NCBI GenBank assembly: GCA_048940645.1
Contig: JBHLOI010000029.1
Location: forward strand, 1 to 42,872
Length of the DNA: 42,872 bases
Source: Promethearchaeota archaeon
Lineage (GTDB): Archaea > Asgardarchaeota > Lokiarchaeia > Sigyniarchaeales > SOKP01
Direction of reading: 5' to 3'
The notes under the pieces were generated by a model that saw only the letters and a list, made by a program, of their open reading frames with translations, did not search any database and was not told where the DNA came from. Of the stretch, positions 1 through 42,872 are shown piece after piece (positions within the stretch are counted from its first letter, which is position 1; each line of letters opens with the position of its first letter). The translations under genes and the position numbers were made by a program.

Positions 1-73
1 TATTCTTTGTTTTATTGATAGAAATTTTGACGTACGTGGAGTTGAATTGGTGAATGTCACAGGTTGACTTAAA

Positions 74-1132
74 ATGACTGAAGAGAATGATATTAACGGA
101 AATTTTTTTTTTGAAGCTATAATAAAAAGGACTAAAACTGGAATTACATTTCCAAGAGATTTAAGGGATAGCCTATTTAAAGAAGGTAAAGATACATATT
201 TTCGTATTATTGTACCAAATGAAAAAGATAAGATCATATTAGAAATTCTAAATGAAGAAGAAATAGAATCTATTTCAGAAAAACTAAAAGTAAAGAAGGC
301 AGCAGTAAAAGCTAAAAAATCACCAGAGAAAATTACGAAATTCGAAAAAGAAGGTAAACTGACTCCCAACTGGGGAGAATACTTTGTTTATGATTTTAAA
401 AATCAGTCTAAAGTAAAACCTATTTTGGAATCAGCATTTTATAAATTTTCGGAAACTCCAATTAATTTAGAGGATGCTATGGGTCGTGTTAAATATGCAT
501 TGGTTTCTTTTTTAGAATCTACAAAGACCGAGAATGCAAAACTCTATTTTTCCGTAGCCCGATTTCTAATAGATATTATTGAAAAATTCAATCAACCTAA
601 TTTGTTAGATTGGATTTTTGAAAAAATAATTCCTAATATTGACAGCAAATTTCTCTATGAGCTTGTCCTTTTAGATCTTGTAGAATCTTCCCTTAAAGTA
701 AAAAGATGGGAGAAAGCAGAGTTATATATTTTTTACGTGTTAAAGAATATCGATGAGTATCCTAGCTCAGAAATGTATAATGTTATGAATAGTTTTAAAC
801 AGCTAGTAAAAAAAGTTAAAGATGTCGAGAGAAGTAAAAAAATAGATCTTTTACTTAAAGAAAAATTGATGGAATATGCTGAAAGTATCATTAAGGAAGA
901 TGTTGATTATAAAATTCAAATTATAGAATTTTTAGAGGATCTACAGTATATCGAACTTGCTTATAAACTTGCAAAAGAGCTTCAAAAGGGACTACCTCCT
1001 GAAAGCGTTAGAAATGATGAAGTTCGAAAACTTGTTAAAAGATTATATATAACACCTATAAGTGAAAATAAACCCCAATCTAGTATAGATTTCGATGAAA
1101 GAGATGAAGAAGAAAAAAAAGATATCGAATAA
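74..1132 (+). CDS. Hypothetical protein; possible AbrB/SpoVT-like N-terminal domain followed by an alpha-helical domain
   Basis: 352-aa ORF. N-terminal 'GITFPRDLRDSL...YFRIIV' resembles the AbrB/MazE 'GxITIPxxxRxxL' signature; the rest looks helical. Confidence 0.5.
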   Translation: MTEENDINGNFFFEAIIKRTKTGITFPRDLRDSLFKEGKDTYFRIIVPNEKDKIILEILNEEEIESISEKLKVKKAAVKAKKSPEKITKFEKEGKLTPNWGEYFVYDFKNQSKVKPILESAFYKFSETPINLEDAMGRVKYALVSFLESTKTENAKLYFSVARFLIDIIEKFNQPNLLDWIFEKIIPNIDSKFLYELVLLDLVESSLKVKRWEKAELYIFYVLKNIDEYPSSEMYNVMNSFKQLVKKVKDVERSKKIDLLLKEKLMEYAESIIKEDVDYKIQIIEFLEDLQYIELAYKLAKELQKGLPPESVRNDEVRKLVKRLYITPISENKPQSSIDFDERDEEEKKDIE

Positions 1133-1134
1133 AT

Positions 1135-2325
1135 TTAAGATTCAGAATCCTTTTCCTCTTGTTTTTTTTCTAATTCTTTAATACGTTGTTCCATTCGTTT
1201 CATCTCATCCTCCACTATTTTTTCCTTTATTTCTTCAATTTTTTTTTGTTGCAATTCTAATTCTACTTCAGATAACTCTCCTTCTCTTTCAAGTAATTCT
1301 TCTCTACGCTTTAGCAATTCTTCTTTCTTTTGGATTTCTATTTCTTCAATTTCCTTTTCTTTTGATTCTAACTCCAATTTCTTCTTCTTTAGTTCTAAAT
1401 CTTTTTTCTTTAATTCGATCTCTTTATCTAAAATCTCAGATTCTTCTTTTTGAATTTTTTTCTTAATCTTTTTTGGAATTTCAGGTAATTCTTTTTCAGA
1501 AGGAAGTAACTTTTCTTTTTCAATTATTTCCTCTTTTAATTTCTGTTCTTCTAATTCTAATTTCTTCTTTTTTAATTCAAGCTCTTTCTTTTTTAATTCA
1601 ATTTCTTTATCAATTATTTCTGTCTCTTTGTGTTCTAATTTTTCTTTCTCAGTAATTTCCTTTCCTTCTTCTTCAACAATCTCTTCAATTTTTTCAATCG
1701 AAACAATGGATTTTAAGATATTATCTACTGATTCCTTAACCTGCTCATTTTCAAGATTTTCTTTGGCATAATTCTTTATAACTTTGGTAACTAAAGATGG
1801 ATTTCTGTTACCAATTGCCTTTAAAGCTTGGATCGCTTTTTCAACAACAAAATCTTTTTCATCAGATAATTTCTCTGTAATTGTATTTATTAATGACTCA
1901 TTTTCGATTATGATATCTCCACCTGCCATAAAAATTAATAATTGTAAATCAGCTTCACGAACATTTGGGTCATCAGAATTTAACAAATCTTCACTAAAAG
2001 GAAAGAATAAATCCTGCTCGTTTTCACATACAGTTTTTAATAGTAATAAGAATGAATACCTTAACACAGAATCTTTCTTTGATAAATTTTCTAATAGGGA
2101 GGGAATATCGATAACTAACTGTTCAATTAAAAATCTTAATACAGTTCGCCCACCATGTAAAGTCAAAAGGGTTTCAATGAGATCTTCAAGACGATCTAGG
2201 TAATCTTCATCAGTAGAATCACCTAGAAAAAGCGCTATGATTTTTACTGCATCATCAAACCTTTCATCATTTACAAAATCCTTAATCTTCATAATTTCAG
2301 GATTTTTTTGCTCTTTTTCACTCGT
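1135..2325 (-). CDS. HEAT/ARM-repeat protein with long E/K-rich coiled-coil C-terminus
   Basis: HEAT-like 'LLNSDDPNVREA' and 'KLSDEKDFVVEKAIQALKAIG'; C-terminal half is E/K heptad-rich. ORF-track ATG is 2292, but the frame is open to ACG at 2325, 6 nt after an AAGGTGG SD (would give MSEKEQKNPEIM...). The start is inferred. Confidence 0.7.
   Translation of the reverse strand, partial: TSEKEQKNPEIMKIKDFVNDERFDDAVKIIALFLGDSTDEDYLDRLEDLIETLLTLHGGRTVLRFLIEQLVIDIPSLLENLSKKDSVLRYSFLLLLKTVCENEQDLFFPFSEDLLNSDDPNVREADLQLLIFMAGGDIIIENESLINTITEKLSDEKDFVVEKAIQALKAIGNRNPSLVTKVIKNYAKENLENEQVKESVDNILKSIVSIEKIEEIVEEEGKEITEKEKLEHKETEIIDKEIELKKKELELKKKKLELEEQKLKEEIIEKEKLLPSEKELPEIPKKIKKKIQKEESEILDKEIELKKKDLELKKKKLELESKEKEIEEIEIQKKEELLKRREELLEREGELSEVELELQQKKIEEIKEKIVEDEMKRMEQRIKELEKKQEEKDSES
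1370..1630 (-). repeat. Intragenic duplicated ~28-aa coiled-coil motif
   Basis: ETEIIDKEIELKKKELELKKKKLELE versus ESEILDKEIELKKKDLELKKKKLELE. Boundaries approximate. Confidence 0.75.
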
Positions 2326-2352
2326 ATTATTCCACCTTACTTTTTTTAATTT

Positions 2353-3285
2353 TTAAACCCATAATATATAAAAATCATTATACAACCGAAATATAATATT
2401 CAAAATTAATCTTAAATCTCTATATCTCAAATTCATAGATTCTAGTCCAATACATAATTTTATTGAAAAATTTCCTCGTTTGTCGATATATAAATTTATT
2501 TCTTTACAAAATTGACTTAAAGCATCCAGATCGTTAGGAAACACATTCCATAAATAATATTCTTTTTTATTCTCTTCATTTTCGATTGGAGTTTCACTAA
2601 TTTCGGATAGTGTTGCTTTTGGAATTATTGTAATAACTTCTACATGCTCATTAGGAACTAATCGTATTTTTACTTCGGGGAAGAAGATTTTGGAGAATAA
2701 ATCAATTAATCCTTTTAATAGTTCCAAACTTATGATGCTTTCTCTATTTGCGCTACATAGTACATATCCCTTGTCAATAAAAATTATATGAATTCTATCT
2801 CCATATTTAAAAATCATGTAATTTTTTTCTTTTGATATTAAATATTGAAAATCTTCATCTCTATTATTTATTCTATCATCAAAAATCTTTCTTGCTTCTT
2901 TAAATTCATTTTTAGAAAGGAATTTATTTAATTTTCTATAATCTCCATGAAAAAATACGTCTAGAAAATCTATTAGATATAAATATGCATCAAAAGGTCT
3001 ATATACTACCGTTTTATTTCTAAAATCACGTAATACAATATTTTTATGAACGCTATAGCAAAATTTAGGTTGATCCTCTATATTTAAATCACTTAATATC
3101 CGAAGTTTTAGTAGAAATCTTCTGGAACATAAAGGTGATAAAGTACATAATATACGATCCACTTGACATTCTTCAAAACATAGCTTATATATTCTCTTAT
3201 TAAGTAAATCTATTAATTCAGATCTAGTTTTCATGTCTGAATCATTTTCTAAAAACCTGTAAATATGTTCTGGTTCCAGAGGCAT
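2353..3285 (-). CDS. Hypothetical protein with N-terminal Cys cluster
   Basis: 310-aa ORF with C-x3-C-x6-C-x5-C (CFEECQVDRILCTLSPLC). No family recognised. Confidence 0.6.
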   Translation of the reverse strand: MPLEPEHIYRFLENDSDMKTRSELIDLLNKRIYKLCFEECQVDRILCTLSPLCSRRFLLKLRILSDLNIEDQPKFCYSVHKNIVLRDFRNKTVVYRPFDAYLYLIDFLDVFFHGDYRKLNKFLSKNEFKEARKIFDDRINNRDEDFQYLISKEKNYMIFKYGDRIHIIFIDKGYVLCSANRESIISLELLKGLIDLFSKIFFPEVKIRLVPNEHVEVITIIPKATLSEISETPIENEENKKEYYLWNVFPNDLDALSQFCKEINLYIDKRGNFSIKLCIGLESMNLRYRDLRLILNIIFRLYNDFYILWV

Positions 3286-3490
3286 AATTTATTGTATTCT
3301 GAAAGTCGAATGGATTTATATTTTATTTAAAAATTATATAACAAAGAATCTAAAATTTTTCTATAACTTTTAATTGGAATAAGAGAAATATCAAAATTAA
3401 AAGTAATGATATTAAAATATATTAATAAGTAATTTTTATATTTTTATTAAGAATAGAAGAAGGATTCCTAAAGAGAGATAGATTAAAAAA

Positions 3491-5017
3491 ATGTTAAGGC
3501 AACTTCACGTATTTCATAAAGGTGAACAAATTTATAATTATATCTATGCAATGGCTCTTGGAGATGAAGAATTAGAAAACGTAAAAAGGACTATTAAGTC
3601 TTATATAGATATGCCCTTACCCGGAAAGATATTTCAGAAGCCACTAGGAGAATTTCAACTTTTCCATAGAACTCTTGGAAATAATCTATTTTTAATGATA
3701 ACTGATTTAGTAGATAATCGTGAACATGTAGAAGAAATTCTAAGGTTGATAAGTAAGAATTTTAAAGAATATTTTCCTGATTTTAATGCTCTTAAGAAGA
3801 CTGATTTAAACCTAAAAGAATTTGAAAAATTCTTGCAAGATATGCAATATGAATTGCATTCAAAAATAGTTGTAGTTGGCCCTGTTGATTCTGGAAAGAC
3901 TACGTTATTTAATATGTTAAGAAGTAATGATGAAAAAAATATTATGAATTTTGCTAAATCTTCGGTGTTTCAAATTGATAACTTAAAATTCGATATATGG
4001 GATTTCCAGCTTAAAGATAATTTCTCATTATTATGGTCTAAATTTATAAGTGGAGCAGATTTAATATTACTCTTATTTGATTTATCAAATTATCATTTGC
4101 GTGTAATTAGTCATTTTATGGATCTACATCGAAATGAAGGTAAATTGTCGAAAATATTAATTATTGGCAATAAACGAGATTTAGTAAATAAGGAAGATAT
4201 TAAATTAATTCAAAATGAATTAGGAATTCCTAAATTTGAAGAAATTTCTCTAACAGAGCCTGATATTAAAGGAAAAATAATTCAATTAATATCTGAAATA
4301 ATGAAATTAAGAAAATCATTGCCTTCAAATTTTGAAGAGTTAAAGAAAAAAGCCGAAGATGCAAAAGCCGAAGGAAATCTGGTATTAGCTATGTCAAAAT
4401 ATAAAGAATTAATTACTATATGCAATATGTTTCAAGATTTTAAATATGTCGCGTCATTTAAACAATCTTTAAAGGAACTACAAGAAAAATTAGAAGAAGA
4501 AAAAAAAGTTAGACATGAGATTGAGAGTAAAAAGAAGTTTGAAATTCCAGGTCAAATTAAATTCACAAAACCTGTTACGGTTAAACCACTTCCATTAGAT
4601 AAATCTAAAATACGTTCAGAAATAACACCTAAAATTAGTAAACCAGAAATAGTACCTAAAATACATTCAGAAATAGCACCTAAAATTAGTAAACCAGAAA
4701 TAGCACCTAAAATGCGTCCAGAAATAACACCTAAAATTAGTAAACCAGAAATTGAAAAAGATGAATTAAAAATTAAAGAATCTGAGATAGGAAAGTTAAC
4801 TTTATTTAAACCTTCTGAAGAGACAGAAGAGGAGCTAACTCCTTCGAGAGAGTTTTCAAAGATATTAAAAGAATTAATTGAGAAGAAAGGAAGCTCTCTA
4901 AGTTTAAAATTGTGTGAACATTTAATAAACCAATTACAAACTACTTTAGGAAGAACATTAACCTTAGAAGACGTTGAAACTGCTGCTAAAATTTTTATTA
5001 AGCAAGATAACTTATAA
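3491..5017 (+). CDS. Longin-like domain fused to an atypical small GTPase, a helical/coiled-coil region and Pro/Lys repeats
   Basis: G1 GPVDSGKT, G4 NKRD, degenerate G3 (WDFQLK). The N-terminal ~120 aa has a longin-like pattern (LFLMITDLVDNREHVEEILRLISKNFKEYF). Confidence 0.75.
   Translation: MLRQLHVFHKGEQIYNYIYAMALGDEELENVKRTIKSYIDMPLPGKIFQKPLGEFQLFHRTLGNNLFLMITDLVDNREHVEEILRLISKNFKEYFPDFNALKKTDLNLKEFEKFLQDMQYELHSKIVVVGPVDSGKTTLFNMLRSNDEKNIMNFAKSSVFQIDNLKFDIWDFQLKDNFSLLWSKFISGADLILLLFDLSNYHLRVISHFMDLHRNEGKLSKILIIGNKRDLVNKEDIKLIQNELGIPKFEEISLTEPDIKGKIIQLISEIMKLRKSLPSNFEELKKKAEDAKAEGNLVLAMSKYKELITICNMFQDFKYVASFKQSLKELQEKLEEEKKVRHEIESKKKFEIPGQIKFTKPVTVKPLPLDKSKIRSEITPKISKPEIVPKIHSEIAPKISKPEIAPKMRPEITPKISKPEIEKDELKIKESEIGKLTLFKPSEETEEELTPSREFSKILKELIEKKGSSLSLKLCEHLINQLQTTLGRTLTLEDVETAAKIFIKQDNL
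4607..4753 (+). repeat. Intragenic 51-bp (17-aa) tandem repeat, ~2.9 copies
   Basis: KIRSEITPKISKPEIVP / KIHSEIAPKISKPEIAP / KMRPEITPKISKPEI. The DNA core cctaaaattagtaaaccagaaat is identical in all three copies. Confidence 0.9.
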
Positions 5018-5149
5018 AAAATCTCAAGAATTTTAAAAAAAACTTATTATTTAGTTCAACTAAAGTTCACAACCTACTTCTTTTAAAACGATTAAATATT
5101 CAAAAACCTATAATTAAATTTCTTGATATATAAAAAGAATGATATAATC

Positions 5150-6643
5150 ATGAGTGCAATAAAAGAACTTCGGGAATATTTTGAAGAAATAATGCGATTA
5201 AACTATATACAAAGCGCCTTAGGTTGGGATCAAGAAGTTAATATGCAAAATTACAAATCTTTAGAAGGTAGATCTAAACAAGTCTCCTTAATAGAAAAAT
5301 TAGTTCATAAAAGGTTAACTTCAGAAAAAGTTGGTAAATTAATAAAGGAAGCTGAAAAACTCTCTAATCTTAATGAAATTGAAAGCGCAATGCTTAGAGA
5401 GATTACTAGAGAGTATAATCTCGCAACTAAATTACCTGAAGAATTAGTTGTAGAAATCGCTGAAACTAGTATATTAGCTTCTAAAATCTGGAGAGAAGCT
5501 AGATCTAAAAGTGATTTTTCAAGTTACCAAAAGATCCTCGAAAAGAATATCGAATTACAAAAAGAAAAAGCAAGAAGGCTTGAAACCCATCCAGATGCAT
5601 ATTCTACTTTAATTGATTTATATGAACCTGGTGCTACATATGATTGGATTGCTAATGTTTTTAACCCTATAAAGTCGAAATTAATAGATTTTGTAAAAAG
5701 GTTAAATGCCTCTTCAAATAAACCTGATGATTCAATATTAAAAAAAAATTATGATCCAGACACACAGTTTAAGCTAAGTCGTGAAATTATAAAGAAATTG
5801 GATTTTGATTTCGGACATGGACGCCAAGATAAATCAACCCACCCATTTACATCATCACTCGCCTCCTTAGATACAAGAATCACTACAAGGACAACAGAAC
5901 CTTTTCCAGATTGTATTACTAGTACTATACACGAATGCGGGCATGCTCTTTATGAAATGGGTATTAAAGAAGAATTACATGATACAATTCTATGTGATGG
6001 TACTTCAATGGGAATTCATGAATCCCAATCAAGAATGTGGGAAAATTTAGTAGCTCGGAGTAAGGAATTTTGGGTGTATTGGTATCCTATTTTTCAAAAA
6101 TATTTCCCTCAGAATCTGAAAAACTATCCCATGGAGGAGTTCCATAGAGCTATAAATATTGTTCAACCATCGTATATAAGAGTAAATGCAGATGAAGTAA
6201 CATATGGACTACACATTATTTTACGATTTGAATTAGAGAAAGATCTAATAGATGAGAAAATTCAAGTAAAGGAATTACCAGAGTTATGGAACTCTAAATT
6301 TGAAGATTTATTAGGAATCATCCCGCCAAATGACGCTCAAGGAGTTTTACAAGATGTTCATTGGTCAATGGGCGCCATCGGTTACTTCCCAACCTACTTC
6401 TTGGGTAATTTATACGGGGCGCAAATTTATAATAATGCTTTAAAAAAATATCCTTCATTACCGGAAGATTATAAAAAAGGAGAATTTTCCACTCTTTTAA
6501 ATTATTTAAAAGAAAAGATACATCAACACGGAAAAATTTACAGAGCTTCTGATCTGATTAAGAAAGTTACTGGAGAGGATTTAAATCCGGATTACTTTTT
6601 AAAATATATTCAAAATAAATTTCCTCCGATTTATGGAATATAG
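5150..6643 (+). CDS. Carboxypeptidase Taq family (peptidase M32)
   Basis: HPFT, HECGHALYE (HExxH), HESQSR, IRVNADE and QDVHW motifs. ATG 5150 preferred over TTG 5123. Confidence 0.95.
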   Translation: MSAIKELREYFEEIMRLNYIQSALGWDQEVNMQNYKSLEGRSKQVSLIEKLVHKRLTSEKVGKLIKEAEKLSNLNEIESAMLREITREYNLATKLPEELVVEIAETSILASKIWREARSKSDFSSYQKILEKNIELQKEKARRLETHPDAYSTLIDLYEPGATYDWIANVFNPIKSKLIDFVKRLNASSNKPDDSILKKNYDPDTQFKLSREIIKKLDFDFGHGRQDKSTHPFTSSLASLDTRITTRTTEPFPDCITSTIHECGHALYEMGIKEELHDTILCDGTSMGIHESQSRMWENLVARSKEFWVYWYPIFQKYFPQNLKNYPMEEFHRAINIVQPSYIRVNADEVTYGLHIILRFELEKDLIDEKIQVKELPELWNSKFEDLLGIIPPNDAQGVLQDVHWSMGAIGYFPTYFLGNLYGAQIYNNALKKYPSLPEDYKKGEFSTLLNYLKEKIHQHGKIYRASDLIKKVTGEDLNPDYFLKYIQNKFPPIYGI

Positions 6644-6708
6644 TTTTTGACCAATTTTTTTTTTCTTTCTTTAAAAATACGTAAAGTTTTATCTAATAGT
6701 AGGAAAGA

Positions 6709-7308
6709 TTGTCGATGTTATTACATATAAAAAAGTTTTCTGAAAAACTATTACTTCCTTTAGGAAAGAAATTAATAAAAATCCCTGCTAATTTTTTTAC
6801 AATTTTGGGTTTAATTTCTTCAATTATAACGTTTTTTAGCTTTTTATATCAAAATCTCTTGATAATTATTATTTTCCTTTTTATAACTGAATTTTTTGAT
6901 CAATTGGATGGGGTCGTTGCTCGTCTTCAAGGTCCAACCAAATTCGGAGCTTTTTTGGATTCTACATTAGACAGAATTGGAGATTTCTTTATATTTATCG
7001 GTGTTTTTTTTGGAGGGTATACATCAATTGAAATTTGCATAATTGTTTTATTAGGTGCATTTTTAACATCTTATACACGAGCTAAAATTGAAGCTTTAGG
7101 CGTCATTAGTCTCTATGGAGTTGGATTAATTGAAAGGACAGATAGGATTCCTATTCTATTTATCGGAGCCATTTTTCAATTCTGGTTTCATAAGGCAATT
7201 TTTTGGACCATGATAATTTTAGCAATAGGGACGATTTTTACAGTAATCCAGCGAATGATTTATGCTTATAATAAGTTTACTATAAAGAAACAAAAAAAAT
7301 TAATTTGA
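6709..7308 (+). CDS. CDP-alcohol phosphatidyltransferase (archaetidylinositol-phosphate synthase-like)
   Basis: Signature DxxDGxxAR...GAFLDSTLDR; hydrophobic TM segments; SYTRAKIE motif. Confidence 0.9.
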   Translation: MSMLLHIKKFSEKLLLPLGKKLIKIPANFFTILGLISSIITFFSFLYQNLLIIIIFLFITEFFDQLDGVVARLQGPTKFGAFLDSTLDRIGDFFIFIGVFFGGYTSIEICIIVLLGAFLTSYTRAKIEALGVISLYGVGLIERTDRIPILFIGAIFQFWFHKAIFWTMIILAIGTIFTVIQRMIYAYNKFTIKKQKKLI

Positions 7309-7534
7309 AAAAGGTTTCAATCTTCCAGCAAAACCTCTTAGCTCATTTTCCTAATAATTTTCATATAGTTGAAAATAGCAAGTATTTAACGAATATAATT
7401 ATTTATTTTAATGCTATGGTTATTATTCTCATTTTCAAGTAGAGTTGAGTTCTTTTTTTAGCTCAAATTTATATATCTCTCTTGTTATAATTTATTAAAT
7501 TACATTCGGTTAAAAACCATCTTGTAATAAGAAC

Positions 7535-8503
7535 ATGATTGTTTCTGAGATAAACGTCAAACTAATTATTCTGGGCTACTGGGGCGTTGGAAAGACATCT
7601 ATTACAAATGCCTTCATGGATATAGAGATTCCGAATATGTATATCCCTACAATCGGTTCTAATATAATTAGAAAGGAATATAAATTAGACGATAAGTATG
7701 TTAAAGTAAATATCTGGGATATTGGAGGTCAAAGATCATTTAATCCACTCAACCCTGTTTTTTTTAGCAATATTGATGCTGCTTTTTTGGTTTTTGATTT
7801 AACAAATCCAAAAGAAACATTATTGGAGCTTAAACAAACATATCTAGAAAATCTAAGGAATAAATCTCCTGAATGTATAATTTTTTTAATTGGAAATAAG
7901 TCTGATTTACTTAAACCGGAAGATTCAGATGTCCTGTTAAATAATATTAGACAAAGTGATATAGGGGAATTACCATTACTTTTGATTTCGGCAAAAACAA
8001 AGGCTAATCTCTCAGAAACGTTTGAATTAATCATTTTTAAATATTTAAATAAGTTGGAAGAAGAAAGTAATAGTGAACAGTTTAAAGGAATTTCTAACAA
8101 GTTTACCAAATTAATACAAAAGAAAAATAATGAATTAATAAACCTAGTTGTAAATTTAGAAGATATAGATTCTACTAAATTAGAAAAGAAAATAACTCCT
8201 AAGATTGTAAAAAAAATTGTTTCCTCTGCTGAAGAAAAAGCTAAGGTTGAAAATGATATAATAGATTACTCAAACTTTCAAGCTAATCTAGTTGATTTCG
8301 ACTTAATCAAAAATAGTATAATTGGGACATTCAATAACAATTTAAATATAGTAAAAGATTTATTTCTCGGTTTAAAAAGCACTCCCATTGAATCTCTAAT
8401 AGAAAAAATCGAAAAAGCCTCTAAGGAGCTAAATCATCTTAAAAACGATTTTGAATTAAAATTAGATAATATTTTAAATATCACTTCTGATAAGGACGAG
8501 TGA
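7535..8503 (+). CDS. Rab/Ras-like small GTPase with C-terminal helical/coiled-coil extension
   Basis: G1 GYWGVGKTS, G2 YIPTIG, G3 WDIGGQ, G4 NKSD, G5 SAKT; about 150-aa extension. Confidence 0.9.
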   Translation: MIVSEINVKLIILGYWGVGKTSITNAFMDIEIPNMYIPTIGSNIIRKEYKLDDKYVKVNIWDIGGQRSFNPLNPVFFSNIDAAFLVFDLTNPKETLLELKQTYLENLRNKSPECIIFLIGNKSDLLKPEDSDVLLNNIRQSDIGELPLLLISAKTKANLSETFELIIFKYLNKLEEESNSEQFKGISNKFTKLIQKKNNELINLVVNLEDIDSTKLEKKITPKIVKKIVSSAEEKAKVENDIIDYSNFQANLVDFDLIKNSIIGTFNNNLNIVKDLFLGLKSTPIESLIEKIEKASKELNHLKNDFELKLDNILNITSDKDE

Positions 8504-8538
8504 AGATTTCATTTATAAAAATAGTATGGTGATATTAA

Positions 8539-9189
8539 ATCCCAAAAAAAGAAAAATTAGAAGAAATTACATCAAAAGATTTCCAAAACTTGGTAAATCA
8601 ATTGAATAAGATAGAAAATCAAATAAATATATTAAAAGCTATGCCAAAATCAATCCAGAATTTAACCAATAGGATTGAAAAAATTGAAAATAAACTTAAT
8701 CCTATGAAAACATTGCCCAAAGATGTTCAGGTTTTAATAGAAAAAACCAATAAATTGGATAGTGATATTAATACTATTAATAGAGAAATCTCTTTTAATA
8801 GAGAGCAAATTGAGGAAAAAATCAAAATACAAGAAGAAATCATAATGGATATGATTAAGAAATTTAATGATGAATTTCTTAAGCATAAGTCTGAAGTTTC
8901 AGAGGAAATGGAGACTATAAAAACTCAACAAGATGTATTAAAGATATCCTATGCTGTAAATGAAAACAAGCTCATTAGTAAAATTAAGTCATTAATTACA
9001 GCTGAATTAAAGAATAGAATTCAAGGGCAAGAAAGCGAAATTTTAATGAAGATGTGGATAGATGAATTTAAAGAGATTGCTAATAATTTTGAAAAACTAA
9101 AAAAACTTAAACCAAAAGAATTTAATTTAAGATTGAATGAAATTTTGAATACAATAGAACAATTTAAAGAAAAAATTCATACTTTTTAA
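8539..9189 (+). CDS. Coiled-coil protein
   Basis: Heptad-rich ORF. Track start is TTG 8590, but the frame is open to ATC 8539, 6 nt after GGTGA (MPKKEKLEEITSKDF...). The start is inferred. Confidence 0.65.
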   Translation: MPKKEKLEEITSKDFQNLVNQLNKIENQINILKAMPKSIQNLTNRIEKIENKLNPMKTLPKDVQVLIEKTNKLDSDINTINREISFNREQIEEKIKIQEEIIMDMIKKFNDEFLKHKSEVSEEMETIKTQQDVLKISYAVNENKLISKIKSLITAELKNRIQGQESEILMKMWIDEFKEIANNFEKLKKLKPKEFNLRLNEILNTIEQFKEKIHTF

Positions 9190-9222
9190 TAAAAATAGAT
9201 TAGATACAAAAGAAAAACTAAT

Positions 9223-10365
9223 CTAACTTCTTAATCTTGGAGGAGGTACATAGACTTTTCTCAATCCTTCTTTTAATGAGATTGCATTTTCCGGGCAAAA
9301 ATGTACACATACTCCACATCCTATACACCAATCTGGATTTCTTTCCGCCTTATCATCACCATTTAATTCAATAGCACCAACAGGACATTTCTCTACACAT
9401 ATACCACATCCAACACATGAATCTTTATCGATAATCGAAATAAAATTTGTTGAATTTATCATTGCCGTTGAACCTCTTCTCCACCAATCAAATGTCCCAC
9501 AGCAATCTTCACAACAATTACATATACTAGTTTCATCTTTAGAGATATCAGAATGAGGGTGCCAAGCTTTATGCACTAAACCGTCTTTTTCAGATTCTTT
9601 TATTAATTTTAAAGCTTCTTCCTGTGAAATAATCCTTCCAAATCCTTGTTCCGCAACATATTTAGCAGATTTTCCAAAAGTAAAACAATTTTCCCTTAAT
9701 TCAGTTTGTTTACATGGATTTCCTAATAAATCTTGATGGTGTCTACAAAAACAATAGCCTACAGCTACATCGTTGAATTTTTTTATTATATCTTCCACCT
9801 TTTGTGTAGGAATAACTATTTCTTCTGGAACTTCTAATTTTTCGTTAATTTCTATGTTTATTTCTTCACCAGATACATTTTTATCTAAAATAGGGATTGT
9901 CCTATCAAATGGAGGCATATTTTGAAATAATGTTATTACAGTGTCATAATTTTCTTGTATAAAATCTGATAATTCATTAAAAAGCTTGGCAAATAATGCA
10001 GCTAATTCTTTATTGTCTTCTGAAAATTCGATTTTTTTCATAAAAGTGTATTCAAATACTCCAACCATTACTAAGGGCATTAGGCGATATACCATAACTC
10101 CTTTTGAGTTTGGTTGATTGAATATAAAACCTTTTTTAGCTAATTTTTTTACGTGATATAATATCTCTTCCTCTAACATTTTACTACTTACTTTTAATTG
10201 TTCCATGGTTTGTGAAGGTTTTCTCTTAAATGCCATAATAAAATCTAAATCATCTTCATCTAGTAATATCTTCAAAAGTTCAATCACAGTATTGTTTATA
10301 GGAAAAGGGAGAAATCCCGCTTTTATAATAACGCGAGCAGCTTTGTGGTATTTATCAACTGACAT
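9223..10365 (-). CDS. 4Fe-4S dicluster ferredoxin-domain protein with N-terminal winged-helix-like region
   Basis: C-terminal CVGCGICVEKCP and CIGCGVCVHFCP; additional CFCRH and ICNCCEDCC motifs. Confidence 0.85.
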   Translation of the reverse strand: MSVDKYHKAARVIIKAGFLPFPINNTVIELLKILLDEDDLDFIMAFKRKPSQTMEQLKVSSKMLEEEILYHVKKLAKKGFIFNQPNSKGVMVYRLMPLVMVGVFEYTFMKKIEFSEDNKELAALFAKLFNELSDFIQENYDTVITLFQNMPPFDRTIPILDKNVSGEEINIEINEKLEVPEEIVIPTQKVEDIIKKFNDVAVGYCFCRHHQDLLGNPCKQTELRENCFTFGKSAKYVAEQGFGRIISQEEALKLIKESEKDGLVHKAWHPHSDISKDETSICNCCEDCCGTFDWWRRGSTAMINSTNFISIIDKDSCVGCGICVEKCPVGAIELNGDDKAERNPDWCIGCGVCVHFCPENAISLKEGLRKVYVPPPRLRS

Positions 10366-10575
10366 TTTTGTTAAAGTCTCAATCTAATTGCATTCATTTA
10401 GTAATATATAGTTTATGGAGAATAAATTAAAACTAATTATTATTTTTTATTCTCTTAAAAAAGAGAGACTATAATAATTATTGGTTAATAGAAATTTTAA
10501 AATTAATTTTAAAATAAATTAAAATAATCTTATTTTTCTGAAGAAATAGTAAACAAAAATTTTGGTAAGATTTAT

Positions 10576-11898
10576 ATGCTAAATGCTTTAATAGTTGGAC
10601 ACGGGGCAAGAGAACATGTAATTGGAGAGTCCTTAGTAAATAGTGGAGCAAATCTACTTGCATTTATGAGTTTTAGAAATGCTGGATTAGATGAATTAAG
10701 TAAAGGGAAAGTTAAAATTCATTCAGAAACAGATTTTAAAGAAATTATTGAATACTGTAAAGAAAAAAGAGTTGATTTTGTTGTTATTGGACCTGAAGCA
10801 CCTTTAGTAGTTGGAATTGTAGATGCACTAGAAAAGAGTGGAATTCCCTGTGTTGGTCCTAAAATTGAAGCTGCTCAACTGGAAGGGTCAAAGATATTTA
10901 CTAGAGGGCTATTAGAAAAATATAAAGTCCCTTCTAATATTTTAAGTAAAAATTTTTTTTCAATGGACGGAGTTGCAAGTTATATTAAAGATATAGGTGA
11001 GGAAAATATTGTAGTTAAGCCTGATGGTTTGACTGGTGGAAAAGGAGTGAAAGTTTATGGTGATCATCTCTTTTCAAAAAATGACGTCATTGATTATTGT
11101 AAAGAATTAGTCCAGAAAAAAAGCGGATTTTTATTGGAAGAAAAGTGTGAGGGAGAAGAATTTACCCTTCAAACTTTCGTTGATGGAAAAAATGTTGTGG
11201 GCACACCACTTGTTCAGGATCACAAAAGAGCCTATGAAAATGATGAAGGGCCTAACACTGGAGGTATGGGATCATATTCGATGCAAGATCACCTTATGCC
11301 CTTTATTGATAAGAAGGATGTTGTTATGGCTCTCAAAGATATGACAAAGGTGATAAATGCCGTTAGGAACGAAACAGGTGTTGAATATAAAGGATTCTTA
11401 TACGGACAATTCATGAAAACAGTTAAAGGTATTAAATTAATTGAGTTTAATGTAAGGTTTGGTGATCCTGAAGCTATGAACGTGTTACCGTTATTAGAAA
11501 ATAATTTTAATGATATTTGTATGGATATAATTGATAAAAAATTATCATCAGATATTAAATTTAAGAGAATGGCTACAGTTTGCAAGTATTTAGCTCCTAA
11601 AGGGTATCCTGTATCTCCAAAAAAAGATCAATTAGTAGAAATTAATAGAAAAAAGTTATCAGAAATAGGAGCAAAATTCTATTATGCTTCAGTTTATAAA
11701 GAGCAGGATAAAATTTACACTACAACTTCAAGAGCAATGGGAATCTTAGGGATTGCTGATAATTTGGAACAAGCTGAAAAGATTGCTGAACAAGGAGTAG
11801 GGTGCATCAAGGGGAATTTGTTCCATAGAAAAGATGTAGGCACTTTAAAATTATTACAGAAACGTATTGATCATATGAATTCTCTATTGAATAATTAA
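10576..11898 (+). CDS. purD: Phosphoribosylamine--glycine ligase
   Basis: GxGAREH, GPEAPL, QDHKRA, GPNTGGMGSYS and EFNVRFGDPE motifs. Confidence 0.97.
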   Translation: MLNALIVGHGAREHVIGESLVNSGANLLAFMSFRNAGLDELSKGKVKIHSETDFKEIIEYCKEKRVDFVVIGPEAPLVVGIVDALEKSGIPCVGPKIEAAQLEGSKIFTRGLLEKYKVPSNILSKNFFSMDGVASYIKDIGEENIVVKPDGLTGGKGVKVYGDHLFSKNDVIDYCKELVQKKSGFLLEEKCEGEEFTLQTFVDGKNVVGTPLVQDHKRAYENDEGPNTGGMGSYSMQDHLMPFIDKKDVVMALKDMTKVINAVRNETGVEYKGFLYGQFMKTVKGIKLIEFNVRFGDPEAMNVLPLLENNFNDICMDIIDKKLSSDIKFKRMATVCKYLAPKGYPVSPKKDQLVEINRKKLSEIGAKFYYASVYKEQDKIYTTTSRAMGILGIADNLEQAEKIAEQGVGCIKGNLFHRKDVGTLKLLQKRIDHMNSLLNN

Positions 11899-11998
11899 AA
11901 CCTCCTTTTCCTTGATTTTTAGATTCTTGATGACTTATTTGGATTATGAAATATAAAGATTAGATTATAATAACATTTTTACTATTATTATTGTAGTT

Positions 11999-12490
11999 AT
12001 GGACTGGCATAAAAAAAATATTCATTTTAATGCATTAATAAAACAATTATTCCATGATAGGGATCATCAAAAGAGAGCAGAAGCTGCGAGGCAATTAGGA
12101 TTTCTCAGGGATGGGAGAGCTGTAAATTTACTTTGCCGAGCCTTAAAAAGTGAATATGATCCTATGGTAATTAATAGGATAATTGAGGCATTAGGGCAAA
12201 TTGGGGATGGGAGAGCAACTTTAGGGATTATTGAAAGATTAAAAGAAGAATTAGATAAACCAGAAATAGAAAAAAACAAATTAAAAATCATCTTCATAAT
12301 TGAAAGTCTTATGAAAATCAAGGATAAAAGAGCTTTAGTTTTTATAGGTCCATTTTTGAATTCAACAGATGAAAAATTAAAAAATCTTGCTCAAAAAGCT
12401 TTTGATGAAATTGAACCAAATTGGCGCCTTATACTTGAAAAAGAGCGGCAAGAAAAATCAATTCAAGATATTTTTAGAGTGAATCTTTAA
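11999..12490 (+). CDS. HEAT/PBS-lyase repeat protein
   Basis: Repeats 'RAEAARQLGFLRDGRAV', 'IIEALGQIGDGRAT' and 'ESLMKIKDKRAL'. Confidence 0.85.
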   Translation: MDWHKKNIHFNALIKQLFHDRDHQKRAEAARQLGFLRDGRAVNLLCRALKSEYDPMVINRIIEALGQIGDGRATLGIIERLKEELDKPEIEKNKLKIIFIIESLMKIKDKRALVFIGPFLNSTDEKLKNLAQKAFDEIEPNWRLILEKERQEKSIQDIFRVNL

Positions 12491-12531
12491 AATATCTAAG
12501 AAAATTTTAAATGTTTTTTAAATCCCTATAT

Positions 12532-13140
12532 TTAATTTTGAGAGAATTTAGTATAATATTTCTTTCCTTTATGTATATGATAAAATCTTCTTATGTAGTA
12601 ATATATATAAAAACCCAATACAAAAATCCAATATATAATAAAAATTATTAAAAATTGAAACAAAAATGGTAAAAATACTGCTAATAAAATGGCAACCATT
12701 CCTAATATAATTAAAAATTCAAAAGAGATCATAGGGTCATATTTTTTATCCGATACAAAGTGTTTAAAATTTTTGAGTAAACTATTTTCTTTTAAACTCT
12801 CATAGCAATCACAGCATATTAATGGAATATCAATATTATATCGGTCTTTTACATATAATTTTTGGATTATAGTTAAAATACGATGGATTTTATTCCCACA
12901 TAATTTACAATGAAAATGTCCTCTGCTTCTATCTGCTTCGATCTTATCAATTTCCAATTTTGGAAAAAAGCAATCATTTTCTTTGTAATGTTGACAAGTT
13001 TTACATGTTAAGATTTTATCGATGTATTCTTCTTCTAGGCTGGTTTTTTCTGGTTTCATAAAAAAAGGAAATTGACTATGATATTGACAAATTACACGCC
13101 CTTTATTATCAATCTCGAAAGAAGGTTCTACAAATGACAT
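12532..13140 (-). CDS. Cys/His-rich (putative Zn-binding) membrane protein
   Basis: CxxH, CxxC, C, CxxC and CCxC motifs followed by two C-terminal hydrophobic helices. Confidence 0.65.
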   Translation of the reverse strand: MSFVEPSFEIDNKGRVICQYHSQFPFFMKPEKTSLEEEYIDKILTCKTCQHYKENDCFFPKLEIDKIEADRSRGHFHCKLCGNKIHRILTIIQKLYVKDRYNIDIPLICCDCYESLKENSLLKNFKHFVSDKKYDPMISFEFLIILGMVAILLAVFLPFLFQFLIIFIIYWIFVLGFYIYYYIRRFYHIHKGKKYYTKFSQN

Positions 13141-13330
13141 TTACTGATAATGAAATAATTATGATAATATATTTATTTAACGATTTAGTTTTAAAATATA
13201 TCAACAAAACAGGGTTTTGATATGAAGAAGTTTTTACTTTTTTATGAAAAAATTAATTTTTTATAAAAGATTTAAATTCTATATAACATTTGATACAACT
13301 TTTAAATTAACACTAAGAGGTAAATAAAAA

Positions 13331-16300
13331 ATGTCAGCAATTTCAAATGAAAATTACAACTTAATAGAAATTCTTTCTGACAATATTGAGGATTTAATAT
13401 ATATCCTAAATGATTCCTTTGAATGTGAATATTTAAATGAGAAAATTCATCTGGATTCTGTTGGCTATTCTTGTTTGTCAAATAAGTTTACAGATTATAT
13501 TTATGGTTCTGATAGAAAAAGGGCCGTTTTATTTCTAAAGAAAATTTTGAAAATTGGAGAGGCTTTAGAGGAATTTAGAATAATGACTAACAGCGGTTAC
13601 AATTATTATGAAGTTAAAGGAAAAAGATTTTTTGATAAAGCCTATAATGCTAAAATATTTCTCATTTCAAAAGATATTTCAAGATTTAAAGAACTTGAAT
13701 ATGAATTGATGAAAGGGACAAAAAAATTAAAGGAAATGACTGAAACTCTACCAGAAATAAGATTTTGGAAATTCTTACAATCAAGGAGTTCAAAAACAGC
13801 TATCCAAGAAACTTATGAAATGCTACATTTAGTAATTGAAAATATTCCACAATTTGTTTTCTGGAAGGATATTGACTTAAATTATTTAGGATGTAATCAT
13901 AATTATGCTTTAATAAATAATTTAAAAGATCCAAATTTCATTGTTGGAAAAAGAGACACAGAATTACCATGGCCTAAAAATAATTTAACGCATATACAAG
14001 AAAGAGAAAGTCATGTAATTAAAACTAATAAAAATGAATATTCGGTAGAATCTTGGACTTTACCAGATGGAAATAAAGTATGGTTTGAAGTAAATAGAAT
14101 CCCACTCCATGATTTAGAAAGCCACGTAATTGGCCTTCTATCTACTTATAACGATATCAGTAATAGAATAATTTCTGAACAAAAATTAAGTCAATCAGAA
14201 TTAAAGTATCGAAGTATACTCGAAAATATTAAAGAAGGATATTTTGAAGTTGACTTAAGAGGTAATTTCATTTTTATCAATAATTCTTTTTGTGAAATCT
14301 TTGGATATAATGAAGCTGAAATTTTAGGAAGTAGTTATAAAAAATTTGCTGATGAAAAAAACAGAATTAAAGCATTTGAGTCATTTAACCAAGTTTATAA
14401 AACCAGTATAGGCCAGAAATTTCTCCAATTTGAATTTAAAAAAAAAGATGGAGAAATCATAATTCTAGAGACATCTGTAGACTTAAAGTATAATTCGGAA
14501 GGAAATAAAATTGGATTCTATGGAATAATACATAATATCACTGATAAATATCTTTTAGAACAAGAATTAAAAAAATCAGAAGAAAGATATCGACTTATCT
14601 CTGAGAATGCTTATGACCTGATTTCAATAATAAATCAAAATTTGAAATTTGAATATGCTAATGAACAACCATTTTTTGATATATTAGGATATAAGAAAGA
14701 AGAAATTATTGGAACATCTGTGTTAAGTCTTGTTTTTCCTGATGAGAAAAGATTAGCATTGAATACTTTGATCGAGGGCCTTAAAAAAGGTGAGGGTGTA
14801 TCAGAATTTCGAATACGTCATAAAAAGGGTAATTGGATCTGGATAGAAGTTAAAGGGAGTGCATTTACTGACCTAGATGGTAAGATTAAAGGTATTATCA
14901 TCGGAAGAGATATAACGGAAAAGAAACTAGCAGAAGAAGAATTAAAAAAATTGAATAGAGAACTTGAACAAATTGTTCTAGAAAGAACAAAGGAATTAAG
15001 AGAATCAGAAGAAAAATTTAGGACTATGACTGAACAGTCTTCAATGGGCATAGTAATTCTACAAGAGGGATATATTAAATACTTTAACGATGCTATATCT
15101 AAAATTACGGGATACACTTCTGAAGAAATGAATAATTGGACTCAAAATGAGTTCCTTCAAAAGATTCATGATGAGGATCAACTTCTTGTATTTGAACACC
15201 TTAGAACAAAATTGAATGAAGGAGATAAGTTACCATCTCATTATGATTGCAGAATAGTTACATCTTCAAAAGAAATTAAGTGGATAGAATTGCATTCACA
15301 GTTAATAGAATATAAAGGGAAATCTGCCGTTTTAGCTACATTCATAGATATCACAGACAAGAAAATTGCAGAAGAAAAGTTAATAGAATCTGAGGAAAAA
15401 TACAGACATTTATTTGAAAACTCTCCCTATGGTATTGTTTTATTAGATTTAAAGGGTATGATAATTGATATTAATTCTACAACACCAAGATTATACGGTT
15501 ATACAAAAGAAGATTTAATTGGTAAAAATTATCTTCATTTATTAGATGTTTATCCCTCTGAGACTAAGTTAGCACTACGTGGAATTACAAATCTTATTAG
15601 TGATGGAGAATTTATACTGCCAAAAATGAAACCTCAAGCCATACAGATTTTTAAGAAAGATGGAACGATTGCATGGGTTGAATCAGAAATTTCAACTATT
15701 AAATTGGGTAATAAGGTATTTATACAAATTATAATATTGGATATTACTGAAAAAAAGTTTGCTGAACAGAAGTTAATTGAATCAGAAAGCATATTAAGGG
15801 AACAAAATATCGAATTAAGAGAATTAGATAAGTTAAAAACTGATTTCATTAGTATTGCTGCTCATGAACTAAAAACACCCCTAATTTCTGTAGGGGGATA
15901 TATAGATCTTATCTTTATGAGAGAAAAAGATTTAAAAGAAGAGATTAAAGAGGATTTAGAGAGATCTCTAAGTAACGTCCGACGACTTGAAGATTACATC
16001 AATCGCTTGATGGATGTTATGAAAATAGATGCTAAAAAGATGGATTTAGAATTTACTGAAGAAAACATCCATGATATTGTAGAAAATTCCCTATCAGAAT
16101 TATATTTTCAAATTAATCAAAAAAAATTAAAATTAAAATTAAACATAGATAAATCTATTAAATTAAAATTGGATTCATCGAGAATTTATCAGGTTTTTTC
16201 AAATCTTATTTCCAACGCTATTAAGTTTTCTAATGAAGGTGGTTTAATAGAAATTTCCGCTGAAAAGCAAACTAATAATTTTCTATTTAGTATAAAAGAT

Positions 16301-16525
16301 TACGGAAAAGGATTAACTAAAAAGGAGAGAGAAAAATTATTTGGAAAATTTGTCTCCATTGGGCAGTATTCTGAAAACCTTTCTGCTTTCGAAAAAGGAA
16401 GTGGATTAGGATTATATATTGCTAAAGGGATTATAGAAGCTCACAGTGGAAATATTTGGGTCAAATCTGAAGGCTTAAACAGCGGAACTGAGTTTCTATT
16501 TACTTTACCACTTAGGGAGAATTAA
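13331..16525 (+). CDS. Multi-PAS sensor histidine kinase
   Basis: About 6 PAS/PAC repeats ending D(I)T/S-like motifs; HisKA AHELKTPL; HATPase NLISNAIKF, DYGKG and GSGLGL. Confidence 0.95.
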   Translation: MSAISNENYNLIEILSDNIEDLIYILNDSFECEYLNEKIHLDSVGYSCLSNKFTDYIYGSDRKRAVLFLKKILKIGEALEEFRIMTNSGYNYYEVKGKRFFDKAYNAKIFLISKDISRFKELEYELMKGTKKLKEMTETLPEIRFWKFLQSRSSKTAIQETYEMLHLVIENIPQFVFWKDIDLNYLGCNHNYALINNLKDPNFIVGKRDTELPWPKNNLTHIQERESHVIKTNKNEYSVESWTLPDGNKVWFEVNRIPLHDLESHVIGLLSTYNDISNRIISEQKLSQSELKYRSILENIKEGYFEVDLRGNFIFINNSFCEIFGYNEAEILGSSYKKFADEKNRIKAFESFNQVYKTSIGQKFLQFEFKKKDGEIIILETSVDLKYNSEGNKIGFYGIIHNITDKYLLEQELKKSEERYRLISENAYDLISIINQNLKFEYANEQPFFDILGYKKEEIIGTSVLSLVFPDEKRLALNTLIEGLKKGEGVSEFRIRHKKGNWIWIEVKGSAFTDLDGKIKGIIIGRDITEKKLAEEELKKLNRELEQIVLERTKELRESEEKFRTMTEQSSMGIVILQEGYIKYFNDAISKITGYTSEEMNNWTQNEFLQKIHDEDQLLVFEHLRTKLNEGDKLPSHYDCRIVTSSKEIKWIELHSQLIEYKGKSAVLATFIDITDKKIAEEKLIESEEKYRHLFENSPYGIVLLDLKGMIIDINSTTPRLYGYTKEDLIGKNYLHLLDVYPSETKLALRGITNLISDGEFILPKMKPQAIQIFKKDGTIAWVESEISTIKLGNKVFIQIIILDITEKKFAEQKLIESESILREQNIELRELDKLKTDFISIAAHELKTPLISVGGYIDLIFMREKDLKEEIKEDLERSLSNVRRLEDYINRLMDVMKIDAKKMDLEFTEENIHDIVENSLSELYFQINQKKLKLKLNIDKSIKLKLDSSRIYQVFSNLISNAIKFSNEGGLIEISAEKQTNNFLFSIKDYGKGLTKKEREKLFGKFVSIGQYSENLSAFEKGSGLGLYIAKGIIEAHSGNIWVKSEGLNSGTEFLFTLPLREN

Positions 16526-16731
16526 ATTATTAGGTTATAATACCTAAATGAATATCTGAATGCATCTTTACTCACTACTAATAATTAAATATAATAATGC
16601 GGTTCATTTCTTTAAAACTAAATAAAGGAATTTTTCTTTTTAAATAATTAGAAATTCTGAATTGTATCAAAACTTAAATTAATAGTATCAAATTGTTTAA
16701 AACGATAAAAGTGTAATATAGAATATCTATA

Positions 16732-18894
16732 ATGTCAACTATAATAATTTCTGAGAAAAAAAAAGCAGCAGAAGCTATAGCGGAAGCTCTTGGACCAGTT
16801 AAAACAATTAATAAAACAAAAAAGTATAATATTTATCATGTTCCCTCAAGAAATGTTTTTGTAATTCCACTAAGAGGTCATATTCTAGAATATCGAAATA
16901 CACCGAATTTCAAAAGTTGGGTAAATACTAATCCACGTGAAATTATTACAAATCCAAATGCTATCAAAAAAGTTCCGATAAGCTCTGCGAGTCCTTATAT
17001 TAAAGCATTAAAAGAATACTCTAAAATTTCAAATCATTGTATTATTGGTACAGATGCAGATATAGAAGGTTGTAATATTGGACTGTTTGATGCATTACCA
17101 TATATTAAACAAATAAAACCAAATATTAGAGTATCTCAACTATGGCTGAGCTCACTTCAAAAAACTGAAATTTTACAAAAATTTAATAATTTAATTACTC
17201 CTAAATACAATTGGGGTGAATCTGGAGAAGCACGCTCTATACTTGATGCTATTATTGGTTTTTCATCCACAAGAGAAATTACAAGCACACTTCGTCCTTT
17301 ATTAAATAGGTTCAGAGTTAAATTCACTTCAATTGGAAGGGTGCAAACATCCCTTTTATATTTACTTTATTTAAGAGAACAAGAAATACTTACCTTTGTG
17401 CCAGAGCCTTATTTCACAATAGAAGCTGTTCTAATACATGAAAAAGGTCATTTTAAGGCACAGCATGATTTAAACCCTTTTAAAAAACAGGATGAGAAAA
17501 AAGCTAGAGAAATATATCTTAAAATTAAAAATGAAAAAATTGCTAAAATTATAGATCATGCTAAAAAGCTTACTAAAAGAGCTCCACCAACCCCATTAAA
17601 TACTTCAAAGGCACTAATACTATTAACCAAAAATTTAAAGCTGTCAGCTCATGTTGCGATGAGCACGATGAATTCCTTATATCTAAATAAAATAATATCT
17701 TACCCTAGAACAGAAAGTGATGTTTATAAACCAGATTTTAACCATAAAGACTTAATTAGCAATTTCCTAAATCACTCCTTATTTGGTAGCTATACAGATA
17801 AACTATTAAGGAATAATAGAATTAAGCCAACTAGAGGTAAAAAAGATGCAGGTGATCATCCACCAATTACTCCTCTTGTTAGTTTAGAATTAGTGGATGA
17901 TAAACTTGAGAATGATCTTCAGAAGAAAGTATACAATTTATTAACAAGGCACTATCTTGCTTTATTTGGTGAAGAAGCGACTGAATCAAAACAATTTTTA
18001 AAACTTTTGATTAAGGATGAACCATTCAATGCTCAAATAGTATTATTAATTTCTGAGGGTTTCTTGGAAATTGCTCCGTTTCTGAAACCCAAATATGATA
18101 CAGAAATACAAATTTTGGGCGATCAAATACCAATTAAGGAAATTTTATTCAATCAAAAACAAACTCAACCTCCACCTAGATATACGGATACCACTATACT
18201 AAAATTAATGGAAAAAAATCATCTAGGCACAAAATCAACAAGACCCATAATAATCAGAATACTTCAAACTAGGAAATTAATTAAACGGATGAGATATCGA
18301 TATTTTATAACCGATTTAGGAAAATTTCTAATTGAAAATTTAATTAAGATATGGTTACCATTTCTAAAACCAAGTTTCACTAAGGATGTTGAAATAAAAT
18401 TAGAAGATATTAAGGATGGAAAAATTAGTTGGCAGAATGTGGTTAATGAAGTTAAAAGAGACTTTTTAGTACTATTTGACAAATTATTGGCAAATAAAGA
18501 GAGCATAATCTCAAATATAGACAATTTTAAACAGAAGTTAGATCTACGAATTCCGAAAGAGTTTCCTCTAACAAAATCAAATTGCCCATTTTGTAAAAAT
18601 CATCCCATGAAATTTGTTAATCTTCCCAACAAACGATTTCTTGTCTGTTCAGATGACAATTGTAAAAAATATTTATCTTTACCCAAAAATGGAAAACTAG
18701 AATTATTAAATGCTGTATGTTTATCATGTGAATTTAACATTTTCAAAGTGACTTTACATAAATATAACAAGCCATTTATCTATTATTTATGTCCTAAATG
18801 CTGGAATGAAGGGCTAAATGAGAGAAGTGGAAAAGGTTTCTGCTCTAAATGTGTTGATTACAAAATTTTAAATGATAAGTGTATTAAAAAATAA
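16732..18894 (+). CDS. topA: Type IA DNA topoisomerase (Topo III-like) with C-terminal Cys-rich zinc-finger region
   Basis: Toprim SEK and DADIEG, SIGRVQT, catalytic ISYPRT, DAGDHPPITP, GTKSTR; multiple C-terminal CxxC. Confidence 0.93.
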   Translation: MSTIIISEKKKAAEAIAEALGPVKTINKTKKYNIYHVPSRNVFVIPLRGHILEYRNTPNFKSWVNTNPREIITNPNAIKKVPISSASPYIKALKEYSKISNHCIIGTDADIEGCNIGLFDALPYIKQIKPNIRVSQLWLSSLQKTEILQKFNNLITPKYNWGESGEARSILDAIIGFSSTREITSTLRPLLNRFRVKFTSIGRVQTSLLYLLYLREQEILTFVPEPYFTIEAVLIHEKGHFKAQHDLNPFKKQDEKKAREIYLKIKNEKIAKIIDHAKKLTKRAPPTPLNTSKALILLTKNLKLSAHVAMSTMNSLYLNKIISYPRTESDVYKPDFNHKDLISNFLNHSLFGSYTDKLLRNNRIKPTRGKKDAGDHPPITPLVSLELVDDKLENDLQKKVYNLLTRHYLALFGEEATESKQFLKLLIKDEPFNAQIVLLISEGFLEIAPFLKPKYDTEIQILGDQIPIKEILFNQKQTQPPPRYTDTTILKLMEKNHLGTKSTRPIIIRILQTRKLIKRMRYRYFITDLGKFLIENLIKIWLPFLKPSFTKDVEIKLEDIKDGKISWQNVVNEVKRDFLVLFDKLLANKESIISNIDNFKQKLDLRIPKEFPLTKSNCPFCKNHPMKFVNLPNKRFLVCSDDNCKKYLSLPKNGKLELLNAVCLSCEFNIFKVTLHKYNKPFIYYLCPKCWNEGLNERSGKGFCSKCVDYKILNDKCIKK

Positions 18895-18911
18895 AAATTC
18901 AATAAATTCAA

Positions 18912-19277
18912 TTAATCTAATTTAAATTTATACTTATTAAACGCAGCACGTGTTAATCCAACGTAATTATCGCTGATTTTATAATATAATTTCCCATCTA
19001 TCATCCTTTTTTCAACATAATCATTCTTTAATACGTTGTTTAACGAGTTTATCATCATACCTAACGTAACAGCACCCATGTACTTTTGTTGACGTTTTGC
19101 TATTCGAATTAAATCCAGTTCTGAATGCCAATTGCCGTCTAGTAACCCCATTAAAATTTCATTTTTTACCGGGACCTTTATATTTTTGATTTTATTAAAT
19201 AAGCCTGAGTAATCAGGTTTAAAATATTTTTTTAACATTTTCGATTGATCATAATTACTGTTCTGAAATTCTGCCAT
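18912..19277 (-). CDS. Small hypothetical protein, winged-helix-like
   Basis: 'NEILMGLLDGNWHSELDL...VEKRMIDGKLYYKIS' matches a helix-turn-helix plus wing pattern. Confidence 0.55.
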   Translation of the reverse strand: MAEFQNSNYDQSKMLKKYFKPDYSGLFNKIKNIKVPVKNEILMGLLDGNWHSELDLIRIAKRQQKYMGAVTLGMMINSLNNVLKNDYVEKRMIDGKLYYKISDNYVGLTRAAFNKYKFKLD

Positions 19278-19403
19278 TGCTCTTTACACCAAAAAAAAAA
19301 ATCTGTTTATAGTATAATATCGGAATAATATTTTTAATGAAGTGTAATATGCATGTAATATTTACAAGTTGCTTGTTAAAAACTCAGACTTTTAGGCATA
19401 AAG

Positions 19404-20519
19404 CTATAACAGGTCTTCTGGGATACCTTCATTGAAATATTTAGTTCTTGTAACCCATAAGTCTTGAAACTCTGGTAACATAGATAAAATCGACCCTCCA
19501 ACCCATACAGAAAAAACCCGTTCTCTAGGTGCAATGACTTTAATAGTTTGACTTTTTTTCTTTCTTCTTGCTAATTCTAATTCTAGCTCTTGATGAATTC
19601 GGGACTTTAAATTAGGAAACATTGAAGATCCTCCAGATAAAAATATATTATTTAATAATTCTGGACGGATATCAACATCGCATTCTTCTATTGCGTCCAT
19701 TATCATTTTAGGTAAAGATTCTTCTTCAAGTTCTAAAGAAGGATTAAAAAAAAGTTCTGGAACCTTGAATCGTTCTTCACTTAATTTAATAGTAGAACCG
19801 TCAGGTAATGAATAAGGCTTTTCATACTGCTCAACACGCTTAAGATCTTCCTTGTAGTCTAAGGATACAAAGCATGCTTTTTCTTTCAGTGCTCTGACTA
19901 ATTCTCGTCTTATCGATGAGTCAGCAGAGAATCCTATCTCACCTAGGATTTTTTCCATATATCTTGTCAAGGTTCTACCACCCAATTCTAAAATCCGTAT
20001 TGCATGATCTAGTTTATAACCTTCATAAATTGGTACAATTCTAGTAAGACTATCACCAATTTCAACAACCAAACCTGTTTGAAATCCTCCTGAATATAGT
20101 GGTAGCATTGAATCTAATACTGGATAAAATGCCATACATTGATATTGTTCTAAAAATAATTCAAATAACCGGGCTAAATCTTGCTGGGGAAATAAAGGAT
20201 GTACCGCGAAAAGTATGTTAACTAAGCTTGGATCTACTCGAAGGTTGTAAAAAATGTAATCAATAATCTTCTCAAAAGATATCCAATCCTGTATTCTTCC
20301 CTTTTCAATAGGATAAAGAATTTTAAAGAGACCTAATGATTGAATTTCATCTCCTACATAGAACTCCTCAGTTTTTGCACCTCCATAATCGAAATCGATT
20401 TGCTGATACTTAGGAGTTCCAACAATAGTAAAAAATACCTGAGATGGCATATCTTCCCCAGCAAAGCCACATTTTGTGGCGAAGGATCCTAAATCGAGAA
20501 CAACTGTTAAATTTCCCAT
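19404..20519 (-). CDS. Actin-family (actin-related) protein
   Basis: Phosphate-1 VLDLGSFATKCGFAGED, YPIEKG, phosphate-2 GLVVEIGDSLTRIVPIYEG, LPDG, CDVDIR, LSGGSSMFP and SVWVGGSILS; colinear with eukaryotic actin over 371 aa. Confidence 0.95.
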   Translation of the reverse strand: MGNLTVVLDLGSFATKCGFAGEDMPSQVFFTIVGTPKYQQIDFDYGGAKTEEFYVGDEIQSLGLFKILYPIEKGRIQDWISFEKIIDYIFYNLRVDPSLVNILFAVHPLFPQQDLARLFELFLEQYQCMAFYPVLDSMLPLYSGGFQTGLVVEIGDSLTRIVPIYEGYKLDHAIRILELGGRTLTRYMEKILGEIGFSADSSIRRELVRALKEKACFVSLDYKEDLKRVEQYEKPYSLPDGSTIKLSEERFKVPELFFNPSLELEEESLPKMIMDAIEECDVDIRPELLNNIFLSGGSSMFPNLKSRIHQELELELARRKKKSQTIKVIAPRERVFSVWVGGSILSMLPEFQDLWVTRTKYFNEGIPEDLL

Positions 20520-20634
20520 AATATTATATTAGAGCTGGAATTCTATTTCATACTCTTTTGATTTAATAATCAATTAACTTATTTATTTTTATACTAATAA
20601 AATTTTCAGTGAAATATAACTCAGTTTTAGCAAT

Positions 20635-21381
20635 CTAAACCAAAAGGATTTTAAGTGGTGTGTATTCTGTCATTGGAATATATGCTTCACCATATTTCGA
20701 ATTAATCTCATTCCCTCTTAAAATTGCTGTATCTTCTGCCCATTCCATTACTCGCTCGAGTACTTCTTTTTGCGATTCATATACTTGATTAAATATCTGT
20801 TTCTTCTTATTCCAATAATATTCTATATCAACAATTACAAAAACTGAGGCATCAATATACTGAAATTTACAAGAAGGAGATTCATAATAATACACTCCAT
20901 ACGGAGTCCAACTTCTTTGATGACCTCCATACGCTTTCCCACTTGTACAATGATATATTGATTCACGGGTAATTAATGATAAATTACGATGGACACGGTG
21001 AAAATCCGAAAAATGAGGTATTAATATAACTTGTGGTTGCCAATCTCGTATTAGATTTGTAATTTTAGATATCTTTTCTCTATTGATTTCAATATCTGAA
21101 TAATTTAGATCAAGTATTTTAGCTTTTATACTATCTTTAACTAATTTTAACTCACTTTTACGATGTTCTAAAATCTTGTGTTTATCTAATTCCTTAGTAT
21201 AACCTCCTAAACCACTGGTAGCAATTATGATTATAATTTCAGACCCTAATTCTTGATACTTAAGTATAGTCCCACCGCATGATATTATTTCATCATCAGG
21301 ATGTCCAGCAAAAACCATTAACCTTTTGGGAACAACAATAGGGATTTTATTTTCACATAGAATATAATCTTTTTTCTCCAT
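20635..21381 (-). CDS. PIG-L/LmbE family deacetylase
   Basis: GHPDDE...CGGT metal motif; PHFSDFHRVH. Confidence 0.9.
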   Translation of the reverse strand: MEKKDYILCENKIPIVVPKRLMVFAGHPDDEIISCGGTILKYQELGSEIIIIIATSGLGGYTKELDKHKILEHRKSELKLVKDSIKAKILDLNYSDIEINREKISKITNLIRDWQPQVILIPHFSDFHRVHRNLSLITRESIYHCTSGKAYGGHQRSWTPYGVYYYESPSCKFQYIDASVFVIVDIEYYWNKKKQIFNQVYESQKEVLERVMEWAEDTAILRGNEINSKYGEAYIPMTEYTPLKILLV

Positions 21382-21479
21382 CTATTATAATCACTTCTTA
21401 AAGAAATAAAAAACTTTCTGAAAGTAATTAGAGTAACAAAAAATAGGAGTTATTACATAAAAGAAAAATTATAGTTTAC

Positions 21480-22169
21480 TTATTCTCCTCTCATTATCTT
21501 CTTTAAGCGATTCAATTCTTCAAGCATCTCATCTCTTAAGGAACTTAAGCCTCCTCCTGCTCTTGGTGCGACACTGGATGCTGCTGGTGCTGCGGGAGGT
21601 ACTGCTCCTGGAGCTCTTGGAGGAGCGCCGCTGGTAGGAGCTGCAGGGGGACCAGTTCGTTTTGCAAAAGTTGGCGCTTTTACTATTCCACCACTTGGAG
21701 CGGCAGGAGGAGCGCCACTTCCTGATGCGGGAGGTAGTTTTGGAGCTGGAGGCAAATTAGCACGTGCTGGAGGAGTACCACCTGGAGGTGCTTTTGGAGG
21801 ACCACCGCCACTAGGAGGAGCTTTTGGAGCCCCAGCCATAGGAGGTTTAGGAAGTCCAGGACTAGCACTAGCCGTAGTGGGTGCTTGAGCTGGCGCTTTC
21901 CCTCCACTTAATAAATTAAATAATGTACTCGCAGCAGCCGTTTTAGCATTACCAGTAGCCGGCGTTGCAACTATTTTAGAGGAAGTACTAACTGTTTGAA
22001 TCTCATCGACAACTTTTACTTCTTTTAAATCTTTTAATGCTTTATTTAAAGATTTTATAAAATCATTAATCCCTTTAACAGTTTCCCCAAGATCATCTGA
22101 TAAAGAAGTCAATCCCTTTTTCATAAAATTAATAACGCGTTCCAGCTTTTTTTGTTCTTTTGAAACCAA
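21480..22169 (-). CDS. Coiled-coil / Pro-Ala-Gly-rich / C-terminal WH2-like helix protein
   Basis: N-terminal amphipathic helices, ~110-aa Pro/Ala/Gly low-complexity tract, C-terminal LRDEMLEELNRLKKIM; TTG start after GAGGA. Confidence 0.7.
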   Translation of the reverse strand: MVSKEQKKLERVINFMKKGLTSLSDDLGETVKGINDFIKSLNKALKDLKEVKVVDEIQTVSTSSKIVATPATGNAKTAAASTLFNLLSGGKAPAQAPTTASASPGLPKPPMAGAPKAPPSGGGPPKAPPGGTPPARANLPPAPKLPPASGSGAPPAAPSGGIVKAPTFAKRTGPPAAPTSGAPPRAPGAVPPAAPAASSVAPRAGGGLSSLRDEMLEELNRLKKIMRGE

Positions 22170-22592
22170 GATTTAATCAAATCCTCTAAGTTATTTTTAA
22201 AAGTAGAATATTATATATTTATAGTGATAATTCAATTATATTAATTTATATTTTTGCTTTTATGGTTTTTATAATTTGTGAATATACCCTATTTTTTAAC
22301 TAAATACATTAAAATTCCGAGGAAAAAAGAAAATGATAAAGCTATTCTAACCTTTAAAAATATTTATATTTAGAATGATATTATTTTCTAACTTGTAAAA
22401 TCCTAAATGAAATCTAAAATCTTAAAGTAAAAAAAATAACAATTAAAAATCCTAAATCTAATAATATTATATACGATATTTCATTAGAAATTTTTAATTT
22501 ATTCGAATGAAATAAATTCAAAATTAAAATAAAAAATATAATTCAATATAATTTAATCATTGAGGAGATTTTTCGAAAAGTGGTGATGGATT

Positions 22593-22859
22593 ATTCCTAA
22601 GCGTGAACTTTTTATTAAGCGGGTCTATGAGATTGTAAATGAACTTAAAATTCCATTAATAGATGAGCGTGTTTATGATAAAGTAACTTTTGGTACAAGT
22701 GCCGCTATCGCTAAAGTTGTTTTCAAATTTGAAGAAGATGAATCAGTAATTCGCGGATTCCTTGGTTTAGCAGAATACTTCCATACTGTTGTAATCAAGA
22801 AAGGAGATCAATTTTACATTCCGCATGCCTCGATTCTCTTTCAATTAGTTAGCTCATAA
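22593..22859 (+). CDS. Unannotated 88-aa hypothetical protein, probably ATT-initiated
   Basis: Stop-free frame (M)PKRELFIKRVYEIVNELKIPLIDERVYDKVTFGTSAAIAKVVFKFEEDESVIRGFLGLAEYFHTVVIKKGDQFYIPHASILFQLVSS*. No in-frame ATG/GTG/TTG; GGTGA at 22582-22586; coding-like composition against AT-rich flanks; T-tract after the stop. Confidence 0.75.
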   Translation: MPKRELFIKRVYEIVNELKIPLIDERVYDKVTFGTSAAIAKVVFKFEEDESVIRGFLGLAEYFHTVVIKKGDQFYIPHASILFQLVSS

Positions 22860-22904
22860 TTTCATATTTTTTTTACTTTTCTTTTTATCAAGAATTTGTT
22901 TTAT

Positions 22905-23609
22905 TCATTTTTCAAAATAGAACTTTGATTTTTTAATTATTTCAAGAACTTCGGATTCAGGAACATCATACCAATACTGATAAGCATCAGCTACAGCAAA
23001 CCACATTGTATTTCTGCTATTAGGGCAAAAAACTTCATTAACTTCTTTTTGAACCCTCGATATTGTATGTAATGGTGCTGTTGGAATTGCGATATAAATT
23101 TTAGCAGGTTTGTATTTTTTAACCATTTGGATTGCAGCTAACATCGTAAACCCAGAAGCTAATCCATCATCCATTAAAAAAATATATCGATTTTCTATTA
23201 GTTTTCTGTATATTTCATGTAATTCAGGAGTTTTATTATAAAATTTAGTCCTCTCATTAATTTCATTTTTAGTGCTTTCTATTGATTTTTCAATCTGAAA
23301 TTTAGATAAATTTAAGCTATTTAATAAAGGTTCATTTATTAAAATTGTACCATCGGTGGTAATAGATCCAAACCCCGCTTCTGTATTAAATGGTATTTTA
23401 ATTTTTCTAACGATTATGATATCATACTTTAAATTTATTTTATTACAAAAACCTTCAGCAACTGGAACACCACCATTAGGTATTGTAAAAACAAAAAATT
23501 GGTCTATTAGTTTTTCTAATTCGTTCTTTAAATCTGTGGATCTCTTTAATATGAATTCAGCTAAAATTTGTCCCGCTTGGAAGCGAGATTCATACTTTTC
23601 AACTTTCAT
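22905..23609 (-). CDS. Phosphoribosyltransferase family protein
   Basis: IPNGGVPVA, VRKI and the PRPP-binding LMDDGLASGFTM motif. Confidence 0.9.
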   Translation of the reverse strand: MKVEKYESRFQAGQILAEFILKRSTDLKNELEKLIDQFFVFTIPNGGVPVAEGFCNKINLKYDIIIVRKIKIPFNTEAGFGSITTDGTILINEPLLNSLNLSKFQIEKSIESTKNEINERTKFYNKTPELHEIYRKLIENRYIFLMDDGLASGFTMLAAIQMVKKYKPAKIYIAIPTAPLHTISRVQKEVNEVFCPNSRNTMWFAVADAYQYWYDVPESEVLEIIKKSKFYFEK

Positions 23610-23873
23610 TTCAAATAATATTATAGATCTCTTTAAATTAAATAGTTAAGCTATTAATTAATTGTAATTAGGCATGACTAATTTATTAAAATTTTAATAA
23701 TAAGAGATTGATCAAATTTAAGATAAAGTAGAGTTTATTGCTATTCTTATTCAAATTAATTATGTTTCATAAATTATCAGTAAATATTTAAATTAATTTA
23801 AACCTTAAATAAATAATAGAAAGATGTTTGAAAATTCGACTTCTGAATCATCAGATATTGATGATGATGATAT

Positions 23874-24428
23874 ATGGAAGCGCGGGATACTAAAGGTAAA
23901 ATCGTCAAAGAGACTTTTCCAGCAGAAATCATCTCAATTGTGGGAGATATTTTAGCGGGTGTTATTTTATCCCTTTTAATTCTGCCTTTTGACAGTTTCC
24001 TTATATTAATTCTAATCGTTCCTGCTTTACTTTCAATGCGGGGAAATATTAGTGGTCCTTTTATTGCGAGATCTTCCAGGGATTTAATAATTGGTCAATT
24101 TAATAAGAAATCTTGGATAGAAAATGTAATCGCAACGTATTTATTATCGATGGTAACAGCATTTATTATTGGATTATTCAGTTATTTATTAGATTTAATT
24201 TTAATAAAAGCATTTCTTATACCCTTTGATTTATTAATAGGAATTCCAATTTTATCAATTTTGTTCACTTTAACAATTTCAATACCTTGTTCAACAATAT
24301 TAAATTATATAGCCTTCAAATATGGGCTTGATCCCAATAACGTTGTAAATCCTATTATGACGGCAATTGATGATTTTTCTACCGTAATATGTTTCTATCT
24401 TACTATTATCCTTTTGGGGGTGCCATGA
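23874..24428 (+). CDS. mgtE: MgtE/SLC41 integral-membrane Mg2+ transporter domain (subunit 1)
   Basis: PX6GN (PALLSMRGN) and GLDPNNVVNPIMTAIDD motifs; 5 TM segments. Confidence 0.85.
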   Translation: MEARDTKGKIVKETFPAEIISIVGDILAGVILSLLILPFDSFLILILIVPALLSMRGNISGPFIARSSRDLIIGQFNKKSWIENVIATYLLSMVTAFIIGLFSYLLDLILIKAFLIPFDLLIGIPILSILFTLTISIPCSTILNYIAFKYGLDPNNVVNPIMTAIDDFSTVICFYLTIILLGVP

Positions 24429-24980
24429 ATGGATTACTTTAAAAAAATTTTCAAGGAATCAATTATCGTAGTTATCATATCCTCAATATTGGGATTGATT
24501 TCAGGTACCATTCTTTCAGAAAATCAAGATGTATTGTACAGTTTTCCAATTATCTTATTAATTTTACCTTCATTGAATTCTTTAATAGGAGATATTTCTA
24601 CAGTCTTAATCTCTAGATTAACTTCTCATTTATATATTGGGACTGTATCTCCTAAAATTCAAAAATCAGATAGACTAAAGGAAGATTTTTATGGATTGCT
24701 TATAACTATTTTATTAAGTTTATTTGCATTAATTATATTAGGATACTTATTTGGTTATATTTCAGGAATAATAATAGTAAATCCTTTTTTAATAATATTA
24801 ATCATTATGATTACCATTCTACTGCTTTTTAGCTTGATGTTTGTATTTCTGTTCGTGAGTTCTATTTTTTTATTTAGAAAAGGTAAAGATCCAAACAATT
24901 TTTTAATACCGATTACAACATCCTTGTTAGATTTTCTAACCCCATTGTTTATGATATTATTTATTCAATTATTTGTTTAA
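24429..24980 (+). CDS. MgtE/SLC41 integral-membrane domain (subunit 2)
   Basis: PSLNSLIGD and GKDPNNFLIPITTSLLD; starts immediately after the upstream stop (TGA-ATG). Confidence 0.8.
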   Translation: MDYFKKIFKESIIVVIISSILGLISGTILSENQDVLYSFPIILLILPSLNSLIGDISTVLISRLTSHLYIGTVSPKIQKSDRLKEDFYGLLITILLSLFALIILGYLFGYISGIIIVNPFLIILIIMITILLLFSLMFVFLFVSSIFLFRKGKDPNNFLIPITTSLLDFLTPLFMILFIQLFV

Positions 24981-24999
24981 AGGAGTGAAAAAAAATAGT

Positions 25000-26247
25000 A
25001 TGATGCAAAGAAAGAAGAAGAAATTTAAATATAAACCGCTCTCCGTAAGAGAAATTCTTAGAGAAATGAAACAAAGCATAGATTTAATGATAGATTTAGC
25101 TTACAGTGCAATTAAATTTGGAAGTAAGGAAATTGCTGATGAGGCCTCTAAAATTGAAAAGAGAATCCATGAATTAACATTTTTACTTAATTTGCAAATC
25201 ATTCAGACACAGGTGGGAGGGGTAAAAGAAGCTAAAAAACTAGAACCAATAGTAGTTATGGGATACTCAATTGATAAAATTTCAGATGCATTAGCAGATA
25301 TTGCAAGGGTAGTATATATAAATAGTGATATTTGTGATTTTACCCAATTATTCTGGGATGAGGTACCTGAACCAATAGTTAAAGTTACTGTTAAAAGAAA
25401 ATGTGAATTTATAGGAAAATGTCGACGTGACGTTCATTTTCGCTCAATACATGGAGTAGATTTAATTGCTATTAAAAGAGATGATGAATGGTTATTTAAT
25501 AAAAATGAGATTATACAAGAAGATGATATTTTAATAATCAAGGGCGAACTCGAGCCGATTAGAGAATTAAAAAACTTAGTCTTTGATAATGAAGTTATTT
25601 CTTTTCAGATTGATAATCAAAAGAAGGAATCAGAGTTTGACTTATCTAATCCAGAAATATTAGAAAACCTTCAAGAATTAAAAAAAGATTATGTATTAAT
25701 CACAGATATTTCGGAAACGATGATAGAGTTGGCTTTAGCGGCATTATTCTTTAATAGTTATGAGGTTGCTGAAGATGTTCTAGAAATGGAAGAGCTTATG
25801 GATGGGTTAAATATTACCTTTGAGAAAGATCTCTTAGATTTTGCTCATTTAGTGGACAATCCTCGTGATCTTACAGGTATTATGAGAATTGTTTTTTCTT
25901 GTGAACAAATATCAGATGGAGCCGCGAATATAGCTGAAAATATTTTAAAAGGTTTTGAACCCCATATTATTTTACAAAAAGCTATTGAAGAAACCCAAGA
26001 AGTTGTTGTACGTGAAATACTATCACCAGATTCATATTTTAAGAATAAGACCTATGAAAAATTACAAGATCGGCGTTATAAAAGAGGTTTTCATATTATT
26101 GCCTTGAAAAGAGATGATAAATGGATCTATAGTTTTAAATCTGATTTCATATTTCAAGAAGGGGATTTATTAATTGGACTGGGACCAAAAGAAACAGTAG
26201 AACAATGGAGAAGATGTGTACATCCCGAAATTTTCAGAGAAGAATAA
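25000..26247 (+). CDS. Tandem PhoU-like + TrkA-C (RCK_C) regulatory protein
   Basis: Duplicated 'LMIDLAYSA/TMIELALAA' PhoU-like helices and 'LIAIKRDDEW/IIALKRDDKW...GDLLIGLG' TrkA-C. ATG 25000 follows AGGAGTGA (track start 24973). Confidence 0.8.
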   Translation: MMQRKKKKFKYKPLSVREILREMKQSIDLMIDLAYSAIKFGSKEIADEASKIEKRIHELTFLLNLQIIQTQVGGVKEAKKLEPIVVMGYSIDKISDALADIARVVYINSDICDFTQLFWDEVPEPIVKVTVKRKCEFIGKCRRDVHFRSIHGVDLIAIKRDDEWLFNKNEIIQEDDILIIKGELEPIRELKNLVFDNEVISFQIDNQKKESEFDLSNPEILENLQELKKDYVLITDISETMIELALAALFFNSYEVAEDVLEMEELMDGLNITFEKDLLDFAHLVDNPRDLTGIMRIVFSCEQISDGAANIAENILKGFEPHIILQKAIEETQEVVVREILSPDSYFKNKTYEKLQDRRYKRGFHIIALKRDDKWIYSFKSDFIFQEGDLLIGLGPKETVEQWRRCVHPEIFREE

Positions 26248-26255
26248 GTCTAAAA

Positions 26256-26260
26256 GGTGA
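26256..26260 (+). promoter_or_regulatory. Shine-Dalgarno GGTGA, 6 nt before ATG 26267
   Basis: Direct reading: aaaaGGTGAgtaaaaATG. Confidence 0.7.
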
Positions 26261-26266
26261 GTAAAA

Positions 26267-26854
26267 ATGAAATTTGAAGAACGAAAAAAGAGATTTTTAG
26301 ATATCCTTATGGAAATAGCTGAAACTATAAAAAAAAATAGTAATATAATAAATTTTGAAAAAATAAATAACTTGATAGATTTAATTGTTAAAACTTATGG
26401 TGACAATCGTATGGTCTTTCTCTATGGAGCAGGTAGATCTGGATTTATAGGTAGATGTTTTGCCCAAAGATTAATGCATCTAGGAATTAAATCTTGCTTT
26501 ATATCTGATTCTGTTACTTATAGATATAATCATAAAGATTTATTAATTATTATCTCTGGAAGCGGAGAGACAACCTCACCGTTGGCAATAGCAGAAAAAG
26601 CTAAAGAAATGGGTGGAAAACTAGTCTTATTAACAGGTAATCCATACAGTAATATTGCAAAGTTATCTGATCTAATAATCCAAATTGAAGGAAAAAGTAA
26701 AGAAAAAGCATTAATAGAAGAGAGTTTAGCTCCATACACAACTTTATTTGATATTTCAACTCTAGCAATTTTAGATACGATTGGAGGTGTATTGATGACG
26801 ATACTAGGCGTATCAGAAACTGATATTGATAATCGACATGCTTCAATAGAATAA
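26267..26854 (+). CDS. hxlB: 6-phospho-3-hexuloisomerase (SIS domain)
   Basis: YGAGRSG, FAQRLMHLG, ISGSGET, LAPYTTLFD and C-terminal RHASIE. Confidence 0.88.
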   Translation: MKFEERKKRFLDILMEIAETIKKNSNIINFEKINNLIDLIVKTYGDNRMVFLYGAGRSGFIGRCFAQRLMHLGIKSCFISDSVTYRYNHKDLLIIISGSGETTSPLAIAEKAKEMGGKLVLLTGNPYSNIAKLSDLIIQIEGKSKEKALIEESLAPYTTLFDISTLAILDTIGGVLMTILGVSETDIDNRHASIE

Positions 26855-26863
26855 AATTTTTAG

Positions 26864-27268
26864 TTGAATCTTATGCATGAATATATACAAGTAAGATATA
26901 TTTCTGAGAAAAAAGGAAGAGGAGCTTTTGCTAAAAAGCGAATTAAAAGAGGGACCCTTATAGATATTGCGCATGTAATTCCTATCCCAAATAAAGATTA
27001 TAAAAAAATATGTAAAACAAGATTGTATGATTATTGTTATATTTGGGAAGATCCAAAACATTTACCGGAATTTAAAAACGCTATAACGCTAAGTATAAGC
27101 CAATTTATCAACCATTCCTTTGAACCTAACGTTAAATATTTGTATGATTATAAGGAAAAAGCAATTGAATTTTCTGCGATTAGAGACATTTCTGAGGGTG
27201 AGGAATTAACTATGAATTATAATGGTTTAGTTGATGATAGAACTCCTGTATGGTTTGATTTAGAGTAA
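26864..27268 (+). CDS. Stand-alone SET-domain protein (putative lysine methyltransferase)
   Basis: KGRGAFA, FINHSFEPNV and AIRDISEGEELTMNY. Confidence 0.9.
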   Translation: MNLMHEYIQVRYISEKKGRGAFAKKRIKRGTLIDIAHVIPIPNKDYKKICKTRLYDYCYIWEDPKHLPEFKNAITLSISQFINHSFEPNVKYLYDYKEKAIEFSAIRDISEGEELTMNYNGLVDDRTPVWFDLE

Positions 27269-27270
27269 AT

Positions 27271-28137
27271 CTATTTTTTTATAAGAGACTTTAATGTGGA
27301 TAAATTCATAACATCCTCTTTCAGATCTTTGCCTTTTGGTGTTTCTAATATCCCAGGATGTTCCTTAAACTTCTCATCATTGACAAAAAATCCAAATGCT
27401 TCTTTTCCTATTTTTCCTTGCCCTATATGCGTATGACGATCAACTCGAGATCCTAAACCTTTTTCAGAATCGTTTAAGTGAAATGCAAAAAGATAATCTA
27501 ATCCTACCATGTCATCAAATTCATTCCACATTTCATTATATTTCTTTTCGGTTGTAAAATCATACCCAGAAGAAAAAGAATGACATGTGTCAAAACATAC
27601 TCCAATTCGGTTTTTATTGTTAATCTTATCAATAATAAGCTTTAAATGATGAAATTTACGCCCTAAATTATGACCCTGTCCTGCAACGGTCTCTAATAAT
27701 ATTTTGACGTTAGATTTCTCAGTATCTTGCATTAATTTATTTAATTGTTCAGCAATACGAGTTAATCCAGTCTTTTTGCTTTCATTTTCATCTTCAAAAT
27801 TATAAGTACCTGGGTGAATTACTACATAATCTAATTTAAGTTGTTCAGCTTTAACTAATTCATCTAGCATAGCAGTATAAGATTTAGTAAGTTTTTCTTG
27901 ATCTGAAGTAGCCAAATTGATTAAATAGCTATTATGAGAGAGAAGTGGCCAAATCTGTTCTTGAAATTTCGCTTTCGTTTCTAAAAATTCATTAATTTCT
28001 TCTTGATCTAATGGTTTTGATGACCATCCTCGAACATTTCTTATAAAAACTTGAATTGCTTCACAACTAAGCTCTTTTCCTCTTTCAAGAGCCATGTGTT
28101 TTCCACCACTTACACTCATATGAGCTCCTAATCTCAA
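27271..28137 (-). CDS. nfo: Endonuclease IV (AP endonuclease)
   Basis: LGAHMS, HNSYLINL, HPG, LLETVAGQG, CFDTCH, HLNDS, DRH and ILETP. TTG 28137 after AAGGTGT preferred over GTG 28146. Confidence 0.95.
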   Translation of the reverse strand: MRLGAHMSVSGGKHMALERGKELSCEAIQVFIRNVRGWSSKPLDQEEINEFLETKAKFQEQIWPLLSHNSYLINLATSDQEKLTKSYTAMLDELVKAEQLKLDYVVIHPGTYNFEDENESKKTGLTRIAEQLNKLMQDTEKSNVKILLETVAGQGHNLGRKFHHLKLIIDKINNKNRIGVCFDTCHSFSSGYDFTTEKKYNEMWNEFDDMVGLDYLFAFHLNDSEKGLGSRVDRHTHIGQGKIGKEAFGFFVNDEKFKEHPGILETPKGKDLKEDVMNLSTLKSLIKK

Positions 28138-28211
28138 TAAATACACCTTAAGTAAATTAGTTTAAAAATTCTTTAAATAAAATAAGAAATAAAATATTTT
28201 AATTATTCGGT

Positions 28212-29384
28212 TTAATCCGTTATTTCATAATCTATTTTATCAAGAATTTCAATTATATCAATTATTTCAAAATTCATATTATATTTTTGATTGGCATCAG
28301 ATAAATTAGTTCTGCAGAATGGACAAACCGAGGTAACTTCACTTGCCCCAGTATTTTTTGCCTCCTCTAAACGTTCTCCTGAAATTTCAACGGCCCAATC
28401 TGGATATCCAATCTTAACTCCACCACCAGCTCCACAGCACCAAGCATTTTCCCTATTACGTTTCATTTCTACTAATTGAACTCCAGGAATTTGTTTAAGA
28501 ACCTCTCGTGGGATATCATAGACCCCCATATGTCTTCCTAAATGACAAGGATCATGATATGTTACCTTTTTGTTATATTCTGATTTAAATTTAATTTTAT
28601 TTTCATCTAAAAGTTTTTTTACTAATTCTATTGTATGGTATATCTCGATACCTAAATCTACCTCAAATTTAGACCAATCTTTCTTTAAAGTTCTATAACA
28701 GCCAGCACATGACGTAATAACTTTCGTTGCTCCTTTTTTTTTTATTTGAGTAAGATTATAATTCATAAAATCTTTTACTGGCTTGGTTTGTCCAGTCCTT
28801 ATAATTGGACTGCAACAACAATGCTCATCTATCAATGTAAAGTCTACTTTTGCTTTCTTAAGAAAATTCAAAGTAGCATCTCTTAGATTTTTCTGACGAT
28901 AATTAGAAGTGCATCCAATGAAGTAAATCCATTCTGCCTTATCTGGTAAATTATACTTATTCTTCAATTCTTCATTATCGGAATTAGTTTCTCCATAAGG
29001 ATTAAACATCTCTGCATTTTCAGTACGTTCCAAAAGAACTGTTTGTTTTTCTAGACAAAAACCATTTTTTACAGCTTCAGCACGAGCAGCTTCAATAAAA
29101 TCAACAAGAAAATCATTAAATTTATCAAATACACAATTTTCTGTGCAATTTCCGCACGTAGGACATGCATATAATACGTTTGCTACACCTGAGTTCCATT
29201 GAATCTCTCCACTTATTAAACCATAAATTAACCATAATCTTCCACCAGTACTATAAGTTTCAAATTTATACTTTTTATAACTAGGACAGTTAAAATCAGC
29301 ATAATCATGAGTGAATTTACAATAACCACATCGAAAACATCGATGAATAATATCTTTCCAATCTTGTTCAGAATTAATAGTTAT
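28212..29384 (-). CDS. Fe-S oxidoreductase (GlcF/HdrD-like): N-terminal 4Fe-4S dicluster plus two CCG domains
   Basis: The track ORF (from 29033) has GCT...HCCC...[22 protein letters not shown] and CPFC. The in-frame upstream 117 codons add CFRCGYC...CP and [11 protein letters not shown]. The only plausible start is ATA 29384 after GGAGGTGA. Confidence 0.88.
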
Positions 29385-29386
29385 TT

Positions 29387-30769
29387 TTACTTCACCTCCC
29401 AGTTTCCTGGATTCATTATTCCATTTGGATCAATAGTGTTTCTAATATTGTCAAATAACTTTTTGTAGTTAGGGTCCATCTTTTCAAGAATTAATTGTTG
29501 TCCTGATAATTCTGCTTTCCATGGAATGCCCCCTAATTCCAAAGCTAATTTATTGGTTTCATGTAAAGCATTTCTGGCATTTTCCTTATCTTTAGGATCA
29601 CTCCGATTAAATGAATATGAAAAGAACATAACAATATTATGAGTTCCTCTAATCAACCGTGATCCTAGTGTTGGTACGATTCCATATTTTTTTGAGATTT
29701 CAGCACCTCTTCTATAAGCTTCGGGAATATTTTCAAGAGGCATATTAGCTCCAACATATTCAAAACCGCCACCTTTTCGATAATCTGCAGCAGTTGCTGC
29801 GGTAATAATAGGTTTTTTTAAATAATTTTGTCTCAATCTTTCTGGTGGTTTCATATACCTTGCTTTTGCTTTACGAAATATTCGTTTAAATGTTTTTGTA
29901 TGAGAATCTATTTCTTCTTGTGTTTCACCAGTAACATACGTTATAAGTATAATATATCCCTTCACCCAGTCGGGTTTATCTTGCATTCCAAGTATAACAT
30001 CCTCAGCTAAACCAGTTTCAGTTAGCTTTAGGAGAGCATTAGGAATATCTTTCGGATCATTTAATAATCCAAATACCACTTCTCGAAACTTAGGTTTATC
30101 AAATAATTGAATTGAAAGCTTAGTGACAATTCCCATAGTACCAAATGAACTAATAAATAATCCAATAAGATCTGGGATGGGACCTCTAGCAAACCAATAT
30201 TTAGACACTGCACAAGAGCCCATTTTACATACATCCCCCTTTGGAAGAACTACTTCTAACCCATTTATCATAGAACCATGATCACCATATTTTTGAGATA
30301 AATAACCTGAACCATAAATCAAAACATTACCAGCAACAGTTGCGGAAGGAGGAGCATCCGGTATTGGAGGCTGCAAATTTGGATAATTTTCATTTAAAAA
30401 TGAAAGAAGTTGTCCTGTAGTGACTCCTGCTTCTATAAGAGCATATTTACTAAGTACATTTATTTCAATAATTTTATTCATTCGTTTCATATCCATAACA
30501 ATGCCACCTTTTACAGGAATTATTAATCCGCTTAATGTTAACCCCCCACCCATAGGAACAATTGGAATTTTCTCTTGATTAGCTAATTTTACAATCTTTT
30601 GTATTTCTTCTACATTTTCTGGCATTACTACAAAATCAACTTGACGAGGTAATGAAGCTCCTGGATCTTGAGAGTAAATGTATAAATCTTCTTCTCTACT
30701 TGATACAAAATCCTTTCCAACAATATTCTCTAATTCTTTAAGTACCTTATTTTCATACAATGAAATCAA
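29387..30769 (-). CDS. FAD-binding oxidoreductase (GlcD/D-lactate dehydrogenase-like)
   Basis: [37 protein letters not shown] and C-terminal DPNGIMNPG. The real start may be TTG 30760. Confidence 0.9.
29392..29399 (-). promoter_or_regulatory. Strong Shine-Dalgarno GGAGGTGA in the last codons of the upstream gene, 7 nt before ATA 29384
   Basis: The minus strand reads tgGGAGGTGAagtaaaaATAact. Confidence 0.75.
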
Positions 30770-30910
30770 CCCTATTCATATTATGAATAATCAACTAATT
30801 TAAATATTTAATAATAATTCAGAATTAAACATTCATAATTATAAAGATATCATATTAACTTGATTTTATAACAAATTAATACAAGTTGATTGAAAAAATA
30901 ATTAATCATT

Positions 30911-31462
30911 ATGAGTATTAAAGCTAAAAAATTGAGTTTGATACGGCTATTTGGAGCAGCTCTAATTTTAATAAGCTTATTTTCTTCATTATTTTTAGAT
31001 TTTTTCGTTTTAAATAATTGGCTCCTCTTTTTGTTCATTATTTTTTTTAATCTACCCTGGATGATTCTTAGCTTTGGTCTCAAATTTGAAATAAATTATT
31101 TAAGGAATAATTTATTAAGAATCTCAATCCTTCTAACTATTTTATCAATAATAATAGCTATAATCGGTATAATAATTAATTTAGAAACTTCTCCATTATT
31201 TCTAGTTGTATTACTTTCAAATTTCCTATTGTTAATTTGTTGGCATTATTCCCCCTCAATTTATAAGAAAGAGAAAGTGTGGGCCATTATCGGAGGAATA
31301 AGCTATGCAATTTTAACTATTTTTTTTATACTCAATATTTTAATATATTTGTTCGGTATTTTAACTGGTTTAATTCCAATACTCCTCTTATCTTTGGGTT
31401 TTTTCTTAATCCTTTTAATGGAATTAATTATGAAGCAAAAAGGTTTATTAAATTACGTTTGA
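30911..31462 (+). CDS. Hypothetical multi-pass membrane protein
   Basis: About 6 hydrophobic segments in 183 aa. Confidence 0.65.
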   Translation: MSIKAKKLSLIRLFGAALILISLFSSLFLDFFVLNNWLLFLFIIFFNLPWMILSFGLKFEINYLRNNLLRISILLTILSIIIAIIGIIINLETSPLFLVVLLSNFLLLICWHYSPSIYKKEKVWAIIGGISYAILTIFFILNILIYLFGILTGLIPILLLSLGFFLILLMELIMKQKGLLNYV

Positions 31463-31519
31463 ATAGATTTTTAAATTTCCTTTTATTAACTTCTTTTTGA
31501 GTGTGGGGTGGTTACTAAT

Positions 31520-32308
31520 ATGTCTAAAAAATATTGTTTAAATTCAGAAGAAATTGTTAAAACAGCTATAAAAGTTTCAAATAAAAAAAGAAGTGATTTT
31601 AAGATTAACGATTACGCAATTCTATTATTTTCTAAGTCTCTATTAGATTATTTAATAAAGGAAGCGAATATGGAATCACATAAATGGTTAGCCCCATATC
31701 ATCCATATGCATCTAATCAAATTTATAATGGAAATTTTGATGGCATATCTATTTCTGCTATAATGCCTCCAATGGGGGCTTCTCCTATTGCTTCAGTAGC
31801 AGAAGACTTAATAACATGCGGAGCTAAAGTTCTTTTATTAGTGTGTGGTGCTTGGGGAATTGCGAAAAATGTTAAATTATTGGATTTTTTAATCCCAACT
31901 CATGCGATAGGACCAGATGGGACATCAATTTATTATGGGCGCAAACCTGACGATATTACATCAATCGATAAAGAAATCGTAAATATATTCTCTGATGAAG
32001 TAAAGAAAAGAACAATGGTTCACCACATTGGAAAAAATTATTCAATAGAAGCTTTTTACAAAATTAATATTGAACAAGTTAAAAATTTGCAAAATAATGG
32101 ATTTGTCTCAACGGAAAATGGGGAATTAAACACGTTAGCCGCTATTTCTAATGTGAAAAAAATAAGATTTGGAGCCATCTTTTATAGCTATTATAACCCG
32201 CTTGAAGGTTGGATTGTACCTTGGTTCCAAGAAGATTATAAAAAGTGTGTGGAACTTGAAGGTGAAATTACTCTTGCTACAATTAAAAGAATAGCAAATG
32301 GAAATTAA
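31520..32308 (+). CDS. Nucleoside phosphorylase family protein (PNP/UDP)
   Basis: MGASPIASVAEDL..CGAK, DGTSIYY, EAFY and divergent ENGE (usually EME). ATG 31520 after GGTGG (track start 31508). Confidence 0.75.
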   Translation: MSKKYCLNSEEIVKTAIKVSNKKRSDFKINDYAILLFSKSLLDYLIKEANMESHKWLAPYHPYASNQIYNGNFDGISISAIMPPMGASPIASVAEDLITCGAKVLLLVCGAWGIAKNVKLLDFLIPTHAIGPDGTSIYYGRKPDDITSIDKEIVNIFSDEVKKRTMVHHIGKNYSIEAFYKINIEQVKNLQNNGFVSTENGELNTLAAISNVKKIRFGAIFYSYYNPLEGWIVPWFQEDYKKCVELEGEITLATIKRIANGN

Positions 32309-32380
32309 AAAAAAAAATTAATAAATAACATCAAATATTAACAAATAAGTAAAAATCTTAAAAGAAATTGTGCTTGTAAA

Positions 32381-33031
32381 TTGAATATAAGTCAATTAAA
32401 TCATCCCAAACACATATCAGAAGATCAAATTGAAGCAGCGAGTAAGGTACTTGGTCGAGCTTTTCAAGATGATCCTTTATTTGTGTATTGTTTTCCAGAT
32501 CCTGTTGAAAGACAAACTAAAATTGCTATTCACGGTGAGTTCCTGATTTTAGTTGGAATTTTAACTGGTGAAGTGTATATTACATCAAGTAATATTGAAG
32601 GTGTTGCTATTTGGCATCCTCATGGAATAAAAGATCAGATGAGAAGTACACAATCTAAGGAAATTAGGAGAAGATTACGAAAAATTAAGAGGTTGGAATT
32701 TTCAGATTCTTTACTTATAGAGAGAATGGGTATTTTTGAAGAAATTGCTAATTCATATCAATTTGAACATGTGAATTTTCCTCATTGGTATTTAGCCTTT
32801 ATTGGTATAGATCCTATACATCAAAGTAAGGGCTATGCTAGTAAGTTAATAAGAATGAAACTTGCTGAAATTGATGAACAAAACTTACCATGCTACTTAC
32901 ACACTGAAAATGAAAAAAATGTTAAATTTTATGAGTATTTCGGATTTAAACTCATTGGTAAAAATAAGGTCCCTAATTCTGATTTTTATCATCATCCAAT
33001 GCTTCGAAATAATAAAAAGAAAGGTAAATGA
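32381..33031 (+). CDS. GNAT family N-acetyltransferase
   Basis: AFQDDP, WYLAFIGIDPIHQSKGYAS and CYLHT..EKNVKFYEYFGF. Confidence 0.9.
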   Translation: MNISQLNHPKHISEDQIEAASKVLGRAFQDDPLFVYCFPDPVERQTKIAIHGEFLILVGILTGEVYITSSNIEGVAIWHPHGIKDQMRSTQSKEIRRRLRKIKRLEFSDSLLIERMGIFEEIANSYQFEHVNFPHWYLAFIGIDPIHQSKGYASKLIRMKLAEIDEQNLPCYLHTENEKNVKFYEYFGFKLIGKNKVPNSDFYHHPMLRNNKKKGK

Positions 33032-34759
33032 TTAAAACTTATATGTATCTAATCTACCCCAAAAGGCTTTTAAATCGTTTTTAGCAAAAGTATATTTTAA
33101 TCCTGTAGGGTCAGAAGGGACTTCTCTAAAAAAATTTGGAATATCATTCATCTCAGTTGTAATCCCTGCTTTTTCATTAAATTCAAGTTCAGTTCTTATG
33201 ATTTCAGTACCAATCTTAATTATATCTTCTCTAGTTAAATTCAAATTATACATAGCATTAATAGCATTTGCTATAATTTCCATATTTTCATAACTCGGTC
33301 CTATAAAGTAACAGCATCCCATTGAATCTAATACTGCAGTATAAATCTGTAGTTCGAACGATAAGTCAAACTTTTTTTCATTTTTAGTTAATTCTCCATA
33401 GTCTTTATGCTGACTAGCAACTCTTCCAGCAATAGCAGCACCAGATGTATGATCTGCTCCCATAGGTGAAGTTGCATATGTAACTCCCATTGCTTTAAAT
33501 ACTCTACTGTCATAAGCAGAGATACCCTGACCTTTTACTTCAGGTATTCTTTTTGCTTTCAAAGTTTTTCCAATTATTTTAACTCCATTCCCGTATAATT
33601 GCCCTTCGGTAGTGTTATATCTAATTTCTTTATTTAAGATTTCAAAAACCCTTTCCGCATTTCCCCAATCAACCTTTCCGCAATCCATTGCAACACCAAC
33701 AGTTCCTCCAAATTCTATTGTATCAATTCCAACGTCGTCACATAAGTGATCAATTTTTGCTAAGCTATCGATATTATCAATTAAAAGATTGGTCCCATTT
33801 AATGCCATAGTTTCATATTCAAGACTGGAAGTAATATGATTTCCATTTTCATCAAGTACTAAGTTAGAACATTTAATTACACATGTAGGAATACAAGCTA
33901 ATCTTTTCTTACCCCCTCTTGCGGTTACAATCTCATGAAGTTTTTCGCCCGTAATATTTTCAATTTTATCAAATGAGCCCATATGGAAATTTTTTGTAGG
34001 TATCCCACCATACTCATTCATAGGTCTCATCATTAATGGAGTTCCAAATGTAGAAAAAGTTTGTTTAGTATTTGCTAAGTCTTGAGCAAATGGTTTTGAT
34101 ACTTCCCTAAACTTTTTGATATCATGGATTTTAACTTGTGATGATTTTGGGGGAATTATAACAATAGCTTTAATATTTTTTGAACCCATAACAGCTCCTA
34201 AACCTCCTCGAGCAGCATGTCTACTTGGATATCCTTCTAAATCATTTGCTGCTATACTTGCCGCTCCCATCATGAATTCACCAGCAGGACCGATTGAATA
34301 GATTCCTATATTATCCCCATATTTGTTTTTAAGTTTTTCATGAAGTTCATAATTTCCCAATCCCTTATATTCTTCAGCTGGGATTATTTGCATTTGTTGA
34401 TTAATTAAGATAATCTTCGGAACCGTTGATTGATTTTCCAAAACTATTGCTCTGATTCCATATCTAGCTAACATCATTGCAGGACGCCCACCTACATTTG
34501 CTTCCTTTATACCATTTGTTAAAGGACTTTTAGCACCTATAGAAGTACGAGCAGAATTTGGAAATGGACTTCCAGCCAGAACCCCATTTGCTATTATAAG
34601 TTTATTTTGTGCTCCTAAAGGGTCACAATTGGGAGGAACTTCCTCATGAACTATTTGAGAAGTTAATCCTCGTGCTCCTAATAAAAAATATTTGGACTCT
34701 CTAGATATTTCTTCATAATGTATTTTATCGGATTCAAGATTAATCCTAATGATTTTCAT
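33032..34759 (-). CDS. aor: Tungsten aldehyde:ferredoxin oxidoreductase family protein
   Basis: KSPLTNGIKEANVGG, IGPAGE, RGGLGAVMGSKNIKA, CxxxCxxxC, EYET, CDDVGIDTI and MGADHT. ATG 34759 (MKIIRINL) preferred over 34801. Confidence 0.92.
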   Translation of the reverse strand: MKIIRINLESDKIHYEEISRESKYFLLGARGLTSQIVHEEVPPNCDPLGAQNKLIIANGVLAGSPFPNSARTSIGAKSPLTNGIKEANVGGRPAMMLARYGIRAIVLENQSTVPKIILINQQMQIIPAEEYKGLGNYELHEKLKNKYGDNIGIYSIGPAGEFMMGAASIAANDLEGYPSRHAARGGLGAVMGSKNIKAIVIIPPKSSQVKIHDIKKFREVSKPFAQDLANTKQTFSTFGTPLMMRPMNEYGGIPTKNFHMGSFDKIENITGEKLHEIVTARGGKKRLACIPTCVIKCSNLVLDENGNHITSSLEYETMALNGTNLLIDNIDSLAKIDHLCDDVGIDTIEFGGTVGVAMDCGKVDWGNAERVFEILNKEIRYNTTEGQLYGNGVKIIGKTLKAKRIPEVKGQGISAYDSRVFKAMGVTYATSPMGADHTSGAAIAGRVASQHKDYGELTKNEKKFDLSFELQIYTAVLDSMGCCYFIGPSYENMEIIANAINAMYNLNLTREDIIKIGTEIIRTELEFNEKAGITTEMNDIPNFFREVPSDPTGLKYTFAKNDLKAFWGRLDTYKF

Positions 34760-34819
34760 AAATAGGATAGAATTTTTAATTATTTTATTTTTTCTTTTCA
34801 AGATTATGTTAAAAAAAAT

Positions 34820-35338
34820 TTAATATTTATCATAATGGACTATTTTTTCCAAAGATAATCTATCCGAAACTTCCCCTTTTTCCTTGATTGTGTAACCTAA
34901 TGGAGTTATACCTAAAACTCGATACTTTTTTGGAATTTCTAATATTTCTTTAATTTTTTTTTCATCAAAGATACCAATCCAACACGTTGCCAGACCTTCT
35001 GCAGCTGCTGCTAAGATTAGATGTTCAAAACAAATTCCAAAATCTAAGGTATAATATTTAATACCAGCTTTATTAATCCCTGAAGCTGTTTCTTTTATAA
35101 TACCCACGATAAAAATAGGAGCATTAGAAAATTTATCTTTTTGGTCTATAGCATTCCATATCATCTTAACTTTCTCAGGATTTTGAACCACGATGTAATG
35201 CACTCCCTGCATATTTGCCCAAGTGGGAGCTAATCTGGCGGCATTTAAAATTCTTTCGACTTTAACTTTTTCAGGAATCACATCAGGTTTGTAAAACCGA
35301 TAACTTCTTCTTTTTTTTACAACATCATAAAAATCCAA
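34820..35338 (-). CDS. Nitroreductase family protein
   Basis: RRSYRFY, ARLAPT..NMQ and LAAAAEGLATCWIG. Confidence 0.92.
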   Translation of the reverse strand: MDFYDVVKKRRSYRFYKPDVIPEKVKVERILNAARLAPTWANMQGVHYIVVQNPEKVKMIWNAIDQKDKFSNAPIFIVGIIKETASGINKAGIKYYTLDFGICFEHLILAAAAEGLATCWIGIFDEKKIKEILEIPKKYRVLGITPLGYTIKEKGEVSDRLSLEKIVHYDKY

Positions 35339-35623
35339 TATAATATCCTCTTATCTTTGTAATTTGATTAATAAATCTATTCATTAATTAATTAAAATTT
35401 TTATAGCTTTTAATAGTCGCTTTTAATAGGTTATTGAAAAATTTCAATAAAATGGGAATCATATGGGAGAAAACTTTCAAAGATGTTCAACAATTAGGGC
35501 AAAGGTTTATAAATGCGACTAGGATAATATGTTAATATTAAAGGAATAATAATGTCTAATTCTTTAATAAAAATTTTCTTAAAATGAATATCATTCTTAA
35601 CATTTTATTCACAGTGAGTTATC

Positions 35624-36547
35624 ATGCACAATAGCTATCGAGACCTTCTGAAGAACAATAAATTAGATGATAATTTACAAATTTGTGAATGCTGTGAAAA
35701 CCCATGTATCGAAGAGAGAGATGGAAATAAAGTTTGTTTAAATTGTGGAATGATTTTAGAAAGAACTTACGTTGGAAATGAAAGAAGGGCTTATACTGCT
35801 GAAGAAGTTCAAACAAGGCGTAGAACTGAACCAAGATGGAGAGATTTTGGTCCTAGAACTATGTTACCTACCACAAAGACGGATTCTAAAGGAAAATCAA
35901 TTGGTCCTAAAGAACAAGCTCTTTTTTCGAGATTATCAAAAATTCAAAATTCATTAATTTCAAGCATTGAAAGGAATTTTTGGGAAGCTAAACCTAAATT
36001 AAAGATGCTTACATCTAAATTAAACATTCCAGAATACATCAGTGAAACAGCTTGGAAAGTATATAGTATTGTTGCAAAGAAAAAGTTAACTATGGGGCGT
36101 TCAATTAATGGTTTTATAGCAGGATCTTTATATGCTGCCATAAGAGTACATGATTTTCCTCGTTTATTAGATGAATTATGCGAAGCTTCATTAACTCCTA
36201 GAAGAACGGTTCATAGAAGTTTAGCTATGATAATCCGTGAAGTATTACCTGAATTAGGATTAAGATATCAGCCTATTACGGCAGAAAGTTTAGTGTATCG
36301 ATTTGGAAATGAATTAGATTTACCCATGAATATTCAAAAAAACGCAATAGAAATGCTAAGACAAGCATCTAGTAATGGATTGAAACGCACAGGTAAAGAT
36401 CCAAAAGGATTAGCGGCAGCATGTATCTATATTGCTGCTAAAGATGGTTCAATTCGAAAAACACAGAGCTTAGTAGCAGAAATAGCAAAAATAACTGAGG
36501 TAACACTCAGAAGTAGGGCTAAACAAATTAAAAGTAAATTATCTTGA
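35624..36547 (+). CDS. tfb: Transcription initiation factor IIB (TFB)
   Basis: Zn ribbon C..C...CLNCG, B-reader ERRAYT, two cyclin repeats (GRSI, GKDPKGLAAACIY) and the BRE-binding TQ...TEVTLRSR. Confidence 0.93.
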   Translation: MHNSYRDLLKNNKLDDNLQICECCENPCIEERDGNKVCLNCGMILERTYVGNERRAYTAEEVQTRRRTEPRWRDFGPRTMLPTTKTDSKGKSIGPKEQALFSRLSKIQNSLISSIERNFWEAKPKLKMLTSKLNIPEYISETAWKVYSIVAKKKLTMGRSINGFIAGSLYAAIRVHDFPRLLDELCEASLTPRRTVHRSLAMIIREVLPELGLRYQPITAESLVYRFGNELDLPMNIQKNAIEMLRQASSNGLKRTGKDPKGLAAACIYIAAKDGSIRKTQSLVAEIAKITEVTLRSRAKQIKSKLS

Positions 36548-36583
36548 ATATTTTAAGACTTTTTTTTAAATTTTTTAATAATT

Positions 36584-37144
36584 TTAATTACTGCTTTTTT
36601 CTTCCATTTTTAACATCGTTTTAAGTCCAATTCCTCCAAAAACAAGCCCAGACACTAAGATAATTATTGTTACTGCTAAAATATAAATCCACATTACAGC
36701 ACCTAAGAAGGGTGTAATAGAATCTGTGTAGAGAGCTGTTTGAAAAACGATTGAACTACTATTATATTGAATTACACTATTAGCTAAAAGATAAATAGAA
36801 AACATTTTAATAAAACCGGAGATTAGAAAAAACATTCCAATCAGAAGGAGGAATTTTGCTAATAACATATCTTCTTTCTTCTTTTTTATGGAAAAAACCA
36901 GTAAGGCAATATTTAAAGCTAAAAACCCACAAATAGCTATAAGTAATAATATCCATTCTAATATTACATCTAATGAAGTAAATCCTGAAGTAAATATCAT
37001 GGTAATTATATTTACAGTATAAGGGCCTAAATTTAGTTCAATTATCGTGCTAAATAAAATTATAACAATTAATTCAAATAAAATTACTATTATAAAACCT
37101 ATGTTAAAATAGGTTAAAAATTTTAAAATGGTGTCTTTTTCCAT
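36584..37144 (-). CDS. Hypothetical membrane protein (about 4 TM)
   Basis: Hydrophobic segments. ATG 37144 after GGGAG preferred over TTG 37168. Confidence 0.6.
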   Translation of the reverse strand: MEKDTILKFLTYFNIGFIIVILFELIVIILFSTIIELNLGPYTVNIITMIFTSGFTSLDVILEWILLLIAICGFLALNIALLVFSIKKKKEDMLLAKFLLLIGMFFLISGFIKMFSIYLLANSVIQYNSSSIVFQTALYTDSITPFLGAVMWIYILAVTIIILVSGLVFGGIGLKTMLKMEEKSSN

Positions 37145-37306
37145 ATTTAAACTCCCCGTTTTATTCAATGTATGATAATTATTTGTAAAGTTATTTATAA
37201 TATTTATTTTGATGACATTTTATAAAAATTTAAATAAAAATTTAACATATTATTCTTTTTGAAACATTGTCAAATTATTTTAAAAAATTATTAGATTGAG
37301 CTATTT

Positions 37307-38281
37307 TTGAAAAAAAAAAGAGAGCAATCCTTTGAAAGCTCTAAATGTGAACACCAGAACGTAGAACAAGATGGAGGATATCTTGTTTGTAAAGATTGTG
37401 GTCTAATTTTAGAAGAGCAAGTAGATTTTGAAATATCTCCTTCTAATAAAATTTATCCAGAATCACAATTAGATTATGAACGCAAAATAAGGTTTGGAGA
37501 TTCAAAAGCAACCCAAGATCCAAAAATTAAACAAAAATATGACCAAATTAAAACACTAAATAAATGGTTTAGAGATTATAAAACTAGTTTTTCTACACAA
37601 AAAAAAACAATTGAATTGCTTAAAAGTTATGGGATAGGATTACATATTAATAAAGTAAAATATCAGCGCATTAAAAACCGATATCTCAGATATAACAAAT
37701 ACCATAGGCATACATACCAAAATATGGTAATTATTTTTTTGGCAATTGTTTGGATGGAGATAAAAGACACGACAAATATTAGGATAGAGGAATATATTAA
37801 GGTTGCCAGAGAATTAGGTCATAAAGTTAATAAAAAAATGCTTAATAATGCGATGCTTAAAGTAAAAAGAACTGAGCAATTATTTGATAAGAGTGTTAAA
37901 GATAAAGCTACCTTAGAGCGTGAAATTAAGGAAAAAATAAAAATCTTATTCCAAAAAGACCTTAATAGTATTAGTTATGATAAGATAAAAGCCCATTTTT
38001 CGAATAAATCTGAATATGAAAAATTGAAAATCGATATGCAACTATTAGCAGCTGAATTACTAAACAAAATTTCTTATTCTCAAATACAAAACATCAATTA
38101 TAAAGCATTTACAGCAGGATTAATCTATTATATTGGTCAAACTTTAGATAATAAGAAAATTTTTACCCAAAATCTTATTGAGGAAATTAGCAAATTTTCA
38201 AGTACTACAATTAGAAAAAAATTTAATGTATTAAAAGATGTTTTAGGGGACCCTCAAACAGTGCATGTGGAATTCGTTTAA
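37307..38281 (+). CDS. Divergent TFB-like protein
   Basis: Zn ribbon CEH...LVCKDCGLIL; C-terminal 'AFTAGLIYY...TQNLIEEISKFSSTTIRKKF' resembles the second TFB cyclin repeat/HTH. Confidence 0.7.
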   Translation: MKKKREQSFESSKCEHQNVEQDGGYLVCKDCGLILEEQVDFEISPSNKIYPESQLDYERKIRFGDSKATQDPKIKQKYDQIKTLNKWFRDYKTSFSTQKKTIELLKSYGIGLHINKVKYQRIKNRYLRYNKYHRHTYQNMVIIFLAIVWMEIKDTTNIRIEEYIKVARELGHKVNKKMLNNAMLKVKRTEQLFDKSVKDKATLEREIKEKIKILFQKDLNSISYDKIKAHFSNKSEYEKLKIDMQLLAAELLNKISYSQIQNINYKAFTAGLIYYIGQTLDNKKIFTQNLIEEISKFSSTTIRKKFNVLKDVLGDPQTVHVEFV

Positions 38282-38368
38282 AAACTATAACTTATTTTGA
38301 AGGATAAATAATTAATAAGGGTGAATTCTATAATTATAATTATTCATAATTATCTTAATAAAAAAATA

Positions 38369-41212
38369 ATGTCTGAAATTCAATTATCTAATAATAACTA
38401 TTATACAAAATCTATTAAAGAGTTAATTAAGGAGTTTAACACGGATAAAGAAAAGGGGTTGAAATCATCCGAGTTAAAACTATATTATTCTAAATATGGA
38501 TATAATGAATTACCTAAAATTAAAAAATCCATCTGGAAAATTTATTTAGCTCCAATTTTTAATTTTCTGATAATTATTTTGCTAATCTCTGGAATAATTG
38601 TATTTCTTTTAGGATCGCCTGCATCAACAATAATTACATTTATCGTAGTGTTCCTAAATTCTATAACTGTAATAATCCAACAATCTAGGGCACAGAAAGC
38701 CCTCGAATCTTTAAGAAAAATTGGTGCATTAAAAGCAACAGTTTTGAGAGATGGGCTTCAATTTGAAATCCCAACAAGAGAATTAATTCCAGGAGATATA
38801 ATTTTATTAGAACAAGGGGATAAAGTTCCTGCTGACGCTAGAATCATTGATATCACTAATCTAACTATTGATGAAGCACCCTTGACAGGTGAAAGTGAGC
38901 CCGTTGAAAAAAGTAATAAAGAACTAAAAAATGCAGAAATTCCTATACAGAAACAATTTAATATGGTATTTATGGGCACATATGTTGATACCGGAAGAGC
39001 AAAGGCAGTAGTTACAGGAATAGGAGTTAATACAGAAATTGGAAAAATTTCAACTCAATTAAATGAAATGGGAAGTATTGAAGAAATTCCTCTTACAAGA
39101 AAATTAAACAAACTTGGATATATTCTGGGTTCCATTGTAATTATAATTCTTATAATTCTGATTATCTATAAATTTGCTCTTTTAGGCATCCAGGGAAAAT
39201 TTTATGGAGACTTTATAAGTAATGCATTAATTAGCTCAATTCTTAGATCAATGAATATCATGCCTATTAATTTACCCATATTAACAACACTCGTTTTAAT
39301 TACTGGCGTTCTTAATATGGCGCAGCACGGGGTCATTATTAAAAATCTTTCTGCTATTGAATCTTTAGGAAGAGTATCGGTAATTTGCTCAGATAAAACT
39401 GGAACTATAACCAAAAACGAAATGACAGTAGAAAAGTTTTGGATCAATAATAAAGAATATAATGTTACAGGTTCTGGATATGAAACTGAGGGATTTATTA
39501 CAGAAAATGGTAAAGTTATTAACCTAAAAGATAATAAAACATTCCAAATGTTCATTGAATCAAGTATACTAAATAATAATGCTAGACTTATTTATGAAGA
39601 TGTTAAAGTAAGAGGAAAAGATAGGAAAGAAATGGCAGTAAGAAGAGCTTTAGGATCACCTACAGAAGCAGCACTTCTAGTATTAGCTGAAAAAGCAGGT
39701 TACATTTTATATGACATTAGAGGAAATTATAAAAAGATAAAAGAATTTTCATTTAGCTCTGAAATTAAACGCATGTCTACGATTTGTAGTCCAAATAGTG
39801 ATGGTAATATTAATTTTATCTTTTCTAAAGGTGCCCCCGAAAAAATTCTAGAAATATGCACTCACATAGAAACCAATAATCAATTAAAAAGCCTATCAAC
39901 GGATAATAAAAATGAAATTTTGGATAATATTCAGTCAAAAGCAAAACAAGGATATAGAACTTTAGCTGTTGCATATAAAAAAGTAGAAAATAATATAATA
40001 GATGCCAGAGAAAATATTGAAAAAGACTTGATTTTTCTTAGTTTCTTGGCTATTTTAGATCCACCACGTAGCCAAGTAAGAGAATCAGTAGAAGAATGTG
40101 AATCTGGACGAATAAAAGTAGTAATGATTACCGGTGACCATCCTAATACAGCACAAACTATAGCATCTCAAATGAGAATATATAAGCCAAATGATCTAGT
40201 TGTTGAAGGTTCTGAAATTTCAAGGCTTAATGACCAAGATTTCAACCGCGTCTCAGTTTTTGCGAGAGTATCTCCTTCAGATAAAGAAATTATTGTCGAA
40301 AATTATCAAAAACAAAAGAAAGTAACTGCTATGACCGGTGATGGGGTTAACGATGCTTTGGCTTTAAAATTAGCCAATGCAGGAATAGCTATGGGTATTA
40401 CTGGCACCGATGTTGCTAAAGAAGTTGCAGATCTCGTAATATCGGATGATAATTTTACATCTATAGTAAAGGGTGTGAAGATTGGGAGAGGTTTATTTGC
40501 TAAGATTCGAATTATCGTTTATTTCTTCATATGCTTAAATATTATGGAGGCCCTGATATTCTTTACTTATGAATTCATACCATCTTTTGCATTATTTAGT
40601 TCAGAATGGCAACATATTTATATTTTTGGGATAGTTCATTCACTCCCTTCAATAGCATTAGTTATTGATAAACCACCTATAGATGTCATGAATGAACCCC
40701 CAAGAAATAAGGAAGAATTATTAAATAGAAACATATGGAAATTACTACTTATTCATGCTTTTCTAATGGGTTTAGGTTTAGTTTTAGCTTTACAACTAAC
40801 TTTAGGAGAAGTTATTCCCTTAGATTCTTGGAATGTTAATCTAAGTCTTTTAGAAAGTGATTTAATTGCACAAAAAGCAAGAACCATGTTTATTACGACG
40901 CTATTTATTATTGAAACAACTTTTATATGGAGTATTAGACGACCAAATAAATCCCTGTTTAAAAGTATTAAAGAGGAATTTAGCTGGAAGTTATTTATTA
41001 TCAACTCTTCTACTTTACTACTACATATATTACACATTTTCTTTTCATTACCCATTAACTCCTTCATAGAGTCATCAGGATTAAATTTCCAGATTAATTT
41101 CATGTTCCTTAGTGGTACTGACTGGTTAATTTGTATTTTATTGTCTCTGCCAGGGATTTTTGGAATTGAAGTGTTTAAATACTTAGCAAGACGAAAAAAT
41201 ATAATATTCTAA
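38369..41212 (+). CDS. P-type ATPase (P2-like scaffold, atypical membrane ion site)
   Basis: PADAR, TGES, DKTGT, KGAPE, DPPR, TGD and GDGVND; about 10 TM. ATG 38369 preferred over GTG 38321. Confidence 0.95.
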   Translation: MSEIQLSNNNYYTKSIKELIKEFNTDKEKGLKSSELKLYYSKYGYNELPKIKKSIWKIYLAPIFNFLIIILLISGIIVFLLGSPASTIITFIVVFLNSITVIIQQSRAQKALESLRKIGALKATVLRDGLQFEIPTRELIPGDIILLEQGDKVPADARIIDITNLTIDEAPLTGESEPVEKSNKELKNAEIPIQKQFNMVFMGTYVDTGRAKAVVTGIGVNTEIGKISTQLNEMGSIEEIPLTRKLNKLGYILGSIVIIILIILIIYKFALLGIQGKFYGDFISNALISSILRSMNIMPINLPILTTLVLITGVLNMAQHGVIIKNLSAIESLGRVSVICSDKTGTITKNEMTVEKFWINNKEYNVTGSGYETEGFITENGKVINLKDNKTFQMFIESSILNNNARLIYEDVKVRGKDRKEMAVRRALGSPTEAALLVLAEKAGYILYDIRGNYKKIKEFSFSSEIKRMSTICSPNSDGNINFIFSKGAPEKILEICTHIETNNQLKSLSTDNKNEILDNIQSKAKQGYRTLAVAYKKVENNIIDARENIEKDLIFLSFLAILDPPRSQVRESVEECESGRIKVVMITGDHPNTAQTIASQMRIYKPNDLVVEGSEISRLNDQDFNRVSVFARVSPSDKEIIVENYQKQKKVTAMTGDGVNDALALKLANAGIAMGITGTDVAKEVADLVISDDNFTSIVKGVKIGRGLFAKIRIIVYFFICLNIMEALIFFTYEFIPSFALFSSEWQHIYIFGIVHSLPSIALVIDKPPIDVMNEPPRNKEELLNRNIWKLLLIHAFLMGLGLVLALQLTLGEVIPLDSWNVNLSLLESDLIAQKARTMFITTLFIIETTFIWSIRRPNKSLFKSIKEEFSWKLFIINSSTLLLHILHIFFSLPINSFIESSGLNFQINFMFLSGTDWLICILLSLPGIFGIEVFKYLARRKNIIF

Positions 41213-41254
41213 AATTTTTTTTTAGATTTTATAATTCATAAAGAAAGAAATTAA

Positions 41255-42070
41255 ATGAATGAAGAGAAGGCTGTAGAAAACTCTAATAGGATGGTTTTTA
41301 TAAAAAAATATGGAGGAATCATCTTTATTAGTGCCATTTTAATCTTTTTTTTTCTTTTAGCACTATTAAATATAAATTTTGGGCAATGGCTAGCAAACAC
41401 TGTTTTATGGTTTCATGGAGAATTTGGAGATTTTGGAATATACCTTGGAGTTTTTTTAGTTAGCATTTTTGGAAACTTTACAATAATATTTCCTGTTCCG
41501 TACACAATTGCGCTTATAGTAATATCTGCAGTAATTCCTGGTGTAAATCCAATTTTACTTGGAATTGTAGGCGGTCTTGGAGCAAGTATTGGAGAAATTA
41601 CTGCATGGTTAATTGGTCGTGGATCTAAAAATCTTCTTCGAGACTCAGAAAGTGTTGAACGTATGAAACGTTATGTTGAAAAAGGTTGGGCTCCAATATT
41701 AATATTCATTTTTGCTGCAACACCTCTTCCAGATGATGCTTTTTTAATTGTACTCGGTATAGCTCAATATAGTATTTTTAAAACATTAATTTATTGTTTC
41801 ATAGGAAAATTTGTTCTATGCTTTTTAAGTAGCGCACTTCCTATTTGGTTAGCAGATACTACTTTTGGTGAATTTCTTTTTAATTTATTTGGGATTGATC
41901 TCGATGCTGCAAGTTTGGGAATAATCCCAGAGAGCACACCATTGGAGATTTTGCTAAGTTCTCTACTTTGGGCAGCATTTATAATAATTCTGTTCCTATT
42001 AGTTTATATTGATTGGAGTAAATTACTTAAGAAATTTAGAGAGAAAATAAAATCTAAATCTAAAAATTAA
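41255..42070 (+). CDS. VTT/DedA (SNARE-associated, VMP1/TMEM41-like) membrane protein
   Basis: 'GGLGASIGEITAWLIGR' and 'IFIFAATPLPDDAFLIVLG...FIGK' VTT signatures. Confidence 0.85.
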   Translation: MNEEKAVENSNRMVFIKKYGGIIFISAILIFFFLLALLNINFGQWLANTVLWFHGEFGDFGIYLGVFLVSIFGNFTIIFPVPYTIALIVISAVIPGVNPILLGIVGGLGASIGEITAWLIGRGSKNLLRDSESVERMKRYVEKGWAPILIFIFAATPLPDDAFLIVLGIAQYSIFKTLIYCFIGKFVLCFLSSALPIWLADTTFGEFLFNLFGIDLDAASLGIIPESTPLEILLSSLLWAAFIIILFLLVYIDWSKLLKKFREKIKSKSKN

Positions 42071-42213
42071 TTTTATTTTATACTATAATTAACTAATTTT
42101 TTTATCAAAAAGAAATAAAATAAAAAGAATTATTGTTATAGTCTATCTATTAAAATGATTTAATTTTATAACAATATATTAATAAATTTTTGAAAGTTAC
42201 GGGAGATCTTTTT

Positions 42214-42872
42214 ATGCCAGAACCTTATTATACTATGGATTTAAACCAAATCTATTCAGAATTTCAGACAAATCCCACAAATGGATTATCAAAAGAGGAC
42301 GTACAGAAAAGATTGGAATTATATGGCTTTAATGAAATACCTAAAGCTTCAAAAGGATTTATTAAAATCTATTTAGCACCCTTATTTAACTGGTTAATTG
42401 TTATTTACCTAATTGGAGCTGTAATTTTATTTTTAGCAGCTTTTTTTGGGGGAGGAAATTTAACTTTTGTAGGAATAACTCTAGGAATTGTTTTTTTAAA
42501 TTGTTTTGTTGCAATCATACAACAATATAGAGCAACAAAGAAATTAAAAGCTTTAAGAGAAATGACAGCCCCGACTACCACAGTCATTAGAAATGGTGAA
42601 AAGCTGGATATACCGACTAAAAACGTTGTTGTAGGAGATCTTTTAGTATTAACACAAGGGGATAGAATTCCTGCAGATGGGAGAATAATACGAGCATCTA
42701 ATCTTGAAGTTAATGAAGCATCATTAACAGGTGAAAGTGAACCAGTTAAAAAATTATATGAAGGTTATGCATTATCTAATATGGAAATCTCAATTGGAGA
42801 ACGGCTTAATATGGTTTTTTATGGAACTTATATCACAACAGGTAATGCAACTGCTATAGCAGTAAAAATCGG
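42214..42872 (+). CDS. Second P-type ATPase paralogue, N-terminal part (runs off the window)
   Basis: Not in the ORF track because no stop is in the window. Translates MPEPYY...YGFNEIP...IYLAPLFN...IIQQYRA...GDRIPADGR...EASLTGESEPV...NMVFYGT. Confidence 0.92.
   Translation, partial: MPEPYYTMDLNQIYSEFQTNPTNGLSKEDVQKRLELYGFNEIPKASKGFIKIYLAPLFNWLIVIYLIGAVILFLAAFFGGGNLTFVGITLGIVFLNCFVAIIQQYRATKKLKALREMTAPTTTVIRNGEKLDIPTKNVVVGDLLVLTQGDRIPADGRIIRASNLEVNEASLTGESEPVKKLYEGYALSNMEISIGERLNMVFYGTYITTGNATAIAVKI

Follow-up and report, generated by a model that had tools for sequence, protein, structure and literature searches.

Intact, conserved genes of a Loki-type Asgard archaeon start at ATT, ATA, ATC or ACG, 6–7 bases 3' of a strong ribosome-binding site (SD). 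This is confirmed, with the ACG at position 2325 less certain than the others. With near-cognate starts placed 6–7 bases after an SD, standard gene finders therefore shorten or miss the proteins. Judged from the sequence, the near-cognate codons are very probably genuine translation starts on leadered or operon-internal mRNAs. The source is an uncultured Promethearchaeota metagenome-assembled genome (G000; GC about 28%), and the window is the whole analysed stretch of 42,872 nucleotides. The initial annotation listed four loci with a GGTG-type SD followed by a near-cognate codon; all coordinates and spacings were reproduced, as was the control, in which an ordinary ATG follows GGTGA after 6 nt:

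26256 to 26269, + strand: internal control GGTGA-6 nt-ATG (GGTGA at 26256 to 26260, ATG at 26267)

The spacing at all four loci is 6–7 nt, matching the register of canonical starts (genome-wide ATG optimum at aligned spacing 5–7). The claim that three loci lack a usable canonical start is true for ATC 8539, ATT 22593 and ATA 29384, each of which has an in-frame stop immediately 5' of it. Observed directly were the identity and spacing of the codons, the lack of canonical alternatives, the interchange between orthologues and the enrichment across the genome. Met is presumed as the first residue at the near-cognate codons, and the efficiency of these starts is likewise presumed.

The third locus encodes a conserved protein of Loki-type archaea, for which no Pfam family was matched:

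22582 to 22586, + strand: SD motif GGTGA, 6 nt before ATT 22593, its TGA in frame with the gene
22593 to 22859, + strand: coding sequence of a conserved 88-aa Loki-type protein, read from ATT (orthologue alignment)

Across the whole 90-codon open reading frame there is no ATG, GTG or TTG, and the gene is uncallable by gene finders limited to these codons. Among 77 distinct sequences, the start column holds ATG (48), ATT (17), TTG (8), ATC (2) and ATA (2).

At the fourth locus, an iron-sulfur protein gene follows a gene for an FAD-linked oxidase:

29387 to 30769, - strand: FAD-linked oxidase (GlcD-like), upstream gene with TAA stop at 29389 to 29387
29392 to 29399, - strand: extended SD motif GGAGGTGA, within the 3' end of the oxidase gene, 7 nt before ATA 29384 to 29382
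28212 to 29384, - strand: coding sequence of a (Fe-S)-binding protein, GlcF/HdrD-like, from ATA, with a 4Fe-4S dicluster and two CCG domains

Translational coupling of the two genes is probable, because the TAA stop ends 2 nt before the ATA. The first canonical codon, TTG 29033, lies 118 codons downstream of the ATA (codon 133 of the open reading frame). A start there would remove both CxxCxxC Fe-S cluster motifs. Databases hold the protein as this 273-aa product, and six lengths from 273 to 399 aa occur inside one 90%-identity database cluster. The column comprises ATG in 8 genomes, TTG in 2, ATT in 3 and ATA in 3.

The second locus encodes a coiled-coil protein:

8528 to 8532, + strand: SD motif GGTGA, 6 nt before ATC 8539, with GGTG equally spaced in about 23 orthologues, in any frame
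8539 to 9189, + strand: coding sequence of a coiled-coil protein from ATC (IPKKEKLEE...), with an in-frame TAA directly upstream

TTG 8590, 17 codons further on, is the earliest canonical codon, and its use would drop 17 conserved residues. Near-cognate codons prevail in the column: of the distinct sequences, 17 have ATT, 4 have ATC and 1 has ATA, whereas a single one has ATG. A shortened product of 199 aa is held in a public collection; together with the 273-aa product of the fourth locus, it bears out the prediction that gene callers truncate such proteins.

The proposed comparison of orthologues gave the expected picture. Aligned orthologues from the same genus retain the N-terminal extensions, and the column of each flagged codon is occupied in them by ATG, TTG, GTG or a further near-cognate codon. 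A GGTG-type SD always lies 5–8 nt upstream of the start column, at a distance maintained irrespective of the reading frame, and in-frame stops usually stand just before it; TAA, TAG and TGA all occur in these alignments. The SD match is longer for ATT, ATA and ATC (mean 5.57) than for ATG orthologues (4.42), and this holds in every family, the sequences being phylogenetically non-independent.

The enrichment of near-cognate codons after SD motifs extends to the whole genome, as predicted. The counts at SD+5..7 are ATG 203, TTG 66, GTG 23, ATT 57, ATA 39 and ATC 20. ATT, ATA and ATC peak at the aligned spacing of 5–7, as does ATG, and their 116 sites compare with 50.6 expected from off-register spacings. 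Relative to 11 composition-matched control codons, the odds ratio for on- versus off-register positions is 2.6 (Fisher p = 3e-9). The related genome G018 yields the same enrichment (OR 3.3, p = 0.007). These three codons make up about 18% of the SD-led starts passing filters and begin at least about 2% of genes, with a background share of about 44% in the sites counted. For ACG and CTG at SD+5..7, no significant enrichment was found across G000. In an unbiased comparison of G000 against 608 kb of G018, an N-terminally aligned counterpart placed a canonical start opposite 6/18 ATT/ATA/ATC sites, versus 4/65 for other codons. Pairs in which ATT, ATA or ATC faces one of the same codons between genomes could be mere conservation of Ile codons. 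A small second residue (S/P/T/A/G/V), as expected of a true N-terminus, follows ATT, ATA or ATC in 47% of cases, non-start codons in 34% and ATG in 59%; the 47% fits a mixture of true starts and background of about 56:44. A coding-potential score of the N-terminal extensions gave no discrimination. The 3' end of the 16S rRNA, taken from the genome's own gene, is GGAUCACCUCCU, the exact complement of AGGAGGUGAUCC. Near-cognate start usage is systematic within the genus.

The first locus encodes a HEAT-repeat and coiled-coil protein:

2332 to 2336, - strand: SD motif GGTGG, 6 nt before ACG, present in all 3 genomes with ACG
2323 to 2325, - strand: ACG, probable near-cognate start (column comparison, conserved extension)
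1135 to 2325, - strand: coding sequence of a HEAT-repeat and coiled-coil protein read from ACG (weak matches to Pfam Cnd1/HEAT)

An alternative ATG is present at 2292 to 2290 (- strand), 11 codons downstream of the ACG. The start column shows ATG in 23 genomes, GTG and TTG in 2 each and ACG in 3; for 3 of the ATG genomes the alignment was offset and the codon was read by eye. A start at the downstream ATG would delete the conserved extension MSEKEQ.NPEI. At this locus only, it is possible, though the less favoured reading, that the ancestral ATG decayed to a dead ACG, that ATG 2292, newly arisen, has taken over as the start and that the extension has been lost. Codon 12 is ATG solely in the three genomes with ACG (G000, G042, G031), which resembles a start migration; the remaining genomes have ATA, TTA, GTA, ACC or others in its place, and ACG is the codon without significant genome-wide enrichment. 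However, the GGTGG motif still stands exactly 6 nt before ACG 2325, while ATG 2292 has no SD. The extension in the ACG clade bears just 2 differences, both synonymous, with no stop and no indel. In addition, GGTGA-N6-ACG works as a start at two other G000 genes without a canonical alternative. A HisB-like gene presents GAGGTGA-N6-ACG (column: ACG 3, TTG 4, ATG 18), and an HdrC-like gene presents AGGTGA-N6-ACG (ACG 2, ATG 20, GTG 2). On these alignments the motif is validated as a start in G000. The SD and the N-terminus assigned to ACG 2325 in the initial annotation stand, the rival ATG confined to the ACG clade weakens the assignment, and ACG 2325 is the probable start of the protein.

The same starts could be read by a second, dedicated initiator-like tRNA or by a modified anticodon recognizing AUU, AUA and AUC, the ordinary Met-tRNAi being intolerant of mismatches. 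Such an arrangement is unlikely. It would suit the great excess of ATT, ATA and ATC over CTG and ACG among the near-cognates, but the AT-rich composition by itself accounts for this excess. ACG starts occur too, and no initiator-like anticodon arm other than CAU was found among the 30 tRNAs assembled in G000.

Very unlikely, and largely refuted, is the view that the near-cognates are ordinary internal or non-coding codons at a coincidental distance from an SD, with the proteins beginning at the next canonical codon. Gene-caller models of this kind exist in databases, and about 44% of the genome-wide ATT/ATA/ATC sites at SD+5..7 are indeed background. The third locus, however, offers no canonical codon at all, the first one at the fourth locus would cost the protein both cluster motifs, and the extensions are conserved as protein and ATG-initiated in orthologues. 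The enrichment is confined to the SD register.

Recoding, either by a frameshift from the out-of-frame ATGs in the SD region (8526, 22586) or by read-through of the upstream stop, is highly improbable. These ATGs overlap the SD at the second and third loci, and an A7 run follows at the second; yet they are missing from most orthologues, e.g. AGGTGTTAAAGT ATT and TAAAGGTGAAATATA ATT. The in-frame stop before the start is TAA, TAG or TGA by turns; therefore, the orthologues share neither a slippery site nor the reassignment of one particular stop. Errors of sequencing or assembly, or pseudogenes in a genome of low quality, for which the draft state of G000 (89.6% complete, 126 contigs) might speak, have next to no probability: the frames are intact and the substitutions conservative. 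A single sequencing artefact had been argued against initially, and assembly error is excluded because independent assemblies of several species have identical bases (ATA in G013, ATT in G018, G001 and G006, ACG in G042 and G031).

Near-cognate initiation led by the SD would proceed as follows. The 16S rRNA tail would pair with the strong SD (GGTGA, up to GGAGGTGA) and set the codon 6–7 nt downstream into the P site, GGAGGUGA-N6-AUU/AUA/ACG being the architecture predicted to support initiation. The initiator Met-tRNA would be accepted with one mismatch, in the third position for AUU, AUA and AUC and in the second for ACG, a tolerance presumably offset by the strong SD. Compensation of a weak codon by a strong SD is suggested because near-cognate starts have a longer SD than ATG orthologues within families. 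At a genomic GC content of 28%, AT-biased mutation is a plausible source of these codons, turning ATG into ATA or ATT.

The gene for the initiation factor aIF1 (C43:36271, - strand) carries ATT at the start column, without a canonical alternative. All 20 orthologues found in the genus share this ATT. In G000 it is preceded by an in-frame TGA at a distance of 3 codons, and the alignment of the product to aIF1 of M. jannaschii begins at residue 3 of the latter. The SD is imperfect (AGGTTGTGA) and 9 nt from the ATT. Loop 1 of the factor appears intact (DRRKWGR vs TKRRFGK), basic and aromatic residues being kept; therefore, nothing indicates a lax factor. The earlier proposal of relaxed, SD-directed start selection is thus supported as an interpretation, while "relaxed" goes beyond a factor whose loop 1 is preserved. 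Near-cognate genes may respond to the aIF1 level, and a feedback resembling that of bacterial infC (AUU) is suggested because aIF1, the rejecter of non-AUG codons, itself has an invariant ATT. Tentatively, and at odds below even, Loki-type archaea may possess a two-tier initiation, in which the output of a sizeable number of SD-led AUU, AUA, AUC and ACG genes is set by the aIF1 level and aIF1 limits itself through its invariant AUU.

Starts of this type have bacterial and eukaryotic parallels. In Escherichia coli, infC (encoding IF3) and pcnB start at AUU behind an SD, and infC is autoregulated through its AUU. As in these genes, a near-cognate codon at canonical SD spacing replaces ATG here, and the gene of a fidelity factor has such a start (AUU in infC, ATT in aIF1). 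The factor differs, however, being IF3 in bacteria and the eIF1 homologue aIF1 here, and a handful of bacterial genes contrasts with about 18% of SD-led starts in G000, conserved across the genus. The alternative initiators of NCBI table 11 include ATT, ATC, ATA and CTG; ACG, used here besides ATT, ATA and ATC, is outside this table. In eukaryotes, near-cognate initiation (CUG, ACG, AUU etc.) is gated by eIF1, which autoregulates via its own poor start context. The likeness comprises a SUI1-family protein policing the codon, a suboptimal start on the factor's gene and a usable ACG. In contrast to eukaryotes, scanning and a Kozak context play no part here; SD pairing places the codon, and third-position mismatches dominate.

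Among Asgard archaea, the tubulin AtubA of a Kariarchaeaceae metagenome-assembled genome, with a proposed "rare ATT start codon", was the sole case of a near-cognate start found in the literature, and it is anecdotal (PMC13394414). There too, ATT at a plausible ribosome-binding-site distance restores a conserved N-terminus missing from the deposited protein, but it concerns one gene, in a Methods remark, and was treated as rare, whereas the present usage is systematic, quantified and comparative. In Pyrococcus abyssi and Sulfolobus solfataricus, aIF1 discriminates against non-canonical codons (PMC6237735). These archaeal models share an SD-prepositioned preinitiation complex with aIF1 as gatekeeper, and the model mRNA GGAGGUGAUUUAA-AUG-CCA-AAG equals loci 2 to 4 in architecture; they differ in that AUG, GUG and UUG usage is described there. 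Ribosome profiling of Haloferax volcanii revealed about 30% near-cognate codons among alternative start sites, but they were set aside (PMC7261190). Reviews describe SD sequences as rare in Lokiarchaea and leave near-cognate starts unmentioned.

Loki-type Asgard archaea are the closest prokaryotic kin of eukaryotes. Asgard proteomes are mined heavily for eukaryote-like proteins, and nearly all of them come from gene callers restricted to ATG, GTG and TTG. Should ATT, ATA, ATC or ACG open a few percent of genes, these proteins lose their N-termini, among them Fe-S motifs and perhaps signal or targeting sequences, and whole small genes are missed. Weak starts kept across species, one of them on aIF1, provide a direct handle on the pre-eukaryotic evolution of eIF1/aIF1 fidelity. 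The two-tier system, if true, would give archaea an equivalent of both the infC autocontrol of bacteria and the eIF1 autoregulation of eukaryotes, and eIF1-gated near-cognate initiation would be older than eukaryotes.

The four near-cognate sites singled out in the initial annotation are confirmed, with positions and gaps of 6-7 nt to the SD sequence all as first described. The window (GC ~28%) lies on contig C42 of a draft genome, G000 (3.83 Mb, 126 contigs, 89.6% complete). The 3′ end of this genome's own 16S gene reads GGATCACCTCCT, so that the expected SD is AGGAGGTGATCC, with GGTGA as its core. The codons concerned are the following.

2325 (-): ACG, start of locus 1, a HEAT-repeat/coiled-coil protein; GGTGG and 6 nt precede the codon
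8539 (+): ATC, start of locus 2, a coiled-coil protein; GGTGA and 6 nt precede the codon
8542-8544 (+): second codon of locus 2, proline
22593 (+): ATT, start of locus 3, a conserved 88-aa protein; GGTGA and 6 nt precede the codon
22596-22598 (+): second codon of locus 3, proline
29384 (-): ATA, start of locus 4, an (Fe-S)-binding protein; GGAGGTGA and 7 nt precede the codon
26267: ATG, control; GGTGA and 6 nt precede the codon

In-frame stops are placed just 5′ of each of the four loci. Canonical alternatives (ATG, GTG or TTG) are absent from the ORF of locus 3 (22587-22859). The first one in locus 4 occurs only 133 codons into the ORF, and a start there removes both CxxCxxC motifs from a protein with a 4Fe-4S dicluster and two CCG domains. 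The nearest canonical codon of locus 2 lies 17 codons downstream of the ATC, and an ATG follows the ACG of locus 1 after 11 codons. Three of the four cases are operon-internal, the preceding gene being 27-35 nt or less away. At locus 4, the stop of the upstream gene lies between SD and ATA, so that translational coupling may help.

Orthologous loci were collected from up to 40 same-genus genomes and 80 public contigs, each anchored on a protein alignment. The N-terminal extensions are kept at the protein level, with synonymous third-position changes, and the interchange of canonical and near-cognate codons expected at one position appears in the start columns of all four loci. At locus 4, eight genomes have ATG in this column, two TTG, three ATT and three ATA; GGAGGT stands 5′ of it in all orthologues, and the upstream FAD-oxidase gene (NPGNWEVK*) terminates 0-5 nt before it. 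The 77 distinct sequences of locus 3 carry ATG (48), ATT (17), TTG (8), ATC (2) and ATA (2). Locus 2 starts with ATT (17), ATC (4), ATA (1) or ATG (1). Its GGTG is found at constant distance with the GTG in frame or not, which identifies GGTG as SD and not as start. The column of locus 1 comprises ATG 23 (three assigned by eye in offset alignments), GTG 2, TTG 2 and ACG 3. Upstream of the orthologous starts, TAA, TAG and TGA take turns as stops, and out-of-frame ATGs within the SD region are absent from most orthologues. Together with the conserved extensions, this excludes read-through, frameshifting and assembly error.

A genome-wide scan considered every exact SD match of at least 5 bases and read the codon at an aligned spacing of 0-13. 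Sites were retained if their frame ran on without a stop for at least 80-100 codons, if an in-frame stop lay at most 20 codons upstream, and if no canonical codon occurred between this stop and the site or in the next three codons. In G000, ATG, ATT and ATA all reach their maximum at a spacing of 5-7. Counts at this spacing were ATG 203, TTG 66, GTG 23, ATT 57, ATA 39, ATC 20, CTG 7 and ACG 4, the last two codons being too rare for a genome-wide signal. ATT, ATA and ATC reached 116 sites, against 50.6 expected from off-register spacings; compared with 11 composition-matched codons, the odds ratio was 2.6 (p = 3e-9). The excess of ~65 sites corresponds to ~18% of filter-passing SD-led starts, or at least ~2% of ~4,000 long ORFs. 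A 528-kb contig of the relative G018 behaved likewise (odds ratio 3.3, p = 0.007), and the predicted enrichment over background thus holds for these three codons in both genomes. In 400 kb of G026, from another family of the order, the trend was non-significant (odds ratio 2.4, p = 0.08). A reversed-SD control was set aside in favor of the off-register spacings, since the reversed motif includes GGAGG and is contaminated. A codon log-odds score for the stretch from the near-cognate to the first canonical codon gave no separation (ATT/ATA/ATC 0.10 vs. 0.05 bits per codon in controls) and was discarded: the codon bias is not strong enough, and SD-like motifs within genes are a further source of noise.

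All scan sites were also compared between G000 and 608 kb of G018 in both directions by aligning N-termini. Of 18 ATT/ATA/ATC sites, six faced a canonical start, ten faced ATT/ATA/ATC and two another codon. Other codons stood opposite a canonical start in 4/65 cases, and canonical sites opposite ATT/ATA/ATC in 5/81. Aligned pairs include MSFPKISR vs. ISFPKISR and MGNTYNNIIE vs. IGRIYQNIIE. A further example begins with IRLLEYESK, which resembles succinyl-CoA-ligase-type N-termini.

A small second residue (S, P, T, A, G, V) follows ATT/ATA/ATC in 47%, ATG in 59% and non-start codons in 34% of cases; 47% is the value predicted if true starts and background contribute ~56% and ~44% of the sites, respectively. 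Proline is the second residue in 13.7% after ATT/ATA/ATC vs. 4.0% after ATG (p = 0.003, G000). ATH CCN AAR is common to loci 2 and 3 (IPK...) and to aIF1 genes of another genus, and the proline excess may be a context effect. In every family, the SD match is longer before near-cognate starts than in the orthologues with ATG: 7.7-8 vs. 6.25 for locus 4, 5.1-6 vs. 4.5 for locus 3 and 5 vs. 3.6 for locus 1. The pooled values for these phylogenetically non-independent sequences are 5.57 vs. 4.42 (Mann-Whitney p = 1e-8).

The use of ACG and the start of aIF1 involve three genes on other contigs of G000.

C30:14519 (-), locus L262: ACG of a HisB-like gene
C20:11171 (-), locus L263: ACG of an HdrC-like gene
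C43:35933-36271 (-), L191:1453-1791: aIF1 gene, the sole SUI1-family gene of G000

The HisB-like gene shows GAGGTGA-N6-ACG with an in-frame TGA upstream. Its next canonical codon is at +19, beyond the conserved RKTKET, and its start column holds ACG 3, TTG 4 and ATG 18. The HdrC-like gene has AGGTGA-N6-ACG behind an in-frame TAA, the next canonical codon at +57, beyond the first cluster motif, and a column of ACG 2, ATG 20 and GTG 2. Both genes indicate that ACG is a usable start in G000. At locus 1, the ATG at codon 12 is present only in the three ACG-bearing genomes, which makes start migration a real rival; translation from ATG 2292 alone is nevertheless rather unlikely, and ACG is the likely start. 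An HdrA-like gene at C10:14324 (-) is a third ACG-start candidate. In the family of protein P0004 (loci L089, L155, L160), three genomes have ACG at the start position with one inserted nucleotide behind it, and the frame is restored by a GTG four codons ahead of the conserved IKRVY, an apparent start-site replacement.

The aIF1 gene itself reads in-frame TGA, then AAA AAG AGT ATT AAA GAC GAC GAG ATT TGT CCT..., with the TGA three codons before the ATT and without a canonical codon ahead of the zinc knuckle. The SD is imperfect (AGGTTGTGA), 9 nt from the ATT. All 20 orthologues found within the genus share this ATT; TTG, or ATA CCA AAA, occurs in other families of the order. The alignment of its product with M. 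jannaschii aIF1 (4mo0) begins at 4mo0 residue 3. Archaeal aIF1 is reported to discriminate against non-canonical codons (PMC6237735). In the G000 product, loop 1 is still basic and aromatic in character (DRRKWGR, against TKRRFGK; residues per PMC6237735), and nothing points to a crippled factor.

As foreseen, gene callers truncate such genes, and public collections hold truncated products of 273 aa (locus 4) and 199 aa (locus 2). Within one 90%-identity cluster (P0005-P0019), database entries for the locus 4 protein have lengths of 273, 341, 379, 389, 396 and 399 aa, set by the position of a canonical codon; several entries begin at a TTG within the SD. Further window genes with homology apparently beginning ahead of the called start (11957, 23645, 24955, 32342, 34819 and 37219) were rejected as candidates, being explained by conserved canonical ATGs or overlap artefacts. 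The first in-frame TTGs at 34801 (vs. ATG 34759, -), 37168 (vs. ATG 37144, -) and 24973 (vs. ATG 25000, +) are probably not the starts; orthologues keep the ATG 14, 8 and 9 codons downstream, respectively, and relatives have stops upstream. ORF 9254-9556 (+), 100 codons without canonical start behind GGAGGAGGT, carries stops in relatives and was dismissed as the shadow of gene 9223-10365 on the opposite strand (-). The product of gene 21480-22172 (-) contains an extended low-complexity region rich in Pro, Ala and Gly (PPKAPPGG...), where GC locally climbs to 36%.

For the layout GGAGGUGA-N6-AUG/AUU/AUA/ACG, the SD duplex would fix the codon in the P site, and Met-tRNAi would then be accepted on near-cognate codons despite a single mismatch. 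A strong SD may offset the weak codon, and AT-biased mutation could be the source of ATG to ATA or ATT changes. The output of near-cognate genes may follow the aIF1 level, with aIF1 limiting its own. Alternatively, though less probably, a dedicated tRNA would read AUU/AUA/AUC. ARAGORN runs that allowed or disallowed introns, the Rfam tRNA model applied to the genome, a regular expression and a pattern search across the genus yielded no initiator-type tRNA. The strictness of the pattern was probably excessive, and tRNAs of these assemblies often contain introns or are absent; in G000 only 30 were detected, many of them with introns and no initiator among them. C101:14410-14497 (+) of this Asgard genome encodes a tRNA for selenocysteine (anticodon UCA).

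For ATT, ATA and ATC, the evidence supports their interpretation as near-cognate starts; for ACG this interpretation is probable. Table 11 includes ATT, ATC, ATA and CTG among alternative initiators. Bacterial SD-led near-cognate starts are rarities, e.g. infC and pcnB (AUU), whereas in G000 they make up ~18% of filter-passing SD-led starts. Ribosome profiling of H. volcanii detected near-cognate sites, which were then discarded (PMC7261190). Reviews describe SD sequences as rare in Lokiarchaea and do not mention start codons. In the literature searched, which did not cover every journal, no systematic description for Asgard was found, the sole mention being one 'rare ATT start codon' proposed for an Asgard tubulin (PMC13394414). 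Near-cognate initiation is already known in kind; its extent here is new and quantitatively unusual.

Follow-up and report, generated by a model that had tools for sequence, protein, structure and literature searches.

The gene pair and its junction

The window analysed here, a stretch of 42,872 nucleotides from a Promethearchaeota archaeon (Asgard, Loki-type), carries on its minus strand a gene for a GlcD-like FAD-linked oxidase lying directly upstream of a gene for an HdrD/GlcF-like iron-sulfur (Fe-S) subunit, an arrangement that is kept in orthologous loci. The features of the pair and of its junction, in the direction of transcription, are as follows.

29387..30769, minus strand: GlcD-like FAD-linked oxidase gene, first of the pair, 460 aa (Pfam FAD_binding_4 and FAD-oxidase_C)
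29430..29432, minus strand: in-frame TGA that closes the Fe-S frame upstream (sequence and orthologue alignment)
29400..29402, minus strand: in-frame CTG six codons before ATA and upstream of the Shine-Dalgarno site, an alternative near-cognate start that is TTG in many orthologues
29392..29399, minus strand: Shine-Dalgarno site GGAGGTGA, within the last codons of the upstream gene (W-E-V) and kept in nearly all orthologues
29391-29385, minus strand: 7-nt spacer from the Shine-Dalgarno site to ATA (sequence)
29387..29389, minus strand: TAA that ends the GlcD-like gene, 2 nt ahead of ATA
28212..29384, minus strand: HdrD/GlcF-like Fe-S subunit gene at its full length, 390 codons from ATA and the stop at 28212-28214 (translation, Pfam, orthologue lengths)
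29382..29384, minus strand: proposed ATA (AUA) initiation codon, aligned with the ATG/TTG starts of orthologues and 7 nt after the Shine-Dalgarno site
29376..29378, minus strand: in-frame ATT, an alternative near-cognate start two codons downstream of ATA, with 13-nt spacing
29133..29348, minus strand: two-cluster ferredoxin domain, residues 13-84 (Pfam Fer4_8), reachable from a non-canonical start only
29031..29033, minus strand: internal TTG chosen by gene callers, giving a 273-aa product with the CCG domains only and lacking a Shine-Dalgarno site before it

The GlcD-like gene ends, on the minus strand, with ...TGG GAG GTG AAG TAA. In the frame of the Fe-S gene, the TGA at 29432-29430 is followed by the codons TCC AAA TGG AAT AAT GAA TCC AGG AAA CTG GGA GGT GAA GTA AAA ATA ACT ATT AAT..., and the first ATG, GTG or TTG after it is TTG 29033, 117 codons past ATA, so that from the upstream stop to the conserved ferredoxin domain the frame has no canonical start. 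The ORF listing accordingly begins the Fe-S ORF at TTG 29033, and the resulting 273-aa product is recorded identically from 6 contigs in the database. A preliminary description of this DNA had placed a ferredoxin domain in these 117 codons, out of reach of ATG, GTG or TTG, with a strong Shine-Dalgarno site 7 nt before ATA 29384 and the ATA itself 2 nt past the upstream stop; every one of these coordinates was confirmed.

The 117-codon stretch encodes two cysteine motifs, C16-x2-C19-x2-C22...C33-P and C74-x2-C77-x2-C80-x3-C84, and its residues 13-84 match Pfam Fer4_8 with 36.6 bits (cut-off 27). Towards the C-terminus, the Fe-S protein carries two CCG domains (PF02754, 115 bits in two stretches) that match solved HdrB chains in the PDB. 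All of the 120 best database homologues, which are 377-404 aa long, combine PF13183 with PF02754, and together with the Fer4_8 match they bear out the earlier assignment of two ferredoxin motifs to an N-terminal dicluster domain of the HdrD/GlcF type. The domain order, an N-terminal 2x[4Fe-4S] ferredoxin domain followed by two CCG domains, is that of the HdrD/GlcF/GlpC/TfrB family, which is likewise paired with an FAD dehydrogenase gene. Unlike the named members of the family, the protein encoded here scores under every equivalog cut-off (TfrB 222.7 vs 385, GlcF 66.9 vs 333 and GlpC 95 vs 278), and equivalog-level identity to GlcF, GlpC, TfrB or LdhH was not found, every NCBIfam match lying below its curated cut-off; NCBIfam glcD matches the upstream gene with 135 bits, also below the cut-off. 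Our best guess is that the GlcD-like/Fe-S pair forms a D-lactate/2-hydroxyacid dehydrogenase complex.

The proposed start codon among orthologues

We compared 35 distinct orthologues, as the preliminary description had proposed, by reading in each the codon at the Shine-Dalgarno-spaced position. This codon is ATG in 18, TTG in 5, ATT in 7 and ATA in 5, such that the position of the ATA is taken by ATG or TTG in 23/35 and by ATT or ATA in the remaining 12. Three ATG orthologues (L005, L017 and L034) present an identical GGAGGTGA with the same 7-nt spacing, and in several orthologues a stop immediately precedes the ATG, fixing the N-terminus of the protein at that codon. A canonical start that keeps the first cysteine motif is absent in three lineages, the one studied here, L009 (ATT) and L030 (TAA ATA ATT). 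On the orthologue tree, the near-cognate states require 6 or more changes, of which well-supported branches force no fewer than 3, and persist in clades of 2-4 species within which ATA and ATT interchange. In the sister L003, only 4 residues separate an ATG from the first Cys, so this species may be able to do without the initial ~11 residues.

Across the N-terminal 110 codons, dN/dS ranges from 0.04 to 0.19, similar to the rest of the gene, with dS up to about 3. Judged by these ratios, the N-terminal ferredoxin domain is under purifying selection, which argues that the open stretch of 117 codons did not arise by chance. The junction is also reproducible, as three other assemblies are 100% identical across its 121 nt, ATA and CTG included, and the sister species G013 likewise carries ATA.

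We propose that translation of the Fe-S gene begins at AUA 29384, with a probability of roughly 0.75. Initiation at AUA, as suggested in the preliminary description, draws support from orthologue codon homology, conserved spacing, the reproduced sequence, selection and the genome-wide excess of near-cognates described below. A start at a different near-cognate codon in this frame, either CTG 29402 (396 aa, with an extra LGGEVK) or ATT 29378, would equally retain the Fe-S domain; CTG is among the near-cognates enriched genome-wide, and 396-aa database orthologues have been called from a TTG at the position of CTG 29402. We nevertheless consider this unlikely, for the CTG/TTG lies upstream of the Shine-Dalgarno site with only a weak AGGA before it, while ATT 29378 is 13 nt from that site, whereas canonical starts use 4-10 nt. 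The TTG of the orthologues, moreover, is a by-product of the Asn-Trp codons (AAT TGG) of the upstream gene and is missing where the gene frames differ (L006, L008, L009 and others) and where a stop lies in between (L015, L017, L030); the protein thus does not conserve the LGGE extension.

Two further readings would dispense with a near-cognate start altogether. That the ATA stands for an ATG misread in sequencing or assembly, or is a fresh lesion in a decaying gene from which only the 273-aa CCG fragment or nothing is made, would agree with the product given by gene callers and with the origin of the sequence, a MAG with 3.7% estimated contamination. The preliminary description had named both a read error and a recent pseudogene as ways in which AUA initiation could fail; the former is contradicted by the three identical assemblies and by the ATA of the sister species, with ATT or ATA in 10 further orthologues, and the latter by purifying selection on the N-terminal domain. 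As TTG 29033 is not preceded by a Shine-Dalgarno site and dozens of other genes show the same near-cognate pattern, we regard this reading as highly improbable. Scarcely credible is a GlcD-HdrD fusion produced by -1 ribosomal frameshifting or other recoding before the TAA, for which a start codon would be unneeded. The Fe-S frame is indeed open for 15 codons before ATA, running in the -1 frame over the last part of the upstream gene, and fused FAD-oxidase/Fe-S proteins occur elsewhere, among them those of the YdiJ type and, in G031, an open frame of 914 aa. However, the frame relation is inconstant among orthologues, with the same frame split by TAA in L006, L008, L010, L012, L014 and L029 and another offset in L009 and L021, and a slippery heptamer of the X XXY YYZ type is absent at the junction, on which grounds the fusion was rejected; most Fe-S orthologues also have their own ATG or TTG, and what is conserved at the junction is a Shine-Dalgarno site at start-codon spacing. 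An alternative genetic code is unneeded as well, given that table 11 yields ORFs of normal length and that TGA, TAA and TAG all act as stops near the junction.

Under initiation at AUA, the Fe-S gene would be the second cistron of a two-gene operon whose first cistron encodes the GlcD-like FAD dehydrogenase. The 8-nt GGAGGUGA would pair with the 3' end of 16S rRNA and position the 30S pre-initiation complex such that AUA, 7 nt downstream, enters the P site, where initiator Met-tRNA would be accepted despite the third-position mismatch, yielding a 390-aa protein carrying two [4Fe-4S] clusters. The initiator tRNA presumably decodes AUA, and the N-terminal residue would hence be Met. An initiator tRNA was not recognised among the 30 tRNAs found in the 89.6%-complete MAG (searched with aragorn, allowing introns or not, with the Rfam tRNA model and by sequence pattern), nor was a 16S rRNA found in it, so that codon-anticodon pairing and pairing with a canonical anti-Shine-Dalgarno sequence are assumed here rather than read. 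Because the upstream stop is only 2 nt away, terminating ribosomes may help the Fe-S gene to initiate through coupling. AUA is a poor initiator in the bacteria studied, and expression of the gene could thus be low.

Probable near-cognate starts in the genome and the genus

A genome-wide census covered codons that precede the first ATG, GTG or TTG of long ORFs by 10 codons or more, using a stop-to-stop ORF model rather than curated genes; ATA, ATT, ATC, CTG and ACG were taken as near-cognates, and a Shine-Dalgarno 5-mer was scored at 5-7 nt. The 5-mer precedes 49/1501 near-cognates vs 44/8936 other codons (OR 6.8, p = 3e-18) and, for ATA alone, 13/506 vs 42/8681 (OR 5.4, p = 6e-6), while AAG and AGG showed no Shine-Dalgarno enrichment in the census. 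Near-cognate spacing peaks at 6 nt, as at canonical starts, for which the peak in this genome lies at 4-7 nt and the range at 4-10 nt. The ATA of the Fe-S gene, at 7 nt, falls inside the genome-wide peak of 5-7 nt. An 8-nt Shine-Dalgarno match occurs in just one other of 62 genome-wide candidates. In 15 of the 20 near-cognate candidates tested, a Pfam domain extends into the extension, and in 5 (ATP_bind_1, GCHY-1, Ras, Gtr1_RagA and ATP-grasp_2) the Pfam model begins within 6 aa of the near-cognate codon; by the evidence of these domains, near-cognate-led extensions are coding. Near-cognates amount to about a tenth to a fifth of the Shine-Dalgarno-led starts in the genome. The preliminary description had called the AUA of the Fe-S gene the strongest single case for non-canonical initiation in the window: the case itself is supported, while its scope was understated, as this start appears to be one instance of a genome- and genus-wide habit.

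Termination-reinitiation was rejected as the general cause of near-cognate starts genome-wide, an upstream long-ORF stop lying within 40 nt in 24% of them vs 40% of canonical Shine-Dalgarno-led starts, though a contribution at the Fe-S gene is possible.

Individual genes carry the pattern across the genus. The SucC-like gene starts with ATA in 13 cases, ATT in 5 and ATG in 1, and the GPN-loop GTPase gene with ATT in 17, ATA in 2 and ATG in 5. In aIF1, all 18 of the 18 same-genus genes keep ATT, and a canonical start is absent before the zinc knuckle. aIF1 destabilises non-AUG initiation complexes (PMC6237735). Start-codon stringency appears to be relaxed in this lineage, which fits with the fidelity factor aIF1 being itself encoded behind a conserved AUU. 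In samples of 400-800 kb, near-cognates were enriched in G038, of another genus (5/205 vs 5/1402, p = 0.005), and in G018, of the same genus (p = 0.03); enrichment was not seen in G032 and G008, the samples being too small to set the boundary of the trait. To the broader proposition we give an even chance, namely that stringency is relaxed in the whole Promethearchaeia genus, that ~10-20% of Shine-Dalgarno-led genes (among them sucC, the GPN-loop GTPase, gatB and hdr paralogues) start at AUU/AUA/AUC/ACG/CUG, and that the conserved AUU of aIF1 forms an infC-like feedback loop setting stringency. If it holds, current annotations would systematically truncate or miss N-termini.

Relation to known systems and significance

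The AUU start of infC (IF3) in E. coli and other rare bacterial non-canonical starts are permitted in NCBI table 11. Like infC, the Fe-S gene is Shine-Dalgarno-led and has a near-cognate AUN as its sole usable start, and the autoregulation of infC is echoed by the position of aIF1, a fidelity factor, behind a conserved AUU. E. coli, however, has a handful of such genes, as opposed to roughly a tenth to a fifth of the Shine-Dalgarno-led starts here, where AUA, AUC, ACG and CUG are included and near-cognates are the majority state of some housekeeping genes across the genus; the host, besides, is an archaeon with aIF1, aIF1A and aIF2, not IF3.

Near-cognate initiation in eukaryotes, controlled by eIF1/eIF5, involves homologous factors (aIF1 corresponds to eIF1) and tolerates the same codons, with CUG, ACG and AUN enriched and AAG/AGG not. 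Whereas eukaryotes rely on scanning and Kozak context and use such codons mainly for uORFs and N-terminal extensions, here Shine-Dalgarno pairing at a constant spacing of 5-7 nt selects the start, and near-cognates are the sole starts of main ORFs. Archaeal termination-reinitiation coupling (PMC6728339, PMC10666635) shares with the present junction the stop 2 nt before the start and the Shine-Dalgarno site inside the upstream gene. The pair described here likewise encodes likely subunits of one complex, but coupling is not generally required for near-cognate starts in this genome.

Within the literature library searched, queries on non-canonical starts in Asgard/Lokiarchaeota returned nothing specific. 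In this Asgard lineage, near-cognate starts appear to be frequent and stable over evolution and to sit at the right distance behind Shine-Dalgarno sites. Standard gene callers accept ATG, GTG and TTG only, so that proteins with near-cognate starts are truncated; the database copy of the Fe-S protein is a 273-aa fragment without both [4Fe-4S] clusters, which distorts metabolic reconstructions of Asgard archaea. Eukaryotes have no closer known relatives than the Asgard archaea, and both use start-selection machinery of the eIF1/eIF1A/eIF2 type, so a natural lineage of reduced stringency could reveal how start-codon fidelity is set and evolves.

Reading frame and gene junction of the Fe-S subunit

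The minus-strand frame that opens at ATA 29384 runs for 390 codons, down to 28215, and its product is an HdrD/GlcF-type Fe-S protein. Pfam places a Fer4_8 two-cluster domain at residues 13-84 (36.6 bits; cut-off 27), with cluster cysteines 16/19/22/33 and 74/77/80/84, as well as two CCG domains (115 bits). The elements at the junction with the upstream gene, which ends in ...AAC TGG GAG GTG AAG TAA, are as follows.

30769-29387, minus: GlcD-like FAD-linked oxidase gene (Pfam FAD_binding_4 and FAD-oxidase_C)
29432-29430, minus: in-frame TGA closing the frame upstream
29402, minus: in-frame CTG
29399-29392, minus: Shine-Dalgarno GGAGGTGA, inside the last codons of the GlcD-like gene
29384-29382, minus: ATA, 7 bases past GGAGGTGA and 2 nt past the GlcD-like gene's TAA
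29378, minus: in-frame ATT

The preliminary description had reported two ferredoxin motifs upstream of TTG 29033, a Fe-S domain lacking an ATG, GTG or TTG start, and a strong Shine-Dalgarno site 7 nt before an ATA lying 2 nt beyond the upstream stop. The Fer4_8 match and its eight cysteines bear out the motifs, the frame from TGA 29432-29430 to TTG 29033 holds none of the three canonical codons, and both positions hold; CTG 29402 and ATT 29378 are near-cognate candidates that it did not mention.

The nearest proteins all come from metagenome-assembled genomes (MAGs) of Promethearchaeota (Asgard, Loki-type), and the best 120 homologues measure 377-404 aa and carry PF13183 and PF02754 in 120/120 cases. 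The full-length protein was not found among the near-length matches in this search; the 273-aa shortened product from TTG 29033 is an exact database record, on six contigs. The pair resembles an FAD-dependent dehydrogenase of 2-hydroxyacids (D-lactate/glycolate type) that passes electrons out through an HdrD-like subunit; every NCBIfam equivalog match fell under its own cut-off, and therefore no substrate or acceptor was assigned. Downstream, a xylose-isomerase-like TIM-barrel gene (start region 28136-28146, minus) is listed from GTG 28146, and its real start is probably TTG 28136, because that GTG falls within AAGGTG, which resembles a Shine-Dalgarno site for TTG 28136.

Orthologous start codons and alternative readings

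Orthologue start codons, whose comparison had been called for earlier, were aligned at 35 distinct loci anchored at conserved D-W-K codons. The codon matching ATA 29384 is ATG in 18/35, ATT in seven, and TTG and ATA in five each. Three ATG orthologues (L005, L017, L034) share the identical geometry of GGAGGTGA plus 7 nt, and in six (L006, L008, L010, L012, L014, L029) a stop codon stands immediately 5' of the ATG, fixing the protein N-terminus at exactly the ATA-aligned codon; in L003, an ATG lies four residues ahead of the first Cys. At least six changes of the near-cognate state are needed on a maximum-likelihood tree, well-supported branches forcing at least three of them; the state is kept in clades of 2-4 species, within which ATA and ATT swap.

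Six codons upstream, many ATT/ATA orthologues carry a TTG in the same frame, the annotated start of 396-aa database entries, which sits 5' of the Shine-Dalgarno site. This TTG is a by-product of the GlcD-like gene's Asn-Trp codons (AAT TGG). It is lost where Asn is AAC (our gene and its counterpart in the sister species G013, giving CTG), in L009, where the genes lie in another frame, and in L030, with an intervening stop (TAA ATA ATT); therefore our gene, L009 and L030 have no canonical start that retains the first cluster motif.

Taken from sequence, the most likely mechanism (probability about 0.75) is a Shine-Dalgarno-directed start at AUA 29384. The Shine-Dalgarno site would position the small subunit with this AUA in the P site, and initiator tRNA would be accepted on the near-cognate codon, with the full 390-aa two-cluster protein as the predicted product; the GlcD-like gene's stop 2 nt away may contribute termination-reinitiation coupling (PMC6728339, PMC10666635). 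A start at CTG 29402 or ATT 29378 instead is unlikely. That a sequence error or a pseudogene lies behind the ATA is highly improbable: 121 nt across the junction, ATA and CTG included, recur with 100% identity in three more assemblies (GCA_048938985.1, GCA_048938325.1, GCA_048941225.1), and G013 (90% protein identity) likewise reads CTG...GGAGGTGA...ATA. The pseudogene alternative raised in the preliminary description fares no better, since comparison with seven orthologues gives a dN/dS of 0.04-0.19 for the 110 N-terminal codons, similar to the 0.07-0.15 of the remaining gene (dS from 0.28 to about 3). Least probable of all is a GlcD-HdrD frameshift fusion; orthologues differ in how the two genes are framed relative to each other, and a conserved fusion of this kind is thereby ruled out.

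Candidate near-cognate starts across the genome

The genome (G000) is a MAG of 3.83 Mb in 126 contigs, about 30% GC, with 89.6% completeness and an estimated contamination of 3.7%. A simple ORF model was built for a census. Among all 2974 stop-to-stop ORFs no shorter than 150 codons, it took every codon that precedes the first in-frame ATG/GTG/TTG by at least 10 codons and is followed by at least 100, and scored it for a Shine-Dalgarno 5-mer (GGAGGTGAT register) at a spacing of 5-7 nt. Near-cognates (ATA, ATT, ATC, CTG, ACG) carried it in 49/1501 cases vs 44/8936 for all other codons (OR 6.8, p = 3e-18). Against a reference excluding near-cognates, AAG and AGG, ATA alone gave 13/506 vs 42/8681 (OR 5.4, p = 6e-6), and 8/506 vs 10/8681 for matches of at least 6 nt (OR 13.9). 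The near-cognate spacing peak of 6 nt matches that of first canonical starts, and AAG and AGG showed no enrichment in this census.

Among the 62 candidates, which include C24:2821, C24:10898, C36:4282 and C10:14324, the Fe-S subunit gene ranks top (8-nt match, 117-codon extension). A Pfam domain reaches into the extension in 15 of the 20 scanned (extensions of at least 30 codons). In five, the model starts at most 6 residues from the near-cognate codon: ATP_bind_1 (GPN-loop GTPase), GCHY-1, Ras, Gtr1_RagA and ATP-grasp_2 (SucC-like). One candidate is a nitroreductase whose entire domain (residues 20-189) starts well within a 97-codon extension. After background correction, about 33 near-cognate vs about 145 canonical Shine-Dalgarno-led starts were counted, a share of about 19% that is an upper bound because only each ORF's first canonical codon was taken. 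Near-cognate starts have no preference for coupling to an upstream stop (24% vs 40% of canonical Shine-Dalgarno-led starts).

Two further near-cognate candidates at Shine-Dalgarno spacing lie in the window: ATC 8539 (plus; GGTGAT at 6 nt spacing, first canonical start 17 codons on) and ACG 2325 (minus; AAGGTGG at 6 nt, 11 codons on). Elsewhere, four Fe-S genes need near-cognate starts for their first cluster motif (C6:9588, plus; C10:15596, C10:14324 and C20:11171, minus): ATT in two HdrD-like paralogues, and ACG in an hdrA-like gene and in a small ferredoxin. Initiator tRNA and 16S rRNA were searched for in this 89.6%-complete MAG and neither was found. Many of its tRNAs contain introns; aragorn called a tRNA-SeC (tca) at C101:14410-14497 and an intron-bearing cta tRNA, which it labelled Pyl, at C58:1587-1687, and three Rfam tRNA matches were not parsable, among them C101:16733-16884, with an apparent TAT anticodon.

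Distribution of the trait and the proposed start of aIF1

Partial genome samples, of sizes insufficient for mapping the trait's limits, gave these near-cognate vs other counts with Shine-Dalgarno:

G038, another genus of the order, 800-kb sample: 5/205 vs 5/1402, p = 0.005
G018, same genus: 5/145 vs 7/757, p = 0.03
G032, another genus of the order, 800-kb sample: 2/208 vs 22/1385, not significant
G008, same genus: 2/196 vs 13/1155, not significant

Within Promethearchaeia, occurrence of the trait may be patchy. Three genes were followed through their orthologues in the genus:

G000:C11:13156, minus (L241-L261): SucC-like (ATP-grasp_2 and Ligase_CoA); ATA 13, ATT 5, CTG 1, GTA 1, ATG 1
G000:C120:731, plus (L262-L290): GPN-loop GTPase (ATP_bind_1); ATT 17, ATA 2, ATG 5, TTG 1, with TTT as the aligned codon, a doubtful start, in 4
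G000:C43:36271, minus (L088-L105): aIF1 (SUI1); conserved ATT behind AAAGGTTGTGA

For the SucC-like gene, a near-cognate codon is the majority state across the genus, some orthologues being individually ambiguous because of a TTG two codons 3' of ATA/ATT. The aIF1 gene reads TGA AAA AAG AGT ATT AAA GA... in 18/18 same-genus genomes examined, none of which has a canonical start ahead of the zinc knuckle, and three of which have none before codon 100; other genera of the order mostly use TTG, GTG or ATG, with ATA in genus g5. aIF1 destabilises non-AUG initiation complexes (PMC6237735). Because such a factor sits behind a conserved AUU, we infer that this codon could form an infC-like feedback loop, in which aIF1 of this genus would autoregulate start-codon stringency through its own start codon.

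Follow-up and report, generated by a model that had tools for sequence, protein, structure and literature searches.

The P-type ATPase gene at positions 38,369–41,212 (+ strand) of the window, the whole 42,872-nucleotide stretch of contig JBHLOI010000029.1 that we analyzed, probably encodes a pump for a small cation that works through a single rebuilt transport site and carries neither Ca2+ nor lipid. The protein, hereafter pump A, is paralogue A of an Asgard family with the pattern PxN...H. This family is a large and apparently undescribed branch off the calcium-pump class in Asgard archaea; the literature that we searched, the coverage of which stops short of subscription journals, gave no account of it. 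P-type ATPase subfamilies are defined by the chemistry of their transport sites, and a change of site usually brings a new substrate or stoichiometry with it.

RESULTS

Pump A retains the catalytic motifs of P-type ATPases

The gene is an open frame of 947 amino acids. An alternative in-frame GTG start lies at 38,321, yet the close orthologues are 947 amino acids long as well. The translation carries the Pfam domains Cation_ATPase_N, E1-E2_ATPase, Cation_ATPase, Hydrolase and Cation_ATPase_C, passes the superfamily model (HAD-IC, TIGR01494; 285 bits, cut-off 62.3), and is modeled by AlphaFold with ten of ten helices at high confidence. As the initial annotation had claimed, the catalytic motifs are intact: we found TGES in the A-domain (residues 173–176; 38,885–38,896, + strand) rather than DGET, the phosphorylation motif DKTGT with D342 (39,392–39,406, + strand; both sets of coordinates checked by script), KGAPE, DPPR, TGD and GDGVND. 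Judged by these motifs, pump A should be an active P-type ATPase running the ordinary phosphorylation cycle. Orthologue clusters of pump A are numerous, at 66–92% identity, which indicates strong purifying selection.

The transport site differs from that of calcium pumps in a conserved manner

We took residue equivalences from HMMER alignments to solved structures and use SERCA1 numbering throughout; the coordinates given below for M4, M5, M6 and M8 were script-checked as well. The M4 motif of pump A reads P299-I300-N301-L302-P303 (39,263–39,277, + strand), and its PINL part (39,263–39,274) had been placed at the PEGL position, with an alignment to the contrary named beforehand as the evidence that would count against it. 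The alignment to LMCA1 (6zhf) sets "imPInlp" opposite "aiPEalss", so that I300 faces the Glu of LMCA1 M4 and occupies the position of SERCA E309, and it sets "ifgivHslP" opposite "inlvnDslP" in M6. The placement of PINL at PEGL is thereby upheld. In the alignment to SERCA2, the Asn and Glu of M5 are both kept, as had been noted (CLNIMEA, 40,532–40,552, + strand; N724 = N768, E727 = E771). In M6 (QHIYIFGIVHSLP, 40,610–40,648, + strand), F753 replaces N796, V756 replaces T799 and H757 replaces D800, a residue that in SERCA bridges both Ca2+ sites and is essential. The loss of the M6 ligands reported initially is thus real in all three positions, but at D800 it is a conserved exchange of Asp for His and not a simple loss. 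The initial annotation had also missed a retained Glu in M8: E849 (40,913–40,915, + strand) falls at the position of SERCA E908, in a stretch of the alignment that is weak (8.5 bits), though collinear and conserved.

To assess conservation, we used 50 family members filtered to less than 70% identity. P299 is kept in 100% of them, and position 300 is hydrophobic (I, V, F, W or L) in 50/50. The buried polar residues are conserved as well: N301 in 94%, N724 in 88%, E727 in 100%, H757 in 98% and E849 in 96%. N301 is specific to the Asgard family, canonical pumps having Gly at this position. Position 753, Asn in SERCA, is Phe or Tyr in 35/50 members (~70%), while the T799-equivalent position is variable. 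Recurring as it does across 50 members, the M4/M6 pattern is not due to chance. In one divergent member (P0152), N301 and N724 have both become S and H757 has become Q, a joint change that fits residues of one shared site. Moreover, position 105 is Glu in 45/45 canonical relatives and Gln in 86% of the family, and the site has two acidic residues, compared to four in SERCA.

On these equivalences, three of SERCA's five site-I ligands appear to be kept, with His in the place of D800, whereas site II is predicted to be filled by Ile and Phe/Tyr. Two Glu, two Asn and a His, all buried and conserved at cation-site positions, amount to an ion-site signature. The claim that the pump does not bind Ca2+ in the standard SERCA manner holds up, since none of E309, N796, T799 and D800 is kept and the residues now in their places are conserved family-wide. 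A further claim, that M4 resembles the N-x-x-P-I-S-L of P4 flippases, appears to hold only for the Ile after the proline: the upstream Asn (N296) is kept in 18/50 members (36%), and the family motif is PINLP, with a second proline (PxxxP) that it keeps along with TGES. Heimdall-type members read PISIP or PITIP in M4.

The family is a separate clade that sits with P2A calcium pumps

On NCBIfam models, pump A scored highest with P2A (462 and 457 bits), followed by P2D (411), P2B (402), P2C (346), P3A (339), P5 (232) and P4 (111). It remained below the equivalog cut-offs of both P2A models (462 vs 703 for the SERCA-type TIGR01116; 457 vs 798 for the PMR1-type TIGR01522) and below those of P2D (TIGR01523; 411 vs 645), P3A (TIGR01647; 339 vs 615) and P4 (TIGR01652; 111 vs 431). 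A canonical relative, P0154, scored 732 and 778 bits on TIGR01116 and TIGR01522, over the SERCA-type cut-off only. The ratio of P2D to SERCA model scores was 0.82–1.03 in the family and 0.79 in a canonical pump, and in a Heimdall-type member the TIGR01523 score exceeded that of the SERCA model.

We judged the relation to eukaryotic P4 and P5 pumps by HMM scores and structural identities. P4 model scores of family members (88–126 bits) were those of ordinary PEGLP pumps (91–108 bits). Comparison of the AlphaFold model with P4 flippases, proposed earlier as a way to look for a lipid groove, gave 17–19% identity (Z 24.5–27.7), compared to 26–31% (Z 30–33.5) with P2 pumps; the nearest folds are those of SERCA, SPCA, LMCA1 and PfATP4, to which an ESM Atlas search contributed nothing further. 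Thus, the family has no special affinity to P4. Likewise, a search of 201 Asgard genomes, run without a positive control, gave no match to the P4 model at E ≤ 1e-40.

In the tree, the family members group together with 100% SH-aLRT support against PEGLP pumps; their clade has Asgard names only so far and sits on a stem of 0.5 substitutions per site. In a tree with P3 and P1B outgroups it fell outside the P3 clade, with the base of P2/P3 not resolved. HMM scores, predicted fold and sequence identity all place the clade with the P2A calcium pumps.

The family is widely kept in Asgard genomes alongside other ion transporters

A survey of Asgard genomes for such pumps, suggested at the outset, yielded strong matches in 130/201 genomes and 12/27 GTDB families; the other 15/27 families had no strong match. 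In several Asgard classes few transporters are kept as widely as this gene, which is housekeeping-like in its occurrence and often forms a tandem pair. Databases label the family "Ca2+-transporting ATPase", a label that is probably wrong. This same genome has a separate canonical pump, on contig C40, with PEGL, NFDE and NIATDGIP.

The genome also encodes CorA, MgtE, three ZIP and three CDF transporters and two CPC-type P1B pumps. A role in Mg2+ transport, suggested by a paper that reported a Loki MAG to lack Mg2+ transporters, was dropped because CorA and MgtE are present here. Trk, Kup, CPA and Mrp (MnhG) were not found in this genome, and none of its five P-type ATPase matches is KdpB-like. 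Across the 201 Asgard genomes, Trk, Kdp and Kup were not found either, while control genomes gave matches. Missing K+ and Na+ transporters do not go hand in hand with the pump: the K+ gap is phylum-wide, yet 15/27 families had no strong match to the pump, and CPA antiporters co-occur with it in Asgard families f5, f7, f12, f14 and f22. Some genomes also have true P3A proton pumps beside it; a complementary distribution with either, tested at the phylum level, was not found. Since the pump is widely kept and the three standard prokaryotic K+ uptake systems were not found, the identity of its ion matters for Asgard ion gradients, and it would bear on ion gradients in the closest archaeal relatives of eukaryotes.

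Gene neighborhoods reveal no constant transport partner

Directly upstream of pump A lies a gene for a 324-residue zinc-ribbon protein (37,307–38,281, + strand) with weak matches to TFIIB-type/A2L ribbons, the most constant neighbor of paralogue A (27/29 related loci, its own locus aside). Downstream, a VTT/DedA-domain (PF09335) membrane protein of 271 amino acids (41,255–42,070, + strand) is encoded between pump A and a tandem paralogue B, the 5' part of which occupies 42,190–42,872 (+ strand) and the remainder of which extends to contig position 45,262. Paralogue B is 41–45% identical to paralogue A and has PLNIP in M4, N..E in M5 and a His in M6. Its assembly is broken by a 100-N scaffold gap (contig 42,873–42,972) with a duplicated 25-residue stretch. 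We considered that the DedA/VTT protein might be a partner of the pump and rejected this, since only 8/30 related loci have the gene between their two pumps; it is an insertion specific to the lineage rather than a constant partner. The neighborhoods of 14 loci from other Asgard families showed no conserved partner and no recurring lipid genes; the neighbors there include subtilase, Lon-like protease, M29 peptidase, FttA, ketopantoate hydroxymethyltransferase and similar genes.

DISCUSSION

We infer that this family branched off early from the P2 (calcium-pump-like) class, is restricted to Asgard archaea and has had its transport site rebuilt. Site II would be gone, the M4 Glu having given way to Ile or another of V, L, F and W, and the M6 Asn to Phe/Tyr in about 70% of members. 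One pocket would be left, corresponding to SERCA site I and made up of N724 and E727 (M5), E849 (M8) and H757 (M6), with the new N301 (M4) presumably nearby; SERCA homology suggests that these five residues cluster in a single site. One small cation would pass through that pocket per cycle. H757 might serve as a ligand, or else as a built-in counter-charge that can be protonated; P1B-4 pumps provide a documented case of His as internal counter-ion (PMC10654040).

As to the ion, we give about an even chance to a monovalent one, Na+, K+ or H+. The presence of two acidic residues rather than four, together with the change of Glu105 to Gln, favors such an ion, and we count the ENA Na+ pumps, which also lack the M4 Glu, for the reading as a small-cation pump. 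The P3A pumps that co-occur with the family argue against a simple H+ pump. For the small-cation reading we also count the higher ratio of P2D to SERCA model scores and the transporter complement, in which Trk, Kup, CPA and Mrp (MnhG) were not found; K+ and Na+ transporter gaps that do not coincide with the family, and the lack of an informative conserved neighborhood, count against it. In a bolder version, which we hold to be possible but doubtful, the family would be a new functional subclass, Asgard-only so far, whose single His-containing, site-I-type pocket pumps Na+, K+ or H+ and which is a main ATP-driven means of keeping cation homeostasis or energizing the membrane in archaea where Trk, Kdp and Kup were not found. 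If true, the subclass would be an analogue, conceivably a relative, of the P-type pumps that energize eukaryotic plasma membranes.

The case that weighs most beside a monovalent ion is a sub-case of the same small-cation reading, to which we assign a distinctly minor probability: export or import of a divalent transition metal (Mn2+, Fe2+, Zn2+, Co2+ or Ni2+) on a P2 scaffold, with H757, E727, E849 and the two Asn as ligands. A His ligand would be out of the ordinary for Na+ or K+ but typical for Zn, Fe or Mn, and one His, two carboxylates and Asn make up a ligand set typical of borderline metals; the 98% conservation of this His and the Mn2+ transport by SPCA, a close structural match, point the same way. 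Against a metal stand the ZIP, CDF and CPC-type P1B transporters already in the genome, the absence of a metal-binding tail and of a metal regulator nearby, the neutralization of acidic residues lining the entry path, and a wide, housekeeping-like and often duplicated occurrence that is unlike that of typical metal-resistance pumps. We consider it unlikely that pump A still moves Ca2+ (or Mg2+), one ion at a time, at the retained site-I-like pocket. The equivalents of N768, E771 and E908 are kept, the closest relatives are Ca2+ pumps and the database label agrees, but D800 is replaced by His, a poor Ca2+ or Mg2+ ligand, the single-site Ca2+ pumps known to us all keep site II and none keeps site I, and the genome has its separate canonical PEGL...D pump as well as CorA and MgtE for Mg2+.

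Our results do not support the earlier proposal of a lipid or other non-metal substrate, and of a pump intermediate between P2 and P4. We regard a lipid or organic substrate as quite improbable, and as very improbable a P4-flippase-like or P5-type pump that would take a large substrate, lipid or other non-metal, through an M2-M4-M6 groove with Ile300 as a hydrophobic gate, possibly with the DedA/VTT protein. The Ile at the E309 position does recall the PISL of P4, the PISIP and PITIP of Heimdall-type members are nearer still, and a VTT/DedA gene does lie between the two pumps in this genome. However, P4 scores are no higher than those of ordinary Ca2+ pumps, identity to P4 structures is lower than to P2 pumps, TGES stands in place of DGET, M4 has its second proline, and the Glu, His and Asn residues at cation-site positions are conserved. 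Furthermore, a hydrophobic residue at this M4 position also occurs in P3A pumps, and Ala in ENA pumps; the VTT gene is present in a minority of related loci, no lipid genes recur elsewhere, and a search of this 89.6%-complete genome for CDC50 (PF03381), run without a positive control, gave no match. With the canonical ligands gone, transport itself might in principle have been lost, leaving an ATPase, such as a sensor or regulator, that merely cycles; this we hold to be the least probable of all, given that the replacement residues in the membrane are 94–100% conserved over a deep clade and that the ten helices are confidently predicted.

P4 flippases (ATP8A1/2, Drs2p, Dnf1, Neo1) carry DGET in the A-domain and have only the Ile after the M4 proline in common with the family; pump A differs from them in its TGES, its second M4 proline and its buried Glu/Glu/His. 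The family provides no archaeal precursor of lipid flippases. P3A pumps (AHA2, Pma1 and archaeal homologues) share with pump A a hydrophobic residue after the M4 proline within PxxxP, archaeal and Asgard P3A pumps over the TIGR01647 cut-off reading IPVALP, and a single protonatable residue at the M6 D684/D800 position; AHA2 matched the AlphaFold model with Z 29.6 and 24% identity. In pump A, however, the M6 residue is His rather than Asp and the M5 Arg is absent, and true Asgard P3A genes score 640–1077 bits on TIGR01647 and have LNDA.

P2D pumps (fungal ENA, PfATP4) are likewise cation pumps without a Glu in M4. ENA Na+ pumps read "IPAS" there, with Ala after the proline (PMC10779151), and PfATP4 headed the structural matches from VIA-align (Z 33.5, 26% identity). 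Unlike pump A, ENA pumps keep the M6 Asp, and the resemblance to P2D is one of scores and fold. The closest likeness is to P2A pumps (LMCA1 6zhf/9euq, SERCA1/2, SPCA1/PMR1), which share with pump A the domain order, ten helices, catalytic motifs, M5 Asn and Glu and M8 Glu, and which gave the top HMM scores, the top PDB sequence matches (E 2.5e-128) and the top fold matches (TM 0.8, 28–31% identity). Pump A departs from them in M4, where Glu has become Ile and Gly has become Asn, and in M6, where N796 has become Phe/Tyr and D800 has become His; the known single-site Ca2+ pumps keep site II, whereas the Asgard family would keep the pocket that resembles site I.

Transport site of the pump

The pump gene at 38369-41212 on the forward strand is a stop-free frame encoding 947 residues in translation, with five Pfam domains of a P2-type cation ATPase. 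A script located its motifs, all on the forward strand, as TGES (38885-38896), PINL in M4 (39263-39274), DKTGT (39392-39406), CLNIMEA in M5 (40532-40552) and QHIYIFGIVHSLP in M6 (40610-40648), coordinates that match those of the initial annotation and bear out its observation of the motifs. We set residue equivalences by HMMER alignment to solved structures (Listeria LMCA1 and SERCA2). On LMCA1, I300 lies over the Glu of 'PEal' and H757 over the Asp of 'nDslP', such that PINL does occupy the PEGL position and the alignment-based objection foreseen for the initial reading falls away. On SERCA2, the M5 Asn and Glu correspond to N724 and E727, while N796, T799 and D800 correspond to F753, V756 and H757; E908 corresponds to E849, in a stretch that is weaker yet collinear.

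In SERCA, Ca2+ site II is formed by E309, N796 and D800, of which D800 is shared with site I (N768, E771, T799, D800 and E908). In the pump, the E309 and N796 positions of site II are hydrophobic or aromatic and D800 is replaced by His, which supports the earlier proposal that this is not a standard Ca2+ pump. At site I, three of the SERCA ligands survive and D800 is again His. Together with a family-specific Asn (N301), this gives five nearly invariant intramembrane polar residues, two of which are carboxylates. This polar set is what ion pumps conserve; P4 flippases are not known to have such a constellation. Moreover, one divergent member has N301, N724 and H757 changed together, which fits a single shared site.

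A conserved clade centered on Asgard archaea

We measured conservation in 50 family members filtered to <70% identity. P299 and E727 were kept in all of them (100%), as were H757 in 98%, E849 in 96%, N301 in 94% and N724 in 88%; position 300 was I, V, F, W or L in all 50, and position 753 was Phe or Tyr in 35. A word-indexed search found >120 clusters 66-92% identical to the pump, and those with names were nearly all Asgard MAGs (Loki-, Hod-, Hermod-, Thor- and Promethearchaeota). In an exhaustive HMMER search over 1.84 billion cluster representatives, ~37 of the matches listed had an M4 of the form P-[IVLFW]-N-[LIF], with a sharp break from the rest; these comprised nearly all representatives above ~540 bits plus four with lower scores, of which three are fragments, and nearly all that span M5 and M6 had N..E and His. 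The remaining matches listed all combined ...NLVTDGLP with PEGLP or a motif close to it. Sequences with the family motif grouped in trees as one clade with 100% SH-aLRT support. The M4 and M6 changes are thus a trait of the whole family, not a one-off quirk. Heimdall-type members have PISIP or PITIP in M4; two loci of GTDB family f5 (L034 and L044) and a Heimdallarchaeaceae protein (P0352) read M-P-I-S/T-I-P, nearer the flippase PISL, with the M5 N..E, M6 His and M8 Glu all retained.

The survey across Asgard genomes that had been proposed found strong pump hits (E<=1e-180) in 130 of 201 genomes sampled across the phylum, in 12 of 27 GTDB families by our own count. All 14 strong loci fetched from other GTDB families bear the family motifs, and ten families with weaker hits only (one genome each) had just PEGLP- or PEALP-type pumps. 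The one protein retrieved from Promethearchaeum syntrophicum (MK-D1) is a canonical pump. Deep-branching Asgard members include Hel-, Odin- and Heimdall-type sequences and Harpocratesius. The organism-named members are all Asgard except one cluster, P0062, a 955-residue protein 69% identical to the query and labeled 'Candidatus Nanopelagicaceae bacterium' by NCBI; since this is the sole non-Asgard label, its contig is probably mis-binned. That label aside, the family has so far been named from Asgard archaea alone.

Genomic context

The pump (paralogue A) is the first gene of a tandem pair, and the two are almost always adjacent in related genomes within its GTDB family. Paralogue B, which starts at 42190 and extends beyond the window end, is 41-45% identical to A and carries PLNIP in M4, N..E in M5 and His in M6. 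Immediately beyond the window, contig C42 (locus L001) has a 100-N scaffold gap at 42873-42972 inside paralogue B; since an identical stretch of 25 residues, GERLNMVFYGTYITTGNATAIAVKI, flanks it on each side, the gap is an assembly artefact, not a broken gene. A VTT/DedA gene (271 residues; 41255-42070) lies between A and B, an arrangement found in only 8 of 30 loci. A far more constant neighbor is the zinc-ribbon gene immediately upstream (324 residues; 37307-38281, forward strand), present in 27 of 29 related loci besides the window's own; its product looks like a divergent TFB/TFIIB paralogue, with a canonical TFIIB gene also present at 35624-36547. Loci from other Asgard families mostly have one pump gene, with unrelated housekeeping genes as neighbors. 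There is thus no conserved lipid-handling module.

Two other features of these loci were noted. In family f7, a 661-residue gene (L033, 10859-12844, forward strand) overlaps the pump gene by 4 nt and weakly matches the E3 UFM1-ligase domain (PF09743); it follows the pump in 3 of 5 f7 loci. In the window, an MgtE-type Mg2+ channel seems to be split or duplicated at 23874-24980 (forward strand), where two short neighboring genes (184 and 183 residues) each match the MgtE membrane domain.

Candidate ions

A monovalent ion is one candidate substrate, suggested by the presence of just two acidic residues at the site, compared to four in SERCA, and by an M2 Glu, invariant in 45 canonical relatives, that is Gln in 86% of the pump family; in NCBIfam scores the family also leans, relatively, to the P2D Na/K-efflux model. 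Transporter content likewise favors a monovalent ion. This genome encodes CorA and MgtE, three ZIP and three CDF transporters, and two P1B pumps; searches for Trk, Kup, CPA and Mrp (MnhG) found none, and no KdpB-like protein is among its five P-type ATPase hits. The three usual K+ uptake systems of prokaryotes, TrkH/KtrB, KdpA and Kup, were each found in 0 of 201 Asgard genomes (control genomes matched), and CPA antiporters, present in 117 of the 201, were found in just 6 of 40 genomes of this GTDB family. However, this K+ gap spans the whole phylum, whereas 15 of 27 families are without a strong pump hit. True P3A proton pumps also co-occur with the family: P3A H+-ATPases above the TIGR01647 cut-off are found in 30 of 201 Asgard genomes (G083, G109, G113, G174 and others), members of this genus carrying as many as four copies, and in GTDB family f1 mostly in the same few genomes that have a CPA Na+/H+ antiporter. 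A transition metal is another candidate, based on H757 in M6, since His commonly coordinates Zn, Fe or Mn but is unusual for alkali ions. A His acting as a built-in counter-charge has been reported for P1B-4 pumps (PMC10654040), and H757 could be such a counter-charge, not a ligand.

Relationship to known P-type ATPases

The NCBIfam models scored the pump as SERCA-type (462 bits), PMR1-type (457), P2D (411), P2B (402), P2C (346), P3A (339), P3B (326), P5 (232) and P4 (111), all below the curated cut-offs; the order was broadly alike when four more members of the family and three canonical pumps were scored. The AlphaFold model (pLDDT 85, pTM 0.79) found SERCA, SPCA and LMCA1 as best Foldseek matches (TM up to 0.80). 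In VIA-align, this predicted model matched P2 pumps with Z 30-33.5 and 26-31% identity, AHA2 and MgtA with Z ~29.5 and 24% identity, P5 pumps with 18-21% identity, and P4 flippases with Z 24.5-27.7 and only 17-19% identity. A tree rooted on P1B pumps that also included Asgard P3-type pumps again placed the family in a separate clade (stem 0.5 substitutions per site), which arose from an unresolved P2/P3 base and did not join P3. The P4 model at E<=1e-40 matched 0 of 201 Asgard genomes, and no CDC50 was found in this genome, both in searches run without a positive control.

We conclude that the pump represents a real, widespread, uncharacterised P2-derived family with a new transport-site architecture. 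We found no description of this clade in the open literature; a survey of Asgard transporters reported a 'putative Ca2+ ATPase' in 5 of 5 proteomes examined without singling it out (PMC7997004). The suggestion that it is flippase-like, or an intermediate, is not supported: family members score 88-126 bits on the P4 model, compared to 91-108 bits for canonical pumps, so that the pump's own score does not stand out from the canonical range, and the loci lack a conserved lipid-handling module. The resemblance to the P4 'N-x-x-P-I-S-L' is also incomplete, as just 18 of 50 members have the upstream Asn (N296). Finally, the M4 Ile that the pump shares with P4 flippases is not diagnostic of them, since the M4 motif is IPVALP in Asgard P3A pumps above the TIGR01647 cut-off and IPAS in ENA Na+ pumps (PMC10779151).
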